Shown here piece by piece: positions 1 to 64,000 of a stretch of 64,000 bases of DNA. The position numbers and the translations under genes were made by a program. The notes under the pieces were generated by a model that worked only from the letters and a program-made list of their open reading frames with translations, made no database searches and was not told the DNA's origin. Origin of the DNA: an uncultured Nitrososphaerota archaeon (GTDB lineage: Archaea > Thermoproteota > Nitrososphaeria > Conexivisphaerales > DTJL01); contig CAWJIE010000003.1 of the NCBI GenBank assembly GCA_963842885.1, positions 128,001 through 192,000 of the forward strand, given 5' to 3'. Numbering within the stretch: position 1 is the first letter of the stretch; every line of letters begins with the position of its first letter.

Positions 1-225
1 CTTCTGGTCTTCCTCCGATTCGTCACCGTCACGATCGGCGTGATCCTGGTATCGGTGGCCCTAGGCTCGACGCGCGATGTCGCCCATGAGCTTAGCAGGA
101 AGGTCATCTGGGCTCTGGGGACCATCTACGCGCTCGGCTTCCTCATCCAGTACGTCGGCCAGAACGTGACGAACGCCGCCGACGCCACCCTGTTGTCCAA
201 CCTCGCCCCCGCGCTCATGATATTA
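1..225 (+). pseudogene. EamA/DMT-family transporter, partial (runs off the window; similarity ends at about 225)
   Basis: Frame 1 reads LLVFLRFVTVTIG...GFLIQYVGQNVTNAADATLLSNLAPALMILL, typical of the first EamA repeat; the sequence degenerates where repeat half A begins. Confidence 0.6.
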
Positions 226-235
226 TTGGATGTCC

Positions 236-265
236 ATTGCTGCTGGAAAGGATTACGATGTCCTC
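236..265 (+). repeat. Dispersed repeat, half A copy
   Basis: ATTGCTGCTGGAAAGGATTACGATGTCCTC; aligns with 47611, 48001 and the reverse complement of 61205-61230. Confidence 0.6.
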
Positions 266-958
266 CTAACTCGTCCGCAGAGGAAGCTTGTCGAAGGCCT
301 TCATGATTATCATCAGACCTGCGAAAACGGTGTCGAACTTCCTGTCCATCTCGCTCTCCAGCCTATCGAACTTCATCTCCCAATAGATGAGCTGGAGGAC
401 GGGGTTGAGCATGCCTGTGCGACTCTTGAGCTCCCACTTCCTCCTGATCACCAGCTCCACCAACTGCTTTCTCGCTTCGCTGAGGGGGCCAAAGACGAAG
501 TTGTAAGCCCTTATCTCGTCGTCAGCGCTTGTGCACCTGTCGTTCAGCAAGTTGTTCATCTCCACCAGTTTCATCGCTTGGATGTCTGCGGGTGCCCCCT
601 GCTCGAGGACCGGCCCGACTGGCCGAAGGGACTTTTCGGGTTTCTCCTTCCCCTCTTTCTGGGCTTTACTAATCTCGGCCAACGTTTTATCCATCGACCT
701 TAGCTGGTCCTTCGAGGCCATGTTACCCTCCATCTCTTCCATTTGATCCGTCAGGTCCCTAAAGTCCTGAGCCAAAGCCATCCTTTGCTCAGTCACCTTC
801 TCCTCCACGACAGCCTTATGCCCTCGCGGCACTCCTCTCAAGGTTGGAATCAGCGTGGTATAAGGGGCTTCGAGTATCTTCCCTATTTCGCGATACGTAT
901 AGCCAGCCTTCCTCAGCGCTATTGCTCTCGCCTTCTGCTCCTTGGTTAGTCGGGGCAT
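266..958 (-). CDS. N-terminal HTH plus coiled-coil hypothetical protein
   Basis: MPRLTKEQKARAIALRKAGYTYREIGKILEAPYTTL is an HTH pattern, followed by heptad-rich helices; ATG at 958 chosen. Confidence 0.65.
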   Translation of the reverse strand: MPRLTKEQKARAIALRKAGYTYREIGKILEAPYTTLIPTLRGVPRGHKAVVEEKVTEQRMALAQDFRDLTDQMEEMEGNMASKDQLRSMDKTLAEISKAQKEGKEKPEKSLRPVGPVLEQGAPADIQAMKLVEMNNLLNDRCTSADDEIRAYNFVFGPLSEARKQLVELVIRRKWELKSRTGMLNPVLQLIYWEMKFDRLESEMDRKFDTVFAGLMIIMKAFDKLPLRTS

Positions 959-1364
959 CTCCGTACTAATAGAGAGTACGGAATCGCTTCCTATAAAGCT
1001 ATTCCCGGTCCTGTGAGACAGAACCCTCCCGTATGGCAGCTGGGGATGATTCTTGGTACATATGTACGGCCAGAGCAGAGGCAACAGCTGTGAATATGAC
1101 ACCCCAGAACAACAGGATGGGAGGCTATCCGCTTGCAAGAGCTCGTAGGGACAAGCTCACCGGTCCTGGAATTCCGGTTCGCCGAAGACCCTCGCCTTCG
1201 AGACATTCGCGGGCACGAGCAACTTGACCGAGTCCCTCTGGGGCCCCTTTGTGCTGAGCCTGCGGGACGCATTCGTCGTCTCTTCAGTCATGATGGGACC
1301 CGCCGTCGTATTCTCTTGGATAAGAGACACGAAAAAGGTTGGGACGGCCCCCTCGCCCGACGAC

Positions 1365-2054
1365 CTAGGCCTGGCTGCCTTCGTCCACCAGTCGCCTTGC
1401 GGTCTCGAAGACGGCCAGCCACTGATCCCATTTCAGCTTGCCCGTCTGGGTATTCTGCCTGCTCGGATGATATGATGCAACGAGCACGGGCTTTCCGGGG
1501 CCCATGTCGTAGGCCGCTCCGTGACGAAACTTCAGCTTCCGATTGGGGCCATACAGTTTTAGGTAGTTCTGGAAGGCAAGCCTCCCCAGGGTGACCACCA
1601 CCGCTACGTCCTCCAGCAGTTTGAGCTCCTCGACGAGGAACCCGAGGCTTCCGTTGATCTCTGCGGGAGTGGGCTTGTTCTTCGGAGGGGCGCATCGGAC
1701 TAGCGCCGTCACGAACGCGCCCTTCAGCCTCAGGCCGTCGTCTCTGCTGACGCTGGTGGGCCTGTTGGCGAATCCGGTCAGGTGCAGCGCCTTTATGAGC
1801 CAGTCCCCGGACGAATCTCCCGTGAACATTCTCCCCGTCCTGTTCCCGCCGTGCAGTGCAGGTGCGAGGCCCACTATCAGCAGCCTTGCGTACGGGTCCC
1901 CGAATCCCGGCACGGGCTTCCCCCAGTATTCCTGGTCCCGGTAGCGCCTCACCTTCTTCTTTGAAGCTGCTTCGATGTAGGCGAGCAGTCTAGGGCAACA
2001 CTTCGATTCCACCACCCTCTTCTCGAGCGCCTCAATGTCGGCCTCTCGCGTCAA
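1365..2054 (-). CDS. udgB: Uracil-DNA glycosylase family 5 (UdgB)
   Basis: GLAPALHGGNRTGRMFTGD and YHPSRQN motifs; Fe-S cysteines. Confidence 0.9.
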   Translation of the reverse strand: MTREADIEALEKRVVESKCCPRLLAYIEAASKKKVRRYRDQEYWGKPVPGFGDPYARLLIVGLAPALHGGNRTGRMFTGDSSGDWLIKALHLTGFANRPTSVSRDDGLRLKGAFVTALVRCAPPKNKPTPAEINGSLGFLVEELKLLEDVAVVVTLGRLAFQNYLKLYGPNRKLKFRHGAAYDMGPGKPVLVASYHPSRQNTQTGKLKWDQWLAVFETARRLVDEGSQA

Positions 2055-2075
2055 TTTGAGCGCCCTCCCTGGGAC

Positions 2076-2867
2076 CTATTCCACAAGCCGGCGCGGCTCG
2101 ATCAACCTGGCCCAGAGATAGACTCCGATGACGAACGCCACCAGATAGACACCACTCAGCTCGAGGTTGAACGACAACGTGCTGGCGAAGTTGCCCGTGG
2201 CCGTGCCCAGCACGATGGCCACCAGAGGGACCAAGAGCACGCCCGCCATCTGCTGCGCTTCCTTGAAGCCCTTCGAGAGCGAAGAGATCCAGGAGATCAC
2301 CGCGACGCTGGCCAAGCTCAGGCACGGGACGACCAATACCAGCGCGGAGAACCAGGCGGCGTTGGGGAGGAGGTCCACACCCGCCTGGGCAGAGTAGGTC
2401 GATACCAACGCCCAGTAGATGGTGGCCGAAAGCCAAGTCGAGAGGATAGCCAGTGAGACGGGGGCCAGCGTCTTCCCGACGAATATCGTCTGCAGAGACA
2501 CGGGCTCGGAGACGAGGCCTTCCGCCGTCTTCCGCTCCTTCTCCCCCGCGAAACTGTCCGACGCCAGCACGATAACGCTGGCGGTGGGCATGAGCAGGAA
2601 GAGGGGGAGGGTCACAACGGTGAAGAGATACCAGTAGATACCCGACCTCGGCCCAAGGGCGGCGACGGCCTGACCGAGCACCGGGGGCATGAACCGCGTG
2701 TCCTGGATGACGAGGGAGGAGGGCACCGCGCCAAGGAAGAGCGAGACGAGCGAAGGGACGGCGACGGCCATCATGATGGGCAGGATGAACACGGTTAGAA
2801 TGAGGGTCCTGCTCGCGAAGTACTCCTTGATGTCCTTGGCGGCGATGGCGAGAGCCTGATTGAGCAA
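2076..2867 (-). CDS. ABC-2 type exporter permease
   Basis: About 6 TM helices; DSFAGEKERKTAEGL motif. Confidence 0.85.
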   Translation of the reverse strand: MLNQALAIAAKDIKEYFASRTLILTVFILPIMMAVAVPSLVSLFLGAVPSSLVIQDTRFMPPVLGQAVAALGPRSGIYWYLFTVVTLPLFLLMPTASVIVLASDSFAGEKERKTAEGLVSEPVSLQTIFVGKTLAPVSLAILSTWLSATIYWALVSTYSAQAGVDLLPNAAWFSALVLVVPCLSLASVAVISWISSLSKGFKEAQQMAGVLLVPLVAIVLGTATGNFASTLSFNLELSGVYLVAFVIGVYLWARLIEPRRLVE

Positions 2868-3780
2868 CTACCTGCCGCCTCCCTCGTAGCTTATTTCACC
2901 GGGCTCCACCGAGACGGGCTGAAGCCCTCCTTCTATCATGGCCTCGATCATGGAGGGGATATCGGCCTTGCTCGAGACGCTGACCAGGAACTCGCCTACA
3001 GCCGCACTGCCATCTAGCCTAAGGTTGAATGTCGCCAGGGCAGATCTTATCGCGGAGGGCTGCGCGGGGGCCAGAAGCTTCACCCTCACGCTGTCGTAGG
3101 GTCGCAGGACATCGTCGAAGGCGCCGCTGGCCGCGATCCTCCCTCCCTTCATAAGCAGCACGGAATCAGAGATCCTTCGTGCCAGGTACGCGTTATGCGT
3201 GGTCATGATGACCGAGGCTCCCTCCTGAGCTGCTTCACGGATGGAGCGTATGACCAGCTCAGAGCCGTCAGGGTCGAGCCCTGAAGTTGGCTCGTCAAGG
3301 AGGAGGACGGGCGGCTTCCCGAACATCGTCCTCGCGAGCGCCAGCCTCTGCTTCATCCCCTTGGAGAACTTCTGTACTCCCATCTTCTCGAACCCCTCCA
3401 ACCCATACTTCTTCAGCAGCGTCATGGCCTCCTCCTTGAACGCGTCCCCCTGCATGCCACGCATCCTCGGCATGGAAGAGGATGTTGTCCAGCGCCGAAA
3501 GGCGCTCATAGAGGCCGGGCACCTCACCAAGATATCCGATCTTGCTCTTGGCCATGCTGCTCCCCGCAGGATGGTCCATCACGAACGCCTCCCCCTTACG
3601 CGGTCTAATCACTCCGACGAGCGTCCTCAGGAGCGTCGTCTTGCCGGCCCCGTTGGGACCAAGCACGACCGTCACGGTCGAGCCTGGGAAGATGTAACTC
3701 ATGTCCGAAAGGACATTGTTCGATCCCAGGGTGACGCTGAGATCACGAAGCACGACGGCCGCCGAAGAGTTCTCTGCCAT
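2868..3780 (-). CDS. ABC exporter ATP-binding subunit (frameshifted)
   Basis: Walker A GPNGAGKT in ORF 3295-3780; FSKGMKQRL and LLLDEPTSGLD in ORF 2868-3530. Confidence 0.85.
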
Positions 3781-3956
3781 GTGTTCGAATTCATTCTCGA
3801 CCTCCTCTCTCTATAAACGTTGACGGCGTTCACGCAGCGTCGCTCCTCGATGCGGCCAAAGATTGCTCAGAATGCAGGATCCCGCATGTCACGAATTTCT
3901 ATCCAGCGCGATCCCAGGGCAGGAGACCTCCACTTCGAGCCCGGAGGGATGGACCC

Positions 3957-4124
3957 TCATCTGTCCGCCGTCCGGTCCTCTTCCCAGAGCGCTAGGACGA
4001 TGCCGGCCACGGCCAGGAAGAAACCTACCATCGATATCTCCAGGGGAAGGGCGGGATTCGTTGCATGGATGACGATTAGGACGATGGCCAGAATCCAGAG
4101 CCACACGGGGCGGGGTATCTCCAT
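3957..4124 (-). CDS. Small 2-TM membrane protein (55 aa, not in ORF track)
   Basis: Hand translation MEIPRPVWLWILAIVLIVIHATNPALPLEISMVGFFLAVAGIVLALWEEDRTADR; ATG abuts the upstream stop. Confidence 0.6.
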   Translation of the reverse strand: MEIPRPVWLWILAIVLIVIHATNPALPLEISMVGFFLAVAGIVLALWEEDRTADR

Positions 4125-4610
4125 CTAGGAAGCGCCTTCCAGCTCGTTCCCCCAGAGCTGAGTCTCCTGGCGGCTGATCTGCTGACGGATTAGTATCACG
4201 AAAAGTATTGAGACCGTACCCAAGATGACCAGGTCCGCCGGCGGGACGACGACATGAAAGATCAGACCTGCGAAACCGGAATACACGACACCAATGCTGA
4301 AGACGATGAGGAAAAGCAACGAGAAGTCCTTGAAGACGAGCAGAGATATGCTGTTCTGCCCCTTCTTCGTCAGCCTGAAGGCGGTCTTTTCGGATTTCAC
4401 CTGCTCCAGGACGTAGCCGTCGTCCATCAGTTCGTGGAGCATCCGGTTGACGGGGCTCGCGTCCTTGTACCCCAGCTGCCTGGCCAGCTCGGAGATGCTG
4501 CCGCTGAAGCCCGACCTCTTCCATAGGAAGTACATCAGCTTGACCTTCGGATGCAGTAGTTCCATCGATGGGGCTCTCTTCATAGGCAGGTCTTCGATAC
4601 GGAGGCGCAC
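4125..4610 (-). CDS. Winged-HTH regulator with two C-terminal TM helices
   Basis: SISELARQLGY...VNRMLHELMDDGYV...FRLTKKG wHTH, then two hydrophobic segments. Confidence 0.7.
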   Translation of the reverse strand: MRLRIEDLPMKRAPSMELLHPKVKLMYFLWKRSGFSGSISELARQLGYKDASPVNRMLHELMDDGYVLEQVKSEKTAFRLTKKGQNSISLLVFKDFSLLFLIVFSIGVVYSGFAGLIFHVVVPPADLVILGTVSILFVILIRQQISRQETQLWGNELEGAS

Positions 4611-4681
4611 TAAAGACCCTTACGCGAAAAAACGGATGACGTTCTTGTCTAAGACATTGCAGGCTGCGGCCGAGTCCTAGG

Positions 4682-5074
4682 TCAGATCCATATCGTGGGG
4701 GGCTTCCCGAGCTTCTTGAGCGCAGGGTCGTCAGTCACACACGTCGCGGCAAGCGCGATTGCCGTCGCCGCGATCATGGACTGCGGCCCCGAGAGCCCCT
4801 GGCTGGCCTGCAGAGAGGCGGCGATGGTGGCGACCTCGGCATCGACCGCCTTGACCTTGAAGTCCTGCTGCATGAGGGAGCTCCTCGAATCGGCCACCTG
4901 CTTGCCATCGGCCTCCGTAGAGATCTTGTGCACTTCGATCAAGGTGATGACGGAGATCCACTTCGGTGCCGAGCTCTGGGCCAGCCTCTTCAGGAGCCTC
5001 GTCCTGACGGCATCCTTGGAGTAGAAGAGCTGGACGAAATAGCTGGTGTCGAAGACTAGCGCTCTTCCGGTCAA
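4682..5074 (-). CDS. vapC: VapC-like PIN-domain toxin
   Basis: VFDTS...ISVITLIEV...MIAATA...VTDD PIN pattern; overlaps the antitoxin stop. Confidence 0.85.
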   Translation of the reverse strand: MTGRALVFDTSYFVQLFYSKDAVRTRLLKRLAQSSAPKWISVITLIEVHKISTEADGKQVADSRSSLMQQDFKVKAVDAEVATIAASLQASQGLSGPQSMIAATAIALAATCVTDDPALKKLGKPPTIWI

Positions 5075-5289
5075 TCCTCGTCTCTGATCCTGTAGAGGAT
5101 CTTGAGCGCGTCTTCTAGAGAAGCGCGTCCGGTCCCCGCCAGGTCGAGGGTGGAGGTCTTCTTCTTCAACAGAATACCGTCCGCATAGGCAAGCGCCTCA
5201 AGCTTGGTACCTTCCTCTATCTTGAACTTCGTCCTCAGGTCTTTAGGTATGGTCGTCTGCCCCCGCCGGGTGACCACCACTTCTGTCAT
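5071..5289 (-). CDS. vapB: AbrB/MazE-type antitoxin
   Basis: VTRRGQTTIPKDLRTKFKIEEG AbrB motif. Confidence 0.85.
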   Translation of the reverse strand: MTEVVVTRRGQTTIPKDLRTKFKIEEGTKLEALAYADGILLKKKTSTLDLAGTGRASLEDALKILYRIRDED

Positions 5290-5426
5290 GGTAGTATCCT
5301 CTGCAATTCCTACTTTTAAGAATTCCTACTCGTTAAGCATCGTACTCTACTCTAGTCCGTCTCCTTGTCAATACTATTAGCTTCCAGACGGAATAACCAG
5401 GAATAGGATGCAGGGCTCTGGGGCCA

Positions 5427-6815
5427 CTACACGGGGCTGTCGAAGAAATTGACGCCCTTGACGTTGGTGAACTCGCGTATGCCGAACTTGGATATCTCCC
5501 GTCCATATCCCGACTCCTTCACGCCGCCGAAAGGCATCCTCGGGTCCGACTTGACCAACCCGTTGACGAAGATTACCCCGGCGTCGAGCCTCGCCGCCAT
5601 CCGGGCGGCCCTTCCCGCATCCTTCGTCCAGACGGCTGCCCCCAGCCCGTAGGCCGTGCTGTTGGCCCACTCCGCCGCCTCCGAATCGTCCTTGACCCTG
5701 ACCAGTGGCGCGACGGGGCCGAACACCTCTTCGTAGAGCACCTTCATCTTAATGCTGAAGTTCTCGAGCACCGTGGGCTGGAAGAAGTATCCGCTTCCCG
5801 CCATGCGCTTCCCGCCGTAGGTGATCTTCGCCCCCTTGCGCACTGCGTCCCTGACCTGAGACTCCACGACCCTGAGCTGCGCCTCTCTTACGAGTGGTCC
5901 GACGTCCGTCATCGGATCCAGCGGGTCACCAACGATATATGAGGAGACCTCCCGGACGAAGAGGTCCCTGAACTCTTCGTAGACCGAGTCCATGATGATG
6001 AAACGTTTGGCGTTGATGCAGCTCTGGCCCGAGTTGATCAGCCTGGATTCCGCCCCGGCCTCGGCCGCCGCCTTAAGGTCGGCGTCGTCCAGCACGATGA
6101 AGGGATCGCTCCCTCCTAGCTCCATGACGCTCTTCTTCGTGTACCTCCCAGCCAGGGCTCCGATCGCGGAGCCTGCGGCGTTGCTGCCAGTGAAGGAGAC
6201 ACCCTTGACCAGGGGCGAAGCGATCACGTCCTGGATAACCTTGTGGCCGGTCAGGATGACCTTGAAGACCCCGTCCGGGAAGCCCGCCTCCTTGAACACT
6301 TCCTGGAGAAGCAGCGCGGACCCGGGGACGATGTTCGAATGCCTAAGCAGCACGGCGTTCCCGGCCATCACGGTCGGGATTGCGAACCTCAAGGCCTGCC
6401 ACGAAGGGAAGTTCCAAGGTTCCACGCCGAGGATGACCCCCAGGGGTTCGAAGCTGACCTGACTCCTGCGCGCATCGGTCTCCACGGCCTCCGCCTCGAG
6501 CCACCTTTCACCCTCCCTAGCCACGACTTCGGCCGTCCAGGCACACTTTTCGACCTCGGCCTGCGACTGTTTGATGGGTTTGCCCATCTCATGCGTCATA
6601 ATCCGGGCGAGCTTCTCCCGCTCCCTGCGGAGGGAACCCGCCAGGGACCTCAGAAGCTCGGCGCGATCCTCGAAACTTACCTCCTTCCAGGAGGCAAAGG
6701 CGTCCGAGGAGTCCCTCGCGTAGCGGAGACATGTCTGAGGCTCCATCAATATGTACGACTCGAGCCTTCCCCCGGTCGAGGGATTGAGAGTCCAGAACTC
6801 TTCGGAAAAGCTCAT
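5427..6815 (-). CDS. NAD(P)-dependent succinate-semialdehyde dehydrogenase / aldehyde dehydrogenase
   Basis: PWNFP, FTGS, MELGGSDP, NSGQSCINAK, EEVFGPV and PFGGVKESGYGRE motifs. Confidence 0.9.
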   Translation of the reverse strand: MSFSEEFWTLNPSTGGRLESYILMEPQTCLRYARDSSDAFASWKEVSFEDRAELLRSLAGSLRREREKLARIMTHEMGKPIKQSQAEVEKCAWTAEVVAREGERWLEAEAVETDARRSQVSFEPLGVILGVEPWNFPSWQALRFAIPTVMAGNAVLLRHSNIVPGSALLLQEVFKEAGFPDGVFKVILTGHKVIQDVIASPLVKGVSFTGSNAAGSAIGALAGRYTKKSVMELGGSDPFIVLDDADLKAAAEAGAESRLINSGQSCINAKRFIIMDSVYEEFRDLFVREVSSYIVGDPLDPMTDVGPLVREAQLRVVESQVRDAVRKGAKITYGGKRMAGSGYFFQPTVLENFSIKMKVLYEEVFGPVAPLVRVKDDSEAAEWANSTAYGLGAAVWTKDAGRAARMAARLDAGVIFVNGLVKSDPRMPFGGVKESGYGREISKFGIREFTNVKGVNFFDSPV

Positions 6816-6875
6816 CTTAGTCTTGGTAGAGACGATGGCGATTTAAGCCTTGATGGCTTCGTCGCGCGCTTCCCT

Positions 6876-7430
6876 CTAGGAGGAGGACTCCGCGTCGGTG
6901 AGCAGCTCTTCCAGCACGTCGAAGGTCAGCTGCCTTCTGGACTCCTCCCTGAGGACATCGAGGTCGACTTCGGCGTTCCTCAGGACCGAGAGGACGTCCT
7001 GCCTGTCGAGGGACCTCCTGTCACCGTCCACCGTCACCTTGATCAGCCTGAGCTTCGACAGGAGAAGCCAGGTCGGGTCCTGAAGGAAGGCGTCCTCCCC
7101 CAAGACCTTGACGGGGCGTCGCGGCACCGGGTCCGCCGTCATCATGATGTCGAGGCGAAGACCGTCGCTGTCCTCGAAGGAGGCGATCCTGTATTTCGAG
7201 TCCCATGCCCGCTCCAGTGTCCCCTCCCTGACCTTCAACTTCGCCCTCCGCAGCACCTTCACCAAGCCGGGGAAGTCGGCGGGCGACGCGTGGATGATAA
7301 CGTCGACGTCAGAGGTCGTCCTCGGCCTTCCATAGTAGCTCACTGCAAGGGCGCCCGTGAGAGCGTATTCCAGCCCTCCCCTGTTGAGCTCCCTGATGAC
7401 ACGCTTCACAAAAGAATCGAACTTGACCAA
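6876..7430 (-). CDS. Nucleotidyltransferase (DUF6036/AbiEii-like)
   Basis: YALTGALAVSYYGRPRTTSDVD motif; LLLSKL...DRQD near the C-terminus. Confidence 0.75.
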   Translation of the reverse strand: MVKFDSFVKRVIRELNRGGLEYALTGALAVSYYGRPRTTSDVDVIIHASPADFPGLVKVLRRAKLKVREGTLERAWDSKYRIASFEDSDGLRLDIMMTADPVPRRPVKVLGEDAFLQDPTWLLLSKLRLIKVTVDGDRRSLDRQDVLSVLRNAEVDLDVLREESRRQLTFDVLEELLTDAESSS

Positions 7431-7433
7431 GGC

Positions 7434-7619
7434 TCATTCATCTGCCATCTCGCGGTCCCCCAGCCTGCGCCTGAAGATGGCCAGAAGCTCTTCGCGAGGG
7501 CAGCCCGGGTTCTGCTGCACCACGGCCTCCCAGCAGATGGACAGGGCCACGGACGACATCTCGATGGCCAACGAAAGGTTCCTTTCCTTGGAATCCCTTC
7601 CGGCGTTCGAGAACGTCAT
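7434..7619 (-). CDS. Small helical partner protein of the nucleotidyltransferase
   Basis: 61-aa ORF ending 3 nt upstream of the NTase; LAIEMS...QQNPGCPREELLAIFRRRL. Confidence 0.55.
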   Translation of the reverse strand: MTFSNAGRDSKERNLSLAIEMSSVALSICWEAVVQQNPGCPREELLAIFRRRLGDREMADE

Positions 7620-7990
7620 CGTTCTTCGTTCGGCACACCGTTCCTTTAACCGTTGCTGGGGGCATCGATGAGAGGGCTAGGCGGCGGTAGCGCGTCGAGA
7701 AGGTCACCTCCACCCGTCAGTCCTTCCGCATGCCCAGTTCCTCTGCCCCAGCTTCCGGACTTCTTGAACCCGAACCCCTTCTACGGCTCGGAGGTGCCAT
7801 TTCACAGCAGGCTAGCCGGGGTCCCGAGGTCTTCCAGGTGGACTGAGAAAGCTCCTCGCTGACGAAGCACCGTCCTCCTTCTTCGATGGAGCGACCATTA
7901 CGTTCCCTGGGCCCTTCATCGCCTTAAGAATGGCGGGGCCTTGGGTAGGACAAGTTATTAATACGTGACCGCGTTTGTGACAGAAGCGAT

Positions 7991-10083
7991 TTGCCCAAGT
8001 CGTTCGAAGAGCTCAGGACGTCGATCGCGGGGATTCCGCTCAAGAACCCCTTCCTCCTGGGGAGCGCTCCCCCAACTTGGGACGACGAACACATCATTCG
8101 GGCCGCCAAGCTTGGCTGGGCCGGCGCCGTCCACAAGACCATCGCCATCAAGGAGACGGAGGACCCCAGCCCGCGCATGTTCGCGCGGAAGTTCCTGGAG
8201 GACGTCGTTTCGGTTCAGAACATCGAACTCATAACGACCTATCCCAAGGAGCAGTGGGCCAAGTGGAACAAGCACATCAAGGCCGAGGCCCCGTCTGACT
8301 TCGTCCTCATCTCCTCTCTGATGGGCACCGGCGACCCCAACACCTGGACCGAGCCGCTGCAGGTGGCCCAGGAGAGCGGCGTCGACATGGTGGAGCTGAA
8401 CATGTCGTGCCCCCATGGCAGCCCCGAGCATGACATGGGTGCCGCCATCGGCCAGCACGCCGGACCTGGTGGAGCCCCTCGTCCGCCACATCAAGACGAT
8501 TCGCCAAGGTCCCCGTCATCGTCAAGCTGACACCCAACGTGACCTCCATCGTGCCGGTGGCCAGGGCCGCCCTCGCCGGCGGAGCCGACGCCCTGACCTT
8601 GACCAACACGCACGGCCCCGTCATGTCGGCCGTCGACGTCGAGAGCATGGTCCCCGCCCCCAATGTCCTGGGGAAGGGCGCCTTCGGCGGGATGTCGGGG
8701 CCCGCAGTCAAGCCCAACACGCTGAGGATCGTGGCCGAGGTCGCCAAGGCCCTCCCCGAGGCTGAGATATTCGCCATAGGCGGAGTGGAAGGGTGGCGCG
8801 ACGCCATGGAGTACATGGAACTGGGCGCCAGGGCCATCCAGATCGTGACGGGCGCCATGTTGCACGGCTACGATCTGATCGACGACCTCACGGTCGGGAC
8901 CCGCCAGTTCCTCCTTGAAGGAGGCTACGGCAGCGTCCTGGACGTCGTGGGGAAGGCCCTCCCCAACCTGGTGGCCCACTCCGACCTCTCATTCCAGGAT
9001 TGGATGAGGACATGGGTCAACCCGGCCGAATGCATCCCCTGCACGCGCTGCGTCACGACCTGTTCCGTCGTGGGCAGGAGCGCGATGACCATAGACCCAG
9101 TCCAGCTGGTCGCCCGATCCGACCCAGACGACTGCAAGGGATGCGGCCTCTGCGTCGGCGTCTGCCCGACCGGCGCCATCAAGATGCTCCCGGAGAAGGA
9201 GGCCAGGGAGCGATATCAGACGGTCAAGGCCATCTACCCGAAGGCCAGCTACTACTACCCGGAAACCATAGACGAGACCATCGCCGCCCTCCGACGCCAC
9301 GGGGCCGTCCTGAAGGCGGGCGGAACCGACCTCCTGATAAGGATGAAGCAGGGCATGATCTCGCCCACCTACGTCGTGGACCTGAAGAGCGTCAAGGGCC
9401 TCTCCTACATCAAGTCGAAGGACAAGAGCGTAGCTATAGGCACATCCACGACCATGAAGGAGCTCGCGGAGTCGAGGGTGCTCAAGGAGAAGCTTTCCGC
9501 CCTCCCCGAGACCGCCCTCAAGATGTCGGTGCAGGAGCTCCGGGAGGTCTCGACCCTCGGAGGGAACCTGTGCAACGCGTCCCCCGCTGCCGACACCGCC
9601 CCCGTCCTCCTCGCCCTCGAGGCGACCGTGAAGGCGATCGGGCCCAAGGGGAGCAGATCCATTCCGCTGGACTCCTTCTTCGTAGGACCAGGGAGGACCT
9701 CTCTCGAAGACAGCGAGCTGATTACGGAAGTCGAGGTACCTCTCCCTCCGGAGGGCACCGGCTTCGCTTTCGTGAAGGCCGGCAGGACCTACACCGACAT
9801 CGCCCAGGTCAACGTCGCGGCGTTGGTGCGAACGAAGGGAGGTGTCGTGGACTATTGCCGGATCGCGCTGGGTTCGGTCGCGCCCACTCCCATTAGGGCC
9901 AGGGGGGCCGAAGCCCTGCTGCTCGGCAAGAAGCTGGACGCCGCATCCGTCAGGGAGACAGCCAAGGCGGTCGTGAACGAAATCAACCCCATCAGCGACT
10001 CAAGAGGCACGGCCAAACAACGCCGCGACACGGCAGAGCTCCTGACAAGAAGGGCTCTGCTCCAGGCAGGCGGGCTGCTCTAG
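7991..10083 (+). CDS. Dihydropyrimidine dehydrogenase PreA-like (FMN barrel plus 2x[4Fe-4S]) fused to a CoxM/XdhB-type FAD-binding domain; two indels at about 8457 and 8501
   Basis: LKNPFLLGSAPP, ELNMSCPH, GGMSGPAVKP, CIPCTRC and CKGCGLCVGVCP, then AGGTDL, TLGGNLCNASPAAD and PISDSRG in one frame from 8539. Confidence 0.85.
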
Positions 10084-10215
10084 GCTCGCCCCTCCTTTTC
10101 TCTCACATGTAACCTAGCGGGAGCTTGGCACCCAGGCCCCGCCGGCCCTTCCTCCATGTGCAATAAGGTTAAAGCCGAGGGGGGTGTCCGCGTTGGCCAT
10201 CGGAGCCCAAGCCAG

Positions 10216-10618
10216 ATGCAGCCAATCGACGCTGATGCCAGCGAAACGACTCCTTCGGTCGCAAGCACTCTTTCCCCCGGAGATGTCCCCTCCACTGATG
10301 CCTCCCCGTTGGAGCTTTCTGACGACACCTTCGACAGCGCCGTGATCAACAATGGCCTGATGATGATCGATTTCTGGGCACCCTGGTGCAGCCCATGCCG
10401 CGCCATCGCCCCCGTCTTGGAAGAGGTAGTCAAGGAACGGGCGGGGAAGCTCGTCCTGGCCAAGCTCAACGTCCGACGAGAACCCTGCGACTCCCTCCCA
10501 CTTAGGCGTCCAGGGGATACCGACCGTCTTCATAACCAGGAGGGGCGAGATCCTCGACCACATCGTGGGGGCTGTGCCGAAGGTCGAAACCGTCCGGCGG
10601 ATTCAACCCTTCCTTTGA
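10216..10618 (+). CDS. trxA: Thioredoxin (indel at about 10473)
   Basis: DFWAPWCSPC; after the frame change DENP...GVQGIPT...IVGAVPK. Confidence 0.85.
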
Positions 10619-10623
10619 GCCCG

Positions 10624-10995
10624 TCACCTGACCCTCTCCGCGTGGTCGTCAAGGACCCCCCTGGCGAGGGCCTGCTGGACATCGTCAACGTAGAACAGGT
10701 CAGTAAGCACAATCCTCTTCCCTGACGCGACCATGGAGGTGTGGACGCCGCGGCTAGCCCACCCCGCCACGACCGCCTGGCAGTCTGGGACACACTCCAA
10801 GATCTCCTTGGCGAAGCTATCTTTATGCACCTTGTTTGCTCTTCGGTCAGCCTGGAGCACCAGACGAGGTTTGAGGCGCAGTTCGCGGCCCGAAGGCTTG
10901 GACCTCTCGATCGTAAGCACCACGAAGAACTTGGCTCTCTCAAGGTCCTGACTGATTCTCTTACCGTCATCCGTCGCGACAGCGACCTTGGCCAA
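10624..10995 (-). CDS. NifB/NifX-family (FeMo-cofactor biosynthesis domain) protein
   Basis: KVAVATDDG..ISQDLERAKFF, DCQAVVAG pattern. Confidence 0.7.
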   Translation of the reverse strand: MAKVAVATDDGKRISQDLERAKFFVVLTIERSKPSGRELRLKPRLVLQADRRANKVHKDSFAKEILECVPDCQAVVAGWASRGVHTSMVASGKRIVLTDLFYVDDVQQALARGVLDDHAERVR

Positions 10996-11241
10996 GGAAT
11001 CCCCGGGTCGCTCTCCACATCGCGGTGGCTCTTTTGCCTTTTCCGAAGTCAGAGTCCGTGATTCGGATTGGCGTCAATGGACGAGGCGGGAGCTGTTCAC
11101 GGAACCGAAGGTCTCCCGCAGGAAGCGGAGGATGGCGTCATCTGCCGGCAGTTCACAAGGGATGCCATCGGCTGCCAGGCGTGCCTTCCAAGGATGGCGG
11201 CTCAAGCTTATATTCAGCCTCGAGCCCTCGAATCGGCATCG

Positions 11242-11937
11242 ATGACCAAGAAGCTGTTCTGGGACGACGCCTATCAAAGGGATTTCACGGCGACCGTTCT
11301 GAAGGTTGAAGGCAACTCCGTCGTGCTGGACCAGACCTGTTTCAATCCTAGAGGCGGAGGCCTGGTGTCGGATCTTGGGACCGTCGAAGGGTTCCCTCTG
11401 TCCGAGGTCTCCAAGTCTGGGGACGAAATCGTCCACGTCTTCCCTTCTCCACCCGCATTGAGGGCCGGACAGGCTGTGAAAGGCGTCTTGGACTGGGACA
11501 GGAGGTACAGAATAATGAAGATGCACACCGCTACGCACATCCTCAGCAACGTCGTGAACAGGGAAACAGGGGCCCTCATCACTGGAAACTCGGTGGCGCC
11601 TGACGAATCGCGGGTCGATTTCAGCCTGGAGGACTTCGACAAAGGGAAGATGGAGTCCTACCTAGAAAGGGTGAACGAGGTCGTCCGCCAGGACCTCCCC
11701 GTGCGCACCTACTTCCTGAAACGGGAGGAGGCGCTTTCCGTGCCCGGCATGGTCAAGCTGGCCCAGGCTGCTCCTCCCGAGACGGCCGAGCTCCGAATCG
11801 TCGAGATTGGGGATTTCGACCGCCAGGCCGACGGTGGCGTCCACGTCTCCAGGACATCCGAAATCGGGAACGTCCGCTTTCTCAGGGCCGACAACAAGGG
11901 CAGGGCCAACAGGCGGGTCTATTTCACGCTCGATTAA
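11242..11937 (+). CDS. alaXM: AlaX-M tRNA editing (misacylated tRNA-Ala deacylase)
   Basis: LDQTCFNPRGGG, MKMHTATH and ADGGVHV motifs. Confidence 0.9.
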   Translation: MTKKLFWDDAYQRDFTATVLKVEGNSVVLDQTCFNPRGGGLVSDLGTVEGFPLSEVSKSGDEIVHVFPSPPALRAGQAVKGVLDWDRRYRIMKMHTATHILSNVVNRETGALITGNSVAPDESRVDFSLEDFDKGKMESYLERVNEVVRQDLPVRTYFLKREEALSVPGMVKLAQAAPPETAELRIVEIGDFDRQADGGVHVSRTSEIGNVRFLRADNKGRANRRVYFTLD

Positions 11938-12072
11938 GTCCTCCTACATTCCATGGTTCGCTCATATTCTTTGATTTCTTACATCCGAGGCGCGCATTCC
12001 TTACAAATCTTGCATGAAAACGGCAACGGCCCCCGCCATGCTTAAATATCACGCACGGGTGGGCAAGGAAGA

Positions 12073-13745
12073 ATGAAACGACTGCTTTCGTTAGAGAAGC
12101 GCAGAGCAATATCACGGATGGTAATCGTGGCCGCGGTGATAGTAATCCTAGTCATCGGAGGCGGGGCAGCGTACTACCTCGTCCTCAACAAACCTAGTAG
12201 TACGACCACCAACAAGACCACCATCACGGTGGGTACCACTGACACGGTCCAGACGACACTGGACCCCGCTGACGCCTACGACTACTTCGGGATCAACATC
12301 ATCGAGAACGTCGGAGACGGCCTGGTAGACTACGTCCCAGGGACAACCAACATCGTTCCGGCTCTTGCGACGAGCTGGACGACGAGCGCGGACGGTTTGA
12401 CCTGGACGTTCAACCTGAGGCAGGGCGTGAAGTTCCCCGACGGGACACCCTTCAACGCCTCTGTTGTGCAGTACTCCATGGATAGGCAGTTCACCATTGC
12501 GGAGCCGGAAGGCCCGTTCGAAGGAGTTGGATACGACGGCAACACCGGTGGGTTCATCAACAAGACGGTTGTGACCGGACCCTATCAGATACAATTCGTC
12601 CTGAACCAGCCCTTCTCGGCCTTCCTCGCGACGGTCGCCTTCATTCCACTCTACCCAGTCAACCCCAACATCGCCCCGATGCACGCCATAGTCAACTACA
12701 CCGCTGGAAACGCGGCCGCATCCAACCCCACCGGCCTAGGCCCATACCTGCTTTCGAATTGGGTAAGGTCTGCTGGCAAGGACGTTGAGATCGACCTGAC
12801 GGCCAACCCCAACTACTGGAACGCGTCCGCTGGCTGGCCGGCGACGAAGAACATCGTGATCAAGTTCTACTCGGACTCGACCTCGCTCCTACTGGCCCTC
12901 CAGACCGGCGACATCGACGTCGCCTACAGGCAGCTGGACGCCTCTACCATCAACTCGCTGAGCACTAACAGCAACTACAAGGTGTGGACGGGTCCCGGAA
13001 CCTTCATCCAGTACCTGGTCTTCAACACCGGGGCCGCACCGTTCAACAACGTGCTGGTTAGAGAGGCGCTCGCCGCCGCAATCAACAGGACATCCATCAC
13101 CCAGGGCGTCTTCCAGGGACAGGCTCAGCCGCTGTACGGCATGATTCCGGCTGGCATGTTCTCCCACACTGACGCCTTCCTGACCCAGTACGGCGAAGCC
13201 AACGTGACCGAGGCCCAGCAGCTGCTCCAGCAGGCAGGGTACAGCACGACCAACAAGCTCACCTTCACCCTGACCTACCCGACGGGCCATTACAGCGCGA
13301 CGGACGCCATCTCGGCGGCTCTGAAGCAAGCCTTCGAAGCCACGGGGATGGTCAGCGTCAACCTCGCATCACAGCCATGGGCCAACTACAAGGCCAGCAC
13401 GGCTTCGAACGCACTGCAAGCCTACATCTACGGATGGTACCCTGACTATGTCGACCCGTACGACTACACCTTTCCGTTCCTGCCTGCCGACGGCGTAGGC
13501 TTCCTGCACACGCAGTTCGTCGACTCGACCGATCAACAGCCTGCTCGCCCAGGTGGTAGGGACGACGTCCTCGTCAACACAACAGTCGCTCTACACTCAG
13601 CTTCAGACCAGCGCTCGCTCAGACCGTGCCGATGGCACCCCTCTTCCAGGGGACCGGCGTCGCAATCAGCACGCCCAAGGTCGGCGGCGTAGTGTTGGAC
13701 ACGACAACCATCTTCAGGTACTACCTGCTCTACGCGTCCCCATAA
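12073..13745 (+). CDS. dppA: Peptide/nickel ABC substrate-binding protein, family 5 (indels near the 3' end)
   Basis: LDPA, PALATSW...TWTFNLRQGVKFPDGTPFNA and GWYPDY motifs. Confidence 0.9.
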
Positions 13746-13788
13746 CACAACGCTTAATTCACAGTAAAGGAAGGTTTTTTCTGTATAC

Positions 13789-14821
13789 ATGACCCTACGC
13801 ACGTACATACTGACGAGGATAGCTCTCACCCTGCCCATGTTGCTGTTCCTCCTTAGCCTTGTCTTCGTGGTAATGAGGATCCTGCCAGGTAACCCCGTGC
13901 TTCTCAGGTTCGAGAAGAACGCCAACCCTGCCTTGATAGCAGAGTACACGCACCGCCTCGGGCTGGACCTCCCCTGGTGGCAGCAGTACCTGAACTACCT
14001 CGACTGGGCTGCTCCATGGCAACCTGGGTCTGTCCATGGTTACGTTCGACCCCGTAGCGAATCAGATCCTCTCACGGTTCCCGGCCACCCTCGAGCTCAC
14101 CCTCGGCGCCTTCATAGTGGCCGCTGTGGTAGGCCTCGTCTTCGGGTCCACGGCCGCACGACGCCCAGGAGGCAAGACCGACGGCACCGTGAAGGTGTAC
14201 GGTATCCTGATCTACGCTTTCCCCATCTTCTTCCTCGGGATGATCCTGCAGCTGGTCTTCGGAGTATGGCTCCACTGGCTGCCGATAGAGGGGAGGATGC
14301 CGCAGGGGGTCATCCCGGCCGGGCTGAACTGGGGATCGATTCACATCCAGACCGGGCTCTACACGGTGGACAGCCTGCTGGCTGGCAACATCAGGGAGTT
14401 CTTCGAGGCGCTCGAATACCTCCTCCTTCCCTGCCTCACCCTCGGCCTCGTCATCTCCGGGGTGTTCGTCAGGATGACCCGCAGCAACATGCTCGAGACG
14501 ATGAAGATGGAGTTCGTCACTGCCGCTCGCGCCAGGGGGCTTAAGGAGGACACCGTGGTCTACGGATACGCCCTTAGGAACGCCCTCCTGCCCATCGTCA
14601 CCATCATGGGGCTCCAGTTCGCCCTGCTCCTGGGCGGCGCCATCCTCACTGAGACGGAGTTCAACATCCTGGGCGTCGGATCCTACCTCGTCGACCGCAT
14701 AACCTTCAGGGACTACACGGCCGTGCAGGGGACGGTGGTGTTCTTGGCGATCCTGATATCAATGGTCAGCCTGCTGGTGGACGTCATCTACGCCTACCTG
14801 GACCCGAGGATAAGGCTGTGA
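13789..14821 (+). CDS. dppB: Peptide ABC permease B (indel at about 14003)
   Basis: ILPGNP, RFPATLEL and ARARGL...ALRNALLP EAA loop. Confidence 0.9.
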
Positions 14822-15707
14822 TCGAAGTGGCCAAGGATCAAGAGGAAGTGGAGACCTTCGGGTTCATGCCCCGGGCGATGCACGCCGTCGCTTCGGCCTT
14901 CGGCCCGGGCTCGGGGAGGTGGTTCATCGTGGCAGGGAGCTTCATAATCGGCTTCATCGTCGTGATGAGCCTCCTGGCCCCTTTCATCTCCCCCCACGAC
15001 CCCACCCTCCTGTTCGTCGGCCCCGACAACTCGCCCCCAGCGCCAAGTTTCCGCTGGGCACCGACCAGTACGGCAGGGACATGCTCAGCCGGATCATCTG
15101 GGGCGGTCGTTTCATGCTCACCGTCGCGGTCATAGCGGTCTTGCTCTGCCTGGCCATCGGCGTCCCCATCGGCCTGGCCTCGGCCTATCGCGGAGGCTCG
15201 GTCGACAAGGTGGTGTCCCTCCTGATGGACAGCATGTACGCGTTCCCCAGCCTCGTGCTGGCCATAGTCATCATCGGCGTCTTTGGCGTCAACGTCGTCA
15301 ACGAGGCCATAGCGATAGCAGTCGTCTACGTCCCTTCCTACTACCGGGTCATACGGAGCCAGGTCCTCACGATCAAGGAGCTCCCCTACGTCGAAGGCGC
15401 CAGGTCGATCGGCAGCAAGTCCCGACACATCCTGGGTAGCTACATACTCCCCAACATCCTCCCCTCTGTCGTCGTGGTGGCCACGATCAACTTCGCCGAT
15501 TCGATCCTTACGACGGCCGGCCTGGATTTCATCGGGCTGGGACGCCTCGACCTCCCCGATTGGGGCGTTGACCTCTTCTACGGAAGGGCGGCCCTGCCCA
15601 TCGGCGCGTGGTGGATCATCTTCTTCTCGGGCATGATGATCGTCCTTTCGGCGCTTGGCTTCGGGCTCATCAGCGAAGGCCTCGCCGAAAGGAGGGGGAG
15701 GGAGTGA
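14818..15707 (+). CDS. dppC: Peptide ABC permease C (indel at about 15035)
   Basis: PLGTDQYGRDMLSRIIWG and YVEGARSIG motifs. Confidence 0.9.
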
Positions 15708-15713
15708 CGCCGG

Positions 15714-16673
15714 ATGGCTGAACTCCTCGAAGTCGAAGACCTGACCGTCGAATACCGGACGCGGAGGGCAACCATCAGGGCCGTGAACGCCGTCTCCTTC
15801 ACCCTGTCCAAGGGGTCCACCTTGGGCGTCGTCGGGGAGTCGGGGAGCGGGAAGTCCACGCTGGGTCACGCCCTTACAAGGCTGGTGGACCCGCCTGGCG
15901 TAGTGGCCGGCGGCCACATCTACTTCGATGGCACGGACCTGCTTTCGCTTGATGCCGAAGAGATGAGGAAGATCAGGGGGAAGAGGATCGCCATGGTCTT
16001 CCAGGACCCCATGTCCTCCCTGAGCCCCGTCAAGAAGGTGGGGGAGCACTTCGTGGAGTACATCCGGCAGCACGACCCGGCCGTGTCGGCGGGCGAAGCC
16101 CTCGACACCGCGAGGAGGATCTTCGAGGACCTCGGCATGGAGAAGTCCAGGGTGGACGACTACCCTCACCAGTTCAGCGGCGGCATGAGGCAGCGGGTGA
16201 TGATAGGCCTGGCCATCGCCCTCGAGCCGGAGCTCATCATAGCCGACGAGCCCACCACGGCCCTCGACGTGGTCGTCGAAGCCCAGATACTCGAGCTGCT
16301 CAGGGAGCTCAAGAAGAAGTACTCGGTCTCGATGATGCTCATCACGCACAACATGGGGGTGGTGGCGGAGACGGCGGACAGGATAGCCGTGATGTACGCA
16401 GGGAAGATCATGGAGCTGTCCACCGCCGACAGGCTGTACTCCCACCCCATGAATCCGTACACGGAGGCCCTACTGGGCTCCATCCCCAACATACTCGTCA
16501 ACGACCAGGTCCTGAAGTCGATACCTGGGAGTCCTCCTGACATGGCTGCCCTCCCTCCGGGGTGCCCGTTCAGCCCGAGGTGCCCGTTCGTCTTCGACAG
16601 GTGCAGGGTCGAGGACCCGCTTCTCAAGAAGGTGGAAGGGGACACGTATACGGCCTGCCACTTGCATGGGTGA
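15714..16673 (+). CDS. dppD: Peptide ABC ATP-binding subunit D
   Basis: GESGSGKS, FSGGMRQR, IIADEPTTALD and GCPFSPRC. Confidence 0.92.
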   Translation: MAELLEVEDLTVEYRTRRATIRAVNAVSFTLSKGSTLGVVGESGSGKSTLGHALTRLVDPPGVVAGGHIYFDGTDLLSLDAEEMRKIRGKRIAMVFQDPMSSLSPVKKVGEHFVEYIRQHDPAVSAGEALDTARRIFEDLGMEKSRVDDYPHQFSGGMRQRVMIGLAIALEPELIIADEPTTALDVVVEAQILELLRELKKKYSVSMMLITHNMGVVAETADRIAVMYAGKIMELSTADRLYSHPMNPYTEALLGSIPNILVNDQVLKSIPGSPPDMAALPPGCPFSPRCPFVFDRCRVEDPLLKKVEGDTYTACHLHG

Positions 16674-17679
16674 ATGACAATGTCCTTCCTAGAAGTCAGC
16701 GACCTCAAGAAGTACTTCCCCGTCCAGCACGGGCTCCTGGAGCAGCTCACGACCAGGCATCCGAGCTTCGTCAGGGCCGTGGACGGCGTCAGCTTCTCTC
16801 TGGCCAAGGGAGACATCTTCGGGCTGGTGGGCGAGAGCGGCAGCGGCAAGACCACGACCGGCCGCCTGACCATCGGCCTGATAAAACCTACGTCGGGGAA
16901 GGTCGTCTTGGAAGGAATCGAGATTCAGAGCCTCGACGGCAAGGCCTTGCGCAAGATGCGGACTAGGATGCAGATTATCTTCCAGGACCCCACCGCTTCG
17001 CTGAGCCCCAGGATGAAGGTGGGCGATGCCGTGGCCGACGCGCTCAAGCAGTTGGAGGACGCGGACGACTCAGGAGGCGAAGAGGCGCGTCCTCGAGATG
17101 TTCGAGTATGTGGGCCTCTCCCCGGCTCGTGAGATCTATTCGCGGTACCCGAGCAACCTGAGCGGCGGCCAGAAGCAGCGCGTCATCATAGCCAGGGCCC
17201 TCGTGACCCGTCCTGAATACGTGGTGGCCGACGAGCCCGTCGCCATGGTGGACGTCTCAGTTAGGGCCCAGATCCTTGACGTCATGCGCGGGATGCACGA
17301 GAAGCTGGGCCTCACCTACCTCTTCATCACGCACGACCTGGCCGTGGCCAAGTACCTCTGCAACAGGGTGGGCATAATGTACCTCGGGAAGATCGTGGAG
17401 CAGGGCGACACCAGGGAGATCTTCAATCTCCCTCTCCATCCATATACCCAGGCACTCCTCGCCGCCGTCCCCGTCCCTGACCCGTCCTCCAAGAGGGACA
17501 AGAAGATTCCACGCGGAGAGATACCGGACGCCATCAACCCTCCGCCCGGCTGTCGTTTCAATCCGCGCTGCCCCTATGCCACCGAGATATGCAGGAAGGA
17601 GGAGCCCCCGCTGAGAGAGGTGGGTCCTTCGCACACCGGTCACCTCGTGGCCTGCCACTGGGCGGAGAAGTTCCTGTAG
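16674..17679 (+). CDS. dppF: Peptide ABC ATP-binding subunit F (indel at about 17065)
   Basis: GESGSGKT, LSGGQKQR, GCRFNPRC and VACH. Confidence 0.9.
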
Positions 17680-17713
17680 GGGCGTCGCACCAGGCGCATC
17701 TGCGCAAAGGCTT

Positions 17714-18500
17714 ATGAGGCGTAACCACAATCAGCGGGAGACAAGCCATGTCTCTGGACGACGGACGCGCGTGCGCAGGATAGCGCTGGACTTCGAGGCG
17801 CGCTATCCCACCGCCGGCGCCCGCGGGGCTCTCGCATACGAACAGAGGACGGTCATGGAGGCCCTGGGGCCCCTGCGCCCGGGGGTCCTCTTGGACGTGG
17901 GCACGGGCACAGGGAGGCTCATCAACTTCCCTCCGCCTCCCGAGGTCGTCGGGATGGACTTCTCCGAGGACGATCTGGAATGGGCCGTGGAGCGCTACTC
18001 TGGAGACCGGTCCAAGCACTTTGTGCTGGGCATCGGCGTCCAGCCTCCCGTTCAGGGACGACGCATTCGACGAAGTGCTCAGCATCAGGGTGATCAAGTT
18101 CCTGGAGGATCCCGAAGCGGCCGTTTCGGAGATGGCGGACGTTCTGAAGCCCGGCGGCAGGCTGGTCGTGGACATCAGCAACAAGTTCTCCCCTTCTGCG
18201 TTCATTCGGCGGCTGGGGTCGTGGATGAGGATACGTTCGCCCTCGAGGGCCTACTTCACGCACGGTGACGGTCTCAAGATGATGGCCTCCGTGGGCCTCA
18301 CACCTTTCACGTCGAGGCCCCTCTTCAAGGTGGACCCCTCCCTGTGGACGGCCCTGCGGCACGAGAGGTTAGTGAGGCTGGCGGAATCGCTGGAGCGTCT
18401 CCTCGACAGGAGGACGGGAGTATGGTTCCTGTCGCGATACGTAGTCATAGCCTGCGAGAAACCCTTCTCGAACTTGCCAGGTCCTCCGAGAGGGAAGTCT
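17714..18500 (+). CDS. Class I SAM-dependent methyltransferase (indels; both ends approximate)
   Basis: LLDVGTGTGR, GMDFS, LPFRDDAFD and VLKPGG across two frames. Confidence 0.7.
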
Positions 18501-18537
18501 TATACCTCAGGGGCCCTTGTTTCCCTCTTGATCGCGT

Positions 18538-18932
18538 TTGCCAGTCAAGATCCCAGCGGCAGGCAAGAGGTTGTTGGACGGGAAGAACTTCGCCAGCTTC
18601 GCCACTCTCATGAAGGACGGCTCCCCCCAGGTGAGCCCCGTCTGGATATCGAGAGACGGCGACGTCGTGCTGGTGAACACTAGCGTGGGCAGGGTCAAGG
18701 AGAGGAACGTGCTCCGCGACCCGAGGGTGGCCATCTGCGTCTTCGACATGGAGAACCCCTACAGGAAGATGTTGCTCCGGGGACGGGTGGTGGAGATTGT
18801 CAGCGAGAGGAGCAAGGGAGCACATCGACGCCCTTTCGATGAAGTACACGGGGACACAAGTACGCAGGGATGAAACCAAATGAGAAGCGCGTCATCTTCA
18901 GGATAGCGCCCGCGTCGGTGAGCGTGAGCTAG
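18538..18932 (+). CDS. PPOX-class F420-dependent oxidoreductase (indels)
   Basis: FATLMKDGSPQVSPVW, KERNVLRDPRVAI and EKRVIFRIAP. Confidence 0.85.
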
Positions 18933-18987
18933 CGGACGCCGAGGTTCAACAACCGAAATAAGCGCCCCGCTCTCTACCCCTGACGCG

Positions 18988-19498
18988 TTGCCGGAAGAGA
19001 TCAGGTTCAGCCCGATAGGCGTGGCCCACACCTCCGCTTCAGACGAAGAAGTGCGAGACAAGGGGAAGGAGCTGGACTTCACCATCGACATCTTTCCCGA
19101 ATTCAAGGAGGCCCTTGAGGGCATCGACGGCTTCTCGCATCTGATCGTCATGTTCCACTTCAACAAGCTTCGCCCCGAGCAGAAGGGGGTCCTGAAGGTC
19201 AAGCCCAAGAAGTTCCTCCGAAGGGGGCTGACGCTCGAGCAGCTCCCCTGGCTGGGGGTCTTCGCTCTCGACTCCCCGTCCAGGCCCAACCCCATCGGAT
19301 TCTCCGTCGTCAGAGTTCCTCAGGCATGATGGCCTTCGGCTCGACGTGAGGGGGCTGGAGGCCTTCGACGGCACCCCCGTCCTCGACATCAAGCCCTACA
19401 CGCCGGAGAGGGTCATTGCCGGCATAAGGGTCCCTCGGTGGTACAGAGACTTGGACGTGCTGGCAGAAGATGAGAAGCTGAGGCGCGCGCACAGCTAG
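18988..19498 (+). CDS. trmO: tRNA m6t6A37 methyltransferase TrmO/TsaA (indel at about 19316)
   Basis: LEGIDGFSHL, GVFALDSPSRPNPIG and GLEAFDGTPVLDIKPY. Confidence 0.9.
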
Positions 19499-19558
19499 CC
19501 TCGTGCCTAATCAACGCATTAATACCTGAAGTACGCAATAATGGACTGAAGCTATAAG

Positions 19559-21938
19559 ATGTCCGTCCTGCCCAGAGACAGCCAGCCGGCGCCCACGCCT
19601 CTGCTGGATGTCAGCGCGATGGTCTCCCACTATCTGGATACTGTCGCTTCTGTCATCCTGATACTCGACGTGCAGGGCAGGATTCTCTATCTGAACGCCT
19701 CAGCCGAGCGCCTAATCGGTTACACCCTGTCAGAGCTGGCCGGCAAGGACTGGGTGAGGCGAGTTCATCCCTCAGATGGACCTTGAGAGCACGCGCTCCA
19801 TCCTGGAACGGATGAAGGGTGGTGAGACTCCGACCCGACTCACGAACTCGGTGAAGACCCGTGGAGGCGGGATGAGGACCATCACGTGGAACAACACCCT
19901 CGTCCGCGACGACGCGGGCACCATCACCGCCATCGTCTGCACCGGCGAGGACATCACCGAAACCATCGCCCTCCAGGACGAGCTCGAACGCACCAGGGAG
20001 AAGATGGAGTCCGCCCTGGAGAGCGGAACCATACTCCTCATCACGGTTGATTCGCTCTGGCGCATAGACTTCATCAACAAGCGCACCGAGATGGTCACGG
20101 GCTACGACCGCGACTCCATCCTCGGGAAGGACATCTCCGTCCTCCTGCCGAGGCTGGCGGGAAGCGACGTGGAGGACCTCCGCAACACCGTGGCCGGCGG
20201 CGGGACATATGGGCCGGTCGACGTAAGCCTGAGGACGAAGCCCGGCGTCTTCCTGGAATATGAGGTGACCGTGGACCCGATCTTCATCCACGGCAGCGTC
20301 GTCGGAGCCGTCGTGACCGCTCGGGACCTCATAGGCAGGAGGGAGTCCGAGTCCAGGATCAGGCTGCAGGCGGCCATACTCGACCAGGTGGACAACGCCG
20401 TCGTCGCCTCCGACATGAGGGGCGGGATCGTATACTGGAACAAGGAGGCCGAGAAGCTCTTCGAGAAGAAGCGTTCGGAGGCCATGGGGATGCCTGTCTC
20501 GGACATCTGGGGGGATCTCGTTTCATCCAAGGGGATGGGGGAGATTATGGCCGCCGTATACGAAAAGGGGAGCTGGGAGGGCGTGCTGAGGGTCAAGAAG
20601 GATAGCAGCGAGGAGAGGATGACCGTCCTCACCATCTCGCTCGTTGAAGACATCCATGGGGCCCCCATCGCCATGGTGGGCGTGTCAACCGACATCACGG
20701 AGAGGCTCAAGATGGAGCAGGCCCTCAAGGAGAGCGAGGAGCGCTTCCGCAGGCTCGCCGAAAACGCCGTCGACGTCATCTTCAGGATATCTCCGGAGAA
20801 GGGCGTGGAATACGTCAACAGGTCGGTGGAGAAGGTCCTCGGCTACACGGTCGAAGAGATGTACGGCAACAGGGAGCTGGGCCTCCAGCTCATCTCGCCC
20901 GGCGACGTCTTCATGCAGAAGGAGATGCTGGACGAGCTCAGGGCCGGCGTGAACTTCAGCGGCGGGATACGCTCGAAGTGGGTCACGAAGGACGGAAGGA
21001 CCGTCCATCTGGACGTCTCCATCGTCCCCGTCGTCGACGCCGAAGGGAAGCTGATGGCCGTGGAAGGGATCGCCCGCGACGTCACGAAGACGGTGGAGCT
21101 GGAGGAGGAGCTCAAGAAGTACAGCCAGGAATTGGAGAAATTGGTCGAGAAACGCACCGGGCAATTGAAGGAGTCTCAGGAAAGGCTGGTCAAGGCTGAG
21201 AGACTGGCCGCCATAGGCGAGCTCGCCGCCCAGGTGGCCCATGACCTCAGGAACCCGCTGACGAGCATCAACACCTCGGTCTTCTTCCTCCGGGACGCCA
21301 TGGTCGAAGGCGAGAAGCCGGAGGTGGTGAAGACGATGACGCTCATCGAGAAGTCCGTCAAGCACGCTAACGCCATCGTCTCCGACCTCCTCGAGTATTC
21401 GAGGGCGGAGGTGGGAGAGAGGAAGGAGGTCTCGCTCGTCGGGCTTGTCAGTTCGGCCCTAGAGCGGTCTCCCCTGGGCCAGTACGTCAAGGTGGAGCTC
21501 AACCTGAAGCCTGAGATCGGAGTGTACGCCGACGAGCAGAAGCTCCTCAGGGTCTTCTGCAACCTCTTCAGGAACGCCGCCGACGCGATGCCCGGCGGAG
21601 GCACGTTGACGATAAACGCCGTCCAGGTCGAGGACACGGCGACCGTCGAGGTCAAGGACACGGGGGTCGGGATCAAGAAGGAGCACTTGGACAAGCTCTT
21701 TACGCCGTTCTTCACGACCAAGTCACAGGGGATGGGCCTGGGTCTGCCCATCTGCAAGAGGATAGTCGAGGGCCACGGCGGCACCATAGCCATCACTTCG
21801 GTGCCTAAGAAGGGCACGACCGTCACCCTGACGCTCCCCACCAAGGTCTCGGCTGCGAACGAGGGGTCGCTCGGGCCGCCGCCGCCGGGCTCCACCATTT
21901 CCCTTAAGAAGTGGACGGGGCCCTCCGTAGGCTCATAG
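19559..21938 (+). CDS. Soluble multi-PAS (4x) sensor histidine kinase (indel at about 19760)
   Basis: PAS/PAC repeats, AHDLRNPL H-box, NAADA, DTGVGI, FTPFFTTK and GMGLGL. Confidence 0.92.
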
Positions 21939-22064
21939 CCCGTTAGTCATTGTGGGCCAGCGGCTCATCCCCACCACGCCATGTCGTCCCGTCGCGCCGG
22001 CCTGCGCGGGGGTCATCAAAAGAGACCGTATACACAAAGGTTATAGTGCCGTCCGGCTTATGTC

Positions 22065-22544
22065 GTGGTAATGAAAGAAAAAGCAGCTTCTAAGGCGAGC
22101 ATTCTCGTCATCGACGACGACGAAGGAATCAGGACTTCTCTTGCGAACGTGCTTGACCTCAAGGGCTACTTGGTGGACACGGCGAAGGACGGGAAGGAAG
22201 GCCTCTCGAAGTACAAGAAGCATCACTATGACCTCGCTCTCATCGACATTGTCCTCCCTGACATGAAGGGAACCGAGCTCCTTACGAAGATGTCAGGTGG
22301 CGTTGTGGACATGGTAAAGGTGATCGTCACCGGTTACCCCGACCTGGACAACGCTATTAAGTCCGTCAACGAAGGCGCCGACGGCTACGTCATCAAGCCT
22401 TTCGACGTGAAGGAGCTACTTGACAAGGTCAGCGCGCTCCTCAAGAAGCAGGCGGAGAACAGGAAGTACTCCGAAGAGAAGGTCACCGAGTACATTAAGG
22501 AAAGGGCGAAAGAGCTCTCTGAAAAGAAGACCAAGGGCAGCTGA
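22065..22544 (+). CDS. Response regulator receiver protein
   Basis: ILVIDDD, LIDIVLPDMKG, VTG and YVIKPF. Confidence 0.92.
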   Translation: MVMKEKAASKASILVIDDDEGIRTSLANVLDLKGYLVDTAKDGKEGLSKYKKHHYDLALIDIVLPDMKGTELLTKMSGGVVDMVKVIVTGYPDLDNAIKSVNEGADGYVIKPFDVKELLDKVSALLKKQAENRKYSEEKVTEYIKERAKELSEKKTKGS

Positions 22545-22567
22545 AGGGCCGCAAGAGGGGTTGCCTC

Positions 22568-22892
22568 CTGTCATCTGCGGACCGCACCGAAGCGCTTGAA
22601 GAGAAGAAGAGACGGCTGCTCCTGACGGTAGATTCTTCCCTGGAGGTGCTGGGCAGGGTGGCCTCCACTGCGCTGAGGCTGAGCTTCAAGAAGGTGCAGA
22701 AGTCGGAATGGAGCAGTCATAGTCGATGACCCCGAGCTTCTGGAGAAGCACATCAGGGCGGTATTCAGCGGCGGCTCGGTGGTCTTCATCGACATAGTCA
22801 ACAAGAACATCTGCAGAGAGTTCGGTCTTCCGTACGCGGAGGGGATGGGCCTGGCCGACTGCGTGAAGCGAGCCATCTCGTCCGGCCACTGA
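22568..22892 (+). CDS. DUF3227-like small protein (not in ORF track; indel at about 22710)
   Basis: LLTVDSSLEVLG.../IVDDPELLEKHIRAVFSGGSVVFIDIVNKNICREFGL aligns with 24890-25225. Confidence 0.55.
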
Positions 22893-22894
22893 AC

Positions 22895-23833
22895 TCAGAA
22901 ATAGGAAAGGCGCGTCTTCTCGGCTGCTGCCGCTATCCTTCGGATCTCCCCGGGCGTCAGCCTCCAGCCTGCCGCCCCAGCGTTCTGCTCAGCCTGCCCG
23001 GGGTTCTTCGCTCCCGGGATGGCGACGATCCCTCCCCTGCTCAGCAGCCAGTTCAAAGAGACCTGGGCCATGGTCTTGCCCCGCTCCGACGCCACCTCTC
23101 TCAGCGCCTGCAAGAGGCCCTCCGCCTCCTTCAGGTTGCGGGAGTTGAAGAGCTTCCCCTCCACCCTGGCCGGGTCCTTCGGCACCTTCCCCGCCGAGTA
23201 CTTCCCCGTCAGCACGCCCTTCGCCAGCGGGCTCCAAGCTATGACCGAGATCCCCTCCTTCACGCAGTAGGGAAGGACTTCGGCCTCGACCTCCCTCTGC
23301 AGCAGGTTGTACCTCACTTGGTCGGAGACGATATCCAGGCCGTCCAGGAGCTCGCGGGCCTCCTTGAGGTCCCTGACGGCGAAGTTGCTCACGCCCACAG
23401 AGGCCACCTTCCCGTCCCTGCTGAGCTTCTTCAACCCGCTCATCGTCTCGCGCAGCGGGACCTGCTCCCAAGGGTCCGTCCAATGCATCTGATAAAGGTC
23501 GATCTCCTCCACGCCCAGCCTCGCAAGGCTGGCGTCGCAAGCCTTCAGAAGGTCGCCGTAGTGGAGGTGTTCCCCGTGGAACTTGGTGGCGACGACGAAG
23601 TTTTCGCGGCCGAACTTCTTGAGTGCTTGCCCCACGACCTCCTCTGAATGGCCGTCTCCGTAGAGCTCCGCCGTGTCGATGAAGTTGACTCCCAGCTCAA
23701 GGGAGCGCCCGATAGCCTCGATGATGGAGGAGTCCGAGAAGTCCTTCCCCCATTCCTTCCCGCCAGCCTGCCAAGCGCCGAACCCTATCACCGACACCTT
23801 CGGTCCCGTCCTCCCCAGCCTGATGTATTCCAC
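22895..23833 (-). CDS. Aldo/keto reductase
   Basis: IGFGAWQ, FIDTAELYG, VATK, IDLYQMHW and AWSPLAKGVLTGKY. Confidence 0.9.
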   Translation of the reverse strand: MEYIRLGRTGPKVSVIGFGAWQAGGKEWGKDFSDSSIIEAIGRSLELGVNFIDTAELYGDGHSEEVVGQALKKFGRENFVVATKFHGEHLHYGDLLKACDASLARLGVEEIDLYQMHWTDPWEQVPLRETMSGLKKLSRDGKVASVGVSNFAVRDLKEARELLDGLDIVSDQVRYNLLQREVEAEVLPYCVKEGISVIAWSPLAKGVLTGKYSAGKVPKDPARVEGKLFNSRNLKEAEGLLQALREVASERGKTMAQVSLNWLLSRGGIVAIPGAKNPGQAEQNAGAAGWRLTPGEIRRIAAAAEKTRLSYF

Positions 23834-23931
23834 GTCGACCCGAAGGTTCCATGCCGTCGCCCATACATAGAGGTTGTCTCGTTGTTCCTGCTTCGTTCTT
23901 AAATAGCCGCGAAGAAGGGAAAGCGTACGCA

Positions 23932-24822
23932 ATGAAGTTCGGAGTCTGCATCCCCAACTTCGGAGAGAACCTCTCGCCTGACTCAGTGCGTGCCGTATGC
24001 GAAGCCGCCGAGCGGCTGGGATACGACAGCGTGTGGACCACTGACCACCTTGTCACGCCTGCCGGGGCATCGTCTCCCTACAAGAACATCCTGGAGAGCG
24101 TCGCGGTCCTGGCGTACGCCGCCGCCCTCACCAGACGAGTTGCCCTCGGGACCTCCATAATAGTCGTACCCCTCAGGGACCCGGTGCTTCTGGCCAAGCA
24201 GCTGGCTACCGTCGACCAGCTCTCAGGGGGACGCCTCATCGCGGGGCTGGCCGTGGGCTGGTGGGAGGAGGAGTTCAAGGCCCTTGGGAGCAACTTCCAC
24301 GACAGGGGGGTCCGCGCCGACGAGGAAATCGAGCTCCTGCGTTCGTTGTGGGCGCAGCCGGTCGTTGACTTCATGGCCAGACACTACAGGCTGAGAGACG
24401 TCACCTTCGACCCCAAACCTGAGCAGGGAGCCTCTCTCCCCATCTGGATCGGCGGGAACAGCAGCTCGGCCGTCAGACGCGCGGTCGCCCTCGGGAACGC
24501 CTGGCACGCGACCAGCATCCCCTTCGACGAGTTCCAGGCAAGGGCGAAGGAGCTGAGGAAGCTGGCGGGGAAGCGCCAAGTGCTCATCACGAGCCGGATG
24601 GCCATCGACCTAGAAGCAAAGGGACCGAGGCTCACGACCAACCCGGCGGGCGAAAGGAGGGTCGTCTGGGCAGGCCTGCCAGACGCACTGATCGCTTCTC
24701 TGGAAGAATACAAGGCGGCCGGCCTGGAGTATCTGGTGGCCTACTTCGGAGACAAGGAATCGGACAAGTACGTCTCCGACATGGGGGAGTTCGCCAGGGC
24801 CGTCTTCCCAAAGCACCGCTGA
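23932..24822 (+). CDS. LLM-class F420-dependent oxidoreductase
   Basis: GYDSVWTTDH, LAKQLATVDQLSGGR and PIWIGG. Confidence 0.9.
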   Translation: MKFGVCIPNFGENLSPDSVRAVCEAAERLGYDSVWTTDHLVTPAGASSPYKNILESVAVLAYAAALTRRVALGTSIIVVPLRDPVLLAKQLATVDQLSGGRLIAGLAVGWWEEEFKALGSNFHDRGVRADEEIELLRSLWAQPVVDFMARHYRLRDVTFDPKPEQGASLPIWIGGNSSSAVRRAVALGNAWHATSIPFDEFQARAKELRKLAGKRQVLITSRMAIDLEAKGPRLTTNPAGERRVVWAGLPDALIASLEEYKAAGLEYLVAYFGDKESDKYVSDMGEFARAVFPKHR

Positions 24823-24889
24823 AGGATGCCGCGTGACGGGTCTGCCTCAAGGTTAAGTTAAAATACCCTCAAGCGCATTTGGACTTGCG

Positions 24890-25225
24890 TTGAATGCGGA
24901 AGGCGGGCTTCGGAAGACCTCGGTCACCGAAGACCCAAAGCCATCAGCCGACACCGTCGCTCTGGTCCTGGATGGCTGCCTCTACGCGTTGCTGGGGGGC
25001 CCCGCCTCCAACGCCTTCCGGACGTACATCAAGAGTCAGAGCTCTGTCACAATCGCCGACCTCGTCGACGACCCGCAGAAACTCCACGAATGCCTTCAAG
25101 GCGTCTTCGGTGACTCCGCGCTTATCATCGAAGAATTCATGGTCAGGAGCCTCGTCCGGGAGTTCAGCCTTCCGGGCACGCTTTGCATCGACCTCGTCTC
25201 CACGCTCAGGGCCGCCAGGGTCTGA
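24890..25225 (+). CDS. DUF3227-like protein
   Basis: LLGG...DDPQKLHECLQGVFGDSALIIE pattern. Confidence 0.6.
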   Translation: MNAEGGLRKTSVTEDPKPSADTVALVLDGCLYALLGGPASNAFRTYIKSQSSVTIADLVDDPQKLHECLQGVFGDSALIIEEFMVRSLVREFSLPGTLCIDLVSTLRAARV

Positions 25226-25305
25226 CCGGCGAGTGACGGGCCCCTCTCGAGCTCACGTTTAAATCGCCTCCTCTCCAAGGTTCCCTTTGGGAGTGCTCCG
25301 GACCC

Positions 25306-27468
25306 TTGGCCCCTTCGTCGAACCTGTCTCATCTTTTCGACCCGCACAGCATCGCTGTCGTGGGTGCCTCGTCTGACCCGACGAAGATTGGCTTCGAGGT
25401 CTTCAACAGCATGGCGACTTCGAAGAAGGTGGGCTCCTATTCGGGAGACCTCTACCCGGTTAACCCCCGCTACTCAGAAATCGCCGGGATCCCCTGCTCC
25501 CCCAATGTCGCATCCATCAAGGGCGACGTCGACCTGGCCGTGGTCGTCGTGCCCTCCCAGAACACGCCGGCCGTGATGTCGGACCTGGCCGCGAAGGGCG
25601 TGCCGGCCGCCATCATCGTTTCAGGCGGCTTCGGCGAGGTGGGGAACAAGGGGTTGGAAGACGAAGTCATGAAGATCGCTTTCGAGAATGGGATCAGGGT
25701 GCTGGGGCCCAATACCCTGGGCATCCAGGACCCCTACACAGGCGTGGACACGTTCTTCCTCCCTGAATGGAAGACGACCACCAAGGGGCACGAAGCCATA
25801 TCATCGCCGAAGCCCAGGCCCGGCTCCATCGTGCTGGTCAGCCAGAGCGGCGGGGTCGGGGCTGCCCTCATCGACTACATCGTGGGCAGCGGTGCCGGCC
25901 TTCGGGCATTCGTCGGCCTCGGGAACCAGGCTGACGTCACCCTGGACGAAGTCATATCCTACTACGCCGACGACCCTAAGACGAAGGCGATCCTCCTCTA
26001 TATCGAAGGGGTCCGCAAGGGCAGGAATCTCATAGAAGCTTGCTCGACGGCGTCCAAGAAGAAGCCCATAGTGGCCCTCAAGGCCGGGAAGAGCGAGTCG
26101 GGAAGGAGGGCGGCGTTCACGCATACGGCCTCTATGGTCGGCCAGAAAGAAGTGTACAGCGCAGCCTTCCATCAGGGAGGCATCGTGGAGGTCTCCACAA
26201 TCGAGGACCTCTTCGACGCGGGGAAGGTGCTTTCGATGCTCGCTCCTCCCTCTGGCGACAGGGTCGTCATCGTGACCAACGGCGGAGGTGCCGGCGTCAT
26301 CGCGGCCGATTCATGCGAGGAGCTGGGGCTGGAGGTGCCAGCCCTCAGCGACCGTGCCGCGAAGAGCCTTGAAGACCTGAAGAACGCCGGGAAGATCCCC
26401 TCCATGATAACCCCCAACAACCCCCTCGACCTGACGGGCTCAGCTAGCAGCGAGACGTTCAGGCTCGCCAGCATCGCGCTAAAGGAAGGCTACACGTTTG
26501 ACGCTTGGCTTTACATCACCCTCCACCACGCCCCCGCTGTCTACGACGACGTGGTGGACGTGATATCATCGGTGCGCAAGGAGCACGGCCAGCCCGTCGT
26601 GGCCTGCGACGTGGGCGAAGCCGAGTGGGCCAGGATCATGAGGTCGAAGTTCGAATCTTACGGCATACCGTGCTACCCCACGCCCGACCGGGCTGCGAAG
26701 GCCATCCACTTCCTTTCCCGCTACGGCTTCATCAGGAACGACCCCGAGGTGTGGCAGGACACGCAAGCCCTAAGCGACAGGGCTGGCTGGCTGAGGTCAT
26801 TCGTCGGAGGAGGCGGGGAGCCCGTCCTTCTCGAACCCAACGCCAGCCGCCTCCTGGCGGAGTACTCCATTCCGCTCCTGCCATCCGCCGTGGTGGCGGA
26901 CGAGGATTCTGCTGTCAGGGCGGCCGACTCGATGGGATACCCGGTCGCCCTCAAGATCGTCGCGGCTGGCCTCAGCCACAAGATGGACGTAGGCGGAGTG
27001 GTCCTCAACGTCGGTGACAGCATTGGCGTAAGGGGCAATTTCGACGTCCTGAAACGTAAGGTGAGCGAACTGGGACTCTCGGACTCCTTCAGAGGCGTCT
27101 ATGTCCAGAAGATGGCCGAGCCGGGATTCGAGCTGCTCATCGGCGGACACAGGGACCGGTTCTTCGGCCCCGTGATCACGCTGGGAGCGGGGGGGACGTT
27201 CACCGAGCTCCTCAGGGACTTCACGCTGAGGGTTGCCCCATTCACCGTCGGCGAGGCGGAAGATATGGTGAACGAGCTGCGAATCTCTCCCATATTGAAG
27301 GGCTACCGAGGAAAGGCCTCATACGACGTGGAGTGCCTCAAGGACGTCATCGTCAAGCTCTCCAGGATAATGCTTGAGAACCCCTCCGTCAGCCAGATGG
27401 AGATCAACCCCTTCTCGGTCTTCTCTTCGGGAGGGGCGGTCGTCGACGCCAGGGTCCTCCTTGGCTGA
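25306..27468 (+). CDS. ADP-forming acyl-CoA synthetase (fused alpha/beta)
   Basis: SIAVVGAS, GPNTLG, SQSGG, THTAS phospho-His, NNPLDLTG, and ATP-grasp GYPVALK...HKMDVGGV. Confidence 0.9.
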   Translation: MAPSSNLSHLFDPHSIAVVGASSDPTKIGFEVFNSMATSKKVGSYSGDLYPVNPRYSEIAGIPCSPNVASIKGDVDLAVVVVPSQNTPAVMSDLAAKGVPAAIIVSGGFGEVGNKGLEDEVMKIAFENGIRVLGPNTLGIQDPYTGVDTFFLPEWKTTTKGHEAISSPKPRPGSIVLVSQSGGVGAALIDYIVGSGAGLRAFVGLGNQADVTLDEVISYYADDPKTKAILLYIEGVRKGRNLIEACSTASKKKPIVALKAGKSESGRRAAFTHTASMVGQKEVYSAAFHQGGIVEVSTIEDLFDAGKVLSMLAPPSGDRVVIVTNGGGAGVIAADSCEELGLEVPALSDRAAKSLEDLKNAGKIPSMITPNNPLDLTGSASSETFRLASIALKEGYTFDAWLYITLHHAPAVYDDVVDVISSVRKEHGQPVVACDVGEAEWARIMRSKFESYGIPCYPTPDRAAKAIHFLSRYGFIRNDPEVWQDTQALSDRAGWLRSFVGGGGEPVLLEPNASRLLAEYSIPLLPSAVVADEDSAVRAADSMGYPVALKIVAAGLSHKMDVGGVVLNVGDSIGVRGNFDVLKRKVSELGLSDSFRGVYVQKMAEPGFELLIGGHRDRFFGPVITLGAGGTFTELLRDFTLRVAPFTVGEAEDMVNELRISPILKGYRGKASYDVECLKDVIVKLSRIMLENPSVSQMEINPFSVFSSGGAVVDARVLLG

Positions 27469-27568
27469 TGCCCGTGCTGGGGGACCGGCGGCGTCGCGGT
27501 CTTAGAGACTGCCTAGGAAGCCGCTAGTCGAGAATGAATAAAATACCAGTGAGCTCGTCCTCCTTGCT

Positions 27569-29006
27569 ATGACCGCCTTGGACAGAGATCTTGCGGAACG
27601 CGCCATCGAAGCCGCGACGAAGGCCGACGCCGAATACGCTGAGGCTCGCCTTCAAAGGAACGTCGAACAGATGGCGGTCCTGAAGAACGGCGAAGTCGAG
27701 GCACCGGGCTACGGCGACACCCTCGGTATCGGCGTGCGGGTGATGTATAAGGGTGCCCTAGCCTTCGGCTCCACCAACGTCCTCGACAGGTCCAGCGTCA
27801 CGGAGCTGGCCACCCGCCTCACCAAGCAGGCGAAGGCGTCCGCGCCATACTTCAAGGAGAAGGTCAAGATGAGCCGAGAGGACGTCCATCTCGCAAAGTG
27901 GGGAGCGGAAGAGAAGGAGAGCCTGGACGACATCACCTTGGAGAGCATCATCTCGTACCTGAAGGAGCTGGACGCGGTAGCCACTTCCGCTGGCGGCGAC
28001 GTCAAGCTGGCCAACAGGGTGCTCTATCTGCTTAGCGAAGTAGACGAGAAGTACTTCACGAACTCCGACGGCTCCAAGCTGGATAGCCGGGTCCCACGCC
28101 TCATGGTCTACGGCATCCTGACGGGAGTTAGCGGAGGGAGCGTCGTGCAGAGGATGGTTCAATACGGGGAGGTGGGCGGCTGGGAGGCGCTGAAACGCAT
28201 GAAGTATCCTGGAGAAGGTGGGCGAGGAATCCTCCATGGTGCTGAAGATCCTGAAGGACGCGGCCAAGTTCGTCCCCGGGGAGATGGATGTCCTAGTCGG
28301 TCATGAGGTCGCGGGCATCATGGCACATGAGTCGGTGGGCCACCCCGGAGAGGCCGACAGGATACTTGGCAGGGAGGCCGCGCAGGCGGGGGAGTCCTAC
28401 CTGTCTTCGGACGACGTGGGCCTACGGGTCGGGAGCAACGAAGCGAACATCAGCGACGACCCCACGCTTCCACATGCTTACGGCCACTATCTCTACGACG
28501 AAGAAGGGGTGAAGTCTCGCAAGAGGAGGCTCATCGCGGGGGGCGTGATCACAGAGCTGTTGCAGAACAGGGAGACCGCGCAGACATTCGGGGTCGACAG
28601 CAACGCCTCAGCCAGGGCAGTCCGCTACGACAGGGAGCCCATCATCCGGATGGCCAACACCTATGTGGAGCCCGGCGACTACACCTTCGAGGAACTCCTC
28701 AAGGAGATCAGCCACGGGGTCTACATCAAGAACTTCATGGAATGGAACATCGACGACAAGAGGCTGAACGGAAGGTACGTCGGGCACGAAGCATATCTCT
28801 TGGAGCACGGCGAGATCAAGGGTCTAGTCCGCAATCCCATCATCGAGATAAGCACCCCCAGGCTCTGGGGCGGCGTCCACGCCCGGGGGAGGGAGATGGA
28901 GTTCGGCGCCGCCACATGCGGGAAGGGCGACCCCTCGCAGGGCGCACCCGTGTGGCATGGCGGCCCCCAGTTCGTGGTGAAGGGTGTCAAGGTTGGAGCG
29001 AGGTGA
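27569..29006 (+). CDS. tldD: TldD metalloprotease (indel at about 28208)
   Basis: HESVGHPGEADR, YDEEGV, IRMANTY and CGKG. Confidence 0.9.
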
Positions 29007-29012
29007 GCCCGC

Positions 29013-30338
29013 TTGAGCAGTGAAGAGCCTATCATCTGGACGACCGCAAAATGCCGAGAGCTGGGCACAGACGACTTCAGCGTCCTCCTCTATCATAGCG
29101 ACGAAGGCCAGGCGCGCTTCGGCAACAACAGCCTGACCATCACCAACCGTCTCCTGAACAAGGAGATCGTCGTGTACATGACCAAGGGGAAGAAGCGGAT
29201 TTTCGGCGAGCTTTCGACGATAGATAGGGGCAGCGTCGAAAGGTTCGTCGAGCGGCTCTTCAAGTCGATGCTGGCCGCCGGCGGCGAGTCGGAGTTCCCC
29301 CACCTTCCCTCCGGACCGTTCAAATACAGCTTCAACGGCGATTTCGACCCTCGCGTCTCTGGATTCGACGTCGCGGGCCACGCTTCGAGGACGATTGAGG
29401 CGGCACTCGCGGCAGGGGCCCGGAGGGTCGCGGGCTCCCTTTCGACAGAGAGATATACCGTGACAATCTCCACGTCGAGCGGCGTCAGCGCCAGCGAGGA
29501 GCGCAGTCGGTTCCTTCTCAACGTAAGGTCCTTCACCGATAGGGAAGCCAGCGGCCAGGGGGTCGCCGTCTCCACCAACATGGACGACTTCGACATCGAA
29601 GCGGCCGGCCGCACATCGGGGGAGAACGCCAAGCTCAGCCGGAACCCCAAGTCGGTTGAGGTCGGAGACTACACGGTCATCATGGGACCCACTGTGGCGG
29701 CCGAGCTCATGCAGCACGTGGCCAACTCGACCTCGGCTTTCAACGTCGAGGCGGGCCTGTCGTTCTTTGCCGGATCCTTGGGCAAGGAAGTGGCTGCTGA
29801 AGCCTTCACCCTGGTCGACCACGGCCAAATCAGAAACGGCCTACGAAGCAGGTCCTTCGACGATGAGGGAGTCCCCACCAGGAGCAACTCCCTGATCGAG
29901 AAGGGCGTTCTGAAGACCTACATCCACAACAGCACCACCGCAGCCAAGCACAAGGCCGCGCTGACTGGGAATGCGGGGCTCCTGGAGCCTCATCCATGGA
30001 ACATCGAGGTCAAGGGCGGCAGCCACACCCTCGAAGAGATGATCCGGGAGACGAAGAGGGGCATCTACGTCACCAACAACTGGTACACACGATTCCAGAG
30101 CTACACCAAGGGCGAGTACTCCACCCTCCCCAGGGACGCTGCCTGGCTCATCGAGGACGGCGAGCTCAAGACCCCCGTCGCCGGCATCCGGCTGAGCGGA
30201 GAGATACCACGTCAGATCAAGGAGATGGACGCGATAGGGAAGGAGAGGCGGTGGGTCCAGTGGTGGGAGGTCGAGGTCCCCACACTCATCCCCGCGCTGC
30301 GGGTCCCCAACGTCAGGGTGACGAAGGCATCGGGCTGA
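29013..30338 (+). CDS. pmbA: PmbA/TldE protein
   Basis: FDDEGVPT, LIEKGVLK and TGNAG; lacks HExxH; follows tldD. Confidence 0.88.
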   Translation: MSSEEPIIWTTAKCRELGTDDFSVLLYHSDEGQARFGNNSLTITNRLLNKEIVVYMTKGKKRIFGELSTIDRGSVERFVERLFKSMLAAGGESEFPHLPSGPFKYSFNGDFDPRVSGFDVAGHASRTIEAALAAGARRVAGSLSTERYTVTISTSSGVSASEERSRFLLNVRSFTDREASGQGVAVSTNMDDFDIEAAGRTSGENAKLSRNPKSVEVGDYTVIMGPTVAAELMQHVANSTSAFNVEAGLSFFAGSLGKEVAAEAFTLVDHGQIRNGLRSRSFDDEGVPTRSNSLIEKGVLKTYIHNSTTAAKHKAALTGNAGLLEPHPWNIEVKGGSHTLEEMIRETKRGIYVTNNWYTRFQSYTKGEYSTLPRDAAWLIEDGELKTPVAGIRLSGEIPRQIKEMDAIGKERRWVQWWEVEVPTLIPALRVPNVRVTKASG

Positions 30339-30450
30339 GTGGAGAACCCCCAACTGCAAGTCAAGTAATCAGAAAAACATATAAAGTGCTTCGTCAAGCT
30401 CTTGTTTCGCAGATTATAGCAGATTAGAGAAAAGGAGTGTTGATTGAGAC

Positions 30451-32154
30451 ATGTCTACAACCGCATATCCGGCCGTCACTTCGAGCGGACAACCCGTCCT
30501 TATCCTTAGGGAAGGCTCCAGCGAGGCCAAGGGGAGAGACGCCCAGCGCAACAACCTGGCGGCGGCTACCCTGGTCGCGGAGATCGTGAAGTCGAGCCTG
30601 GGCCCACGGGGGATGGACAAGATGCTCGTGGACACCTTGGGAGACGTCACCATCACCAACGACGGAGCCACCATCCTGAAGGAGATCGACATCCAGCATC
30701 CGGCCGCCAAGATGATGGTCGAGATCGCCAAGGCGACGGACGGCGAGGTCGGCGACGGCACCACCTCCACCGTGGTCTTCGCAGGGGCCCTTCTGGATAA
30801 GGCCCAGCTCCTCCTCGACAAGGAGGTCCATCCCACCATCGTAGTGGACGGATACAGGAAGGCCTGCACTCAATCCATGAAGATACTGGACGAGATAGCC
30901 ATCAAGGTCAAGGCGGGGGACCCGGAGTGGTTGCTGAAGATCGCCAAGACCACCATGGCGACGAAGATGGTTTCCAAGGACTCGGTGTACTTGGGCAAGC
31001 TGGTGGTCGACGCCCTCCTGCTCATAGCGGACAAGCATGACGACGGGACCTTCTCCGCCGACATAGACAACGTCAAGGTCGAGAAGAAGCCAGGCGGCTC
31101 CATCCTCGACACGACCCTCATCAGGGGCATCGTCGTGGACAAGGAGGTCGTACACGCGGGGATGCCGAAGCGGGTGGAGAAGGCGAAGATCGCCCTAATC
31201 AACTCGCCCCTTGAGATAGAGAAGACGGAGTTCGACGCGAAGATCAACATCACCGACCCGACCCAGATGAAGTCCTTCTTGGACGAGGAAACCGAGATGC
31301 TGAAGGCCATGGTGGAGAAGGTCAAGGCCGCCGGGGCCACCGTCGTCGTGTGCCAGAAGGGCATCGACGACATCTCCCAGCATTACCTTGCCAAGGCGGG
31401 TATACTCGCCGTGAGGCGGGTCAAGATGAGCGACATGGAGAAGCTGGCCAGGGCCACCGGCGGAAGGGTGGTGACCACTCTCGAAGACCTCACCGCTTCC
31501 GACCTGGGGAAGGCTGACCTGGTGGAAGAGCGGAAGGTCGAAGAGGACAAGTGGGTGTTCATAGAAGGCTGCAAGAACCCCAAGGCCGTCACGATATTGG
31601 TCAGGGGTGGAGGGCAGCGCATCGTTGACGAGGGGGAGAGGTCCCTCCACGACGCGATCATGACAGTCAAGGACGTGCTCGAAAAGCCCGCCGTCGTGGT
31701 GGGCGGAGGCGCACCGGAGGCGGAGGTGGCTTTCAGGCTACGTGAATGGGCGAGCACGCTGCCCGGCAGGGAGCAGCTGGCCGTGCAGAAGTTCGCCGAC
31801 GCCCTGGAGGTCATACCCCTGACGCTCGCCGAGAACGCGGGGATGGATATGCTCGACACTCAGGTCAAGCTGGCCGCGGCCCACGGCGAGAAGAAGGTCT
31901 GGTACGGCGTAGACGCCCTGAAGAACAAGGTGGGCGACATGTACGAGAGGGAAGTCTTCGAGCCCCTGAGCGTCAAGGTCCAGGTCATAAAGTCGGCCAC
32001 CGAGGCCGCTAGCATGCTGCTGAGGATCGACGACGTCATCGCATCATCCAAGCCGAAGGGAGGCCCAGGCGGCCCAGGCGGCCCAGGCGGAGGCATGGGC
32101 GGCATGGGTGGTGGGATGGGCGGCATGGGCGGAATGGGCGGCATGGAAGACTAG
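30451..32154 (+). CDS. ths: Thermosome (group II chaperonin) subunit
   Basis: LGPRGMDKM, TITNDGATIL, GDGTTS and GGM C-terminal tail. Confidence 0.97.
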   Translation: MSTTAYPAVTSSGQPVLILREGSSEAKGRDAQRNNLAAATLVAEIVKSSLGPRGMDKMLVDTLGDVTITNDGATILKEIDIQHPAAKMMVEIAKATDGEVGDGTTSTVVFAGALLDKAQLLLDKEVHPTIVVDGYRKACTQSMKILDEIAIKVKAGDPEWLLKIAKTTMATKMVSKDSVYLGKLVVDALLLIADKHDDGTFSADIDNVKVEKKPGGSILDTTLIRGIVVDKEVVHAGMPKRVEKAKIALINSPLEIEKTEFDAKINITDPTQMKSFLDEETEMLKAMVEKVKAAGATVVVCQKGIDDISQHYLAKAGILAVRRVKMSDMEKLARATGGRVVTTLEDLTASDLGKADLVEERKVEEDKWVFIEGCKNPKAVTILVRGGGQRIVDEGERSLHDAIMTVKDVLEKPAVVVGGGAPEAEVAFRLREWASTLPGREQLAVQKFADALEVIPLTLAENAGMDMLDTQVKLAAAHGEKKVWYGVDALKNKVGDMYEREVFEPLSVKVQVIKSATEAASMLLRIDDVIASSKPKGGPGGPGGPGGGMGGMGGGMGGMGGMGGMED

Positions 32155-32175
32155 CCGCGCACCTTACCCTCGATC

Positions 32176-32196
32176 CCTTTTCTTTCTCCTTGTTTT
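32176..32196 (+). terminator. T-rich archaeal terminator
   Basis: CCCTTTTCTTTCTCCTTGTTTT just after the thermosome stop. Confidence 0.5.
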
Positions 32197-32369
32197 GCGC
32201 ATGCTAGCCTAGGCTACGCCCTTGAGCGCAGGGCGAGGAAGATTCACTCCGCAAGCGACCGAGGTGCATGACCCGTCGTCCTTCTCCGTCGACAGCTTAA
32301 GTGCGTCCTCTGCTACAAGGTTGACGAGGCGGGGCGAGTGCTTCCACGCGTTCGGGCGGGTCAATTTCA

Positions 32370-33101
32370 TTGAGGCGTCTGGCTCTCGTAGTGATTGCGG
32401 GGATATTCCTGGCGGTGGCCGTCGGCTTCCTCGCCTGGCAGGAGCTGGTGCCATCTGGTCCGACAGGCAACAGTTCCTCAGGACTCGTCCTCAGCCAGGG
32501 CTCATCGAGCGGAAGCGGGCCATGGACGCTGATTGTGCAGGGGTCCAACAGTGGCGGTTCGCCTTTCACGATATCCGCAGTCAGGGTTGACGGAACGGAC
32601 TGTTCAGCCAAGGTGAGCTCGCCCACCCTCCCCATCGTCGTGCAGCCCGGTTCCTTCTTCTCCTTCTCCGTCGCGGTCGCCAGCGGCGGTGGGGTGACGT
32701 ACTCCGCCGGCCAGGCCCTAGAGGTCGAGGTCGGCACCTCCGCCGGTGCCAGCGTTTCCACCCAGATTTCTCTCCCTGCCTCCGGGGGCTCCCCTGGAGG
32801 AGGGGGTGGCGGTGGGGGTAACGAGGAGCTGATCCTGTCGGCCTCTGTCATAGGCGGAACCTTAAACGTCACGGTGCTCAACGAGAGCCCAGGATCCGTC
32901 ACCGTGATGCAGGTCCACTTTAACGGCGTCCCCGCCTCCGTCACCTTCGGGTCGGGCTTCGGCCAGGGGGGCCAACTTGCGTCGGCCGCCTCCGGGACGT
33001 TCACCGTCTCGACCTCCGGCACGACTTCTGGGATACTCTACGACATAGTCGTCATCACCGCCGCCGGGAACAGCTTCCAGACCACCGTCACCTGGCCTTG
33101 A
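32370..33101 (+). CDS. Membrane-anchored Ser/Gly-rich surface protein with two Ig-like (pilin-like) domains
   Basis: N-terminal TM; two beta-rich repeats ending VEVGTSAG and IVVITAAGNSF; poly-G linker. Confidence 0.65.
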   Translation: MRRLALVVIAGIFLAVAVGFLAWQELVPSGPTGNSSSGLVLSQGSSSGSGPWTLIVQGSNSGGSPFTISAVRVDGTDCSAKVSSPTLPIVVQPGSFFSFSVAVASGGGVTYSAGQALEVEVGTSAGASVSTQISLPASGGSPGGGGGGGGNEELILSASVIGGTLNVTVLNESPGSVTVMQVHFNGVPASVTFGSGFGQGGQLASAASGTFTVSTSGTTSGILYDIVVITAAGNSFQTTVTWP

Positions 33102-33203
33102 ACCGTAGTTTCCCGATAGTCCCTTAGGGTGATTGGCTCTAGACCTCACTGTCCGAAAAAGGGCGTTGATGTTCATGACAACCTCCCGGGGAGCCGGTAT
33201 CTG

Positions 33204-33710
33204 ATGTGGAACGCTGTCAAGGGCCACTTCACGAAGAGGAAGGCAGGCCTCTAGGTCGTCCGCCTGCTGATCGAGAACGGCATCAGGGTGGACGAAAACG
33301 GCCGCTTCTATGTCGCCGGCGCTGAGATCACAGACGTCAGCCTGGCAAGGGCCGCTGGAGTGGACAGGCGAGTGGTCCCTGACACTGTCGCCTACATCCT
33401 TGAAGACGAACAGATGAAGCCCATTTTCATGAACCTCAGGCCCGCCAGTGCGAGCGTCGTCGGCGTGGCCTCCCATCTGGGCTACCCGGTCCTCAGGGTG
33501 AACGCCGACCCTCACAAGTCGGGCATCCTCGCAGGAGTCTCGGATGTGCTCGCAAAGCACCACCTCTTGGTGAGACAGGCCCTGGCCGACGACCCCGACC
33601 TATGCCCCGAACCGGCGCTCACTCTCGTCATCGAGGGGCACGTCCCAGCCGAGGCAGTCGAAGGCATCCAACGTCTCCCGTACGTTTAGAGTATCACCAT
33701 ATTCAGATAG
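33204..33710 (+). pseudogene. ACT-domain amino-acid metabolism regulator (COG2150-like) with two in-frame TAG codons
   Basis: MWNAVKGHF...GL*VVRLLIENG...ARAAGVDRRVV...GILAGV...RQALADDP...PYV*SITIFR*. Confidence 0.75.
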
Positions 33711-33957
33711 GAAGGTCACGCCAGCAGCCGGTGAGCACAAACCGGTCCGGATGCTTCTTCTCGGGGGAGTCCAAGGCTTTCCTCATCGTGGAGCCCGTCA
33801 CGTCAACCTCCTTCATGTTCCCGGTGCGCTGCAGTAGCGGTCCCATCACGATGAATCTGGCGGCCAATTGGCGCCTTCGATGTAACGCTTAACAAGAATC
33901 GACCATGGGCCCCCCTTCAGGTGGAATGACGAAAAGACGGGAGAGTCGCCCGGTCGG

Positions 33958-34542
33958 CTAGGACTGCTTCTCGAGCATCTTGGTGAAGGTCCAAAGGGTC
34001 GTGCTGAGGACCTCGTTGAGCCGGGCCTTGTCGTTGAAGTTCCTCACGGTCAGCTTGACGATCCTGCCGCCATCCTCCTGGAACTCGAATGAGAAGAGCT
34101 TGTCCTTCGCCAGCTTCCCTTGGGCGGCCGCTTCCTCGTCCGCGGTCCTCATCCCCCCCAGCACCTTGCCCACAAGGTATGAGTTGAAAGGAGGGGTCGT
34201 CGACCTGAGGACCACGTCCGTCACAGGGACGACGGTCACCTTGTTGCCCTGCACGTATGCGTTGGCGATCAGGTAGTTGTCCCTCTGCCTCTTCAGGGGC
34301 CTGGTCTCGCTCTCTTCAGCAGGTAGGCTCGCTTCGATCTGCTCCGGGGCCGCTTCTCTTACCGGCTCCCTTGGAACCACTGGGACCTCGGTCGCCTTGA
34401 CGAAGCTCCCCCTCTTGAGCTGCTCGTCGACCAAAGACAGGGTCTGCTTGGTGAGCTCCAGCTCCTCCTCCAGACCCTTGATCTTATCCTCCAACCACTG
34501 GCGCAGGTCAGCCATACGCCTGACGTCCTCTTGGCTGCTCAC
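33958..34542 (-). CDS. Conserved archaeal hypothetical protein with N-terminal coiled coil
   Basis: WLEDKIKGLEEEL...SFVKA...TPPFNSYLVGKVL...WTFTKM. Confidence 0.7.
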   Translation of the reverse strand: MSSQEDVRRMADLRQWLEDKIKGLEEELELTKQTLSLVDEQLKRGSFVKATEVPVVPREPVREAAPEQIEASLPAEESETRPLKRQRDNYLIANAYVQGNKVTVVPVTDVVLRSTTPPFNSYLVGKVLGGMRTADEEAAAQGKLAKDKLFSFEFQEDGGRIVKLTVRNFNDKARLNEVLSTTLWTFTKMLEKQS

Positions 34543-34638
34543 GCCCTTCCACACGACATACAACGGTTATAGCCTTTTTCAGCAATAGTCCCCAACGGAG
34601 GGCGATCAACGCCAGCGCGACTGCGCGGCACGACGCGA

Positions 34639-35679
34639 CTAGGACTGGGAAAGGAGCTCTGCGGCCTTCTTCGCTATGGCCCCGGCCATCTCCTTCGTCC
34701 CTGCAGTGCCCTTGAGGTCGTAGGTCAGGACTTTCCCTTCAGACACGATCGAATCCACAGCCGAAAAGATGGAGGCCCCCTTCTTCGCCTCTCCCAGGTA
34801 CTTGAGCATCCAGGCGCCCGAAAGGACCGTGGCCACGGGGTTTACCTTGTCGAGCCCCTTGTACTTCGGACTGCTTCCGTGGGCGGGCTCGAACATGGCG
34901 TACCTGTCGCCGATGTTGGCCGAGTACACCATCCCAATGCTGCCTATGAGTCCCGAAGCCTCCTCCGTGAGCACGTCCATGAACAGGTTCGTGCCCACGA
35001 TGACCTTCTGGTTGAATATCTGCGGATTCTTCACCAGCTGCTGAGCGAAGTTGTCTATGAAGTACTCCTCCATCTCAACGCCGGGGAACTCCTTCCCCAC
35101 CGTCCTGAACACCTCGAGCCAGAGTCCGTCGGTGACCTTCAGTATGTTGGCCTTGTTTATCGCGACGATCTTCCGCCAACCACTCTCGGCGGCCTCCTTG
35201 AACGCGAACCGGATGACCTTCTCGCTGGACTTCCTGGTCACCTTGCGCACTGCTGCGGCCGCGTCGTCGCCCAGCTTGAACTCGATGCCTGAGTACAGGC
35301 CCTCGGTGCCCTCTCGGACGAAGAACATGTCGACCGCCCCCAGCGGCCCTTCCCAGCCCTTGTAGGTCTTGACCGGCCTTACGTTGGCGTAGAGGTCGAA
35401 CCTTTGCCTGATGCTTACGGCCACGCTCCGCGGCGTGTTCGGCCCGGGCTCGGTCGTAGTGGGTCCTTTCAGACATGCGTCGCTGTCCTCGAGGACGTCC
35501 CATGTCTCCCTGGGGATGTAGCTGTCAGAGTGAGCGGCATGGAAGTACTCCGCGCCACCTTCGCAGGGGATGAATTCAATGCTGTCGGTGGCCCCGACGG
35601 CCTTGAAAACCTCCATCGTCGCATCGACCAGCTCGGGCCCAGTGCCGTCTCCTCGAATAACGGCGACCTTCTTCGCCAT
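34639..35679 (-). CDS. Isocitrate/isopropylmalate dehydrogenase family protein
   Basis: GDGTGPE, DLYANVRP, KANIL and FEPAHGSSPK. Confidence 0.92.
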   Translation of the reverse strand: MAKKVAVIRGDGTGPELVDATMEVFKAVGATDSIEFIPCEGGAEYFHAAHSDSYIPRETWDVLEDSDACLKGPTTTEPGPNTPRSVAVSIRQRFDLYANVRPVKTYKGWEGPLGAVDMFFVREGTEGLYSGIEFKLGDDAAAAVRKVTRKSSEKVIRFAFKEAAESGWRKIVAINKANILKVTDGLWLEVFRTVGKEFPGVEMEEYFIDNFAQQLVKNPQIFNQKVIVGTNLFMDVLTEEASGLIGSIGMVYSANIGDRYAMFEPAHGSSPKYKGLDKVNPVATVLSGAWMLKYLGEAKKGASIFSAVDSIVSEGKVLTYDLKGTAGTKEMAGAIAKKAAELLSQS

Positions 35680-36196
35680 CTAGCTCATCGTTCTTCACGT
35701 GTTTTCGGCGGGTTAATATTAATTGCTGACTAGACAACCTATGAATAGAAAATGGGTTTACCGTGAGATGGACGGATAGCCGCAGGAGACGCACCATATT
35801 CGGGAGCAAAGGAAGCAGAATATCTGACTTAGTGTATGACTTGTATCGGCAACAATAACCTTTGTGTCTGGCTGCGTTTCTTCCAAGCGCGATCGACCAC
35901 CTGAATCAGACAACCAATGTGGATGGCAGGAGGCCGAAGGCTCGCTAAAGAAGGTCCCTGACACCCTGACCCAGTGTACCCAGACCACCTTTCAGGAAGC
36001 TCGGTCGTCTCAAGTCTCTTTAAAAATACAAAACACAATTGTCTAGACTGTAGCTTGGGCAAATCGATTTTGTGTCTTCGAGGGGTTTCCTGTGCTATGC
36101 AGTCCGATTCAGATTCGCGGCTATTCTGTTCGTTGGCTTCAAAAGGCCTCACGGCATGAAGCTACTCAGAGAGTTGAGGCGCGGCATGATTGACCC

Positions 36197-37150
36197 CTAT
36201 GCCTTCGCCGGCTCTTGTATCTTCAACGCCATCTTCAGCCCCTTGTATCTATTCCTAATGGTGACTTCCGTGACAGCCGCAGCCTCGGCGATGTCCTTCT
36301 GAGTCTTGTTCTCGCCTTCAAGCACGCAGGCTACGTAGAGGGCTGCCGCAGCCAGTCCCATGGGGTCCTTTCCTGCGCTCGTCCTGGATTCGATGGCCTT
36401 CTTCAATATGCCCACCGCGCGCCTCTGCGTCCTCTCAGTAAGGCCTGACTTGCTGGCGATCCTGGAGACACATTTCACGGGGTCCGTCACGGGCATCCTC
36501 AGCTCAAGCTCACGTAGGAGGAGCCGATAACATCTAGCCACGTCCTTCTTCTTCATGCCGCTGGCAGCCGCAACGTCTTTCAAGGTCCTCGGGGTCTCCG
36601 TCACCCTGCAGGCGGCGTAGGTGGACGCTGCGATGAGGGCACCGATGCTCCTTCCCCTCACGAGGCCCTTATCCAGGGCCTTCCTGTAGATGTAGGCAGA
36701 CCTTTCGACGACGACGTCGGAGATGCTCAGCTTGTCGGCCAACCTGTCCAGTTCGCTGAAGGCCTGGCGCAAGTTCCTGTCCACAGGTTCGTGGACCTGG
36801 CTCCTCCCGTCCCAGGTCCTGAGCCGCTCGATGGCCGACCTGACGCTGCCAGCCAGGTTCTTACCGGAGGCATCCCTGTTCTCCGAGCCGATGACGGTGG
36901 CCAGGCCCATGTCGTGCATAGCAAGCGATGCGGGGATCCCCACCCTGCTCCTGCTCTCCTTCTCTTCGGCGGTGAAGGATCGCCACTCCGGACCCGTCTC
37001 CTCGATCCGCTCCTTGGTTACGAACCCGCACGAATTGCAGACCATTTCACCCCTAGCCGAGTCGACGACCGTGGCTCGCCTGCCGCAACGTGGGCAGCGC
37101 TCCGTCTGCGCGTTCTGATCGCTGGGAAACAGCTTTCTTCTGGAGGACAG
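36197..37150 (-). CDS. tfb: Transcription initiation factor IIB (probable CTG start)
   Basis: CPRCG...VCNSCG zinc ribbon, GPEWRSF, LVRGRS and VTEVTIRNRY; the frame is open to the CTG at 37150, which follows GGTGA. Confidence 0.93.
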   Translation of the reverse strand: MSSRRKLFPSDQNAQTERCPRCGRRATVVDSARGEMVCNSCGFVTKERIEETGPEWRSFTAEEKESRSRVGIPASLAMHDMGLATVIGSENRDASGKNLAGSVRSAIERLRTWDGRSQVHEPVDRNLRQAFSELDRLADKLSISDVVVERSAYIYRKALDKGLVRGRSIGALIAASTYAACRVTETPRTLKDVAAASGMKKKDVARCYRLLLRELELRMPVTDPVKCVSRIASKSGLTERTQRRAVGILKKAIESRTSAGKDPMGLAAAALYVACVLEGENKTQKDIAEAAAVTEVTIRNRYKGLKMALKIQEPAKA

Positions 37151-37191
37151 AACAAGTCACCAAAAAGTGGTCGACGCCTATGGCTGATCTC

Positions 37192-37749
37192 CTAGTACAC
37201 CATCAGCCCTTCGTTTTCAAGAAGCGTATGGAGCTTGCTGACGGCTTCGTAGACCTCCTCCTCCTTCTTGGCGCCCGTACACACCAACTTCCCGCTGGCG
37301 AAGACCAGGATGACCGTCTTCGGCTCGAGCATCCTGTGTATCAGGCCGGGGAACTGCTCGGGCTCGTACAAGCTCCGAGTCAGCTTCAGGGCGGCCTCCT
37401 CCAGCTTGACCCTCCCTCCTAGGCTGACCGACGCGACTATGTTCTGAATCTCCATCTCCGGCTCGTTCTGTATCTTGATTCCCGACTTCCTCAGGTTCTG
37501 CACCACCGTCTGGACCGCCTTGAAAGCCTGTTCTTCGCTCTTCGCACCGGTGCACACCATCTTCCCGGTCCTGAAGATCAGCGTGCAGGTCTTGGGCGCC
37601 TTCAGGCGGAAGGCCAACCCTGGGAACACCTGCGGGTTGTACTCCACGTCGGGAAAGAGCCTAGTAATCTCGCTCAGGTCTATGGGTTGGTTGACCCCAC
37701 CCGAGGCTACCACGTTCTCGATAGAAATGAGCGGGGTGGTCTTCGGCAT
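37192..37749 (-). CDS. tbp: TATA-binding protein (divergent paralogue)
   Basis: IENVVAS, FPGL, GKMVCTGAKS and YEPEQFPGL. Confidence 0.95.
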   Translation of the reverse strand: MPKTTPLISIENVVASGGVNQPIDLSEITRLFPDVEYNPQVFPGLAFRLKAPKTCTLIFRTGKMVCTGAKSEEQAFKAVQTVVQNLRKSGIKIQNEPEMEIQNIVASVSLGGRVKLEEAALKLTRSLYEPEQFPGLIHRMLEPKTVILVFASGKLVCTGAKKEEEVYEAVSKLHTLLENEGLMVY

Positions 37750-38225
37750 GCAAATCGGCAGTTCGTTCGTAGACCCTACATATAAGGACGAGCGTCGAGG
37801 GATTCTGCTGACCAATCTGCTCGGTAACCAAAGGGCCATCTTTCGCGCTGTCTTCTGGATGGTGGGCGAATATGGAATGTCCCTGTCAAGCTTCAGCAAG
37901 TCCTCAACCTCCGACGGTGATATTGCGAGGTAGTCGTCCTCTGCCCTCTCCCGTTCCTTGCAAAGGCCCTTCCCGAAGCTGAACGCCACGACCGTCCGCC
38001 AATTCTTGCCAGCCGTATCTGCGCCTTCGTGGGCATCGCCTTCGTCCTGGTGCATCTCCTGAAGGGGAGCAGCAGCCTGATGATGGCCTCCATTTCCGTG
38101 TTCCTGGCCCTGGTCCTGTTCTGGGGCTTCGCGGCGAACGCCCTCATCGCCGAACCCTTCCTAAGCTCGCTGCATTAAAGGGCGTGCCCTACGCATTCCG
38201 TTCTGCCAGGACCGAGGGAATCAAG

Positions 38226-38317
38226 GCAACATCGTGGACCTAGCAGCAATCGTAGCTTGCCCCATGTGGGCCGTTATTGTGAACGTGATTCTGAACCTTA
38301 TTCGAGGTTCCAAGCGC
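38226..38317 (-). repeat. Degenerate dispersed repeat (B-like then A-like)
   Basis: Reverse complement: GCGCTTGGAACCTCGAATAAGG...ACGTTCAC and ATTGCTGCTAGGTCCACGATGTTG. Confidence 0.4.
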
Positions 38318-38320
38318 TCT

Positions 38321-39055
38321 TCACTCCTTCACGATTACGGCTATGTACAGAGAGTTTCCTGAATCCAAGTATTTCTCCACCTTCCACCCAGTCCCCGCCA
38401 GCATCCTCTCCATTTCTGCCTTCGAGACGAAAAGGTAATCGAACCAAGGAGTAGCGTATTTCAGGTATCGCACGCGAATGCGAATCTGGCCCGCCCTCCT
38501 TTCCCTTTCCAAATTCTGCTTATGATACGACAGATGGGACGGATCAGATTTCCTGTACGGGTCTATGACTTCGGCTATTATTCTGGCCTCGGCGGTGGTC
38601 ATGGCGTGGAACCTCCTTAGCAACCAGCGCGCTCGCTTGAAGTTCCCAAAGAGCCCGAAGTTGTTGCCCAGCATTATTATGGTGTCGAACCTGCCCAGCT
38701 TCGAGGAAAGCCTCGTAATGGGAATGACCTTGACGTTCCTCACCCCTCTTATTTCGCAGACCTTGACCGCCAGCGGAGATGCGTCGGTGCCAAGGACTTG
38801 GAGCCCCTTTCTTTGAAGGTAGAGGGAATGGCGGCCTGCTCCACACCCGACATCCAGGACTCTCCCCCTCACGAAGCGCATGGCCTTCCGTTCTATCTCT
38901 GGCCAGTCCTTGTACTCGGAGAAGTATACCCTGGCTGCGTTGGTGACGTCGAAATAGCCGTCGTTCCTCTCAATGATTTCGAAACTTCCTTTGGACTTCA
39001 GGTAGTCGTAGAGGATGTGTCCAAAGGCGTCCTGCTGGTCCTTGATCAAGCCCAT
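38321..39055 (-). CDS. Class I SAM-dependent methyltransferase
   Basis: VLDVGCGAGRHSLYLQ and FDTIIMLGNNFG. Confidence 0.88.
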   Translation of the reverse strand: MGLIKDQQDAFGHILYDYLKSKGSFEIIERNDGYFDVTNAARVYFSEYKDWPEIERKAMRFVRGRVLDVGCGAGRHSLYLQRKGLQVLGTDASPLAVKVCEIRGVRNVKVIPITRLSSKLGRFDTIIMLGNNFGLFGNFKRARWLLRRFHAMTTAEARIIAEVIDPYRKSDPSHLSYHKQNLERERRAGQIRIRVRYLKYATPWFDYLFVSKAEMERMLAGTGWKVEKYLDSGNSLYIAVIVKE

Positions 39056-39561
39056 TCCCTCGATATTGGGAAAGTTCAGGATATAAGTGAGAGCGTGCCC
39101 ACTTGCTCTAGAAGCTTTTTTGCGTAGCTTTTAAGAGGATATCGCTTTCGACGTGGAGGGCATCGTCTTTGACGAGTGCTTCGGGCGTTTCTCGAAGGAC
39201 TTGGGGCGACCTACGTGCCTGGGATAGGCTACGTTTTCATCTCATAGACTCTTTTTCGGAATCTCCTGACGGCTTCTGAACGGTATCCTTCCTCCCCCCA
39301 ACGGTGTTTCTCCTCAGCCACAAGCTCCCTTTAGTAGCCTGCCCAAAGAAGACGGAAGGCAGTCAGAAGGAGGCCCAAGTGACCCTCTTTAAGTCGGCTT
39401 TCACCTTCGGCTGGACTCAGAAGGACATTCAGAGCCGCCGAAAGATCTTCCGTCAGAGTGTTTTTCTCTTGTGGACGAAGTATTCGTAAGTCAGTCTTGG
39501 AGCCACATCAGTCGCAACTGTAACGATAATAAGACGAGTCTGGTAGCTTTAGGGGTCAGAC

Positions 39562-39993
39562 ATGAAAGAGAAGAAGATAGTCCTTGTAGCCCATGATTCC
39601 AAGAAGAGAAGCATGGTCGAATGGGTGGCCTACAACAAAGAGACCTTGAAGGAGTTCGAAATATGGGCCACGGAGAGCACAGGGAGGATGGTCATGAAAG
39701 AAAGTGGCTTGCCAGTGAACCTCCTTCTCTCTGGGCCTCTAGGTGGCGACGCCCAAGTAGGCACGATGACCGCTGAAGGAAGGGTTGACATAATCATATT
39801 CTTCTGGGATCCTCTGACTCCTCAACCTCACGATGTAGATGTGAAGACCCTCTTACGTCTGGCGGTATTATATGATGTTCCCATTGCCTGCAATCGGAGT
39901 ACTGCCGATTTCATCATTTCTTCTTCTATGTTCAGAGACTGGAAGCATTATACAGATGAGCGCAAGAGATTGAAGAGAGGACTTACTTCCTGA
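39562..39993 (+). CDS. mgsA: Methylglyoxal synthase
   Basis: LVAHDSKK, SGPLGGDAQ, FFWDPL..QPHDVDV and IACNRSTAD. Confidence 0.95.
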   Translation: MKEKKIVLVAHDSKKRSMVEWVAYNKETLKEFEIWATESTGRMVMKESGLPVNLLLSGPLGGDAQVGTMTAEGRVDIIIFFWDPLTPQPHDVDVKTLLRLAVLYDVPIACNRSTADFIISSSMFRDWKHYTDERKRLKRGLTS

Positions 39994-40186
39994 CCGTATA
40001 CTCGACGGTGTATCCCTTGTCATCCGTCGAGAGGAATTTCAGGGTCGAAATCTGACCGCGCTTCTCTTCGTCATCGGCATATCCGAGTTCCTTGAGCTTC
40101 AGTATATCGAATCCCGAAAGGTCTGCGTAGTCGATCGCAGGCTCCGTGAATCGCCCTATCTCCTTTGTCCTGAGTAGCTCTGTCAC
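39983..40186 (-). CDS. Hypothetical protein fragment
   Basis: Short ORF downstream of vsr with no motif recognised. Confidence 0.3.
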   Translation of the reverse strand: MTELLRTKEIGRFTEPAIDYADLSGFDILKLKELGYADDEEKRGQISTLKFLSTDDKGYTVEYTVRK

Positions 40187-40268
40187 AGATGTTACGGTGC
40201 TCTTCTCGGAGCCGGGCTCCTTGGTCCCGGGCAGAAGAATCTGGGAACGCCGGGAAGCTCCCCGGGGG

Positions 40269-40643
40269 TCAAGGGAAGAGGGCCCTCCTCACGCTTTCCA
40301 CGCAGCCTGGCATCGCCTCATAAAGCTCGTGCTCCCAGAACTCCAAGAGGGTCCATCCGTCACGCCTGAGCGACTCCCTGACCCTCGCGTCCCGTTCGAC
40401 GTTCAGGGCGAACTTGCGCTCCCAGAACCCGGTGTGCGTCTTGGGCAGTTCGAGTCTGCAGATGGGGCACCTGTGCCATAAGCAGCCATGGACTTCGACG
40501 GCCACCCACTTCGAAGGGAACGCCACGTCCACATGCGTCGTGCCGATGCGGTAGTTCACCCTGAAGCCGAATATCCCCGATTTCTGCAACGCTCGTCTCA
40601 GCAGTAGCTCGGGCTTGGTGTCGCGGCCTCGGTTAGCCACCAT
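40269..40643 (-). CDS. vsr: Very-short-patch repair endonuclease
   Basis: RDTKPE, VHGCLWHRC, FWERKFALNVERD and FWEHE. Confidence 0.9.
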   Translation of the reverse strand: MVANRGRDTKPELLLRRALQKSGIFGFRVNYRIGTTHVDVAFPSKWVAVEVHGCLWHRCPICRLELPKTHTGFWERKFALNVERDARVRESLRRDGWTLLEFWEHELYEAMPGCVESVRRALFP

Positions 40644-41190
40644 TTCCTTGTGTGCGCGCTTGGTCGTATAGCTTCCTCACTTTCTCTTCTTCTGACGCGT
40701 AATCGGACAACTTCGAAAATGAAGTCGTAGTGCCATAATTATGTCTTTCAGATATGGGTCGCAAACTACCCGCTGAAGTAGTCCTCCTTATTGTACAGCG
40801 TACTCGCCACACTTGGGATATCTTTCGGAAACGCTGTCTATCATCGCGATTCTGAAGCATGCCGGGTCAGAGAATTGGTGGAGTCCGCTATATCTCCAGA
40901 TGGACCTGAACCACGCGGTCGATCTGCTTTCCCGCCTTAGTCATCTTGAACTCTATCAGGAATATCGCGCTGCGCACTTGGACGAACCTATGGGCGGCTA
41001 CTCGTTTCTGCCTCATAGCCACTCCCCGATATGTCACCGTAGTCCCCTCCTTGGCCTCGACTTTCGACTTTACAGCCGCGACACATAGATTGAAGAGGGT
41101 CCCTTGTGGAAAGCCCAACGTTCCGTCAAGAAATTCAAGGTAATCCTTCGATGTAAGATGGGTTTCCTTTGGTCCAGGATACCTCCCCAT
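40633..41190 (-). pseudogene. Interrupted hypothetical gene upstream of vsr
   Basis: Two same-frame ORFs (40888-41190 and 40633-40860) separated by TAG and TGA. Confidence 0.35.
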
Positions 41191-41210
41191 ATCCCTTTAG
41201 ATAGACTTCA

Positions 41211-41795
41211 ATGCTAATCAGCTTTTGCCTTTCTTCCCTTCTCCTACTGGGCCTCGGGGCCTTTCAAGAACTTCGACATCCTTTCATTCCCTCCTTTCAG
41301 TTTCAGGCCCGCTTAGAGAGACGCCCGCTGTACCCAAGCCAACTTCAGGCTCTCCCGAATAGTCCGCTGGATGGCACGTCTTTGTCAGCCCGATTCAGAT
41401 TCCCCGATGACCAGAGCTGGGGTGTGACACGCGGCGCCGAAATCCACGCCGACGGACCCATCACGACAGCCATCCCTCCGCGTCCACCTTGCGCCAAGAT
41501 GAGAGACCGAAGCACTTGGGTCTTTGCTTTGGACGCTGTAATGTGGTCTTCGGTTGATGGAGCGCGAAACCTGTTCATCATCAACCGACGACTTCACAAG
41601 GCCCTCTACAAAGACCTTATAGATGGGAACAGCGCCGAGAAGAACTTACAAAGAGAGTTGTGGAGCGAAAATAGCTGTGCAAGGCAAGTCTTCAGGCGCT
41701 CTAACATCGAGATACCTAGTCTGAAGGACGTTAACTGGTTGCGATTCTGCAGAGAGCAACTCAAGCCGATGGATCAGGCATGGGAACAATCGTGA
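41211..41795 (+). CDS. Hypothetical protein (start uncertain)
   Basis: ORF overlaps the start of the TPR gene; no motif recognised. Confidence 0.35.
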   Translation: MLISFCLSSLLLLGLGAFQELRHPFIPSFQFQARLERRPLYPSQLQALPNSPLDGTSLSARFRFPDDQSWGVTRGAEIHADGPITTAIPPRPPCAKMRDRSTWVFALDAVMWSSVDGARNLFIINRRLHKALYKDLIDGNSAEKNLQRELWSENSCARQVFRRSNIEIPSLKDVNWLRFCREQLKPMDQAWEQS

Positions 41796-43198
41796 TGCCG
41801 TCGTCATCGCATAAGACTCCTCAGGACATCGAAGCATACCGACTGGTGCAGGAAGGGTTGGCGCTGGCCAAATCGAATAGACACGACGCGGCTGCTGATT
41901 TGTTCAGAAAGGCTGCGAATGTGGCCACCAGCGCCGAGGCAAAGAGATTTGCGGGACATAATGCGGCGGTTGCGCTGACAATATTAGCGGTGCACAAGGC
42001 CTCGCAATACGGATCTGGGTGCCCTCCAAAGAGCGTTGAGGCCGAAGTTGAGGCCCTGTTCGAAGAGGCTCTGCATCACGCCCCAGACTGCATACCTGCG
42101 CTCGACCAGTACGGCTATCTGAAGATGCTTCAAGGTAGAATGAAAGAAGCTACGGAATTGTACAGCAGAGCTGCAGACCTGCAACCCAAGGACTATGAGG
42201 CACAGAAGAATTGTGCATTCTCATACGCGACTTGCCACCTATATGAAAAGGCGCTTGACTACGCTAACCGCGCATTCTCGATCAACAACAGAGACGCGGA
42301 GCTTGTCGTCCTCATATCCCAACTTCTCTACCAAACGAGAGAGTACCTCCGGAGCATAGATTACGCGAAACTCGCCACACAAATAGACCCCAGCCAACCG
42401 ATGGCCCAGGAGTCTGCTGGGTTGAGCTATGGAATGCTGGGCGAACTGACGGAATCGGCCAAGCACTTTAAGGTAGCCCATGAGCTGAATCCAAAAGATG
42501 AAAGAATAGCCACCCTTTATTACTCTTCTTGGATGGAAACAGCTGGTGAAACGCGAAACTTCAGGGTTACCAGAGAATGGCTCGACGCAAGGGAGTGGCT
42601 CTTCCAGCACCACATGCGCAGCAATGACATCGAAGACCAGAGACTCGCAAAACAGAACTCCGAGAAGTTCGCCAGTATCTTCTCCAAGTTCGAATGCCAG
42701 CGGTGCGGGCGATGCTGTCTGGAAACAAAATGGGCATACTCGATCGACGCCCACATCATGTGGGAAGACATTCAGCGATGGAGAAGCGAAGGGAGAAACG
42801 ACATACTCAAATTGATTCACGTTTACGAGGGTCTGGGTGGAGACATCATGAACGCATCCCACGGCAGACTCTTGGCAACATGTCCCTTCTTCGGAGGCAG
42901 CGTGTCAGGTCAAGCTGGATGCGCGATCCATGAAACCAAACCATTCAACTGCGCAATTGCACCACTCTACTTTGACTCCAATGGCGTCTGCCCTTACTGC
43001 AATGAAGTCATACCAAGGGAAGCAGACGGTTGCCCGAATTGTGGGCAGTTCGTACGGATCGATCCCGGTTTTGTCACTCTTGGATGCCCTGGGCTAGTGC
43101 AGATGAAGAGGTCGGCAGCGAGAGAGCTCAGAAGAATGCACCTACAGATTCGAACTGGAACGCCTGTGGCACGGTCGCATCTCAGGAGATTCACCTAA
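41780..43198 (+). CDS. TPR-repeat protein fused to a YkgJ-type Cys cluster and a double zinc ribbon
   Basis: TPR helices; FECQRCGRCC...CPFF...CAIHETKPFNC; CPYC...CPNCG. Confidence 0.75.
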   Translation: MGTIVMPSSSHKTPQDIEAYRLVQEGLALAKSNRHDAAADLFRKAANVATSAEAKRFAGHNAAVALTILAVHKASQYGSGCPPKSVEAEVEALFEEALHHAPDCIPALDQYGYLKMLQGRMKEATELYSRAADLQPKDYEAQKNCAFSYATCHLYEKALDYANRAFSINNRDAELVVLISQLLYQTREYLRSIDYAKLATQIDPSQPMAQESAGLSYGMLGELTESAKHFKVAHELNPKDERIATLYYSSWMETAGETRNFRVTREWLDAREWLFQHHMRSNDIEDQRLAKQNSEKFASIFSKFECQRCGRCCLETKWAYSIDAHIMWEDIQRWRSEGRNDILKLIHVYEGLGGDIMNASHGRLLATCPFFGGSVSGQAGCAIHETKPFNCAIAPLYFDSNGVCPYCNEVIPREADGCPNCGQFVRIDPGFVTLGCPGLVQMKRSAARELRRMHLQIRTGTPVARSHLRRFT

Positions 43199-43402
43199 GC
43201 CCCGCAGGCCACGGGCGCTAACTGCGCGCTTCCAGGGCCTGTTTCTCTTTTGGTCTTTGGGTGGTATGGTAATAATGATATGGGCACAGTAGAGTTGTCG
43301 GTTGATGGCGAACAAGCTTCCCGTTACATCAACCGAAGAGTTCACAGAGCCAGGTATATAATGGCTTAAATACAGGCTTTATAAAAGCAATTGTCGAATC
43401 AT

Positions 43403-43960
43403 ATGCCGAAGACCACTCCCCTCATATCGATTGAGAACGTCGTGGCCTCAGCCAGCGTGAACCAAAGAATAGACCTCAACGAAATCACGCGGCTATTCCC
43501 GGACGTCGAATACCATCCCGAACAGTTCCCGGGGCTAGTCTTCCGCCTCAAGGCACCGAAGACCGCCACGCTGATCTTCAACTCCGGCAAGATGGTGTGC
43601 ACAGGAGCAAAGAGCGAAGAGCAATCCCGCAAGGCCGTGGCGATGGTTGTCCAGAAGCTCCGGAAGTCGGGAATCAAGGTGGAGAACGAGGCGGAAGTGG
43701 AGGTCCAGAACATCGTCGCTTCGGCGAGCTTGGGAGGGAGGGTCAAGCTGGAGGAGGCGGCGCTCACCCTTCCGCGCAGCATGTACGAGCCCGAGCAGTT
43801 CCCCGGCCTGATACACAGGATGTCGGAGCCGAAGACCGTCATCCTCCTCTTCGCCAGCGGGAAGCTGGTGTGCACCGGAGCCAAGAAGGAAGAAGATGTC
43901 TACAAGGCCGTGACCAACCTGCACACTCTCCTCGAAAGCCTGGACCTGATGATCTACTAG
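43403..43960 (+). CDS. tbp: TATA-binding protein
   Basis: Two repeats with YHPEQFPGL and YEPEQFPGL. Confidence 0.96.
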   Translation: MPKTTPLISIENVVASASVNQRIDLNEITRLFPDVEYHPEQFPGLVFRLKAPKTATLIFNSGKMVCTGAKSEEQSRKAVAMVVQKLRKSGIKVENEAEVEVQNIVASASLGGRVKLEEAALTLPRSMYEPEQFPGLIHRMSEPKTVILLFASGKLVCTGAKKEEDVYKAVTNLHTLLESLDLMIY

Positions 43961-44304
43961 GTCAGATGTAAAAGTCCAGGAGAGCGGAGAAGCTCCCTCT
44001 TGGAGATCATCTTGCCGTTCCTCCCTATCACCCATCCGGCCGAACGGCTCTCCACCATCATCCTGACGTAGAACCGGCCGCGACACGACGGTTGTGCCTG
44101 CCACGCCCTAAGACACAGCCTATTCTAGGCACGTTTAACTACACGGCCGAGGGCGTTCTTATGGGAATTCTGTTCGGCGTAATCGCGGTTCACCGACGTT
44201 CCCACGGATTATGAGCAACATGTCAGAGGCTATTCCAAGTTGCGAAATACCCTTTGTTGGGTCGTGCTAGACCCAATGATGAATCCTGCACCAGGTTCTA
44301 GCCC

Positions 44305-45253
44305 CTGGAGAGTGATGTAGATGGTCTGAAGGAAGACGTCGCGGGGATGCTCAAGATGCTCCTCCCAAGTTTCGGTCTTCGATTCGACCAGGGGCGAATA
44401 CGTGTGCGGCAACTGCGGGTTCGTAATCGAAGAGCGTACGGAAGAGGCTGGCGTCGAATGGAGGGCCTTCACACCAGAAGAGAAGGAGGCAAGAAGCCAC
44501 ACGGGCGCTCCCGCCTCGCTATCGAGGCGCGACAGGGGGCTTTCCACCATCATAGGCACCGGCTCCAGGGATGCGGGAGGTGCGGCACTTTCGTCGTCCA
44601 GCAAGGCCGCGATGTCTCGCCTGCGGACGTGGGATAGGCGCAGTATGTTCAGTAGGTCGACCGACAGGAACCTGAGCATCGCTCTTGACCAGCTTTCGCG
44701 GCAGGCAGAGAAGCTCAGCGTGGGGGCCCATGTCTCCGAGCGGGCGGCCTACATCTACCGTAAGGCGCTCGCAAAGAACCTAGTGAGGGGGAGGTCCATA
44801 TCCTGGATGATGTCCGCCTCGCTGTACGCGGCGTGTCGCGACACCGGCACCTCGAGGACCCTCAAAGACGTCGCCAGCGTGGGCGCAATGGGTAAGAAGG
44901 ACCTGGCCAAGTGCTACCGCCTGCTCGTGAAGGAGCTAGACCTGATGATGCCGGTGGTCGATCCGGCGATGTACGTATCGCGAATAGCGAGCAAGGTCGG
45001 TCTGTCGGAGCGGATTCAAAGGAAGGCCTTCGAGATGCTCTACGTGCTGAAAGAGTCCGACAACTCGGCCGGAAAGGGCCCTACGGGTTTGGCGGCGACG
45101 GCCCTCTACCTAGCCAGTACCATGATCCCAGAGGAGGGGCGTCAGGTCACGCACAGGGAAATCGCCGAGGCTGCTGGCGTCACCGAAGTGACCATAAGGA
45201 ACAGGACCAAAACTCTCAAGAGAGTCATGCTTCTGCCGAAAAGGGGTGAATGA
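44305..45253 (+). CDS. tfb: Transcription initiation factor IIB paralogue (5' end disrupted, probably a G-run indel; start approximate)
   Basis: CSRC...VCGNCG ribbon, EWRAF, LVRGRS and GVTEVTIRNR. Confidence 0.88.
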
Positions 45254-45385
45254 TGACGGGATGCCAGAGGCTCTGGAAGAAATGACCAAGATTGAAATCC
45301 ATTCCAAGGAAGTCATGCTCAGGAACAAGGACAGCGGTTCTAGGCTTATCTGTGATTTGGAACCTGCTGTCTATCCCTCGCGATA

Positions 45386-45721
45386 TCATTGAGCCATCCT
45401 CACTTCGAATTTATGGCCCTTTCTCTTCAGGACGATAGTCTTGCCACTTAGGCTGTCGCCCCGTTCCGCCAATTTGTCGTCGAGAATGGCAATGCTGTTT
45501 GATAGGTCAGCCCATGAAGCATAGAGAGTGTAACGCTTGCCTTGGTAGTCTACTTCGCAAATAGGGGCACGCCTGCGGTATCCGATCTTGACGATGCGTG
45601 GGTCCGTCAGGATCTTGAGCCTGTATTCCTTGCCCTCAACAAGCAGCTTGTTAACCGCTGGAGGGAACGTGGTAAGCTCTCGGCCGTAGGCTTGTTTGTT
45701 AATGGCAGGGATTCTTACCAT
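45386..45721 (-). CDS. Small basic beta-rich hypothetical protein (possible OB-fold)
   Basis: MVRIPAINK...GKEYRLKILTDP...LSGKTIVLKRKGHKFEV. Confidence 0.5.
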   Translation of the reverse strand: MVRIPAINKQAYGRELTTFPPAVNKLLVEGKEYRLKILTDPRIVKIGYRRRAPICEVDYQGKRYTLYASWADLSNSIAILDDKLAERGDSLSGKTIVLKRKGHKFEVRMAQ

Positions 45722-45940
45722 ATGCACTGGACTGCGAACTGCGAACTTATGAGCTTTTGACTTGGATACTCTGGAACTGAGATACTCGAGTACTACGCAC
45801 TGTGATACCAGCATCTAACAAAGGCCCCATTTCGAACGGCCCTTAAGACGGGACGGCGCCCTCGGGGACCGTGAAGGTTTACCTCGACGTCGAGACGTAC
45901 GGCTTTACGGTGGAAGACCAGCTCTAAACGGAGGCATCAC

Positions 45941-45975
45941 TTGCTGCTCGAAAAGAAATGAATATCATCTCGCCC
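45941..45975 (+). repeat. Dispersed repeat, half A copy
   Basis: TTGCTGCTCGAAAAGAAATGAATATCAT versus 48001 GCTGCTGGAAAAGAAATCAATAACAT. Confidence 0.6.
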
Positions 45976-46035
45976 AAGCAACCGGCTGACGGAACACGTT
46001 TAAGACCTACGCCGTCGTGTCCGTAGGTAACAGTA

Positions 46036-46311
46036 ATGTCAACCCCTAACACCGTATTCATCGGAAAGAAACCGGTCATGAACTACGTGCTGGCGTGTCT
46101 TACCCTCTTCCAGAACGGATCCAACGACGTGCACATCAAGGCCAGAGGGAGGTCCATCAGCACGGCTGTCGACACGGCCGAGATAGTGAGGAAGCGCTTT
46201 GCCACCGAAGCCAAGCTCAAGGAGATCAAGATCGACACCGAACAGCTGAAGGACACGGAAACCGGCGCGATGAGCAACGTCAGCAGCATCGATATAACAC
46301 TGGCGATGTAG
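46036..46311 (+). CDS. albA: DNA/RNA-binding protein Alba
   Basis: [27 protein letters not shown] and NVSSIDI. Confidence 0.96.
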
Positions 46312-46458
46312 CCAGAGTCGAGATGAGTCATCTTCTCTCGCATAGCGGAGGCTATGCGGGGAGTACGAATGCAAGCATGAGGCGAGCTCTCCAGCCCGGC
46401 TTGGGTATGAGCTCCGGTTCGCGTCCCGCCTGCGGCGAGCCCCATCTTCGGACTTCAC

Positions 46459-46480
46459 ACGTGGGCTTGGACCTGCGAAG
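46459..46480 (+). repeat. Dispersed repeat, half B copy
   Basis: ACGTGGGCTTGGACCTGCGAAG. Confidence 0.75.
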
Positions 46481-46557
46481 AAGTGCCACATTCCGAATAG
46501 GTGATGACATTCTAACGCTTAAACAGGACGATTACACACAAGAGATGAGGGGAAAAG

Positions 46558-47574
46558 CTGACAGGGAGTCAAGATGACGCGGTTTGGAAGGACATCGAGA
46601 AGTCTGGTGTCGAGCTGGAACTGAGGGTCGCCTCGATGATACGGAAGAACGACTACTGGGGTATCCGCGTTAACCCGTCCTACATCGACCCGGACCAAGG
46701 CAAATCCCGAGCGCTGGACCTGAGCGCCCTTTGGACTCATGCTTACGAAGACGGCGTGGTCCCGTATTCCTTGACTGTCGATTTCAAGTTACTCATCGAA
46801 TGCAAGAAGCTCCCTGGCAACGCTTGGACATTCTTCGTTCCCGGCGAACCGCTTGGAGCGGCTGTGTATAACGTTGCGTCTAGCATTACATTTGGGAATA
46901 GATCCGGAATCGAGTTCGAGCCTTTGCAATCGGCTTTCCGAAGAGCCATCATACCGGAGGCAACAACCGAGCTATACCGGGAGACCGTGCTCGATAAGAA
47001 TCGTTCAAACAAGAGAGATGACAACATATACGAAGCGTCTCTGACCCTCGCCAAGGCCCACAGCTTCTTTGTGGAGGCGAGAACCAAGGAATGTGACGAG
47101 TACAGCGGCAGTTATGTTGCGGACGCGCTAGACGAAAGAGAAGTCACACTCGACGAGTTTCGCTCAGGGAAGGCCGAACTTTTCGACTACGCCTATGTGT
47201 TCGTACCTCTCATAGTGTTCGAAGGTTCCCTCTACATAGCAGACGTCGGTAGCAAAAAACTTACCAAGGCAAACCTGGTGAGACTGAGCGTCGGCAACCA
47301 ATTCAAGAATGCATGGGCGCCAATGCCGATCGACATATGCACGCCCCAATACCTCCCTACCTACATTGCGGCGGTCGAGAACGCTATCAAGATGTTCAGT
47401 GACGACATCCATTCCACAGAATACAGCCGTACCGGTGGTCCACATCTTGAAGAGTATGACCGTACTAAGTCTTGGTTCCAGAACCATTACCTGGACTTCG
47501 CGGAACTCATCCGCTATCAACTTCCAGCCGAGGAGAAAGGAAGGGCCGAGGAAGGCCTTGACAACCTCCGGTAA
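46558..47574 (+). CDS. PD-(D/E)XK nuclease-like hypothetical protein
   Basis: Frame open upstream of 46636 (KSGVELELRVAS); RALDLSA...LLIECKK motif. Confidence 0.6.
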   Translation: MTGSQDDAVWKDIEKSGVELELRVASMIRKNDYWGIRVNPSYIDPDQGKSRALDLSALWTHAYEDGVVPYSLTVDFKLLIECKKLPGNAWTFFVPGEPLGAAVYNVASSITFGNRSGIEFEPLQSAFRRAIIPEATTELYRETVLDKNRSNKRDDNIYEASLTLAKAHSFFVEARTKECDEYSGSYVADALDEREVTLDEFRSGKAELFDYAYVFVPLIVFEGSLYIADVGSKKLTKANLVRLSVGNQFKNAWAPMPIDICTPQYLPTYIAAVENAIKMFSDDIHSTEYSRTGGPHLEEYDRTKSWFQNHYLDFAELIRYQLPAEEKGRAEEGLDNLR

Positions 47575-47610
47575 TGAACGGTTCAAGGATGCTACATGAT
47601 CATGCGGTCG

Positions 47611-47648
47611 TTGCTGGAAAGGGTCACATGTCCTCAAACCGTTCTGGA
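47611..47648 (+). repeat. Dispersed repeat, half A copy
   Basis: TTGCTGGAAAGGGTCACATGTCCTCAAACCGTTCTGGA versus the reverse complement of 61191-61230. Confidence 0.7.
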
Positions 47649-47715
47649 TGGCCGATGCCTTGGAGGTTTTACCGTACGACAGGCTTAAGGGCTTCGTCGC
47701 CAGACTCAACAATGG

Positions 47716-47991
47716 ATGAAGACTTCCGTGAAGCGGGCTATCGTAGCGGTTGCGGTTGTCTGCGTCCTTGCCGCTCTGTTCTTGCCTCTGATACCTGACG
47801 CTGTCATAGAGCCCTGCACTTCCTTATGCGTACCCTCCACTGAAAGGGCCTATGTTTCACTGACATACTTCTTGTTTGGCAAGGGTGGCGTTGTGGTCGG
47901 CACTTCATACGTAGTCTGGTACCCCTACCCTTGGTACATTCACTGGGGCCCGACCTTGCCAGGAACATGCATCCCCACCCTATCTTCTTAG
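47716..47991 (+). CDS. Small membrane-anchored protein
   Basis: Signal/TM followed by AYVSLTYFLFGKGG. Confidence 0.65.
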   Translation: MKTSVKRAIVAVAVVCVLAALFLPLIPDAVIEPCTSLCVPSTERAYVSLTYFLFGKGGVVVGTSYVVWYPYPWYIHWGPTLPGTCIPTLSS

Positions 47992-48000
47992 ACATCTGTC

Positions 48001-48071
48001 GCTGCTGGAAAAGAAATCAATAACATTAGCCGCAGAACTTGGACGTAGGCTTGGACCTGCGAAGAATGGGC
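48001..48071 (+). repeat. Dispersed repeat, A+B copy
   Basis: GCTGCTGGAAAAG...CTTGGACGTAGGCTTGGACCTGCGAAG. Confidence 0.8.
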
Positions 48072-48147
48072 TACTGCCGCATGACGGCTGGGAGATTTGC
48101 TGCTGGACAGAAGCGAGCTGTTATATCGGGCTCACGCCTAAGCCGAG

Positions 48148-48861
48148 TTGGGTAATGAGATGTCGAGCTCAGAGACATCTACGATCGACACGGGAAAGGT
48201 GAGGAAGAGAAGGTCAAGGGTGCCGCTGGTAGGCGCAGCCGCTGTGCTGATTGTACTGGTAGTCTTTGTATTCGCTCCCGTCGTCGCATATTCGCGCACG
48301 GTCGAAGTGCTTGACCGGTCCACCTTCGCCGGGGTCGGCATACAGGGCTCCTCCCCCAACTTCACGAGCGCGCAGGAGACTGCTTACGGGTCACTATCCT
48401 ATAGCCTCCTCGGCTTCGGGGCGGCGCCATCGTTCAGGACATCCTATTCCTTCGGCTACTTCGACCAGGGAACCGGCATGAACGCGACCCTGACTGTCAT
48501 CTACCGAGACCTCCCCACCCCCGACCTTGCCAGCAGCTCCGGGTCTCCCATATTCCAGGTCGAGAGCATCCAGCTGACTGAGAACGATTCTGCCTTTGGA
48601 GGCGTGACGCTGACGATGACCATCAAGAACCTCTCCTCGGAACCTCTTAGCCTATACGCCCAGGTGGACGTTACGAGCTCCCCACTGTTCACTGGCGCGA
48701 CGCTCTCCCCTTCCGCGACGGCGACGTACAGCTTCACCGTCTGGCCGCCATCCCAGCCCCAAGTCGGACAGCATTGCCAAGTCGTCATCCTAGCTTTCTC
48801 TGGGCTGTACACGAGGTACTGGGCTCAAGTGACGGTGGCGGCACAGGAGACCCCGCCCTAG
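48148..48861 (+). CDS. Membrane-anchored surface protein with C-terminal Ig-like domain
   Basis: TM, AYGSLSYSLLGFG, TMTIKNLS...LSPSATATYSF. Confidence 0.7.
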   Translation: MGNEMSSSETSTIDTGKVRKRRSRVPLVGAAAVLIVLVVFVFAPVVAYSRTVEVLDRSTFAGVGIQGSSPNFTSAQETAYGSLSYSLLGFGAAPSFRTSYSFGYFDQGTGMNATLTVIYRDLPTPDLASSSGSPIFQVESIQLTENDSAFGGVTLTMTIKNLSSEPLSLYAQVDVTSSPLFTGATLSPSATATYSFTVWPPSQPQVGQHCQVVILAFSGLYTRYWAQVTVAAQETPP

Positions 48862-48931
48862 ACATATCGAATCTTGTGGCGTCCGGCCCTTTGGGCATCC
48901 ATCCTCTCCCCTATTCAGGGCTACGCATGGG

Positions 48932-51429
48932 CTATCCTGCCGCTGACTTGCGCTGGCGCTGCCTCAGCATGAAGTATCCTCCTATTGCCAGCGCGGCTGC
49001 AGCCGCAACGATGGAGGCCACGGCTCCGAAGTCCGTCGCGTAGCGGGCGGTCTCTATATAGGGCTTGATTACGGCCAGGTTCAGGACTGGCGACGTGCTG
49101 TTCACCGTCCCCGTCCAACCTGCGAACCTCTCGGTCCCAAGGAACCCAGCCAGCTCAGGGGCGCTGTAGGAGAAGGTGCCAGAGGGCTGCGAGGCTTTGT
49201 CCGGCCACCCAGCCATGGAAGCCACCGAAGGGCGTCGTCAGGTTGAGGTAGAACTCGGGGGTGTAGGTGTATGAAAGGTAGTACGGCCTGTCGACTACGA
49301 GCTGGCCTTCCTCAATCTTCGGCATGGCGTCGCTGGGCACGATGGGCCCTGCGAGCGTCCCGTTCACGAACACGGCTCGAAAAGCCTCCCGGTTTCGCCG
49401 ACGATGCGTTGAGCCCTCCGCCCACGGTGCCGTAGAGGAAGCTGTAGGTGCCCATTGCTTCTCCAATCCCGTTGATGGCAACGATAGTCGTCGATCCCTT
49501 TGTGTAGTTGAACATGAACGACACGTCGACGTTGGAGAGCGTCAGCCTGGAGTCATTCATTCCGGGCTGGCTCCAGGACCCGACGGCCAGGGGCACCGTG
49601 GCCCCCTCGTCGAACCAGGCCCCTTCGACCTTGGAGTTGGTAGGAAAGAAGAAGAACTCGCCCGTGACCTGGGGGGGTTGCTCCAGCTGCACCGGAATAG
49701 GGGAGAAGAGCGAGCTCCCGCTGACGTAAACGAAATACTGGGTTCTGAACTCCGGGGTGACGGAATGGCTTTCGCCGATGGCCGGGAACGTAATCGTGTT
49801 GTTCGTGGAGCCGCCAGCCCAACCGAGGAAGATGGTCCTCACCAAGCCGGTCGTGTAATTCGCAGGAAGGGATATGATTGCATCCGAGCCCGAATCGAAC
49901 CAGAGGTCTCCCGTCTGCGAGCTGGAGTTGAAGGGGCCATCGTAGCCCTCGAAGATGACGCTGTACTGCTTAACTCCGTCGAGGGTCAGCGTCACCGGCC
50001 CCTCCAAGTCAATGGAGAAGACCCACCCCTCTCGGCCGGTTGGCGTGAAGGTCCCGTTGGCGGAGAAGCCAGTCAGGGACATCCGGCTGTATGAGTCATT
50101 GCTCCAGACGGCTGGAAGGGTAATGTTCTCCGGACCGCTGGTGTACCATGCGTCCTGAACAAGGCCGGCGGGGTCCGACCTGAAGCTGACGAGGCTCTGG
50201 TTCGCCCACGTCGCGACTTCGGTGATGTTGTGCGTCAAGGAGATCATGAAAGACTGGTTTGAGCCAACATACCCGTCCGGCGAGTCACTCCGCCATGCGA
50301 TGAGCGCAACCCTCGTCCCGGTTCCGGTTGGGATGGCCGTTGGGATTACGCCAACGGTCGCTAGGTCTCCATAATCGTAGAGGCCGGCCCCAACGACAGT
50401 CCCCAGTTCGCTGGAGATTGTGAGGGATATCTTCGTCACTGTCACCTCCAACACGTTGCTGGTCAGGACCTCAGTGGCGTCCTGCGCCTCAACCTCCATC
50501 TGGTGAACGGAAGCCGTTCCGAGCGTCAGGTTGAACTCTGGGCTCGCAGTGGTAGACGAAAGCACTCCGTCGACGTACCAACCGTAAGTGACCTCTCCAA
50601 CGGTTCCGACGGCGTCGGCCGAAAGCGAAATCGGCTCTTTCGTGTAGGATTGGGACTTGTCGCTGGAAAGGGTCATAGTCGGCGAGATGTTCCTGATTAT
50701 CACCGACGAGTCATTTACCGAAACGCTGGGCTCGGATGGCACGCTCGCCGACCGGTAGGCCGTCCAGCTGGATTCGACGGTCCCATTGGAGACGAAATAG
50801 CTCTCTTTGCAGAACAGGTTGAAGGTGGGAACGCCACCGGTGGCGTTGTAGACCTCCTCGAAGACGGTGTAGTCCTCGTGAGTCTCGCCGGTGTACATGT
50901 CGTAGAATGCGGAAGAGATCGAGAAGGAGTCCCCTCCCGTGTTGGCCGTCTTGCTGACGATGACGGAGCCGTTCTCCGTCGTCACCGTGAACGTGACTAC
51001 GCCCTTGGAGATCTCCATCCTGAACCAGTAATAGCCGGGCTGGAGCCCGTTCCAAACGAACGAGTCGTAGATGGTGCTCCCGAGCGAGACGTGAGTCGTG
51101 GAGGTCGTCGCCGCCCATGAGCCGTACTGGGCTATGACCCCCACCTGGTCGTAGCTGGAGTTGGAGTCGTAGACGGACACGAGGAAGGGATAGTAGGTAT
51201 CGGCCACGCTGGGAGCCCCTTGCGGGACGTAGAACTCGGCGTCTATTTCTTGAGCCGTGGCCTGTTGCGTAGTGACTGCACCGAGGAACCACGGAGCCTC
51301 AGGAGTGGACGACTGAACTGTAGATACCCAGGCATGTCCGACAGAGGCTGGGAAGTGGGTTAGGAAAAGGGTCGAACCTGCCATGAGCACGAAAAGCGCA
51401 ATGGCCGTTGCCAGCACCCACTTCTGCAC
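48932..51429 (-). CDS. Large secreted, C-terminally anchored surface protein (peptidase-like N-domain, PKD/Ig and beta-repeats; indels near 49230 and 49375)
   Basis: Signal peptide, Ser/Thr-rich beta domains, TYGWYVDG, W..QY.V repeats, and C-terminal TM plus basic tail in ORF 48932-49225. Confidence 0.75.
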
Positions 51430-51465
51430 AATCGAGAGAGCCGCGAATTACTATTTTAATGATGC

Positions 51466-51517
51466 CTTGGGCGTAGGCTTGGACCTGCGAATGGGCCTTA
51501 TTTCACAGGTACGTTCA
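51466..51517 (+). repeat. Dispersed repeat, full half B with palindrome
   Basis: 49 of 52 nt identical to the reverse complement of 61144-61195. Confidence 0.9.
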
Positions 51518-51770
51518 AAATACCTTTGCGGCTCAACAGGTATCCCGTCACCAAGATTACCCCACCGAGAATCATGGCGTAGGGCCCTGGGCCTGTCTGC
51601 AATACTGGACTCCCACAAGAAACCTGCAGACCCGCGTAACCTGGCCAGCTGCACAGCTGAGCAGCCACCTTCGAGGGGATGGAGTAGATTCCGATCGTCC
51701 AGAGCGAACCTCCCACCAGACCCAGAGAGCCTGCTACCCACATGCATTTCCATTTGAAGACTGCAGCCAC
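51498..51770 (-). CDS. Small membrane protein whose stop codon lies inside the repeat
   Basis: Two hydrophobic segments; ends LNVPVK*. Confidence 0.5.
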   Translation of the reverse strand: MAAVFKWKCMWVAGSLGLVGGSLWTIGIYSIPSKVAAQLCSWPGYAGLQVSCGSPVLQTGPGPYAMILGGVILVTGYLLSRKGILNVPVK

Positions 51771-52664
51771 TCCAGCAACGAAGCTCTGGAAGCAAAGGAC
51801 AGCCAGATAAAAGAGCAGTCGAAAAGATACGAGGGGCGCCTTTCCGCCAAGGATATCGCGCTTGCGGACACAACGAGGGGCTACATCGAAGGACTAATCG
51901 AGAGGGACACGAGAATCAAGGCCCTTCAGGGTGAAAAGGAACAACTCATCGGGCATCTCAAGGATCTGACGAAAGTCAAGGACGATCTCAAAGCCAAGCT
52001 GAAGATGAAGCGCGACCAGCTCATGAAGGAGCCTGAGACTAAGAAGGAGATCGACGACGAAGTCGCCAGGCTAAAGAAGGAATGGGAAGAAAAGGAGAAG
52101 CCCAAGGAGGTCGACCAGGCGGCACTTGATAAGCTGACGGGTGTTCTCGTGGAGCTCAGAGGCCCATCCGAGACGGCACCTACGGTCCCTGCCGGCGACC
52201 TGAAACAGATGGTCAAGCAGATGATAGAAGGAGAGGTGAACCGTCGGATGGACGAGAAGTTCGAAGCCAGAGTGGAGACTGAGAAGAACAAGAGAGTGAA
52301 CGAAATCATCGAGGAGGTAAAGCAGAAGGAATGGGAGAAGTGGTACAATGAGAAGGTGGTACCCCTGGCGAACCAGCTTGACCAGGAGTTCAGGACGAAC
52401 GTGCTCTCCCGTCTGATGGTGCCCTGGCCTCTTACCTGTCTGGCTGGTCATCAAAACACCCACACGTTTTCGGCTGATGAATGGGATGAGCTCGTCAGGA
52501 CCGGGCGCACCAAATTCGCATGCGGTCAATCTGGATGCCTGCAAAGTTTCGTTGGCCCTTTGACCGGAATAGAGGTCAGGTCATCGCGGCTGATACAAAT
52601 CTTGTTTAGTTCGGCAGAATCTCATCCTCCTCAGAGGGACCAAAACTCGGTGGCAATCTTCTAG
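51771..52664 (+). pseudogene. Coiled-coil protein with C-terminal Cys/His cluster, 5'-truncated
   Basis: Coiled-coil frame is open upstream of 52005 (EALEAKDSQIKEQ...) without a start codon; TCLAGH...ACGQSGC. Confidence 0.55.
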
Positions 52665-52835
52665 ATCATCAGGATTCTTCATCCATCAGTCCTTCGATTC
52701 CCTACCCTCAGGGCGGCAATACCGATAGTCCTCCTCATGGTTTGCACTCGGAGGAATCCTAGGGCAGGGCCAGACACCGGTCGCGTTCTTGATTACTCGT
52801 GCTGGCGGGCGAAGGCGACGTCGACTGGACTTGGG

Positions 52836-53816
52836 TCACAAGTGGTCTTCCACGACCCGCGGCCTGTACGGCTCCTCGAGGCGCTTCATCTCGTCCTGGC
52901 TGACGCTGATCTCGGTCGCCTCGGCGAGCTCGCGAATCTGCGAGGCCTTCGTCGCACCGACGATGGGCGACGTGACGCCAGGCTTCTGCAGGAGCCACGC
53001 CAGGGCCAGCTGGGCCGGCTTAACATCCTTCTCCTTCGCGACCTCAATGAGGGCGTCGAGCACTTCGAAGTCCTGGGGCTTGAAGAACCGCTGCTTCAGG
53101 TAGCGGTCGTTCTTGTATCGATTGCCGCGAGGCTTCGCGCCCCTCCTATACTTCCCCGACAGGAACCCTCTGGCCAGCGGGCTCCATGGGATGACGCCCA
53201 CCCCCCTCGAAATGCAGAGCGGGATCATCTCCCTCTCCTCCTCCCTGTAGACCAGGCTGTACTGGGCCTGCATGCTGACGAACTTCTCCAGCCCAAGCCT
53301 TTCGCTAGTGTCCAGCGCCGTGGCGAACTGCCAGGCCCACATGCTCGAGGCACCAATGTAGTGCACGACGTTCTGAGAGTGGACGAGGTCGTCCAACGTC
53401 GACAGGGTCTCCTCGATGGGTGTTTCGTAGTCCCACCGGTGTATCTGGTAGAGGTCTATGTACCTGGTACGAAGGCGCTCGAGCGAACGCTGCACTTGAC
53501 GCCTGATGTGCTTGCGTGAGAGACCGCGGTCGTTGGGGCCGGTGCCCGTGGGGTGGTAGACCTTGGTGGCGATGACAAGGTCGTCTCGCCTCCCCTCCAC
53601 AGCCTTCCCCACGACCTCCTCCGACTTGCCGCTTGAATACATGTTGGCCGTGTCCAGGAAGTTGATCCCCAGGTCTATCGCCGCTTTGATGATCGGCAGG
53701 GACTCCTCGTAGCCGAGGGTCCAAGAGAAGCCCTCCTTCCCTCCCCCGAAGCCCATGCAGCCCAGGCAGATGCGGGACACCTTCAGACCGCTGTTCCCCA
53801 GACGGATGTATTTCAT
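52836..53816 (-). CDS. Aldo/keto reductase
   Basis: LGNSGLKVSRICLGCM, DTANMYS, IDLYQIHRWD and PWSPLARG. Confidence 0.92.
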   Translation of the reverse strand: MKYIRLGNSGLKVSRICLGCMGFGGGKEGFSWTLGYEESLPIIKAAIDLGINFLDTANMYSSGKSEEVVGKAVEGRRDDLVIATKVYHPTGTGPNDRGLSRKHIRRQVQRSLERLRTRYIDLYQIHRWDYETPIEETLSTLDDLVHSQNVVHYIGASSMWAWQFATALDTSERLGLEKFVSMQAQYSLVYREEEREMIPLCISRGVGVIPWSPLARGFLSGKYRRGAKPRGNRYKNDRYLKQRFFKPQDFEVLDALIEVAKEKDVKPAQLALAWLLQKPGVTSPIVGATKASQIRELAEATEISVSQDEMKRLEEPYRPRVVEDHL

Positions 53817-53872
53817 GGATTCGTTCTCGGCGCGGACTGCTAATTAGCTTTGCCCCAGGTGGCTGGAGACGG

Positions 53873-54247
53873 CTAGTCGGCAGGCCCTCGCTTCAGGATA
53901 AGCCACTGGCCCTTTCCTCCGGCCATTAGGACCAGCGCGTACTCCCCCTCAAGTTTCGCGCCATGAAGGGTGAAGCGGATCAGCGTAGGGGTCCTTTCGT
54001 TAAGGGTGTACTCGCCTTTGTCCCAGATCTCGACCTTTCCGGCGCCATAGTGCCCCTCGGGGATGGTGCCTTCGAAGGACCCATAGTCCAGGCTGTGGTC
54101 GTCGACCTGCATGGCGAGGTGCTTGATCCCGGGGGCGTCCGGGACCCCCTTTGGGACGGCCCACGACTTGAGCACGCCGTCCATTTCGAGCCTGAAGTCG
54201 AAGTGATGGTGCGAAGCCCAATGTTCGTGCACGACGAATCCAGGCAT
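53873..54247 (-). CDS. Stand-alone LigD 3'-phosphoesterase domain
   Basis: FVVHEHWASHHHFDFRLE, KSWAVPKG, DHSLDY and YGAG.V.IWD.G.Y. Confidence 0.92.
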   Translation of the reverse strand: MPGFVVHEHWASHHHFDFRLEMDGVLKSWAVPKGVPDAPGIKHLAMQVDDHSLDYGSFEGTIPEGHYGAGKVEIWDKGEYTLNERTPTLIRFTLHGAKLEGEYALVLMAGGKGQWLILKRGPAD

Positions 54248-54412
54248 CTCATGACGCGGCGGAGCCCTTGGTTATATCAATCTGTGCCTTGGAGGCCTTG
54301 ACATGGGAGCCGACCCCATCCCAGTGATAATCCCTTGGAGGGAGAGCTCAGAATCTGGGCCCACGCACGGCTATGCCATGACATCAGCTTGTGAGCAGGA
54401 ATCCTGGCGAAC

Positions 54413-54586
54413 CTAGAGGCCCTTGAACCCGTCCACGGCGCGCTTCTTCAAGTCGGCGAGCTGGCCCTCGGCATCCGCGCTGAACTCCTTCGCCTTGGAT
54501 TCTATCTTCTCGCGGGCCTCGGCGAAGGCCTTCATCTCCTTCGCCTTCCTGCGCTCCTCTGCCATCGCCCTTGCTTCCGAGCTCAA
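54413..54586 (-). CDS. Short charged helical protein, possibly A-ATPase subunit H/G-like (not in ORF track)
   Basis: TTG overlaps the atpD stop; MAEERRKAKEMKAFAEAREKIESKAKEFSADAEGQLADLKKRA. Confidence 0.5.
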   Translation of the reverse strand: MSSEARAMAEERRKAKEMKAFAEAREKIESKAKEFSADAEGQLADLKKRAVDGFKGL

Positions 54587-55219
54587 GCCGCCTGCCTCCG
54601 CCTCTCCAGCACCCGCTTGACGCTCTTAAGCCTTACAAACTCCTCCCTGTCGCGCTCCTCGAGGGTCGACGCGATGAACCTGATCTGGGCCTCGTACTGC
54701 GGGATTATGATGAATTCGAGAGCGTTGATGGTGCGCTGGGTCTTCTCGATTTCGCTGACCAGCCTGAAGATCACGTTCTCGATCTCGGCCGCCTTCAGTA
54801 TGCTGGGGAGAAGCGAAGTCAGGTAGGAGTAGGCCTCGTCCAGCGAATATGAGGTATCGCCGAAGCCATAGGGGCGGAGGACCTCCTTGAAGTTCAGCGT
54901 CAGTGACGGGACGTCGACGTCGACTATCCTCTTGACGTTGACCAATGACGTTCGCGGCGGGGGGCGCCGACTTCGCGGTGGCCTCCAGGCGCATGGCGCC
55001 CATTTCAACGTAGGCCTCGTAGAGGAAGTCGTATCCCTTGAGTATGGAGGCGTTGAGGCTCCTGTTGGCCTTGGACGCCTCCTCCACGTACTCGTTGAGC
55101 TTCTTGAGAAGCACCTCCCGCTTGTCGTCCAAGATGTCGTGAATCTTCTTGGTCATGACCAGCGAGCGCCGGAGCCTGATGAGCTCCAGTTTCGTGGGCT
55201 GGATCTTCTGGCTGGACAT
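54583..55219 (-). CDS. atpD: A/V-type ATP synthase subunit D (indels)
   Basis: PTKLELIRL...LDDKREVL and EIEKTQRTINALE...LEERDRE. Confidence 0.92.
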
Positions 55220-55225
55220 CTCCCT

Positions 55226-56632
55226 CTACTGCTTCTCCCTGTAGTACTTCGCCAGGTTCTCCGTCTTGATCTTGGTGAGCTCGCGTTCCGGCAGGATGGA
55301 GAGCACTTCGTTCCATGCGATGGCCATGCTCTCGTCCAAGGTCCTGGATTCGTCGTAACTCTGCATGAGGAACTTGTTCTCGAAGGAGTCGGCGAAGTCG
55401 AGGTACCTCAGGTCCACGGGTGCCAGCCCGGCCTTGCCTACGATGCCCACGAGGGCGCGCAGCTCCTGCGCCCTGGAGTATGAATCGTACATCTGGTTGC
55501 TCACCTCGGCGTGGTCCGGCCTCGTCTTCCCTTCGCCTATGCCGTCCTTCATGAGCCTGCTCAGGCTGGAGAGGACCTGGACCGGCGGGTAGATGCCCTT
55601 CCTGAAGAGCTCCCTGTCGAGGACCACCTGGCCTTCGGTGATGTAGCCGGTCAGGTCGGGTATGGGGTGGGTGATGTCGTCGCTTGGCATGCTAAGTATG
55701 GGCAGCTGAGTGATGCTCCCGGTCTTGCCCTTGATCCTGCCAGCCCGCTCGTAGATGGTGGAGAAGTCGGTGTAGAGGTACCCGGGGTATCCCTTCCTTC
55801 CTGGGACCTCCTCCCTTGCGGCGCTGATCTCTCTGAGGGCTTCGGCGTAGTTGGTCATGTCGGTCAGTATGACGAGGACGTGAAGGTTGCCAGTGAAGGC
55901 GAGGTATTCGGCCGCCGTCAGGGCCACCTTGGGGGTGATGATCCTTTCGATGGCGGGGTCGCTGGCCAGGTTGAGGAACAGGACGCTTCTCTTCATGGCC
56001 CCCGTCTCCTCCAGGGCCTTCCTGAAGAACGAGGCCTCGTCGTTCTGCACGCCGACGGCGGCGAAGACGACGGCGAAGTCCTGACCCTTGCCCTTGACCG
56101 AAGCTTGGCGTGCTATCTGGGCCGCGAGGAGGTTGTGGGGCATCCCTGCGCCCGAAAAGATGGGGAGCTTTTGGCCCCTGACAAGTGTTAGCATCGCGTC
56201 GATGACCGAGACGCCCGTCTGGATGAAGTCGATGGGGTAGTCCCTCATGTACGGGTTCATGGGCGAGCCGTTGACATCGCGGAACTCCTCCCCCAGCGGG
56301 GGCGGGAGCCCGTCCAAAGGCTGCCCGAGGCCGTCGAAGACCCTGCCAAGGAGCTCCATGGAGACGGGCATCTCCATGGGCTTGCCGAGGAACTTGACCT
56401 GAGTGCCACTGGTGGATATGCCCGAGGTCCCGGAGAAGACCTGGATGACGGCCCTGCCGCCGCCCACTTCCAGGACCCTACCAAGCCTCTTCGAGCCTGG
56501 CCCCAGTTCCACTTCCACCAGCTCGTCGTAAGAGACCTGGCCGACCCCTTCGACTATCAGGAGCGGGCCCCTCAATTCCGCCACGTCGGAGTACTCGACT
56601 CCGCCGCTTCTCTTAGGCTGCAATCTGGGCAA
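55226..56632 (-). CDS. atpB: A/V-type ATP synthase subunit B
   Basis: [10 protein letters not shown] and [13 protein letters not shown]. Confidence 0.97.
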
Positions 56633-58397
56633 CTCCTTGAGGCAAGAGGGCTTTGAAAGCCGCGTCCATCTCCTTGGTGAGGTCGTCTATCCTGAAGATC
56701 TCGTCGTCCTTGATTTCGAAACGGGCACGCATGATCTTGGATATGACGGGCAGGGCGCGGATCGACTGGAGCGGGACCCCCGCCTTCAGAGACTCGCCGG
56801 CCTCCTTGTAGAAGCCGACGATGAGCTTCAGCAGCGCCACCTGCCTCTTGGGGTTGGTGTAGCTGTCTACGGGGTCGTAGGCCGTCTGCTGGAGGAAGCC
56901 TATCTTGATTATCCTGGCGACGTCAAGGATGAGCTTCTCCTCGTCGGGAAGGACCTCGGGGCCTAGGAGGCGGACGATCTCCTTCAGCGTGTCTTCCCGC
57001 TGCAGGATCTGATATGCCTCCAGGCGCAGGCTGTACCAATCCTTGTCAACGTTCGCGCTCCACCATGGGGCCACCTTGTCCAGGAAGCCGGAGTAACTCG
57101 TCATCCAGTTGATGGCCGGATAGTGCCTGGAGTAGGCAAGCTTCGTGTCCAGCCCCCAGAAGGTCCTGATGAACCTCATGGTGTGCGTGGTCACGGGCTC
57201 CGTGAAATCTCCCCCGCTGGGCGAGACGGCCCCGACCAGGCTGATGGAGCCCGACCTGGCGGGCGTGCCATAGGTGTTCACACGGCCCGCCCGCTCGTAG
57301 AACTCGGCCAGCCTTGAAGCCAGGTACGAAGGATATCCTTCCTCCGCAGGCATCTCCTCCAGCCTGCCGCTTATCTCCCTCAGAGCCTCCGCCCACCTGC
57401 TGGTGGAATCCGCCAGCATGACCACGTCGTAGCCCATGTCCCTGTAGTACTCCGCGAGGGTGGCGCCGGTGTAGATGCTCGCCTCTCGGGCGGCCACGGG
57501 CATGTTGCTGGTGTTGGCGACCAGGACTGTCCTCTGCATCAGGGGCTTCCCTGAGTAGGGATCGATGAGCTGGGGGAACTCCTTGAGCACTTCGGTCATC
57601 TCGTTGCCCCTCTCTCCGCAGCCGACGTAGACCACCACCTTGGTGTCGGCCCAGGAGGCTATCTGGTGGCTCATGACCGTCTTGCCCGTCCCGAAGCCTC
57701 CGGGGATGGCGGCTGCGCCCCCCTTGGCCAGAGGGAAGAAGGTGTCGATGACCCTCTGACCGGTTATGAGCGGAATCTCGGGCTCGAGGCGCTGCTTGTA
57801 AGGCCTCGGCCGTCGCACGGGCCAGTAATGATACATCTTCAGCGGGGTCCTGGCACCGTTGTCGATTGTGACGATCTCATGTTCGATATCGTAGTCGCCT
57901 TCGGGCTCGGCGCTCTTTACGACGCCGGCCTTGACATCAGGGGGGACCATCACACGGTGCTCCACAGTGGAGGTTTCGTTGACGGTCCCGAGGATGGTGC
58001 CTGGCTCGACCTCGTCGCCAGCCTTCACCTTGGGCAGGACGTGCCACTTGACGTTCTTGGGGAGGGAGAAGGCGTTGACGCCTCTCTTGATGTACGCGCC
58101 GGAGGCTGCTGCCAGCTCAGGGAGCGGCCTCTGAAGGCCATCGTAGATCTGGCTCATTATGCCCGGGCCCAGCGTGACGGAGAGGGGCATGCCCGTCCCT
58201 ATTACGGGCTCTCCAGGATGAAGGCCGCTCGTCGATTCGTAGACCTGGACGAACGCGACATCCCCCGTGACCTTGATGACTTCGCCCACCAGCTTGTCTT
58301 CGCCGACGCTGACCGTCTCGGCCATCTTGACCTCGGACATGCCGTCGGCCTTAACCGCGGGGCCGCTGATCCATACTATCTTGCCTTTGGCCACCAA
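56613..58397 (-). CDS. atpA: A/V-type ATP synthase subunit A
   Basis: [15 protein letters not shown] and [13 protein letters not shown]. Confidence 0.97.
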
Positions 58398-58399
58398 AT

Positions 58400-59026
58400 C
58401 TACCTACGCTCCTTGAAGAACCGTTCATAAACCCTTTTCCGTATGCTGAGCTTCATCCTTTCAAGCCTCGCCTCAAACGTGCTGTTAAACTCTATACTTC
58501 CGTCCTTGCTGACTATGATGAAGCCGCCGGCGCTGTCGATGTTCTTCTTTGCGATGCTAAGGTCGAAGCCATGGAACTCCTTGGCGACATCTTTGAGGGC
58601 CGCCGACAGGGAGGACCTGTCTCCGTCAGGACAAGAGAGTGTGTATACGCCGGGATCCAGCTCTTGCAGAGACTCCCGGAGAAGCTTCACAAGGGCCCTC
58701 TCATAGCGAGCGTCGCGTGGCGCCGAGCGCACTGCGGCCAAGGCGTCGATCACGATGCCTTCGAAGAAGCTCTCGAACGCTGATAGCTGAGCGTTCCTGG
58801 CCTGGAGCTCGGCGGAGCCCAGGATCTTCCTCTTGACATTTTCAGCCTGCTTTCTTCCTTCGAGCATAGACTCCTTGTACTTCTCTGAAGCCCTCTGCTC
58901 GTAGTCTTCGACTAGCTTCAGGGAGGAGGCCAAGGCCTCGTCGAGGAGAGCCTTGAGCGAAGCCGATTCTTCGTTCAGGACCTTTCCGACGGTCGCTTCT
59001 ACCGCATTGCTCGACAATTTACACAC
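58400..59026 (-). CDS. atpE: A/V-type ATP synthase subunit E
   Basis: Coiled-coil N-terminus, [10 protein letters not shown]...NSTFEARL; operon position. Confidence 0.88.
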
Positions 59027-59322
59027 TACACCCCCAGCATGGCTCTAAGAACTTTGCTGTATTCGGTCTCCTCGGCCTTGGCGCCCGGGGTCAGGATTTC
59101 GTATATGAGCGGGACGGCTCGCTTCTTCCTATAATATGCGAGCTTCAACCTGATGGCGGCCGAAAGGTCAGAACCGAGGAGGACGAGCCCGATGCCTTCA
59201 GTCTTGAAAAGACGGTCGACAGCGGCGAGCATCTCTGACGCGGTATCCACTTCGATCCCATCGACGCCCACGAGGCGGAAGGCGGTGACGAACGGCCGCT
59301 TCCCTACGGCGACGACCTTCAT
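59026..59322 (-). CDS. atpF: A/V-type ATP synthase subunit F
   Basis: MKVVAVG...TAFRLVGVDG. Confidence 0.9.
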   Translation of the reverse strand: MKVVAVGKRPFVTAFRLVGVDGIEVDTASEMLAAVDRLFKTEGIGLVLLGSDLSAAIRLKLAYYRKKRAVPLIYEILTPGAKAEETEYSKVLRAMLGV

Positions 59323-59478
59323 TGGCTCAAAATGCCAACCACATGTGATTTAAGCATTTGCGCTCACGTTCCACGTGAAGACGGAGTTGATCGCCTTCTC
59401 GGCTGACCCCATCGAATCGGGCTCGCCCGGGTCCGTCATTCTGAAATAGGCCGCTCGTCCACTGGAGTATGGGGAAGA

Positions 59479-59739
59479 ATGAGATTCACTAGGCTGGTTT
59501 GGGTCGCCTCCGCGTTGGTCGGCTTGGCTGCCACCTACGCCCTTTCCTACGTCTCGACCCCCATGCTCTTCCCGGTCGTCGGCGTTCAGCAGTTCGGCGT
59601 CCCTGCGCCCGTCTACGCAGCACCGGTGTACCCGAACGCCAGCCTTAGAATGGTGCCCGCGGGGATCATAGTGGACTTCCTCTTCTGGTTCGTCCTGAGC
59701 GTCGCCATCCTGGCCGTCGCCGCCGGTTGGAGAAGGTAG
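59479..59739 (+). CDS. Small 2-TM membrane protein
   Basis: Hydrophobic; FGVP...IIVDFLFWF. Confidence 0.6.
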   Translation: MRFTRLVWVASALVGLAATYALSYVSTPMLFPVVGVQQFGVPAPVYAAPVYPNASLRMVPAGIIVDFLFWFVLSVAILAVAAGWRR

Positions 59740-59765
59740 CCAAGCCTAGCCCGAACAACGTCTGC

Positions 59766-60371
59766 CTATCGCTCGGACCGGCCGTATGCCTCGTAGAAGA
59801 CCTGTTGCGTTGTGGGCTTCCTCCCCCTCTTGAGCGAGGGGGACCTCTTGTCAGGAAGAGGATGGCCTATCGAAATGGTCCCGACAGGGTGTTGGTCCTC
59901 CGGGATCCCTAGTATCCTCCTGATCGCGACGGGGTCGGGGGCTCCGGCGAAGGTGGCAGCGAGACCACGGTCAACGGCGGCCAGAAGGACGATCATGCAG
60001 CCGGCCCCGATGTCGAAGTACCAGTACGGGACTGGCCACTCGATCTCCTTCCCGTCAGGACCAAGTTTGTCGGGCTCGCGGTAACGGTCGTGGTAGACCT
60101 TCTCGCTGACGCAGGGGACGACCAACACAGGCGAGGCCGAGATGAACGAATCGAACCCCGCATCGACGTAGCCCGACTCGCCTTGAGCTTCCGCCAACTT
60201 CCTCTTCGTGGCTTCGTCTCTGACCACGACGTAGCAGGAACCTTGGCTGAAGCCCGCGCTGGGCGCGTGAAGTGCTAGCCCCAAGATGGCGTCGATGTCA
60301 TCGTCGGGGACCTCCTCGTCCGAGAAGTGCCTGACCATCCTCCTCTTTAAGACGACCGACTGGAATTCCAT
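59766..60371 (-). CDS. Nitroreductase family protein
   Basis: KRRMVRHF, APSAGFSQ, LLAAVDRGL and LGIP. Confidence 0.9.
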   Translation of the reverse strand: MEFQSVVLKRRMVRHFSDEEVPDDDIDAILGLALHAPSAGFSQGSCYVVVRDEATKRKLAEAQGESGYVDAGFDSFISASPVLVVPCVSEKVYHDRYREPDKLGPDGKEIEWPVPYWYFDIGAGCMIVLLAAVDRGLAATFAGAPDPVAIRRILGIPEDQHPVGTISIGHPLPDKRSPSLKRGRKPTTQQVFYEAYGRSER

Positions 60372-60603
60372 GGAGTTCTCGGCTAGGGGGAAGCTCGGCA
60401 GCAGATAAGAATTGGCTGCGTTCCAGCGGTTGGAGGGATCACTAGGCATCCGTTTGGGTCCTGTTCGCCATGGACCTGCCCTGGAGTCGACCCAACGAAG
60501 CCCGAAGGAGTCCCCACCCATCGAGATAGGAGACTCCCTCGGTCTTGCCGCTCCTGGAGGGTCAGGGCCGTCCCGAGCCGGCTATTGGACAAGGCTCTAA
60601 TAT

Positions 60604-60982
60604 GTGAAGCCCGTAGCTCGCTTTGTGGTAGTCAACCTATTCACGTCGAACTACGTCCCGGGATGCAAGGTGGACAAGGTCGTTGGGCTCGTCTACGGGA
60701 TAACGGTGAGGTCGAGAGGCATCGGCGGGAACATCATGGCCGGCCTCAGGACGCTTGGCGGAGGAGAGATACACGAGTACACCGAGCTGGCGCACCAGGC
60801 AAGGCAGCAGGCACTGGACAGGCTGTCCCAGCAGGCTGAGACCCTCGGCGCCAACGCCGTGATCAGCGTGATGTTCGACTCTACCGAGATCGGTCACGAC
60901 CATGGACGAGATAATCGCCTTCGGTACAGCTGTCGTCGTTTCGCCCGTGGCAGACGGCCAGCAGTTCGTCAGGCTGAGCTAG
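60604..60982 (+). CDS. YbjQ/UPF0145 family protein (indel at about 60897)
   Basis: GLVYGITVRSR, GGEIHEYT, LGANAVI and FGTAV. Confidence 0.88.
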
Positions 60983-61143
60983 GCCCGAAGGCTTCGACGA
61001 CCGGCACCACTCTCGTAGGCAGGCCTATCCGTGATGCTTCGCGAAGGAGCTCCTGGGTTGGAAGATAGGGCTGCAGTGGTGTCACTTCAGGGATCCACAA
61101 TGCAGCCTGTGTGTGCAGGCTGACGTCTGGGAAAAGCTGCAAG

Positions 61144-61230
61144 TGAACGTACCTGTGAAATAAGGCCCTTTCGCAGGTCCAAGCCCACGTCCAAGAACGG
61201 CGGTTGAAGACATCGTTATTCTCTTCCAGC
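61144..61230 (-). repeat. Dispersed repeat, complete A+B copy, interrupted at the A core by the IS
   Basis: Reverse complement: GCTGGAAGAGAATAACGATGTCTTCAACCGCCGTTCTTGGACGTGGGCTTGGACCTGCGAAAGGGCCTTATTTCACAGGTACGTTCA. Confidence 0.85.
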
Positions 61231-61292
61231 ACTCATGAAAGACGCCCTATGGGCGGGCTTCCTAAAGCCTGCCTTCCGCCAGCGACGCTGTG

Positions 61293-62336
61293 TCAGGCGT
61301 CCATGGATTTGAGCTTTGTCTTGTACCTCTCCCTGTTCGTGGACTCGTACTCCTCCCTTCTCGTGAGCATGAACCAGACGATCTTCAGCATCTTGTTGGC
61401 CACGGCTACTACGGCCTTCTGGTCGCCTCTCCTCTCCTTCACCCGCTCGTAGAAGGACCTCAGCCTCGGGTCGTGCATCGATGCAGACCTCGCCGCCTCC
61501 ACCATGATCCATCGGAGCATCTTGGAGCCCTGCTTCGTTATGGCTCCGTGATACTCCACGGAGCCCGATTGGTGGAGAGAGGGCGCCAGCCCCGCCCAGG
61601 AAACGAGCTTCTTGTAGTTGGGGAACCTCTTGATGTCCCCTATCTCGGACCTTATGAGGAGGGCCGAGAAGACGTCCACCCCCGTCAGGCTCAGGAGCAG
61701 CCTCACGTCCTCGTCCTGTGACGCCCTCTCCGTGATCCTGTCGTCCACCCTGGAGATCTGCCCGTCCAGGCTCTCCAGGTGGGCCAGGTGGTTGTCCAGC
61801 ATGAGCCTGTCCATGGGAGGGAGCTCCAGCGACCTCAGCCACCCCACTCCTCCCTTCCCGAACAGGTCGGAGAAGTCATGCTTCAGGCCGTTCCTGTCGA
61901 CCATCGCGTGAACCCTGTTCTTCACCATGGTGCGCACCCTCACTATGGAGGCCCTGTGCCTGATGAGCTCCCTCATCTCCCTGACATCCTTGGGAGGGAC
62001 GTAGCTCTCGGGTATGAGATCGGCCCTCAGCAGATGCGCCAGTATCCTTGCGTCCACTTTGTCGCTCTTTATCCTCGCCCACGCTATGGCCTTGGTCTTC
62101 GAAGGGGAGGCCAACACGGTCGCGACGTGCATGGAATCGAGCCTCTCGTATATGCTTAGCCAGTAAGCCCCCGTCGACTCCATGACCACCCTGTCGTCCA
62201 TGGTGAGCGTCGCCGCTAGGGAGGATATCCCCTCATGGTCGTTGTCGAAGCCGAACTCGTCCACTACGGCCCCGTGCTCGTCCATCATGGAGACCCTGCA
62301 TCTCGTCTTGCCCACGTCTATTCCCACGTACTTCAT
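61293..62336 (-). CDS. IS110-family recombinase/transposase
   Basis: YVGIDVGK, VVMESTG and KSDKVDA (DEDD RuvC-like); GLAPSLHQSG catalytic Ser region. Confidence 0.96.
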   Translation of the reverse strand: MKYVGIDVGKTRCRVSMMDEHGAVVDEFGFDNDHEGISSLAATLTMDDRVVMESTGAYWLSIYERLDSMHVATVLASPSKTKAIAWARIKSDKVDARILAHLLRADLIPESYVPPKDVREMRELIRHRASIVRVRTMVKNRVHAMVDRNGLKHDFSDLFGKGGVGWLRSLELPPMDRLMLDNHLAHLESLDGQISRVDDRITERASQDEDVRLLLSLTGVDVFSALLIRSEIGDIKRFPNYKKLVSWAGLAPSLHQSGSVEYHGAITKQGSKMLRWIMVEAARSASMHDPRLRSFYERVKERRGDQKAVVAVANKMLKIVWFMLTRREEYESTNRERYKTKLKSMDA

Positions 62337-62349
62337 CTTTTCACCTCCT

Positions 62350-62490
62350 TCGTACGCAGCTGGCATCGGGCTGCATTCACTCATGCGGGCGCGAAGCCCA
62401 CTTCCTTAGCAGCTCAGGATTCGCCCAGTCAGCAACACGGTCGCCAGGACCATGCTGGAAATAGGGCTTGCCAGCCCATACGGTATCAGG
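62350..62490 (-). ncRNA. Putative bridge/seek RNA of the IS110 element (limits approximate)
   Basis: Two stem-loops whose internal loops match the target (TTTCCAGCA, TTGCTG) and the donor junction (TAAGG, CATGAGTG). Confidence 0.7.
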
Positions 62491-62586
62491 GGGCGTCTTT
62501 CATAAGGTCAGCAATAGATGCCCGGATGCCTGTTCGGGATGGTAGAAATAAGAGGAGGTCTACAGGTTCTACAGACTGGGTTCAGG

Positions 62587-63213
62587 ATGGTGAAGAACAG
62601 GACGCTCGTTATTGGCTTATGTGTGCTCGTAGCGGCGTCTGCCTTGGCTTTTGGACTGCTAAGTCAGGAGTATCATCTAGTTGAGAATGCCTCGACACCG
62701 ATGGTCGTTCATTCTCCCGTACACGACGGTCTTGAGCTCACGGCTACGATTGAGCGAGAGGGACAGAACGTCAGCGTCATCGCCGAGGTTAACAATACGC
62801 TATCAACATACCTGCAAGTGAATTCAACTTCCATCGATAATCCTGCCTACGGACCCTGCCAGCAGGGTTTTGCCACGGGGGTAAGAGTCTACATGGGACA
62901 TTATTCGCTCAGCAATCTATCACAAGCTAAGGAACTCTTGCTCTATGACCCATCGTCGCAATACCGCTGCCCGGCATTCTTCACATTTCAGTATACCTTT
63001 TCACCAAATAGCGCAATGGCAACGGTACAAGCAACTCTAGGTGGCTATCAACAGAATGGATCTCGGCTTGTCAGTGAAACGTCGGTTGTCTCGGGTTATT
63101 GGGTCGGCTCTGGGCAGAGTTACATATTCCAGAGATTCCCAGCTGGAGAATATTCGGTTCTCGTCTTCGACGCGTGGGGAGACGAAGCAGTCGGATACTT
63201 CCAAGTCGCCTAG
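62587..63213 (+). CDS. Membrane-anchored secreted hypothetical protein
   Basis: N-terminal TM; beta-rich; FPAGEYSVLVFDAWGD C-terminus. Confidence 0.7.
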   Translation: MVKNRTLVIGLCVLVAASALAFGLLSQEYHLVENASTPMVVHSPVHDGLELTATIEREGQNVSVIAEVNNTLSTYLQVNSTSIDNPAYGPCQQGFATGVRVYMGHYSLSNLSQAKELLLYDPSSQYRCPAFFTFQYTFSPNSAMATVQATLGGYQQNGSRLVSETSVVSGYWVGSGQSYIFQRFPAGEYSVLVFDAWGDEAVGYFQVA

Positions 63214-63323
63214 TCTTTGCACCGCGAACTTGACCAAGCGCACCTACGCAACGGACTGAATTGAGGACATCGTAATTCCTTCCGGCATCAACAGATATCC
63301 AAATGCATCTTCCAGTGGCTCTC

Positions 63324-63345
63324 ATTCACAGGTCCGAGCCCATGT
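63324..63345 (-). repeat. Dispersed repeat, half B copy
   Basis: Reverse complement: ACATGGGCTCGGACCTGTGAAT. Confidence 0.6.
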
Positions 63346-63526
63346 AATAGGGCCACTGCCTGAAACCGACTCCAGCCGAACCATAACAAGACTGGGTTTG
63401 TCTAAGGAGCCACTCCAATGCCTCCCCAAAAGCGACTAGTACTGTTTGCCTAAGCTACAGGTTGGGCAAACTTAAAAACCACCCACCTGAATGGCTAGGT
63501 GCATCAAGGATTTCGGTGAAACTCGT

Positions 63527-64000
63527 TTGTCTAAGCCAGATATCAACGTGGCGGACGAAGAGGGTAGCAGCGACAAGCTCATCACTACACAGCTGTCCGA
63601 GAAGACCCTGATATCCACTGGAATCAGGATCGGGACGACCGTGAAGACCAAGTACATGGAGGGCTACATCGCCCGCAGCAGGCCAGATGGCCTCCATCTC
63701 ATAGACATGAACAAGACACTCAACAGGATCGAGGTGGCGGGCAAGTTCATCGCTCGCTTTCCGGCCAACAGGGTCGTCATCTATACGTCCCGGGACTTCG
63801 GGAGGACACCCATTCAGAAGTTCTGCGAGGTCACAGGCTGCGTGGCGGTCACCGGCCGTTTCATGCCCGGCACCTTTACGAACCCCCAGCTCCCGGTCTA
63901 CAGGGACGCCGACCTCCTTCTGGTCGTCGACCCCGCCTTGGACCACCAGGCCATTATTGAAGCTTCAGCGACAGGCTTCCCCGTGATCTCCGTCGCCGAC
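63527..64000 (+). CDS. rps2: 30S ribosomal protein uS2 (runs off the window)
   Basis: TGIRIGTTVKTKYM, GRFMPGTFTNP and DPALDHQAI; GGTGA before TTG. Confidence 0.95.
   Translation, partial: MSKPDINVADEEGSSDKLITTQLSEKTLISTGIRIGTTVKTKYMEGYIARSRPDGLHLIDMNKTLNRIEVAGKFIARFPANRVVIYTSRDFGRTPIQKFCEVTGCVAVTGRFMPGTFTNPQLPVYRDADLLLVVDPALDHQAIIEASATGFPVISVAD

Follow-up and report, generated by a model that had tools for sequence, protein, structure and literature searches.

Modular intergenic repeats in a Conexivisphaerales archaeon: candidate joints for gene-cassette exchange and a landing pad for an IS110-family element

Dispersed repeats lying between accessory genes raise the question of whether those genes are exchanged at the repeats and, if so, by what means. 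The window analyzed here (a 64,000-nucleotide stretch from a soil or peat archaeon) contains parts of two arrays of modular intergenic repeats. A sequence-only reading had described about nine copies of a bipartite ~90-bp site and proposed a cassette or shuffling system of non-integron type whose recombinase lies outside the window. Block boundaries at the repeats, co-orientation, shuffling, and the non-attC character of the sites were supported; the bipartite site, its arms, and the placement of the recombinase outside the window were not. The source genome (G000) was compared with sister species (G001 to G004). All genomes compared are metagenome-assembled genomes (MAGs), in which repeats could produce misjoins. 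Modules were searched for by iterated nhmmer (E ≤ 0.01) and by separate 16-mer scans with up to one or two mismatches.

Seven of the nine places were recovered by the model or a mismatch scan, and the stretch at 47611 was recognized by eye only. The proposed degenerate copy at 38226-38317, matched by no scan, was rejected. As noted previously, the region from 1.3 to 36 kb contains no module (nhmmer matches binned). The earlier list lacked modules M1, M2, and LK, the A copy at 63263-63302 (minus strand), and an IS110 transposase gene at 61293-62384 (minus strand). The features are:

214-265, plus strand: A with left extension (nhmmer 227-252), at the truncation point of an EamA-type gene
45941-45980, plus strand: A, left-truncated (nhmmer 45941-45969), left boundary of the Alba-paralogue cassette
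46457-46490, plus strand: B joint (nhmmer 46459-46479 and mismatch scan), right boundary of the Alba cassette
47611-47648, plus strand: degenerate A-like stretch, seen by eye; matched by neither nhmmer nor the mismatch scans
47988-48027, plus strand: A (nhmmer 47991-48026)
48036-48079, plus strand: B joint, 15 nt past A (nhmmer 48042-48071 and mismatch scan)
51466-51517, plus strand: B then truncated inverted B, the palindromic variant (nhmmer 51472-51496)
61144-61195, minus strand: B then truncated inverted B (nhmmer 61168-61191), 94% identical to 51466-51517
61204-61229, minus strand: right half of an A split by an insertion sequence (IS), from alignment of three IS copies with flanks
61230-62508, minus strand: IS110-family insertion sequence, 1279 bp (Pfam domains, three genome copies, empty site)
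62509-62535, minus strand: left half of the IS-split A, degenerate (IS copy alignment with flanks)
63263-63302, minus strand: A (nhmmer 63273-63301)
63324-63345, minus strand: B joint, 16-mer with two mismatches, matched only by the ≤2-mismatch scan
63355-63485, minus strand: M2 with a 26-bp palindromic core (nhmmer), just upstream of the gene at 63491

Repetition in the window is far above chance; the exact 16-mer GGCTTGGACCTGCGAA occurs four times against about 3e-5 expected. This 16-mer is the invariant core of B, within a 23-nt conserved block. The module reads (G)GACGTR-GGCTTGGACCTGCGAA followed by a loose (A)nTGGGCTGAC and is non-palindromic; its profile (113 distinct copies) is asymmetric, and information collapses beyond positions -7 to +22. 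Inverted arms, which recombinase core sites typically have, are lacking in B. The palindrome and outer arms once assigned to B are confined to the copies at 51466 and 61144, in which B is followed by an inverted, truncated B. The resemblance of these two copies (49/52) was reproduced over 52 nt, with 94% complementarity. Inverted B pairs occur at two true places in the source genome, and two looser one-mismatch matches lie elsewhere. The arms and spacer said to typify the site are traits of a two-copy variant, and the first of the two CTTGGAC direct repeats ascribed to B is weakly conserved. Because spacer length (0-4 nt) and reading frame vary between copies, B is non-coding. Nothing notable emerged from nine folds of B, A+B, and M2, both strands included (z from -1.59 to +0.66; -1.2 to -1.6 for B alone), and the modules had no Rfam match. 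None of the nine claimed copies is overlapped by a RYYYAAC...GTTRRRY pair, and such pairs number 6 in the window versus 5.35 in shuffles. With boxes absent at the copies and no notable folding, the view that these are not canonical attC sites holds.

B, A, LK, M1, and M2 are separable modules of one genus-restricted intergenic repeat family in Conexivisphaerales archaea. At up to one mismatch, B has 58 copies in G000, 24 in G001, 60 in G002, 44 in G003, and 1 in G004. Among the 41 genomes searched, B has a single copy in one genome of another genus and none in the 35 other relatives; a reversed control pattern matched in none of the 41. Allowing two mismatches gave 66 matches in the source genome. 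When 185,579 species genomes were scanned, the holders of multiple B copies were all Conexivisphaerales/Nitrososphaerota MAGs among the 80 stretches listed of at least 106. Module A was found among sister species only in G000 and G002; it was not found in G001 (59% complete) or G003, despite their 24 and 44 B copies. A and B are thus separable modules with differing species ranges, not halves of one unit. Modules also follow one another with no gene between them (in the source genome, B>M1 13 times, B>M2 9 times, A>LK 8 times, and LK>M1 15 times), and C4:335462-335699 holds B-M2-B-M1 strings. The M2 copy at 63355-63485 is kept in the same position in all four sister species. Its palindrome adjoins a TATA-like TTAAAAA, and M1, inspected by eye, shows a small palindrome along with a TATA-like stretch.

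Modules lie at the boundaries of accessory-gene blocks, as first proposed, and some blocks are two-gene operons. By a rough gene caller, 62 of 66 B copies are intergenic, and the direction of B is unrelated to that of the flanking genes (orientation classes of 21, 14, 13, and 12). Sites in an array are mostly 0.3-6 kb apart, and B copies 0.3-11 kb. Neighboring modules 80-10,000 nt apart are on the same strand in 76 cases versus 4 in the source genome, and in 86 versus 4 at 44 sister loci, which agrees with the co-orientation expected of a cassette array. Co-oriented B arrays also occur in G001 and G003. Contig C3 (576 kb) has three orientation switches and no GC-skew signal. On C4, one switch (337-341 kb) is near an orc1/cdc6 gene at 344.7 kb.

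Segments between modules reappear in sister species at 80-95% identity, in other places and in another order. Identity is 87-95% for cassettes, compared with 75-84% for a conserved block at 53.8-60.4 kb. In G002, the Alba cassette recurs in other contexts (G002:C62 and G002:C90) with 87-90% identity; homology to both stops where the B core ends on its 3' side, and the alignment with G002:C62 starts at the A copy at 45941. A 2.2-kb ABC-transporter block has the same exact B-to-B extent in G000 and G002, while its flanking segments have no G000 match. Cassettes of one 16-kb array in G002 map to at least ten scattered places on six G000 contigs. Blocks are thus reordered between species with homology ending at B, and the shuffling suggested earlier is borne out. 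Overall, 36 of 207 homology (HSP) ends, which are not independent events, lie within 40 nt of a module, compared with 4.6% of bases, and the p-value calculated for this excess is therefore overstated. Thirty shared segments have a module near the end in both genomes; 20 of them agree in module, in side, and in relative strand, and two show the opposite strand only. Collinearity between metagenome contigs and the window breaks off at 46490, 48010 (contigs of three runs), 48047/48080, and 51490 (two runs), all within A or B. Apparent B-to-B joints in these contigs have one side of just 21-31 nt and were rejected as repeat artefacts; neither a circular form nor a product of B-to-B excision was observed. 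Near the start of the window, an EamA-type transporter gene is cut exactly at the A copy at 214-265, and homology to three sister species ends there, at 212-217. G002 has an intact version of this gene (298 aa), of which only residues 1-111 were found in the source genome. A cassette with a cNMP-binding gene has opposite orientations relative to A at two loci, which a simple site-specific mechanism does not predict.

Beside the best-conserved copy, the search for a recombinase found an IS110-family gene (CDS 61293-62336, or to 62384, minus strand) with DEDD_Tnp_IS110 (PF01548, E=2.1e-27) and Transposase_20 (PF02371, E=3.3e-24) domains. A recombinase gene is therefore present inside the window, contrary to the earlier view, though its element uses A as an insertion target and probably does not move cassettes. 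The element has three copies in the source genome, one of them broken. All three are inserted at the identical point in A, with TG common to both, and the element has no terminal inverted repeats or long duplication. Part of the natural population lacks the copy at 61230-62508: in contigs of runs X1 (depth 26.5) and X2 (depth 11.9), position 61229 is followed directly by 62509 and the 1279 nt between them are left out. The two sides share two letters at the joint, and each extends for more than 255 nt. The resulting empty site is a clean A copy in otherwise unchanged surroundings. Among sister species, the search for IS110 genes gave matches in G000 and G002 alone, which are the two with A, and none in the B-rich G001 or G003; a second IS110-like gene in G002 adjoins a truncated M1. 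That A is the insertion target of the IS110-family element is well supported.

The left end of the element (~172 nt; the right end is 63 nt) is predicted to encode a bridge-RNA-like fold, with one loop directed to A and one to the joined element ends. Two stem-loops that contain internal loops make up this fold (z = -2.5), which has no Rfam model match. The left end contains TTCCAGCA, the antisense of TG+CTGGAA (8-nt target match); GTTGCTG, the sense of the target's left half (7 nt); and CATGAGTGA, the sense across the joined element ends (9-nt donor-junction match). The loops match A and the element's own ends, not B. IS621, as described in PMC11208160, likewise has DEDD and Transposase_20 domains, no terminal inverted repeats, a 2-nt core in the target and both ends, and a long left end with two internal-loop stem-loops (predicted here) matching target and donor; its target is also a repeated intergenic element with a scarless empty site. 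The element described here differs in its archaeal host, its core (TG versus CT), its target (module A), and an RNA that is a prediction.

Enzymes that might act on B were sought among other recombinase genes. Tyrosine integrase (PF00589) matches occur at C5:9.5-12 kb, C3:398.6-400.1 kb, and C4:323.7 kb, and a weak, stop-interrupted match at C4:76.8-77.3 kb. The three regions scanned in the source genome have no B nearby, nor do the integrase genes in G002 and G003, and no integrase (IntI-like) gene adjoins the arrays. The only HUH Y1 (PF01797) gene adjoins a TnpB gene in an IS605-type unit, whose ends and flanks have no sequence in common with the modules. Among the recombinase genes searched, none was identified as acting on B, and for this reason we infer, rather than observe, that B is a recombination site.

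The observations as a whole are best explained if B copies are joints of cassette exchange and A is the IS110 target, a reading to which we give a probability of about 45%. B would then serve as the site of crossover or recognition in a conservative recombination that preserves orientation. A block bounded by B would be excised as a circle with one B, the circle could be re-inserted at any other B, and repetition of these steps would build and shuffle arrays. The more specific proposal, that B is the site of a new archaeal gene-cassette system of non-integron type with a putative, perhaps RNA-guided, recombinase, is tentative. Under it, blocks would re-insert at other B sites in fixed orientation and could carry genes in either direction, each with its own promoters.

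The modules may instead form a mosaic repeat family, like the neisserial intergenic mosaic elements (NIME) or the BIMEs of enterobacteria, that serves as a passive substrate for homologous recombination or gene conversion. B joints with M1, M2, A, and LK spacers would raise exchange with incoming or paralogous DNA, and no dedicated B recombinase would exist. We consider this unlikely, although still a credible competitor. NIME arrays have joints separating repeat families, are strain-dynamic with IS insertions and recombination end points nearby, and their joints have been proposed as recombinase sites, according to PMC1797815. Like NIME arrays (dRS3 plus RS, 50-150-bp modules), the present ones have short conserved joints separating families of short modules, are genus-specific, and lie beside variable genes with IS elements inserted; a mosaic would also account for modules arranged in many orders, whether or not genes separate them, as in the C4 strings. 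However, dRS3 is a 20-bp inverted repeat, and B is asymmetric and strictly co-oriented; whole genes or operons lie between joints here, and the host is an archaeon. An identity of 23 nt is short for efficient homologous recombination, and a mosaic leaves unexplained the co-orientation (76:4 and 86:4) and a 16-mer that is invariant across species whose conserved genes differ by ~20%. Small non-autonomous mobile elements (MITE-, REP-, or PATE-like) with strand-specific insertion could pile up in gene-poor islands, and cassette boundaries would meet them merely since both are intergenic. Strand-specific single-strand transposition can yield co-orientation with replication direction and could account for the pattern here, including the switch near orc1/cdc6. 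Also in keeping with mobility, B counts differ strongly between sister species (58, 24, 60, 44, and 1), and by eye B is a ~38-nt extra piece between ATCATCAAC and CTGAC when A-B-M1 is compared with A-LK-M1. Against this, inspection by eye of aligned M2 copies and A/LK junctions revealed no terminal inverted repeats or target duplications (MITE traits), B has no notable fold, the sole HUH Y1 transposase has ends unlike the modules, C3 switches orientation three times with no GC-skew signal, and homology of shared blocks ending exactly at B is unexplained. We regard the idea as improbable. As with REP/BIME elements, which IS110-family elements use as targets in the account of PMC11208160, and with BOX, intergenic modules are combined in varied orders and targeted by IS110-family elements; unlike REP/BIME, they have no GC-rich stem-loop or associated RAYT-like gene and are strictly co-oriented over tens of kilobases. 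CRISPR-like arrays (repeats spaced 50-90 nt) were absent from the assembly.

The IS110 bridge recombinase could itself move cassettes through A (or M1 in other species), with B as a bystander. Its gene adjoins the best-conserved A+B copy, A is restricted to the two genomes in which IS110 genes were found, the EamA gene is truncated exactly at A, and bridge recombinases perform insertion, excision, and inversion between donor and target, as PMC11208160 states. Co-oriented B arrays in G003 and in the 59%-complete G001, where neither IS110 nor A was found, the match of the loops to A rather than B, and the clean empty site make this quite improbable. Very improbable, too, is a role of the modules as expression signals (promoter, operator, or terminator pieces) or small RNA genes: M2 is upstream of gene 63491 with its TATA-like stretch in all five species, and M1 has similar traits, but B orientation is independent of gene direction, B is non-coding with ordinary folds and no Rfam match, and shuffled blocks ending at B would be unexplained. 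A canonical integron or attC cluster is close to refuted. As in integron arrays, co-oriented repeated sites bound short blocks of accessory genes whose order and presence vary between relatives, the co-oriented, closely spaced sites (<4 kb apart) of attC/CALIN clusters have a counterpart here at spacings of mostly 0.3-6 kb, and an IS110-family element is inserted in an array site. IS1111-attC elements insert into integron sites. Integrons with ordinary attC sites have been reported in archaeal MAGs, according to PMC9668308. In contrast to attC, which is a structure-defined imperfect palindrome, B is a conserved linear 23-nt motif without R boxes or a notable hairpin. No IntI-like gene lies beside the arrays, and genes run in both directions and must supply their own promoters, with some in two-gene operons.

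If B is indeed the site of such a new archaeal cassette system, species-specific arrays would be drawn from a cassette pool common to several species, and bridge-RNA IS110 elements would have evolved to use A and M1 as safe landing pads.

The intergenic repeats of the archaeal MAG G000 form a modular system that is genus-specific. An iterated nhmmer search of this genome resolved five modules, A (45 copies), B (59), M1 (37), M2 (22), and LK (17). B is a conserved 23-nt block whose invariant 16-mer, GGCTTGGACCTGCGAA, has four exact occurrences in the window and about 50 across G000, with 66 matches at ≤2 mismatches. At ≤1 mismatch, the 16-mer was counted 58 times in G000, 24, 60, 44, and 1 times in sister species G001 to G004, once in one genome of another genus, and not at all in the 35 remaining relatives; a reversed control pattern gave 0 in every genome searched. 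A prokaryote-wide scan with each species represented by one genome listed 80 stretches (of at least 106 found); among these, multi-copy holders were solely Conexivisphaerales/Nitrososphaerota MAGs, and the others were single matches. Viral carriers were rejected because the 21 single matches in viral contigs are, by our own estimate, at about chance level for such a collection. M2 is present in all five genus members. Module A (≤3 mismatches over 26 nt) has 23 copies in G000 and 18 in G002, and at this threshold it was not found in G001, G003, or G004.

G000 is a 2.03-Mb MAG in 11 contigs, 87% complete, and all compared genomes are MAGs. Genes were called with a rough codon-usage caller made for this analysis. 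The sister loci (44 loci, 356 kb in total) were selected for presence of B, and the metagenome contigs came from Logan, in which rare variants are invisible. The relevant parts of the window are as follows.

1-216, plus strand: EamA-type transporter gene, cut after about 111 residues, exactly at the A copy at 214-265
1.3-36 kb and 52.8-61 kb: conserved portions, about 75-84% identity to four same-genus genomes
36-52.8 kb and 61-63.4 kb: variable portions
36197-38055 and 43389-45253: TFB (TFIIB-repeat) and TBP gene pairs, duplicated in inverted orientation over 1.9 kb (arms 78% complementary)
45.9-51.5 kb: module array pointing rightward
45941-46479: Alba block
52005-52671: stretch without cover in metagenome runs X1-X3
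61.1-63.5 kb: module array pointing leftward
61230-62508, minus strand: IS110 element
61293-62384, minus strand: DEDD_Tnp_IS110 and Transposase_20 ORF
63443-63476: M2 core
63491: gene directly downstream of the M2 palindrome

The duplicated TFB/TBP pairs enclose 5.3 kb encoding a methyltransferase, a Vsr-like endonuclease, and a TPR protein; more TFB copies lie at C3:434.7, C3:512.2, and C5:417 kb. Identity of window 44001-64000 to metagenome contigs from four runs (X1-X4) is mosaic. Within the same run it is 99.7% at 44069-45661 and 59813-63411, yet 94-96% across 53.6-59.5 kb, which reflects either strain mixture in the MAG or segment exchange among strains.

Across 113 distinct copies from G000 and the sister loci, the B profile starts with (G)GACGTR, runs into the 16-mer and, after 0-4 variable bases, closes with TGGGCTGA(C); information is near zero beyond. 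B is asymmetric. The sequence-only reading had proposed nine repeat places, with A and B as halves of one site and a palindrome as a property of B. A model or scan recovered seven of the nine; at 47611 the resemblance to A is visual only, and 38226-38317 found no support. A and B turned out to be separable modules that differ in species range, and the palindrome is a truncated inverted B following B, which in G000 occurs only at 51466 and 61144. The view that the repeats are not canonical attC sites held, as attC boxes were not found. Module adjacencies in G000 were LK>M1 (15), B>M1 (13), B>M2 (9), A>LK (8), B>A (5), and A>B (3). When A-B-M1 strings are compared by eye with A-LK-M1 strings, B resembles an additional piece of about 38 nt.

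Several other identities were considered for these modules. No notable folding was found for B, A+B, or M2, and no CRISPR was found. Rfam returned nothing at gathering thresholds across the window and chance-level matches only in 45.8-51.7 and 60.9-63.6 kb. Reverse-strand translations of A and B are peptide-like in some copies, but the frames differ (by eye), and the varying length of its internal spacer indicates that B is not coding. A promoter or terminator function of B was rejected; B is unrelated to gene direction, and an outward promoter fits 6 of 13 B-M1 cases and not the other 7 (by eye). M2 may have such a function. The M2 core in the window contains a 26-bp palindrome (TTTGCC-C-AACCT-GT-AGGTT-A-GGCAAA) beside a TATA-like TTAAAAA; it lies directly upstream of the gene at 63491, an arrangement that the four sister species all share at the orthologous position, and the palindrome could be an operator. 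A tRNA-derived att site was dismissed because the best match of the B consensus among 31 tRNA genes (13 of 14 nt, E = 0.068, opposite strand) is attributable to chance.

Candidate mobilizers were also rejected. The sole IS605-type unit in G000 (Y1 transposase and TnpB, C5:212311-213695) has flanks with nothing in common with the modules, so IS605/TnpA was rejected; five other places carry TnpB-like genes, and neither these nor the IS605-type unit is near modules. Tyrosine integrase genes have no module beside them in G000, G002, or G003, and their species range does not track B. The 290-aa HTH protein adjoining the A copy at 227 is single-copy. The start of contig C2 (G000:C2:1-13000, locus L172) is low in GC (42% vs 58%) and carries ABC-permease gene fragments, a DegV gene, PQQ beta-propeller pieces, and an S33 hydrolase; foreign origin or mis-binning may account for it. 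As a home for an array-end recombinase it was discarded, since it yielded transporter/hydrolase gene fragments only.

B copies are the co-oriented joints of shuffled accessory blocks. By the rough gene caller, 62 of 66 copies in G000 are intergenic, and the flanking genes fall into all four orientation classes (21, 14, 13, and 12), so B is independent of gene direction. Neighboring modules 80-10,000 nt apart share a strand in 76 cases vs 4 in G000, and in 86 vs 4 in the sister loci. On contig C2, the modules at 14.7-103.9 kb all point one way and those at 104.6-154 kb are all reversed, and in the window the two oppositely directed arrays bracket a conserved block. The flip on C2 falls at 103887-104626, where inverted A-B-M5 strings point away from a 580-bp center that encodes a 50-aa basic CxxC protein (MPVCDVCGK...); a paralogue of this protein adjoins another A copy, at C7:3576-3722. 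Replication-coupled orientation is not supported: there is no GC-skew pattern, and one switch is near an orc1/cdc6 gene while three others are not.

The joints enclose accessory genes, among them ABC-transporter pairs, an MFS transporter, a DUF6036 nucleotidyltransferase, DUF3800, a helicase, HTH regulators, an archaeosortase, a PMT-type glycosyltransferase, an Alba paralogue, and many orphans. The Alba block is also present on two other contigs in G002 at 87-90% identity, with homology that begins at A and ends at the 3' end of the B core. A 2.2-kb transporter block has B as its exact boundary on either side in G000 (C2:26692-28864) and in G002, and the flanks of the G002 locus contain no segment matching G000. 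The cassettes of one 16-kb G002 array find their best G000 counterparts scattered over six contigs, at 10 or more places and without synteny. Inter-genome homology ends ≤40 nt from a module in 36 of 207 cases, vs 4.6% of bases, although these events are non-independent and the p-value therefore overstates the significance; within-genome duplications end ≤60 nt from a module in 34 of 692. Thirty shared segments carry a module close to an end in each of the two genomes; 20 of them have the same module, side, and relative strand, 2 have only the opposite strand, and in 8 the modules are on different sides. Contigs of metagenome runs from two studies cease to match the window at 46490, 48010, 48047/48080, and 51490, all inside A or B, and run on into unrelated stretches of other sequence. 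Contig links at 46481->51470, 48063->51466/7, 48072->51469, and 51496->52820 (B-B) have only 21-31 nt on one side and are treated as repeat artefacts. The truncated EamA-type gene has an intact ortholog in G002 (298 aa), and its 3' part was not found in the G000 assembly.

Co-orientation of the joints and homology ending exactly at B suggest that B may be a site of orientation-preserving exchange, that is, a recombination site. Invariance of the motif, together with cross-species B-to-B units of higher identity than conserved genes, points the same way. On these sequence comparisons, we give this reading a probability of roughly 0.45. The main rival is a passive mosaic like the NIME arrays of Neisseria (described in PMC1797815), which is consistent with the asymmetry of B, its lack of a linked enzyme, one inverted cassette, and module strings without genes. 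NIMEs are the closest known system in build, but B joints lack the inverted-repeat form and have entire genes between them. A MITE-like reading ranks as the second rival. The closest system in working is the integron array, but the B system differs from it in the defining attC and IntI features; the archaeal integrons reported to date carry canonical attC sites (PMC9668308). Literature searches on Conexivisphaerales and archaeal repeats found nothing on such repeats in this lineage; supplements might hold annotations.

IS110 elements provide a separate case of mobility. The sequence-only reading had placed the recombinase outside the window, a claim not supported, as this transposase ORF lies within it. 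A is the target of this mobile element, with a natural empty site. G000 has three copies, one of them broken, and the insertion point is the same in all three, inside A (...CTATTGC-TG, the element, TG-CTGGAA...). In contigs from X1 (depth 26.5) and X2 (11.9), 61229 is followed directly by 62509, so that 1279 nt are missing, with two shared letters at the join; elsewhere, over 2.3 kb, these contigs match the window at 99.7% identity. This join defines the element as 61230-62508 and indicates that the population is polymorphic for it. The transposase start codon is likely at 62336, with GGAGGTG ahead, which leaves about 172 nt for the left end and 63 nt for the right. The predicted fold of the left end (z = -2.5) comprises two stem-loops with internal loops. 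The first loop has TTCCAGCA, antisense to target TG+CTGGAA, and GTTGCTG, sense to the target left half; the second has CATGAGTGA, which reads in sense across the junction of the right and left ends, and TAAGG, antisense to the left-end start. This predicted left end matches the bridge RNA architecture described in PMC11208160, and insertion into A agrees with the targeting of repeated intergenic elements that the same paper reports for the family. Only G000 and G002 yielded IS110 genes, and these are the two genomes that have A. In G002 (C52:27000-31252, locus L162), a divergent second IS110-like transposase gene at about 3808-3860 starts about 50 nt after a truncated M1, which suggests M1 as the target of another family member; the contig terminates within the gene.

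The window element is an ordinary IS110 family member in an unusual host and with a newly defined target. It is a natural archaeal bridge-RNA element (the RNA being predicted) for which the target, donor junction, and natural empty site are in hand, and it is useful for bridge recombinase comparison. It also represents a second case of IS110-family elements landing on mosaic repeats, parallel to the NIME arrays, which their authors in 2007 had not observed beyond Neisseria (PMC1797815). If B-bounded blocks do move as units, they would constitute a second, integron-independent form of accessory-gene storage and shuffling. The host of this possible cassette system is a little-studied soil/peat archaeal lineage, and its site would be simple, linear, and 23 nt long.

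Follow-up and report, generated by a model that had tools for sequence, protein, structure and literature searches.

The window analysed, a stretch of 64,000 nucleotides from an uncultured Nitrososphaerota archaeon (contig CAWJIE010000003.1, positions 128,001 to 192,000), carries on its forward strand a preA-coxM fusion gene (7991..10083) with a TTG start and a TAG stop, which comprises 696 codons when intact. The N-terminal half of its product consists of an FMN (beta/alpha)8 barrel of the dihydropyrimidine dehydrogenase (DPD) type (residues 1-335, 7991..8997; PF01180 and the PreA model NF006183) followed by a 2x[4Fe-4S] ferredoxin domain (residues 336-400, 8998..9192; PF14697). A junction of residues 401-417 (9193..9243) leads into a CoxM/XdhB FAD module with an FAD-binding part (9244..9744; PF00941) and a C-terminal domain (9766..10068; PF03450). 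A terminator-like hairpin, which is a consensus match only, lies over the stop codon on the same strand (10069..10090); four such hairpins were found in the region against 2.1 expected, and Rfam gave no matches within the window.

Reading Frame of the Fusion Gene

Positions 8503-10083 form a single open frame of 526 codons, whose Pfam content, all over the cut-offs, is DHO_dh (C-terminal half), Fer4_21, FAD_binding_5 and CO_deh_flav_C. The last two domains were matched over 3-169 of 170 and 2-102 of 102 positions, respectively, in agreement with the complete CoxM/XdhB FAD subunit described in the initial annotation. The first 156 residues (7991-8458) align with the start of the PreA model, but in another frame, and the ELNMSCPH motif lies in a separate ORF (7991-8530) that closes at a stop. 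The frame is broken twice on the forward strand (8459..8502) by single extra bases at about 8459-8460 and 8495-8502. The earlier claim that ELNMSCPH is in frame with the ferredoxin and FAD parts had therefore to be corrected; the continuation of the ferredoxin motifs into the FAD module, in frame and with no stop at the junction, was confirmed. It had also been stated that no Met is present where the FAD module begins; an in-frame ATG (9184, M398) occurs 20 codons earlier, inside the ferredoxin domain, and is replaced by Leu/Ile in two of nine homologues.

Both extra bases are missing from the contigs of all four sequencing runs aligned to the window (three from peat and one from freshwater, belonging to two studies; the material compared was assembled contigs), and for this reason the two frame breaks are likely to be assembly errors. 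One 2,550-base contig covers 7947-10200 including the junction, with no indel listed at 9180-9270, and contigs from runs X1 and X3 cross the junction; the junction proposed at the outset stands. Both pieces in the window match the intact homologue P0003 at 99% identity, and the nearest 90% cluster (eight members) is made up of six intact 696-aa proteins and the window assembly's own 179- and 514-aa fragments. Indel errors seem to be common in the window assembly, since several ordinary genes (ABC ATPases, thioredoxin, permease, methyltransferase) are seemingly split across frames, at 2868-3780, 10156-10725, 13789-14821, 16674-17679 and 17714-18683. A pseudogene was rejected for the lineage, given the absence of the breaks in 4/4 runs and the similar breakage of other window genes.

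Distribution and Ancestry

When the junction region was used as query, 37 matches were obtained among 1,539 candidates, including nine full-length fusions (696-702 aa) and one fragment. The nine full-length clusters are 58-94% identical to P0003, and among the members examined for seven of them 19 of 22 were full length. Because these nine clusters have the junction in common it is not a product of chance, and a chimeric join or two separate genes were ruled out by the shared junction, the bridging contigs and the intact cluster members. The fusion of a PreA part with a CoxM/XdhB FAD module is real.

The architecture is not a common one, since a single protein among the 150 top-ranking representatives, out of 1.84 billion, spans both halves. 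The fusion was found in three of 36 whole genomes of the order (G000, G011 and G012), and no further one was detected in samples of 401 genomes of the class and 401 of the phylum, with two candidates scored per genome; a common architecture was rejected on the representatives and these two samples. Relatives at 84-87% identity carry the label Conexivisphaerales archaeon. Loci L001/L002 share the neighbourhoods of G011/G012 and were left out of separate counting. Upstream of the fusion gene, at 4125-7430 of the window, genes were found for winged-helix and PIN-domain proteins, an aldehyde dehydrogenase (GabD-like, under the cut-offs) and an AbiEii-like nucleotidyltransferase; this set is retained in G011 and G012, and the more distant locus L008 retains the PIN and winged-helix genes only. 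Databases label the fusion protein plain PreA. The published literature was searched, with most subscription journals outside coverage, and gave no paper on this architecture; the supplements of genome papers devoted to these archaea may carry the gene under the name PreA.

The fusions group together in the trees of both halves (support 98 and 99), and since each half forms one group in its tree the data are consistent with a single fusion event. The CoxM tree gave one origin (support 99) and left the donor of the FAD module unplaced. In the PreA tree the sister group consists of five stand-alone archaeal PreAs with a short tail (support 95-100).

Features of the Two Halves

P0003 (381 bits) and P0012 (405 bits) passed the cut-off of the PreA model NF006183 (335); with the PyrD model the fusion reached 166 bits against a cut-off of 269. 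All 23 chosen FMN/substrate positions are invariant in the nine fusions; the roles of these positions are assumed by us, except that of the counterpart of pig DPD C671. The catalytic loop N137-M-S139-C140 (8399..8410, forward strand), identified by alignment to N668-S670-C671 of pig DPD, is also invariant in 9/9 fusions, and C140 aligns with C671, described as the catalytic acid of the pig enzyme (PMC8097209). The substrate loop is of the DPD type (N77-I-E79-L80-I81), and the ferredoxin domain contains eight invariant Cys residues (347, 350, 353, 357, 381, 384, 387 and 391). When compared with four intact loci, with dS near saturation, dN/dS was 0.08-0.14 for the barrel and 0.02-0.05 for the ferredoxin domain. 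The substrate of the fusion is predicted to be a pyrimidine.

It is very improbable that the barrel instead reduces another ring, be it a 2,8-dioxopurine (a UacX/YgfK-like step) or orotate. The PydA-like UacX is described as reducing yanthine (PMC12507026), and the fusion is the only DHO_dh-family gene in G000 and G011, while homologues of pyrB and pyrC persist there; against these points, the substrate loop is DPD-type, YgeW was over the cut-off in none of 36 genomes of the order and SsnA in none of 10, and the best SsnA-like gene sits among housekeeping genes. A reductive urate cluster was rejected on the same lack of YgeW or SsnA over the cut-off.

In the FAD module all the FAD motifs are kept (AGGTD 442-446, TxGGN 521-525 and ASPAAD 529-534), and K595, R598 and D602 are retained in the C-terminal domain. 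At 98 positions conserved in free subunits (107 free FAD subunits compared) the fusion keeps 77, keeps 10 partly and has lost 11, among them S513, Q515, N518, E675 and Y676; the last four, present in 70-95% of the free subunits, are replaced in 9/9 fusions. M511 of the fusion aligns with Phe336 of rat XDH, a residue described as packing on the flavin re face (PMC3509653), so that the group S513/Q515/N518 adjoins the flavin. The fusion scored under every cut-off of the NCBIfam equivalog models of medium subunits. The junction comprises a helix common to the unfused sister PreAs and then the start of the FAD subunit. Against the same four loci, again with dS near saturation, dN/dS was 0.04-0.28 for the 17-codon linker and 0.11-0.19 for the FAD half, which evolves about twice as fast as the barrel; both halves are under purifying selection.

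The AlphaFold2 model obtained with 52 sequences had a pLDDT of 89 and a pTM of 0.78 (61 and 0.48, respectively, with a shallower alignment of nine sequences). Residues 2-402 of the model fit onto residues 527-1008 of pig DPD (Z 47.6, 1.7 A, 396 residues), which puts the 2x[4Fe-4S] domain where DPD has it, and the modelled FAD half compared with CutM gave a TM of 0.92. The loop with K595, R598 and D602, which bears on possible NAD(P)+ binding at the si face of the flavin, had low pLDDT. For undocked halves a pTM of about 0.55-0.64 was estimated, and reaching 0.78 would take a cross-domain error of about 8 A; the pTM over the undocked estimate gives a hint, but only a hint, that the FAD half may be docked onto the PreA half. 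P0006 searched against the ESM Atlas gave no usable match, which says nothing on novelty or absence.

Genes for Electron Partners

Neither a pyrimidine gene nor a preT, Mo large subunit (L) or 2Fe-2S small subunit (S) gene adjoins the fusion in the window or in the intact loci examined, and the domain searches of window and loci thus bore out the initial annotation, which had found no preT, L or S gene adjacent. A GltD-like module (Fer4_20 + Pyr_redox_2) was present neither in the fusion chain nor in an adjacent gene. GltD-like/Fer4_20 genes number one in G000, one in G011 and two in G012; in G000 (87% complete) the only Fer4_20 gene is located on a different contig next to a PyrK-like gene, and these two are presumably NfnAB. 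The GltD-like proteins of the fusion genomes could act in trans.

The sister-PreA genomes G010 (95% complete) and G548 (99%) have no Fer4_20 gene, and in one sister lineage the stand-alone PreA is divergent beside EtfAB. Since this is so, the PreA branch of the fusion had lost PreT and appears to recruit other electron partners, of which the FAD module is one. The sister PreAs without PreT beside EtfB/EtfA, near a nitroreductase (L004:8258-11305, L012:6236-9320, L013 and L054), are candidates for an ETF-linked DPD; EtfAB is absent beside the stand-alone PreA of G010. The PreA of the next branch (G077) occurs with dihydropyrimidinase, CN-hydrolase and aminotransferase genes and no preT, whereas family f27 shows the usual order preT-preA-dihydropyrimidinase in 13/13 loci (ORF reading; one Pfam-checked). 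PreA-like genes of family f38, of about 350 aa and without the ferredoxin domain (L071:1507-2553 and L072:1471-2523), adjoin dihydropyrimidinase-, nitrilase- and transporter-like genes and represent another PreT-less DPD variant.

Two alternative readings bear on these partners. In one, which is unlikely, the FAD domain would be wired to the clusters and its partner would be a quinone, ETF, ferredoxin or O2, and not NAD(P)(H). CoxM-type FAD sites are described as serving other acceptors, for example menaquinone via CoxG (PMC12202499), and the sister PreAs beside EtfAB point the same way; the ETF neighbours, however, were all seen in a single related lineage, and the G010 copy lacks them. In the other, to which we give little credence, the FAD domain would be unwired, with a separate or regulatory role, and PreA would be fed by ferredoxin or by an NfnAB/GltD-like protein in trans. 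That an FAD domain is dispensable is shown by the ferredoxin-dependent PydAc (PMC7332683), and the unfused sisters without PreT and the GltD-like genes of the fusion genomes would fit, the fused FAD domain perhaps not being needed because the sister clade works without one. Against an unwired domain stand the retention of the fusion down to 58% identity at 696-702 aa, the purifying selection on FAD half and linker, and a model pTM over the undocked estimate.

Molybdenum-Hydroxylase Sets

In G000 the Mo-hydroxylase loci comprise ten small and ten large subunits, all of them accompanied by an FAD gene of their own. Such a gene lies within about 3 kb of the small subunit in 10/10 cases in G000, 11/11 in G012 and 10/11 in G011, the unpaired G011 locus running off the contig end. 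The L/M/S set nearest to the fusion, about 31 kb upstream, also has its own FAD subunit. As the small subunits already have their own FAD genes, the fused FAD domain is surplus to the L/S sets.

Mo-hydroxylase clusters with a conserved composition, one or two L-M-S sets together with aspartate carbamoyltransferase (pyrB) and dihydroorotase (pyrC), were seen at G000:C3:459598-475671 and at L020, L021, L027-L028, L031-L032 and L052; in the genus the cluster also has indolepyruvate-oxidoreductase-like and acyl-CoA synthetase-like genes, and G002 has carbamate kinase. Duplicate FAD-subunit genes, identical or near-identical, occur in G000 at C3:448409-449350, C3:547814-548755 and C3:16395-17336, as does a duplicated carbamate kinase - carbamoyltransferase - PLP enzyme block (C2:282503-285834 and C4:22762-26770); these duplicates reflect either recent duplication or assembly redundancy. 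P0305 (1,286 aa) combines a Mo large subunit with a partial FAD_binding_5 and Fer4_20, the FAD fold being again paired with [4Fe-4S] domains.

The initial annotation had offered, as one of two readings, a hydroxylase subunit coupling purine/pyridine oxidation to pyrimidine-ring reduction. In such a case the FAD domain would be the medium subunit of a Mo hydroxylase in trans, with the chain Mo - 2Fe-2S - FAD - 4Fe-4S - FMN, and hydroxylation of one heterocycle would drive reduction of the pyrimidine ring. The completeness of the FAD domain and the ten L/S sets of G000 would allow for it, as would the nearest relatives among free subunits of the order (54-56% identical to P0012), which lie in the L-M-S clusters with pyrB and pyrC, and Mo enzymes and DPD-like reductases are described as sharing the reductive urate degradation pathway (PMC12507026). 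However, none of the intact copies examined has an L or S gene next to it, the three genomes gave no orphan L/S set, Q515, N518, E675 and Y676 of the free subunits are replaced in all the fusions, and a search for longer fusions that include L or S found none, which is weak evidence; coupling of this kind is decidedly unlikely. An equally doubtful arrangement is a three-way hub, in which the hydroxylase L/S and the PreA clusters would bind to different faces of the FAD domain; if true, a Mo-FAD-FMN complex would couple the oxidation of one heterocycle to pyrimidine-ring reduction with no need for free NAD(H).

Pyrimidine Pathway in the Fusion Genomes

Dihydropyrimidinase is over the cut-off in G000, on another contig and unlinked to the fusion, and in 8 of 36 genomes of the order, five of which lack the fusion. 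No convincing ureidopropionase was found, the best nitrilase match reaching only 27-32%, and no M20 hydantoinase-pathway amidase was detected in G000 or G011. In G000 pyrD, pyrE and pyrF were not found, the flanks of the G012 cassette being adjacent on one G000 contig, and in G011 pyrD and pyrF were not found. G012 has the fusion and all of pyrD/E/F, on which ground a role of the fusion as a stand-in for pyrD was rejected. That G000 keeps pyrB/pyrC though pyrD/E/F were not found hints at a catabolic route through dihydroorotate.

If the partner were one other than NAD(P)(H), the simplest job of the fusion would be the conversion of dihydrouracil to uracil for salvage. Such a role would suit the missing pyr genes of G000 and G011, the lack of a ureidopropionase and the uracil phosphoribosyltransferase present in all three fusion genomes; it is weakened by the pyrD/E/F of G012 and by the completeness of the G000 and G011 genomes, which is 87-88%.

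Proposed Electron Route

On balance we lean towards a single-chain, likely homodimeric DPD in which NAD(P)(H) is the redox partner of the borrowed FAD domain. This is the other reading offered initially, a single-chain DPD with a different flavin module, and it is favoured by the PreA cut-off passed, the invariant active-site positions, the lack of a dedicated PreT, the PreT-less sister clade and the lack of an L/S pair in need of an FAD domain. The intact FAD module, the dihydropyrimidinase genes in G000 and beside the PreA of the next branch, and the model pTM over the undocked estimate also speak for it. Counted against it are the incomplete-looking pathway, the unlinked dihydropyrimidinase, the lack of a pyrimidine neighbour gene, the faster-changing FAD half, the sister clade that does without a fused FAD domain, the GltD-like proteins elsewhere in the fusion genomes and the low pTM from the shallower alignment. 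This single-chain reading predicts a dimer, a direct wiring between FAD and clusters and NAD(P)(H) as the cosubstrate.

In this scheme the borrowed CoxM/XdhB FAD module would stand in for PreT. FAD would receive a hydride from NAD(P)H and hand electrons singly to the two [4Fe-4S] clusters, a step for which the model hints at a docked arrangement. The clusters would feed FMN, probably that of the partner subunit in a homodimer; a homodimer is predicted from the identity of fold, because the C-terminal clusters of pig DPD are described as feeding the FMN of the other subunit (PMC8097209). A hydride from FMN and a proton from C140 would then saturate the 5,6 bond in uracil or thymine, over an electron wire of two clusters instead of four. 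The enzyme might run in either direction, reduction feeding the unlinked dihydropyrimidinase or dihydrouracil oxidation serving salvage.

Comparison with Known Systems

DPD is the textbook long-range electron wire (FAD, four clusters and FMN) and clears 5-fluorouracil. If the fusion can function on its own, a flavin module of unrelated fold and a wire of just two clusters would suffice, and the need for the two GltD-type clusters would become directly testable. If the FAD part replaces the usual electron-supplying partner, as is likely, it would be a new way to power a known enzyme. The fusion would add an electron-input solution beside PreT and ferredoxin, hidden in databases under 'PreA', and, if the reading is true, would present a xanthine-oxidase-family FAD module outside a molybdoenzyme and a small soluble model for NAD(H) chemistry. 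Its reach is narrow: it concerns a single small clade of archaea, and the chemistry at its substrate site is known.

With E. coli PreT-PreA and pig DPD (PDB 1gth) the fusion has in common the FMN barrel, the C-terminal 2x[4Fe-4S] domain, the catalytic Cys and the substrate loop. Unlike them it lacks the GltD-like FAD/NAD(P)H module and the Fer4_20 clusters, and has an unrelated CoxM-fold FAD module at the C-terminus and two clusters, not four. The view that DPD takes its electrons from PreT holds as the usual case, but not as the only one, a ferredoxin-dependent form without an FAD domain having been published (PMC7332683). PydAc of Clostridium chromiireducens (PMC7332683) and UacX (PMC12507026) are described as having a PreA-like catalytic part without the GltD-like FAD domain, which shows that the electron input of the PreA family is exchangeable. 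According to its description PydAc has both ferredoxin domains and no FAD site (PMC7332683), whereas the fusion has one ferredoxin domain and an FAD site. The fusion probably works like a DPD and belongs outside both the canonical PreTA/DPD, since it has no GltD module, and PydAc.

The FAD module resembles CutM/CoxM (1ffu, 1n5w), XdhB and the glyceraldehyde oxidoreductase beta subunit (4zoh) in the whole fold and the FAD motifs. In contrast to the medium subunits of the xanthine oxidase family it is joined behind a [4Fe-4S] domain, has no L/S gene nearby and has the Q/N/E/Y positions replaced; on gene context the fusion stands outside the Mo-hydroxylase trimers. In its logic it is similar to PyrD-PyrK (class 1B), described as an FMN barrel powered by an FAD/Fe-S module of separate origin (PMC8097209), but PyrK is FNR-like with a [2Fe-2S] cluster, and the barrel of the fusion is of the DPD type and under the PyrD cut-offs.

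Follow-up and report, generated by a model that had tools for sequence, protein, structure and literature searches.

Does the insertion sequence lying in the window (the whole 64,000-nt stretch of DNA that was analysed) carry within itself an RNA that spells out the dispersed repeat in which it is inserted? A preliminary description of this DNA had proposed an IS110 element at positions 61227-62512, in an archaeal host, with a bridge RNA programmed against that repeat. The rRNA genes show that the genome is indeed archaeal. The explanation that we hold, as a whole, to be very probable is that positions 61232-62508 (minus strand) are an IS110-family insertion sequence with an intact recombinase gene and past mobility in its own population. 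The element is clearly an instance, found in nature, of a mechanism that was described in 2024, and not a new kind of system. Its extent, target halves and gene are defined by the following features, given with their evidence.

61232-62508, minus strand: insertion sequence of the IS110 family, 1277 bp with the core copies not counted (three copies, and an empty allele for which 1279 = 1277 + 2)
62509-62510, minus strand: core dinucleotide TG, left copy (2 ambiguous bases at the empty-site joint; TG/AG covariation among homologues)
61230-61231, minus strand: core dinucleotide TG, right copy (aligned copies and empty-site contig)
62511-62520, minus strand: left target half CATCTATTGC, module A of the repeat (aligned flanks of 3/3 copies, repeat consensus, empty-site contig)
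61220-61229, minus strand: right target half CTGGAAGAGA, in which the repeat continues (aligned copies, repeat search, empty-site contig)
62491-62503, minus strand: left subterminal inverted repeat ATGAAAGACGCCC, element nt 6-18 (TATGAAAG block conserved in 75 homologues)
61235-61247, plus strand: right subterminal inverted repeat, ATGAAAGACGCCC read on the plus strand, nt 4-16 from the right end
62341-62348, minus strand: Shine-Dalgarno-like GGAGGTGA upstream of the transposase start (also in the consensus of the 75-sequence alignment)
61293-62336, minus strand: transposase/recombinase gene, 347 aa (MKYVGIDVGK...), stop codon included (PF01548, PF02371, NF033542, IS621 alignment)

The transposase gene bears out the family assignment. 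Its product contains the domains PF01548 and PF02371 (E = 1.9e-27 and 3.1e-24) and scores 271.9 bits, for a cut-off of 140, against NF033542, the NCBIfam model 'IS110 family RNA-guided transposase'. It aligns in two pieces to the IS621 structure 8wt6 (phmmer, E = 5.8e-13), and ISCro4 structures align too. The GIDxxK, ExTGxY, DxxDAR and SGS motifs are kept in the alignment to 8wt6 and are invariant in 6 clade members; the acidic residues of GIDxxK/ExTG/DxxDA and the serine of the C-terminal SG are presumably the catalytic residues of the transposase. The motif GL-P----SG was tried as a subfamily marker and rejected as non-discriminating because IS621 carries it too. On either side of the gene are a left non-coding end of about 172-177 nt, which reaches from the first base of the element to the start codon, and a right non-coding end of ~62 nt. 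The two subterminal inverted repeats match perfectly over their 13 bp.

The host genome holds three copies of the element, at 100, 96 and 93% identity, and no other IS110-family gene. Comparison of further copies, which the preliminary description had suggested, places all three at one and the same position of the repeat, ...TCTATTGC-TG-[IS]-TG-CTGGA.... The 347-aa reading frame is intact in copies A and C, and frameshifted in copy B. A natural empty allele was found in a peat metagenome run, where a contig of 2319 nt with 0 mismatches joins position 61229 to 62509, skipping 1279 bases and leaving 2 ambiguous at the joint. The empty site reads CATCTATTGC-TG-CTGGAAGAG, and the contig restores ...ATCTATTGC-TG-CTGGAAGAG, which is the consensus of the 48-copy repeat. 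The existence of this empty allele with identical flanks makes the insertion polymorphic in the population; the contig is evidence of polymorphism and says nothing of present-day activity.

With the empty-site contig and a TG core, the boundaries of the element are 61232-62508. The preliminary description had a 4-bp core, GCTG, duplicated at both ends, with an empty site CATCTATT-GCTG-GAAGAG and a circle junction CATGAGT-GCTG-ACCTTA. GCTG is indeed present at both boundaries of the three copies, a result of GC at the end of the left half and CTG at the start of the right half. The natural empty allele nevertheless refutes it: 1279 bases are skipped and not 1282, only 2 of them are ambiguous, and the proposed empty site is 3 nt too short. 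Moreover, the genome contains TATTGCTGGA a single time, in a place unlisted by the repeat search, and the repeat consensus reads GCTGCTGG (...TTGCTGCTGGAAA...). Homologues have in common at both ends only their last 2 nt, which are TG or AG. In 10/10 AG-core elements the TG/AG change is joint in both flanks and in the 3' strands of both loops of the RNA described below (that of loop 2 is GAGAG in all 10 lineages), while the end of the 5' strand of loop 1 is the full complement CT in 7/10, CC in 2/10 and CA in 1/10. We consequently attach next to no weight to a GCTG core. With TG as the core, the predicted circle junction becomes CATGAG-TG-ACCTTA, or in its longer form ...TTTCATGAG-TG-ACCTTATGAAAG...; no such joint is listed among the metagenome contigs, which cannot show absence.

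The left non-coding end contains the candidate guide RNA, whose parts are located as follows.

62354-62480, minus strand: structured bridge-RNA region, 127 nt, with outer stem, target-binding loop and donor-binding loop (RNAalifold consensus, 75 sequences)
62453-62462, minus strand: loop 1, 5' strand ATTTCCAGCA, complementary to the top strand of core and right target (TG-CTGGAAA)
62428-62437, minus strand: loop 1, 3' strand TGTTGCTG followed by AC, in the same sense as left target and core
62401-62408, minus strand: loop 2, 5' strand TAAGGAAG, of which TAAGG is complementary to element nt 2-6 (CCTTA)
62375-62385, minus strand: loop 2, 3' strand CATGAGTGAAT, in which CATGAGTG equals the right element end and the core

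The strings picked out by the preliminary description are present where it had placed them: TTTCCAGCA at 62453-62461, TTGCTG at 62430-62435, and a loop 2 reading GCTGC-TAAGGAA-[hairpin]-ATGAGTG-AATGCAGC. RNA structure and covariation were analysed over 75 distinct homologous non-coding regions. The consensus consists of 5 helices with 31 pairs, and 96.8% of its cells are paired, compared with 24-45% in slid controls. Cells in which both partners have changed number 91, against 23 in shuffles, and none of 500 shuffles reaches the observed value. The stems thus contain compensatory changes, for example UA 51 / CG 20 and GC 49 / UA 17. In the single-sequence minimum-free-energy fold of the region, the two guide strands pair with each other and the z-score is only -2.71. 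Rfam, with its curated bridge-RNA models, gave 0 matches at E <= 1 over 60500-63500 and, for the window as a whole, 0 at the gathering score. At a guess, TTATGAAAG of the left subterminal repeat might serve as a TATA box, ~25 nt ahead of the outer stem.

Both strands of loop 1 follow the flanking sequence from one homologue to another. The 3' strand matches the left flank and core at 6.93 of 8 positions in cognate pairs versus 3.75 in non-cognate ones (n = 74; 35 guide classes). For the reverse complement of the 5' strand, compared with core and right flank, the values are 6.85 of 8 versus 3.40 (n = 68; 43 classes). In 10,000 permutations made for each strand, none reached the observed covariation; guide/target covariation among homologues, which had been put forward as a check, is thus found on both sides of the target. 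The last 2 nt of the 3' strand, AC, are the first 2 nt of the element, and this extension matches the element start in 70/75 homologues. The agreement is not uniform. Of the 8 positions of the 3' guide, the first 2 agree badly with the flanks (24% and 84%), an A takes the place of the guide's G at all 3 occupied sites, and fewer than 6 of 8 positions of the 5' guide are matched in 8/68 elements, with L012 lacking any right-side match.

The donor loop behaves similarly, its complementarity being judged from covarying variants; the permutation figures concern the target loop only. Its 5' strand changes with the left end of the element in homologues, in the combinations TATAG/CTATA, TTTAG/CTAAA and TAAAG or TAGAG/CTTTA.

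If the protein alone picked the target, the 5' non-coding region would serve only as promoter or leader, and its likeness to the target would be a coincidence or a relic. In favour of such a scheme, a search of sequencing runs for this sequence listed no RNA run, and the subterminal inverted repeats could be protein-binding sites. We nevertheless regard it as highly improbable: both loop strands track the flanks over 53 distinct guide pairs while the recombinases are 60-74% identical, the stems stay paired through compensatory changes, and NCBIfam and published experiments on members of the family describe RNA guidance (PMC11208160, PMC11187229).

The target of an RNA-guided element in this genome is a repeat of ~40 nt with the consensus TTGGATATCT[A/G]TTGCTGCTGGAAAAGAAATCAATATCATC, of which nhmmer finds 48 copies in the host genome. 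As many as 40 of the 48 lie outside crude ORFs, though crude ORFs make up 85% of the genome. For this genome, the repeat was also considered as a coding target and rejected: in none of the six frames did the 48 copies show a start or stop that was consistent, or conservative substitutions. The guides define a 15-nt site, TGTTGCTGCTGGAAA, which has 3 exact matches in the genome, for 0.0026 expected from composition. With at most 1 mismatch there are 22 matches, all 22 in the repeat, and with at most 2 mismatches 42, of which 35 are in the repeat. In the window, TGCTGGAAR occurs 7 times versus 1.07 expected, a number reached in 0/100 shuffles. Of three unoccupied copies that had been singled out, those at 241 and 48003 are members of the repeat (2 and 1 mismatches to the 15-nt site), and the one at 47612 (GTCGTTGCTGGAAAGG) falls outside the repeat family and matches the left half-site only. 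The common position of the three insertions, the covariation of both guide strands and the 22/22 near-exact sites within the repeat uphold the proposal that the bridge RNA is programmed against it. They also uphold its corollary that the repeat is a real element, for which the guide-repeat match is independent support.

The repeat was detected in 3/4 congeneric genomes and in 0/26 other genomes of the order. These data show a real, selected-against-nothing 'safe harbour' of 40 nt, found in one genus only among the genomes searched. Since the guides spell the consensus of a repeat lying mostly outside long ORFs, the element has many harmless landing sites. Such a situation was looked for among its relatives as well. 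In the MAG that holds homologues L007-L010, of which L007 has the loop 1 guides ATTTTTAG / CCTTCT, the corresponding 13-nt site has 0 exact free copies and 16 one-mismatch matches versus 9 for the reversed control, so the site is not an abundant repeat there.

The repeat could itself be a by-product of the insertion sequence, as footprints or solo ends, and not an independent host element that the insertion sequence exploits; the two do occur in the same genome regions. By inspection, however, the repeat consensus contains nothing in common with the element end sequences, the repeat is present in 3 congeneric genomes where the insertion sequence was not found, and removal of the element restores the repeat exactly. 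We thus consider a by-product origin scarcely credible and treat the repeat as a host element.

The element might also be a bridge-RNA insertion sequence by descent that is now an inactive fossil here, its match to the repeat recording past activity only. There are only three copies, 4-7% diverged and one of them frameshifted, against 22 near-perfect free sites that are unoccupied, and the element was not found in the 4 congeneric genomes searched, save for 2 short fragments in one of them. On the other hand, copies A and C retain intact ORFs, guides, ends and the Shine-Dalgarno sequence, and the identical-flank empty allele makes the insertion polymorphic in the population. A fossil is thus unlikely.

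On the preferred reading, of an RNA-guided element that moved in this population, the element encodes a 347-aa recombinase of the DEDD/serine type and, in its left end, a two-loop bridge RNA of ~127 nt. Loop 1 would specify the target, and loop 2 would recognise the joined ends of the element itself (CATGAG-TG-ACCTTA); through recombination at the common TG the element would be inserted, TG being left on both sides. The data show the boundaries and core of the element, its targeting of the repeat, and the covariation within the RNA structure and of the guides with target and donor. We infer from the family that the bridge RNA would be made and bound by the recombinase and that the strand-exchange chemistry would be that of other members. 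As the mechanism, the targeting of repeats and IS110 recombinases of archaea have all been published before, the locus adds to known biology without changing it. It provides a worked example of bridge-RNA targeting in an uncultured archaeon, with boundaries taken from a real empty allele and guides that spell a host repeat, and the 75 homologous regions provide strong covariation for RNA structure, target and donor.

Compared with known systems, the element belongs to the IS110 family in the broad sense by its domains, motifs, two-loop RNA, target covariation, donor loop and precise insertion. Named IS elements are distant, with pairwise transposase identities all <=29% (~25% for ISEc11, IS5075 and IS4321). 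As in IS621 of E. coli (Durrant et al. 2024, PMC11208160), the recombinase is of the DEDD + Transposase_20 type, the RNA is encoded ahead of the gene in a long left end, with one internal loop for the target and another for the donor, each pairing takes in a dinucleotide core, and repeats serve as natural targets. The short right end also agrees with the narrow, IS621-like group. However, the proteins are only distantly alike (E = 5.8e-13), the guide order is reversed, and the subterminal repeats have 13 bp here and 2-3 bp in IS621 (PMC11208160); the core is TG instead of CT. The reversal of the guide order had escaped the preliminary description.

In the RNA of the present element, the top-strand match is 5' of the bottom-strand match, as in the IS1111-family seekRNA elements ISEc11, ISKpn4 and ISPa11 (Siddiquee et al. 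2024, PMC11187229). These elements also have subterminal inverted repeats of similar length (7-17 bp in the IS1111 group), and their transposases, of 330-350 aa, include the size found here. In contrast, a long right end, downstream of the transposase, encodes the RNA of those elements (PMC11187229), whereas here it is upstream and the right end has only ~62 nt. According to the same source, IS1111-group members with upstream RNA are few, rare exceptions; one IS1111 relative, ISMtsp17, has an upstream non-coding region and the same combination as here, a likeness drawn from its description only. By joining upstream RNA to long subterminal repeats and a guide order like that of IS1111, the element has a bearing on the relation of the two subfamilies.

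Relatives of the element were found in 241 metagenomic stretches, at 12 archaeal MAG loci and on a haloarchaeal plasmid. The uS2 protein encoded in the window shares only 41-51% identity with those of the five named MAGs carrying such relatives. It is conceivable, if on balance doubtful, that the element, together with its relatives, makes up an architectural class of its own among bridge-RNA transposons, largely archaeal among named records, which combines IS1111-type guide order, long subterminal repeats and a left-end bridge RNA. In that case the RNA gene would have changed element end while guide polarity was kept, the location of the RNA would be an unreliable marker of IS110 versus IS1111, and at least 53 natural guide pairs would constitute a ready-made reprogramming series. 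The closest match in the plasmid collection is the element of Halanaeroarchaeum sulfurireducens pHSR2-01 (NZ_CP008875.1, 52987-53982; 45% identity), a single copy whose boundaries are drawn by analogy only. By eye, its layout agrees with that of the present element: the left flank GGGCCTTG|AC... recurs as AGGCCTTGAC along the 3' side of an upstream loop, whose 5' side carries GTCTAAACA, the reverse complement of the right-junction sequence TG-TTTAGAC.

With all copies (3/3) at one position of a multi-copy host repeat, the element finally resembles the members of the family that target REPs, attC sites or transposon ends. Like ISPpu9 and ISPpu10 of Pseudomonas putida (PMC12288879, bioRxiv 10.64898/2026.03.19.712850), it is an RNA-guided insertion sequence with a multi-copy intergenic repeat as its landing site. 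Those elements are described from a bacterial host and palindromic REP targets (PMC12288879), whereas here the host is an archaeon and the target a modular, non-REP repeat of one genus among the genomes searched.

The 2.03-Mb assembly holds three copies of the insertion sequence (100, 96 and 93% identity), and no further IS110-family genes were found in it. All three share the junctions ...TCTATTGCTG|ACCTTATGAAAG ... TTTCATGAGTG|CTGGA.... The dispersed host repeat that carries the target site has the consensus TTGGATATCT(A/G)TTGCTGCTGGAAAAGAAATCAATATCATC (48 nhmmer hits), which contains GCTGCTG. An empty allele is present on a 2319-nt peat-metagenome contig, which is free of mismatches along both flanks and connects 61229 directly with 62509. 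It omits 1279 bases, with 2 ambiguous at the joint, corresponding to the 1277-bp element plus one TG, and reconstitutes CATCTATTGC-TG-CTGGAAGAG. In homologues, the two junctions have in common only their last two bases, TG or AG. The repeat consensus, the empty allele and the homologue junctions thus show that the core is TG, and not the 4-bp GCTG of a preliminary description. The empty site proposed there, TATTGCTGGA, has a single genomic occurrence, which is not among the matches of the repeat search, and the predicted circle junction had to be corrected along with core and empty site. The empty allele also shows that the insertion is polymorphic in nature.

The element carries perfect subterminal inverted repeats of 13 bp, ATGAAAGACGCCC, at nt 6-18 from its left end and nt 4-16 from its right end. 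The reading frame is intact in copies A (window) and C, while that of copy B is broken by a 4-nt insertion in the transposase gene, its longest ORF being 227 aa; judged by sequence, two copies look functional. Copy B lies outside the window (genome contig C3:1411-2703). The bridge-RNA region and the ends of this copy are undamaged, so that transposase supplied in trans from copy A or C could mobilise it. On the far side, the window copy adjoins a gene at 62518-63213 (+) whose 231-aa product has a hydrophobic segment at its N terminus (MVKNRTLVIGLCVLVAASALAFGLL...), and the ribosomal protein uS2 gene (63491-64000, +) stands at the window end. The features of the window copy are as follows.

61293-62336, minus strand: transposase gene, 347 aa (MKYVGIDVGK...), PF01548 and PF02371
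62354-62480, minus strand: structured part of the bridge RNA, mapped from the RNAalifold structure
62430-62437, minus strand: loop 1, 3' strand TGTTGCTG, same sense as left flank and core
62453-62462, minus strand: loop 1, 5' strand ATTTCCAGCA, reverse complement matching core and right flank

Both Pfam matches of the transposase are IS110-family transposase domains (PF01548, E = 1.9e-27; PF02371, E = 3.1e-24), and NCBIfam model NF033542, 'IS110 family RNA-guided transposase', scores it at 271.9 bits (cut-off 140). Alignment to the IS621 and ISCro4 transposases of known structure gives E = 5.8e-13 and 7e-13, and in this alignment the protein retains the GIDxxK, ExTG, DxxDA and SG motifs, whose residues we take to be catalytic. 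The host genome is archaeal, its SSU and LSU rRNA genes scoring highest on archaeal Rfam models.

Relatives of the protein were collected from several sources. Species-representative genomes yielded 13 loci, 11 of them labelled Bathyarchaeia, Bathyarchaeota or 'archaeon', one Nitrososphaerales and one, distant at 34%, Poribacteria. The uS2 of the window is only 41-51% identical to the uS2 of five named MAGs with relatives of the element. The 80 best of 241 stretches from a metagenome scan were retained. A left end and loop motifs were recognisable in 84 loci (78 of them with the right end too), and the 75 distinct non-coding sequences from these loci were aligned. The closest record in the plasmid collection is 45% identical and similar in layout by eye. 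It lies on plasmid pHSR2-01 of the cultured haloarchaeon Halanaeroarchaeum sulfurireducens (52290-54664), has the upstream two-guide layout and adjoins a HEPN-domain gene and an IS5 transposase; it is a possible tractable relative for experiments.

Folded on its own, the region from the left end to the start codon gives -68.1 kcal/mol (z = -2.71; 1 of 200 shuffles as good). The RNAalifold consensus of the 75 sequences comprises 31 pairs, arranged as an outer stem and two further stems, each of which surrounds an internal loop capped by a hairpin. Standard pairs occupy 96.8% of cells, compared with 24-45% after the 3' partners had been shifted by 1-3 columns. Cells changed on both sides number 91 versus 23 +/- 7 in shuffles, none of 500 reaching that value; examples are UA 51 / CG 20 at pair 53:102 and GC 49 / UA 17 at pair 133:148. 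We infer that the RNA is expressed and the element active.

Both strands of loop 1, the target-binding loop, covary with the target among homologues. The 3' strand matches its cognate site at 6.93 of 8 positions versus 3.75 for different-guide pairs (74 elements, 35 guide classes), with a small contribution from the first two positions (identity 24% and 84%). For the 5' strand, read as its reverse complement, the match is 6.85 of 8 versus 3.40 (68 elements, 43 classes), registers 0 and 1 being permitted for cognate and control equally. None of 10,000 permutations of the guide classes reached the observed mean for either strand. The guide polarity of the preliminary description is also corrected. 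The 5' guide matches at fewer than 6 positions in 8 of the 68 elements: L012 has no right-side match, L042 scores 5, and L034, L040 and L063 lie within TG repeats, where the register is ambiguous. The other three, L024, L049 and L051, which are related, have an additional AGTG at the right junction (...CATGAG-TG-AGTG-target), located after the right end and core and before the sequence matched by the 5' guide; it looks like a 4-nt right-end duplication or an offset resolution event.

The core covaries across junctions and guides. In all 10 AG-core elements, AG is found at both junctions and in the 3' strand of loop 1, and the 3' strand of loop 2 reads GAGAG; the loop 1 5' strand of these elements ends in CT (7/10), CC (2/10) or CA (1/10). 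In loop 2, the donor-binding loop, CATGAGTG is identical to the right end with the core, and TAAGG complements nt 2-6 of the left end. By inspection, its variants follow the left end (TATAG/CTATA, TTTAG/CTAAA, TAAAG or TAGAG/CTTTA). Directly after the 3' guide, AC repeats the two bases with which the element starts. This identity holds in 70 of 75 sequences, counting AT (6) and TC (2) variants, so that the occupied left junction is matched by the guide as well, possibly the counterpart of the 'handshake' pairing reportedly found in IS621.

Overlapped at the core, the two guides of the window element specify TGTTGCTGCTGGAAA, which has 3 exact copies in the genome versus 0.0026 expected from composition. 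All 22 genomic copies at up to one mismatch, and 35 of 42 at up to two, lie inside copies of the repeat. Most copies of the repeat fall outside long ORFs: crude ORF calls cover 85% of the genome, yet 40 of the 48 copies do not overlap them at all. The copies show no orientation bias relative to neighbouring genes, and no frame is consistently open or conservatively substituted. When a 123-nt query containing the repeat and an adjacent module was searched against related genomes, 3 of the 4 congeners gave matches, and the other genomes of the family (4) and of the order (22) gave none. The element itself was not found in the 4 congeners and one other family genome, apart from 41- and 51-nt fragments in one congener. 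The repeat, present in congeners where the element was not found, is thus a host element in its own right, exploited by the insertion sequence. The preliminary observation was confirmed in part, and the proposal of an archaeal IS110 element programmed against this repeat is supported in its corrected form. Of three free sites named with it, 241 and 48003 belong to the repeat (2 and 1 mismatches). Site 47612 does not: at 47598-47627, GTCGTTGCTGGAAAGG, the left half-site and core are matched and the right half is not. Half-match recombination has been reported (preprint 10.64898/2026.08.31.748434), which makes this site a possible off-target candidate.

Another motif, GGCTTGGACCTGCGAA, occurs genome-wide in 41 exact copies, or 66 when up to 2 mismatches are allowed, in the window for instance at 46464, 48048 and 51476 (+) and at 61185 and 63340 (-). 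GACGTG usually precedes it and (A)ATGGGCTGAC follows. In a few regions, such as 15-48 kb and 94-110 kb of contig C2, its copies form same-strand arrays with spacings of 0.4-5 kb, and the motif often lies on both sides of the target module. Among the other modules that recur after it, one contains a TATTG-AAAA-CAATA hairpin and another GTTTGCCC...GGCAAAC. Taken together, motif and modules resemble a modular intergenic repeat system or a cassette-array boundary.

A related element present in four copies in one Bathyarchaeota MAG (L007-L010) has the target TTGCTTTTT-AG-AAGGCATCGAAAA. Its left flanks translate to hydrophobic helices ending in ...LLLFRR(H)RK, which suggests insertion into the conserved 3' end of coding sequences for membrane-anchored proteins. 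Exact free sites number 0 and one-mismatch hits 16 versus 9 in the control, so this target does not appear to be an abundant repeat.

The window element belongs to an already known kind of system. Bridge RNAs with target and donor loops were demonstrated for IS621 (PMC11208160), and seekRNAs for IS1111 and IS110 types (PMC11187229). IS110-family elements that target REP repeats have been published (PMC12288879; 10.64898/2026.03.19.712850), and 662 IS110 recombinases were catalogued in 2,835 archaeal genomes (10.1101/2024.06.21.599552). We found no paper describing an archaeal bridge RNA in detail, although supplementary tables of PMC11208160 and PMC11187229 may cover the clade. Identity of the transposase to those of IS5075, ISEc11 and IS4321 is about 25% in pairwise comparison. 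IS1111 elements are described as having subterminal inverted repeats, transposases of 330-350 aa, the top-strand match before the bottom-strand match, and an RNA 'usually' downstream, with a few exceptions such as ISMtsp17 (PMC11187229). The guide order of the window element is the reverse of that described for IS621 and, like its subterminal inverted repeats, resembles IS1111. In contrast, its RNA lies upstream, as in IS110 and unlike the usual IS1111. The architecture is thus mixed, IS1111-like in guide order and repeats and IS110-like in the position of the RNA.
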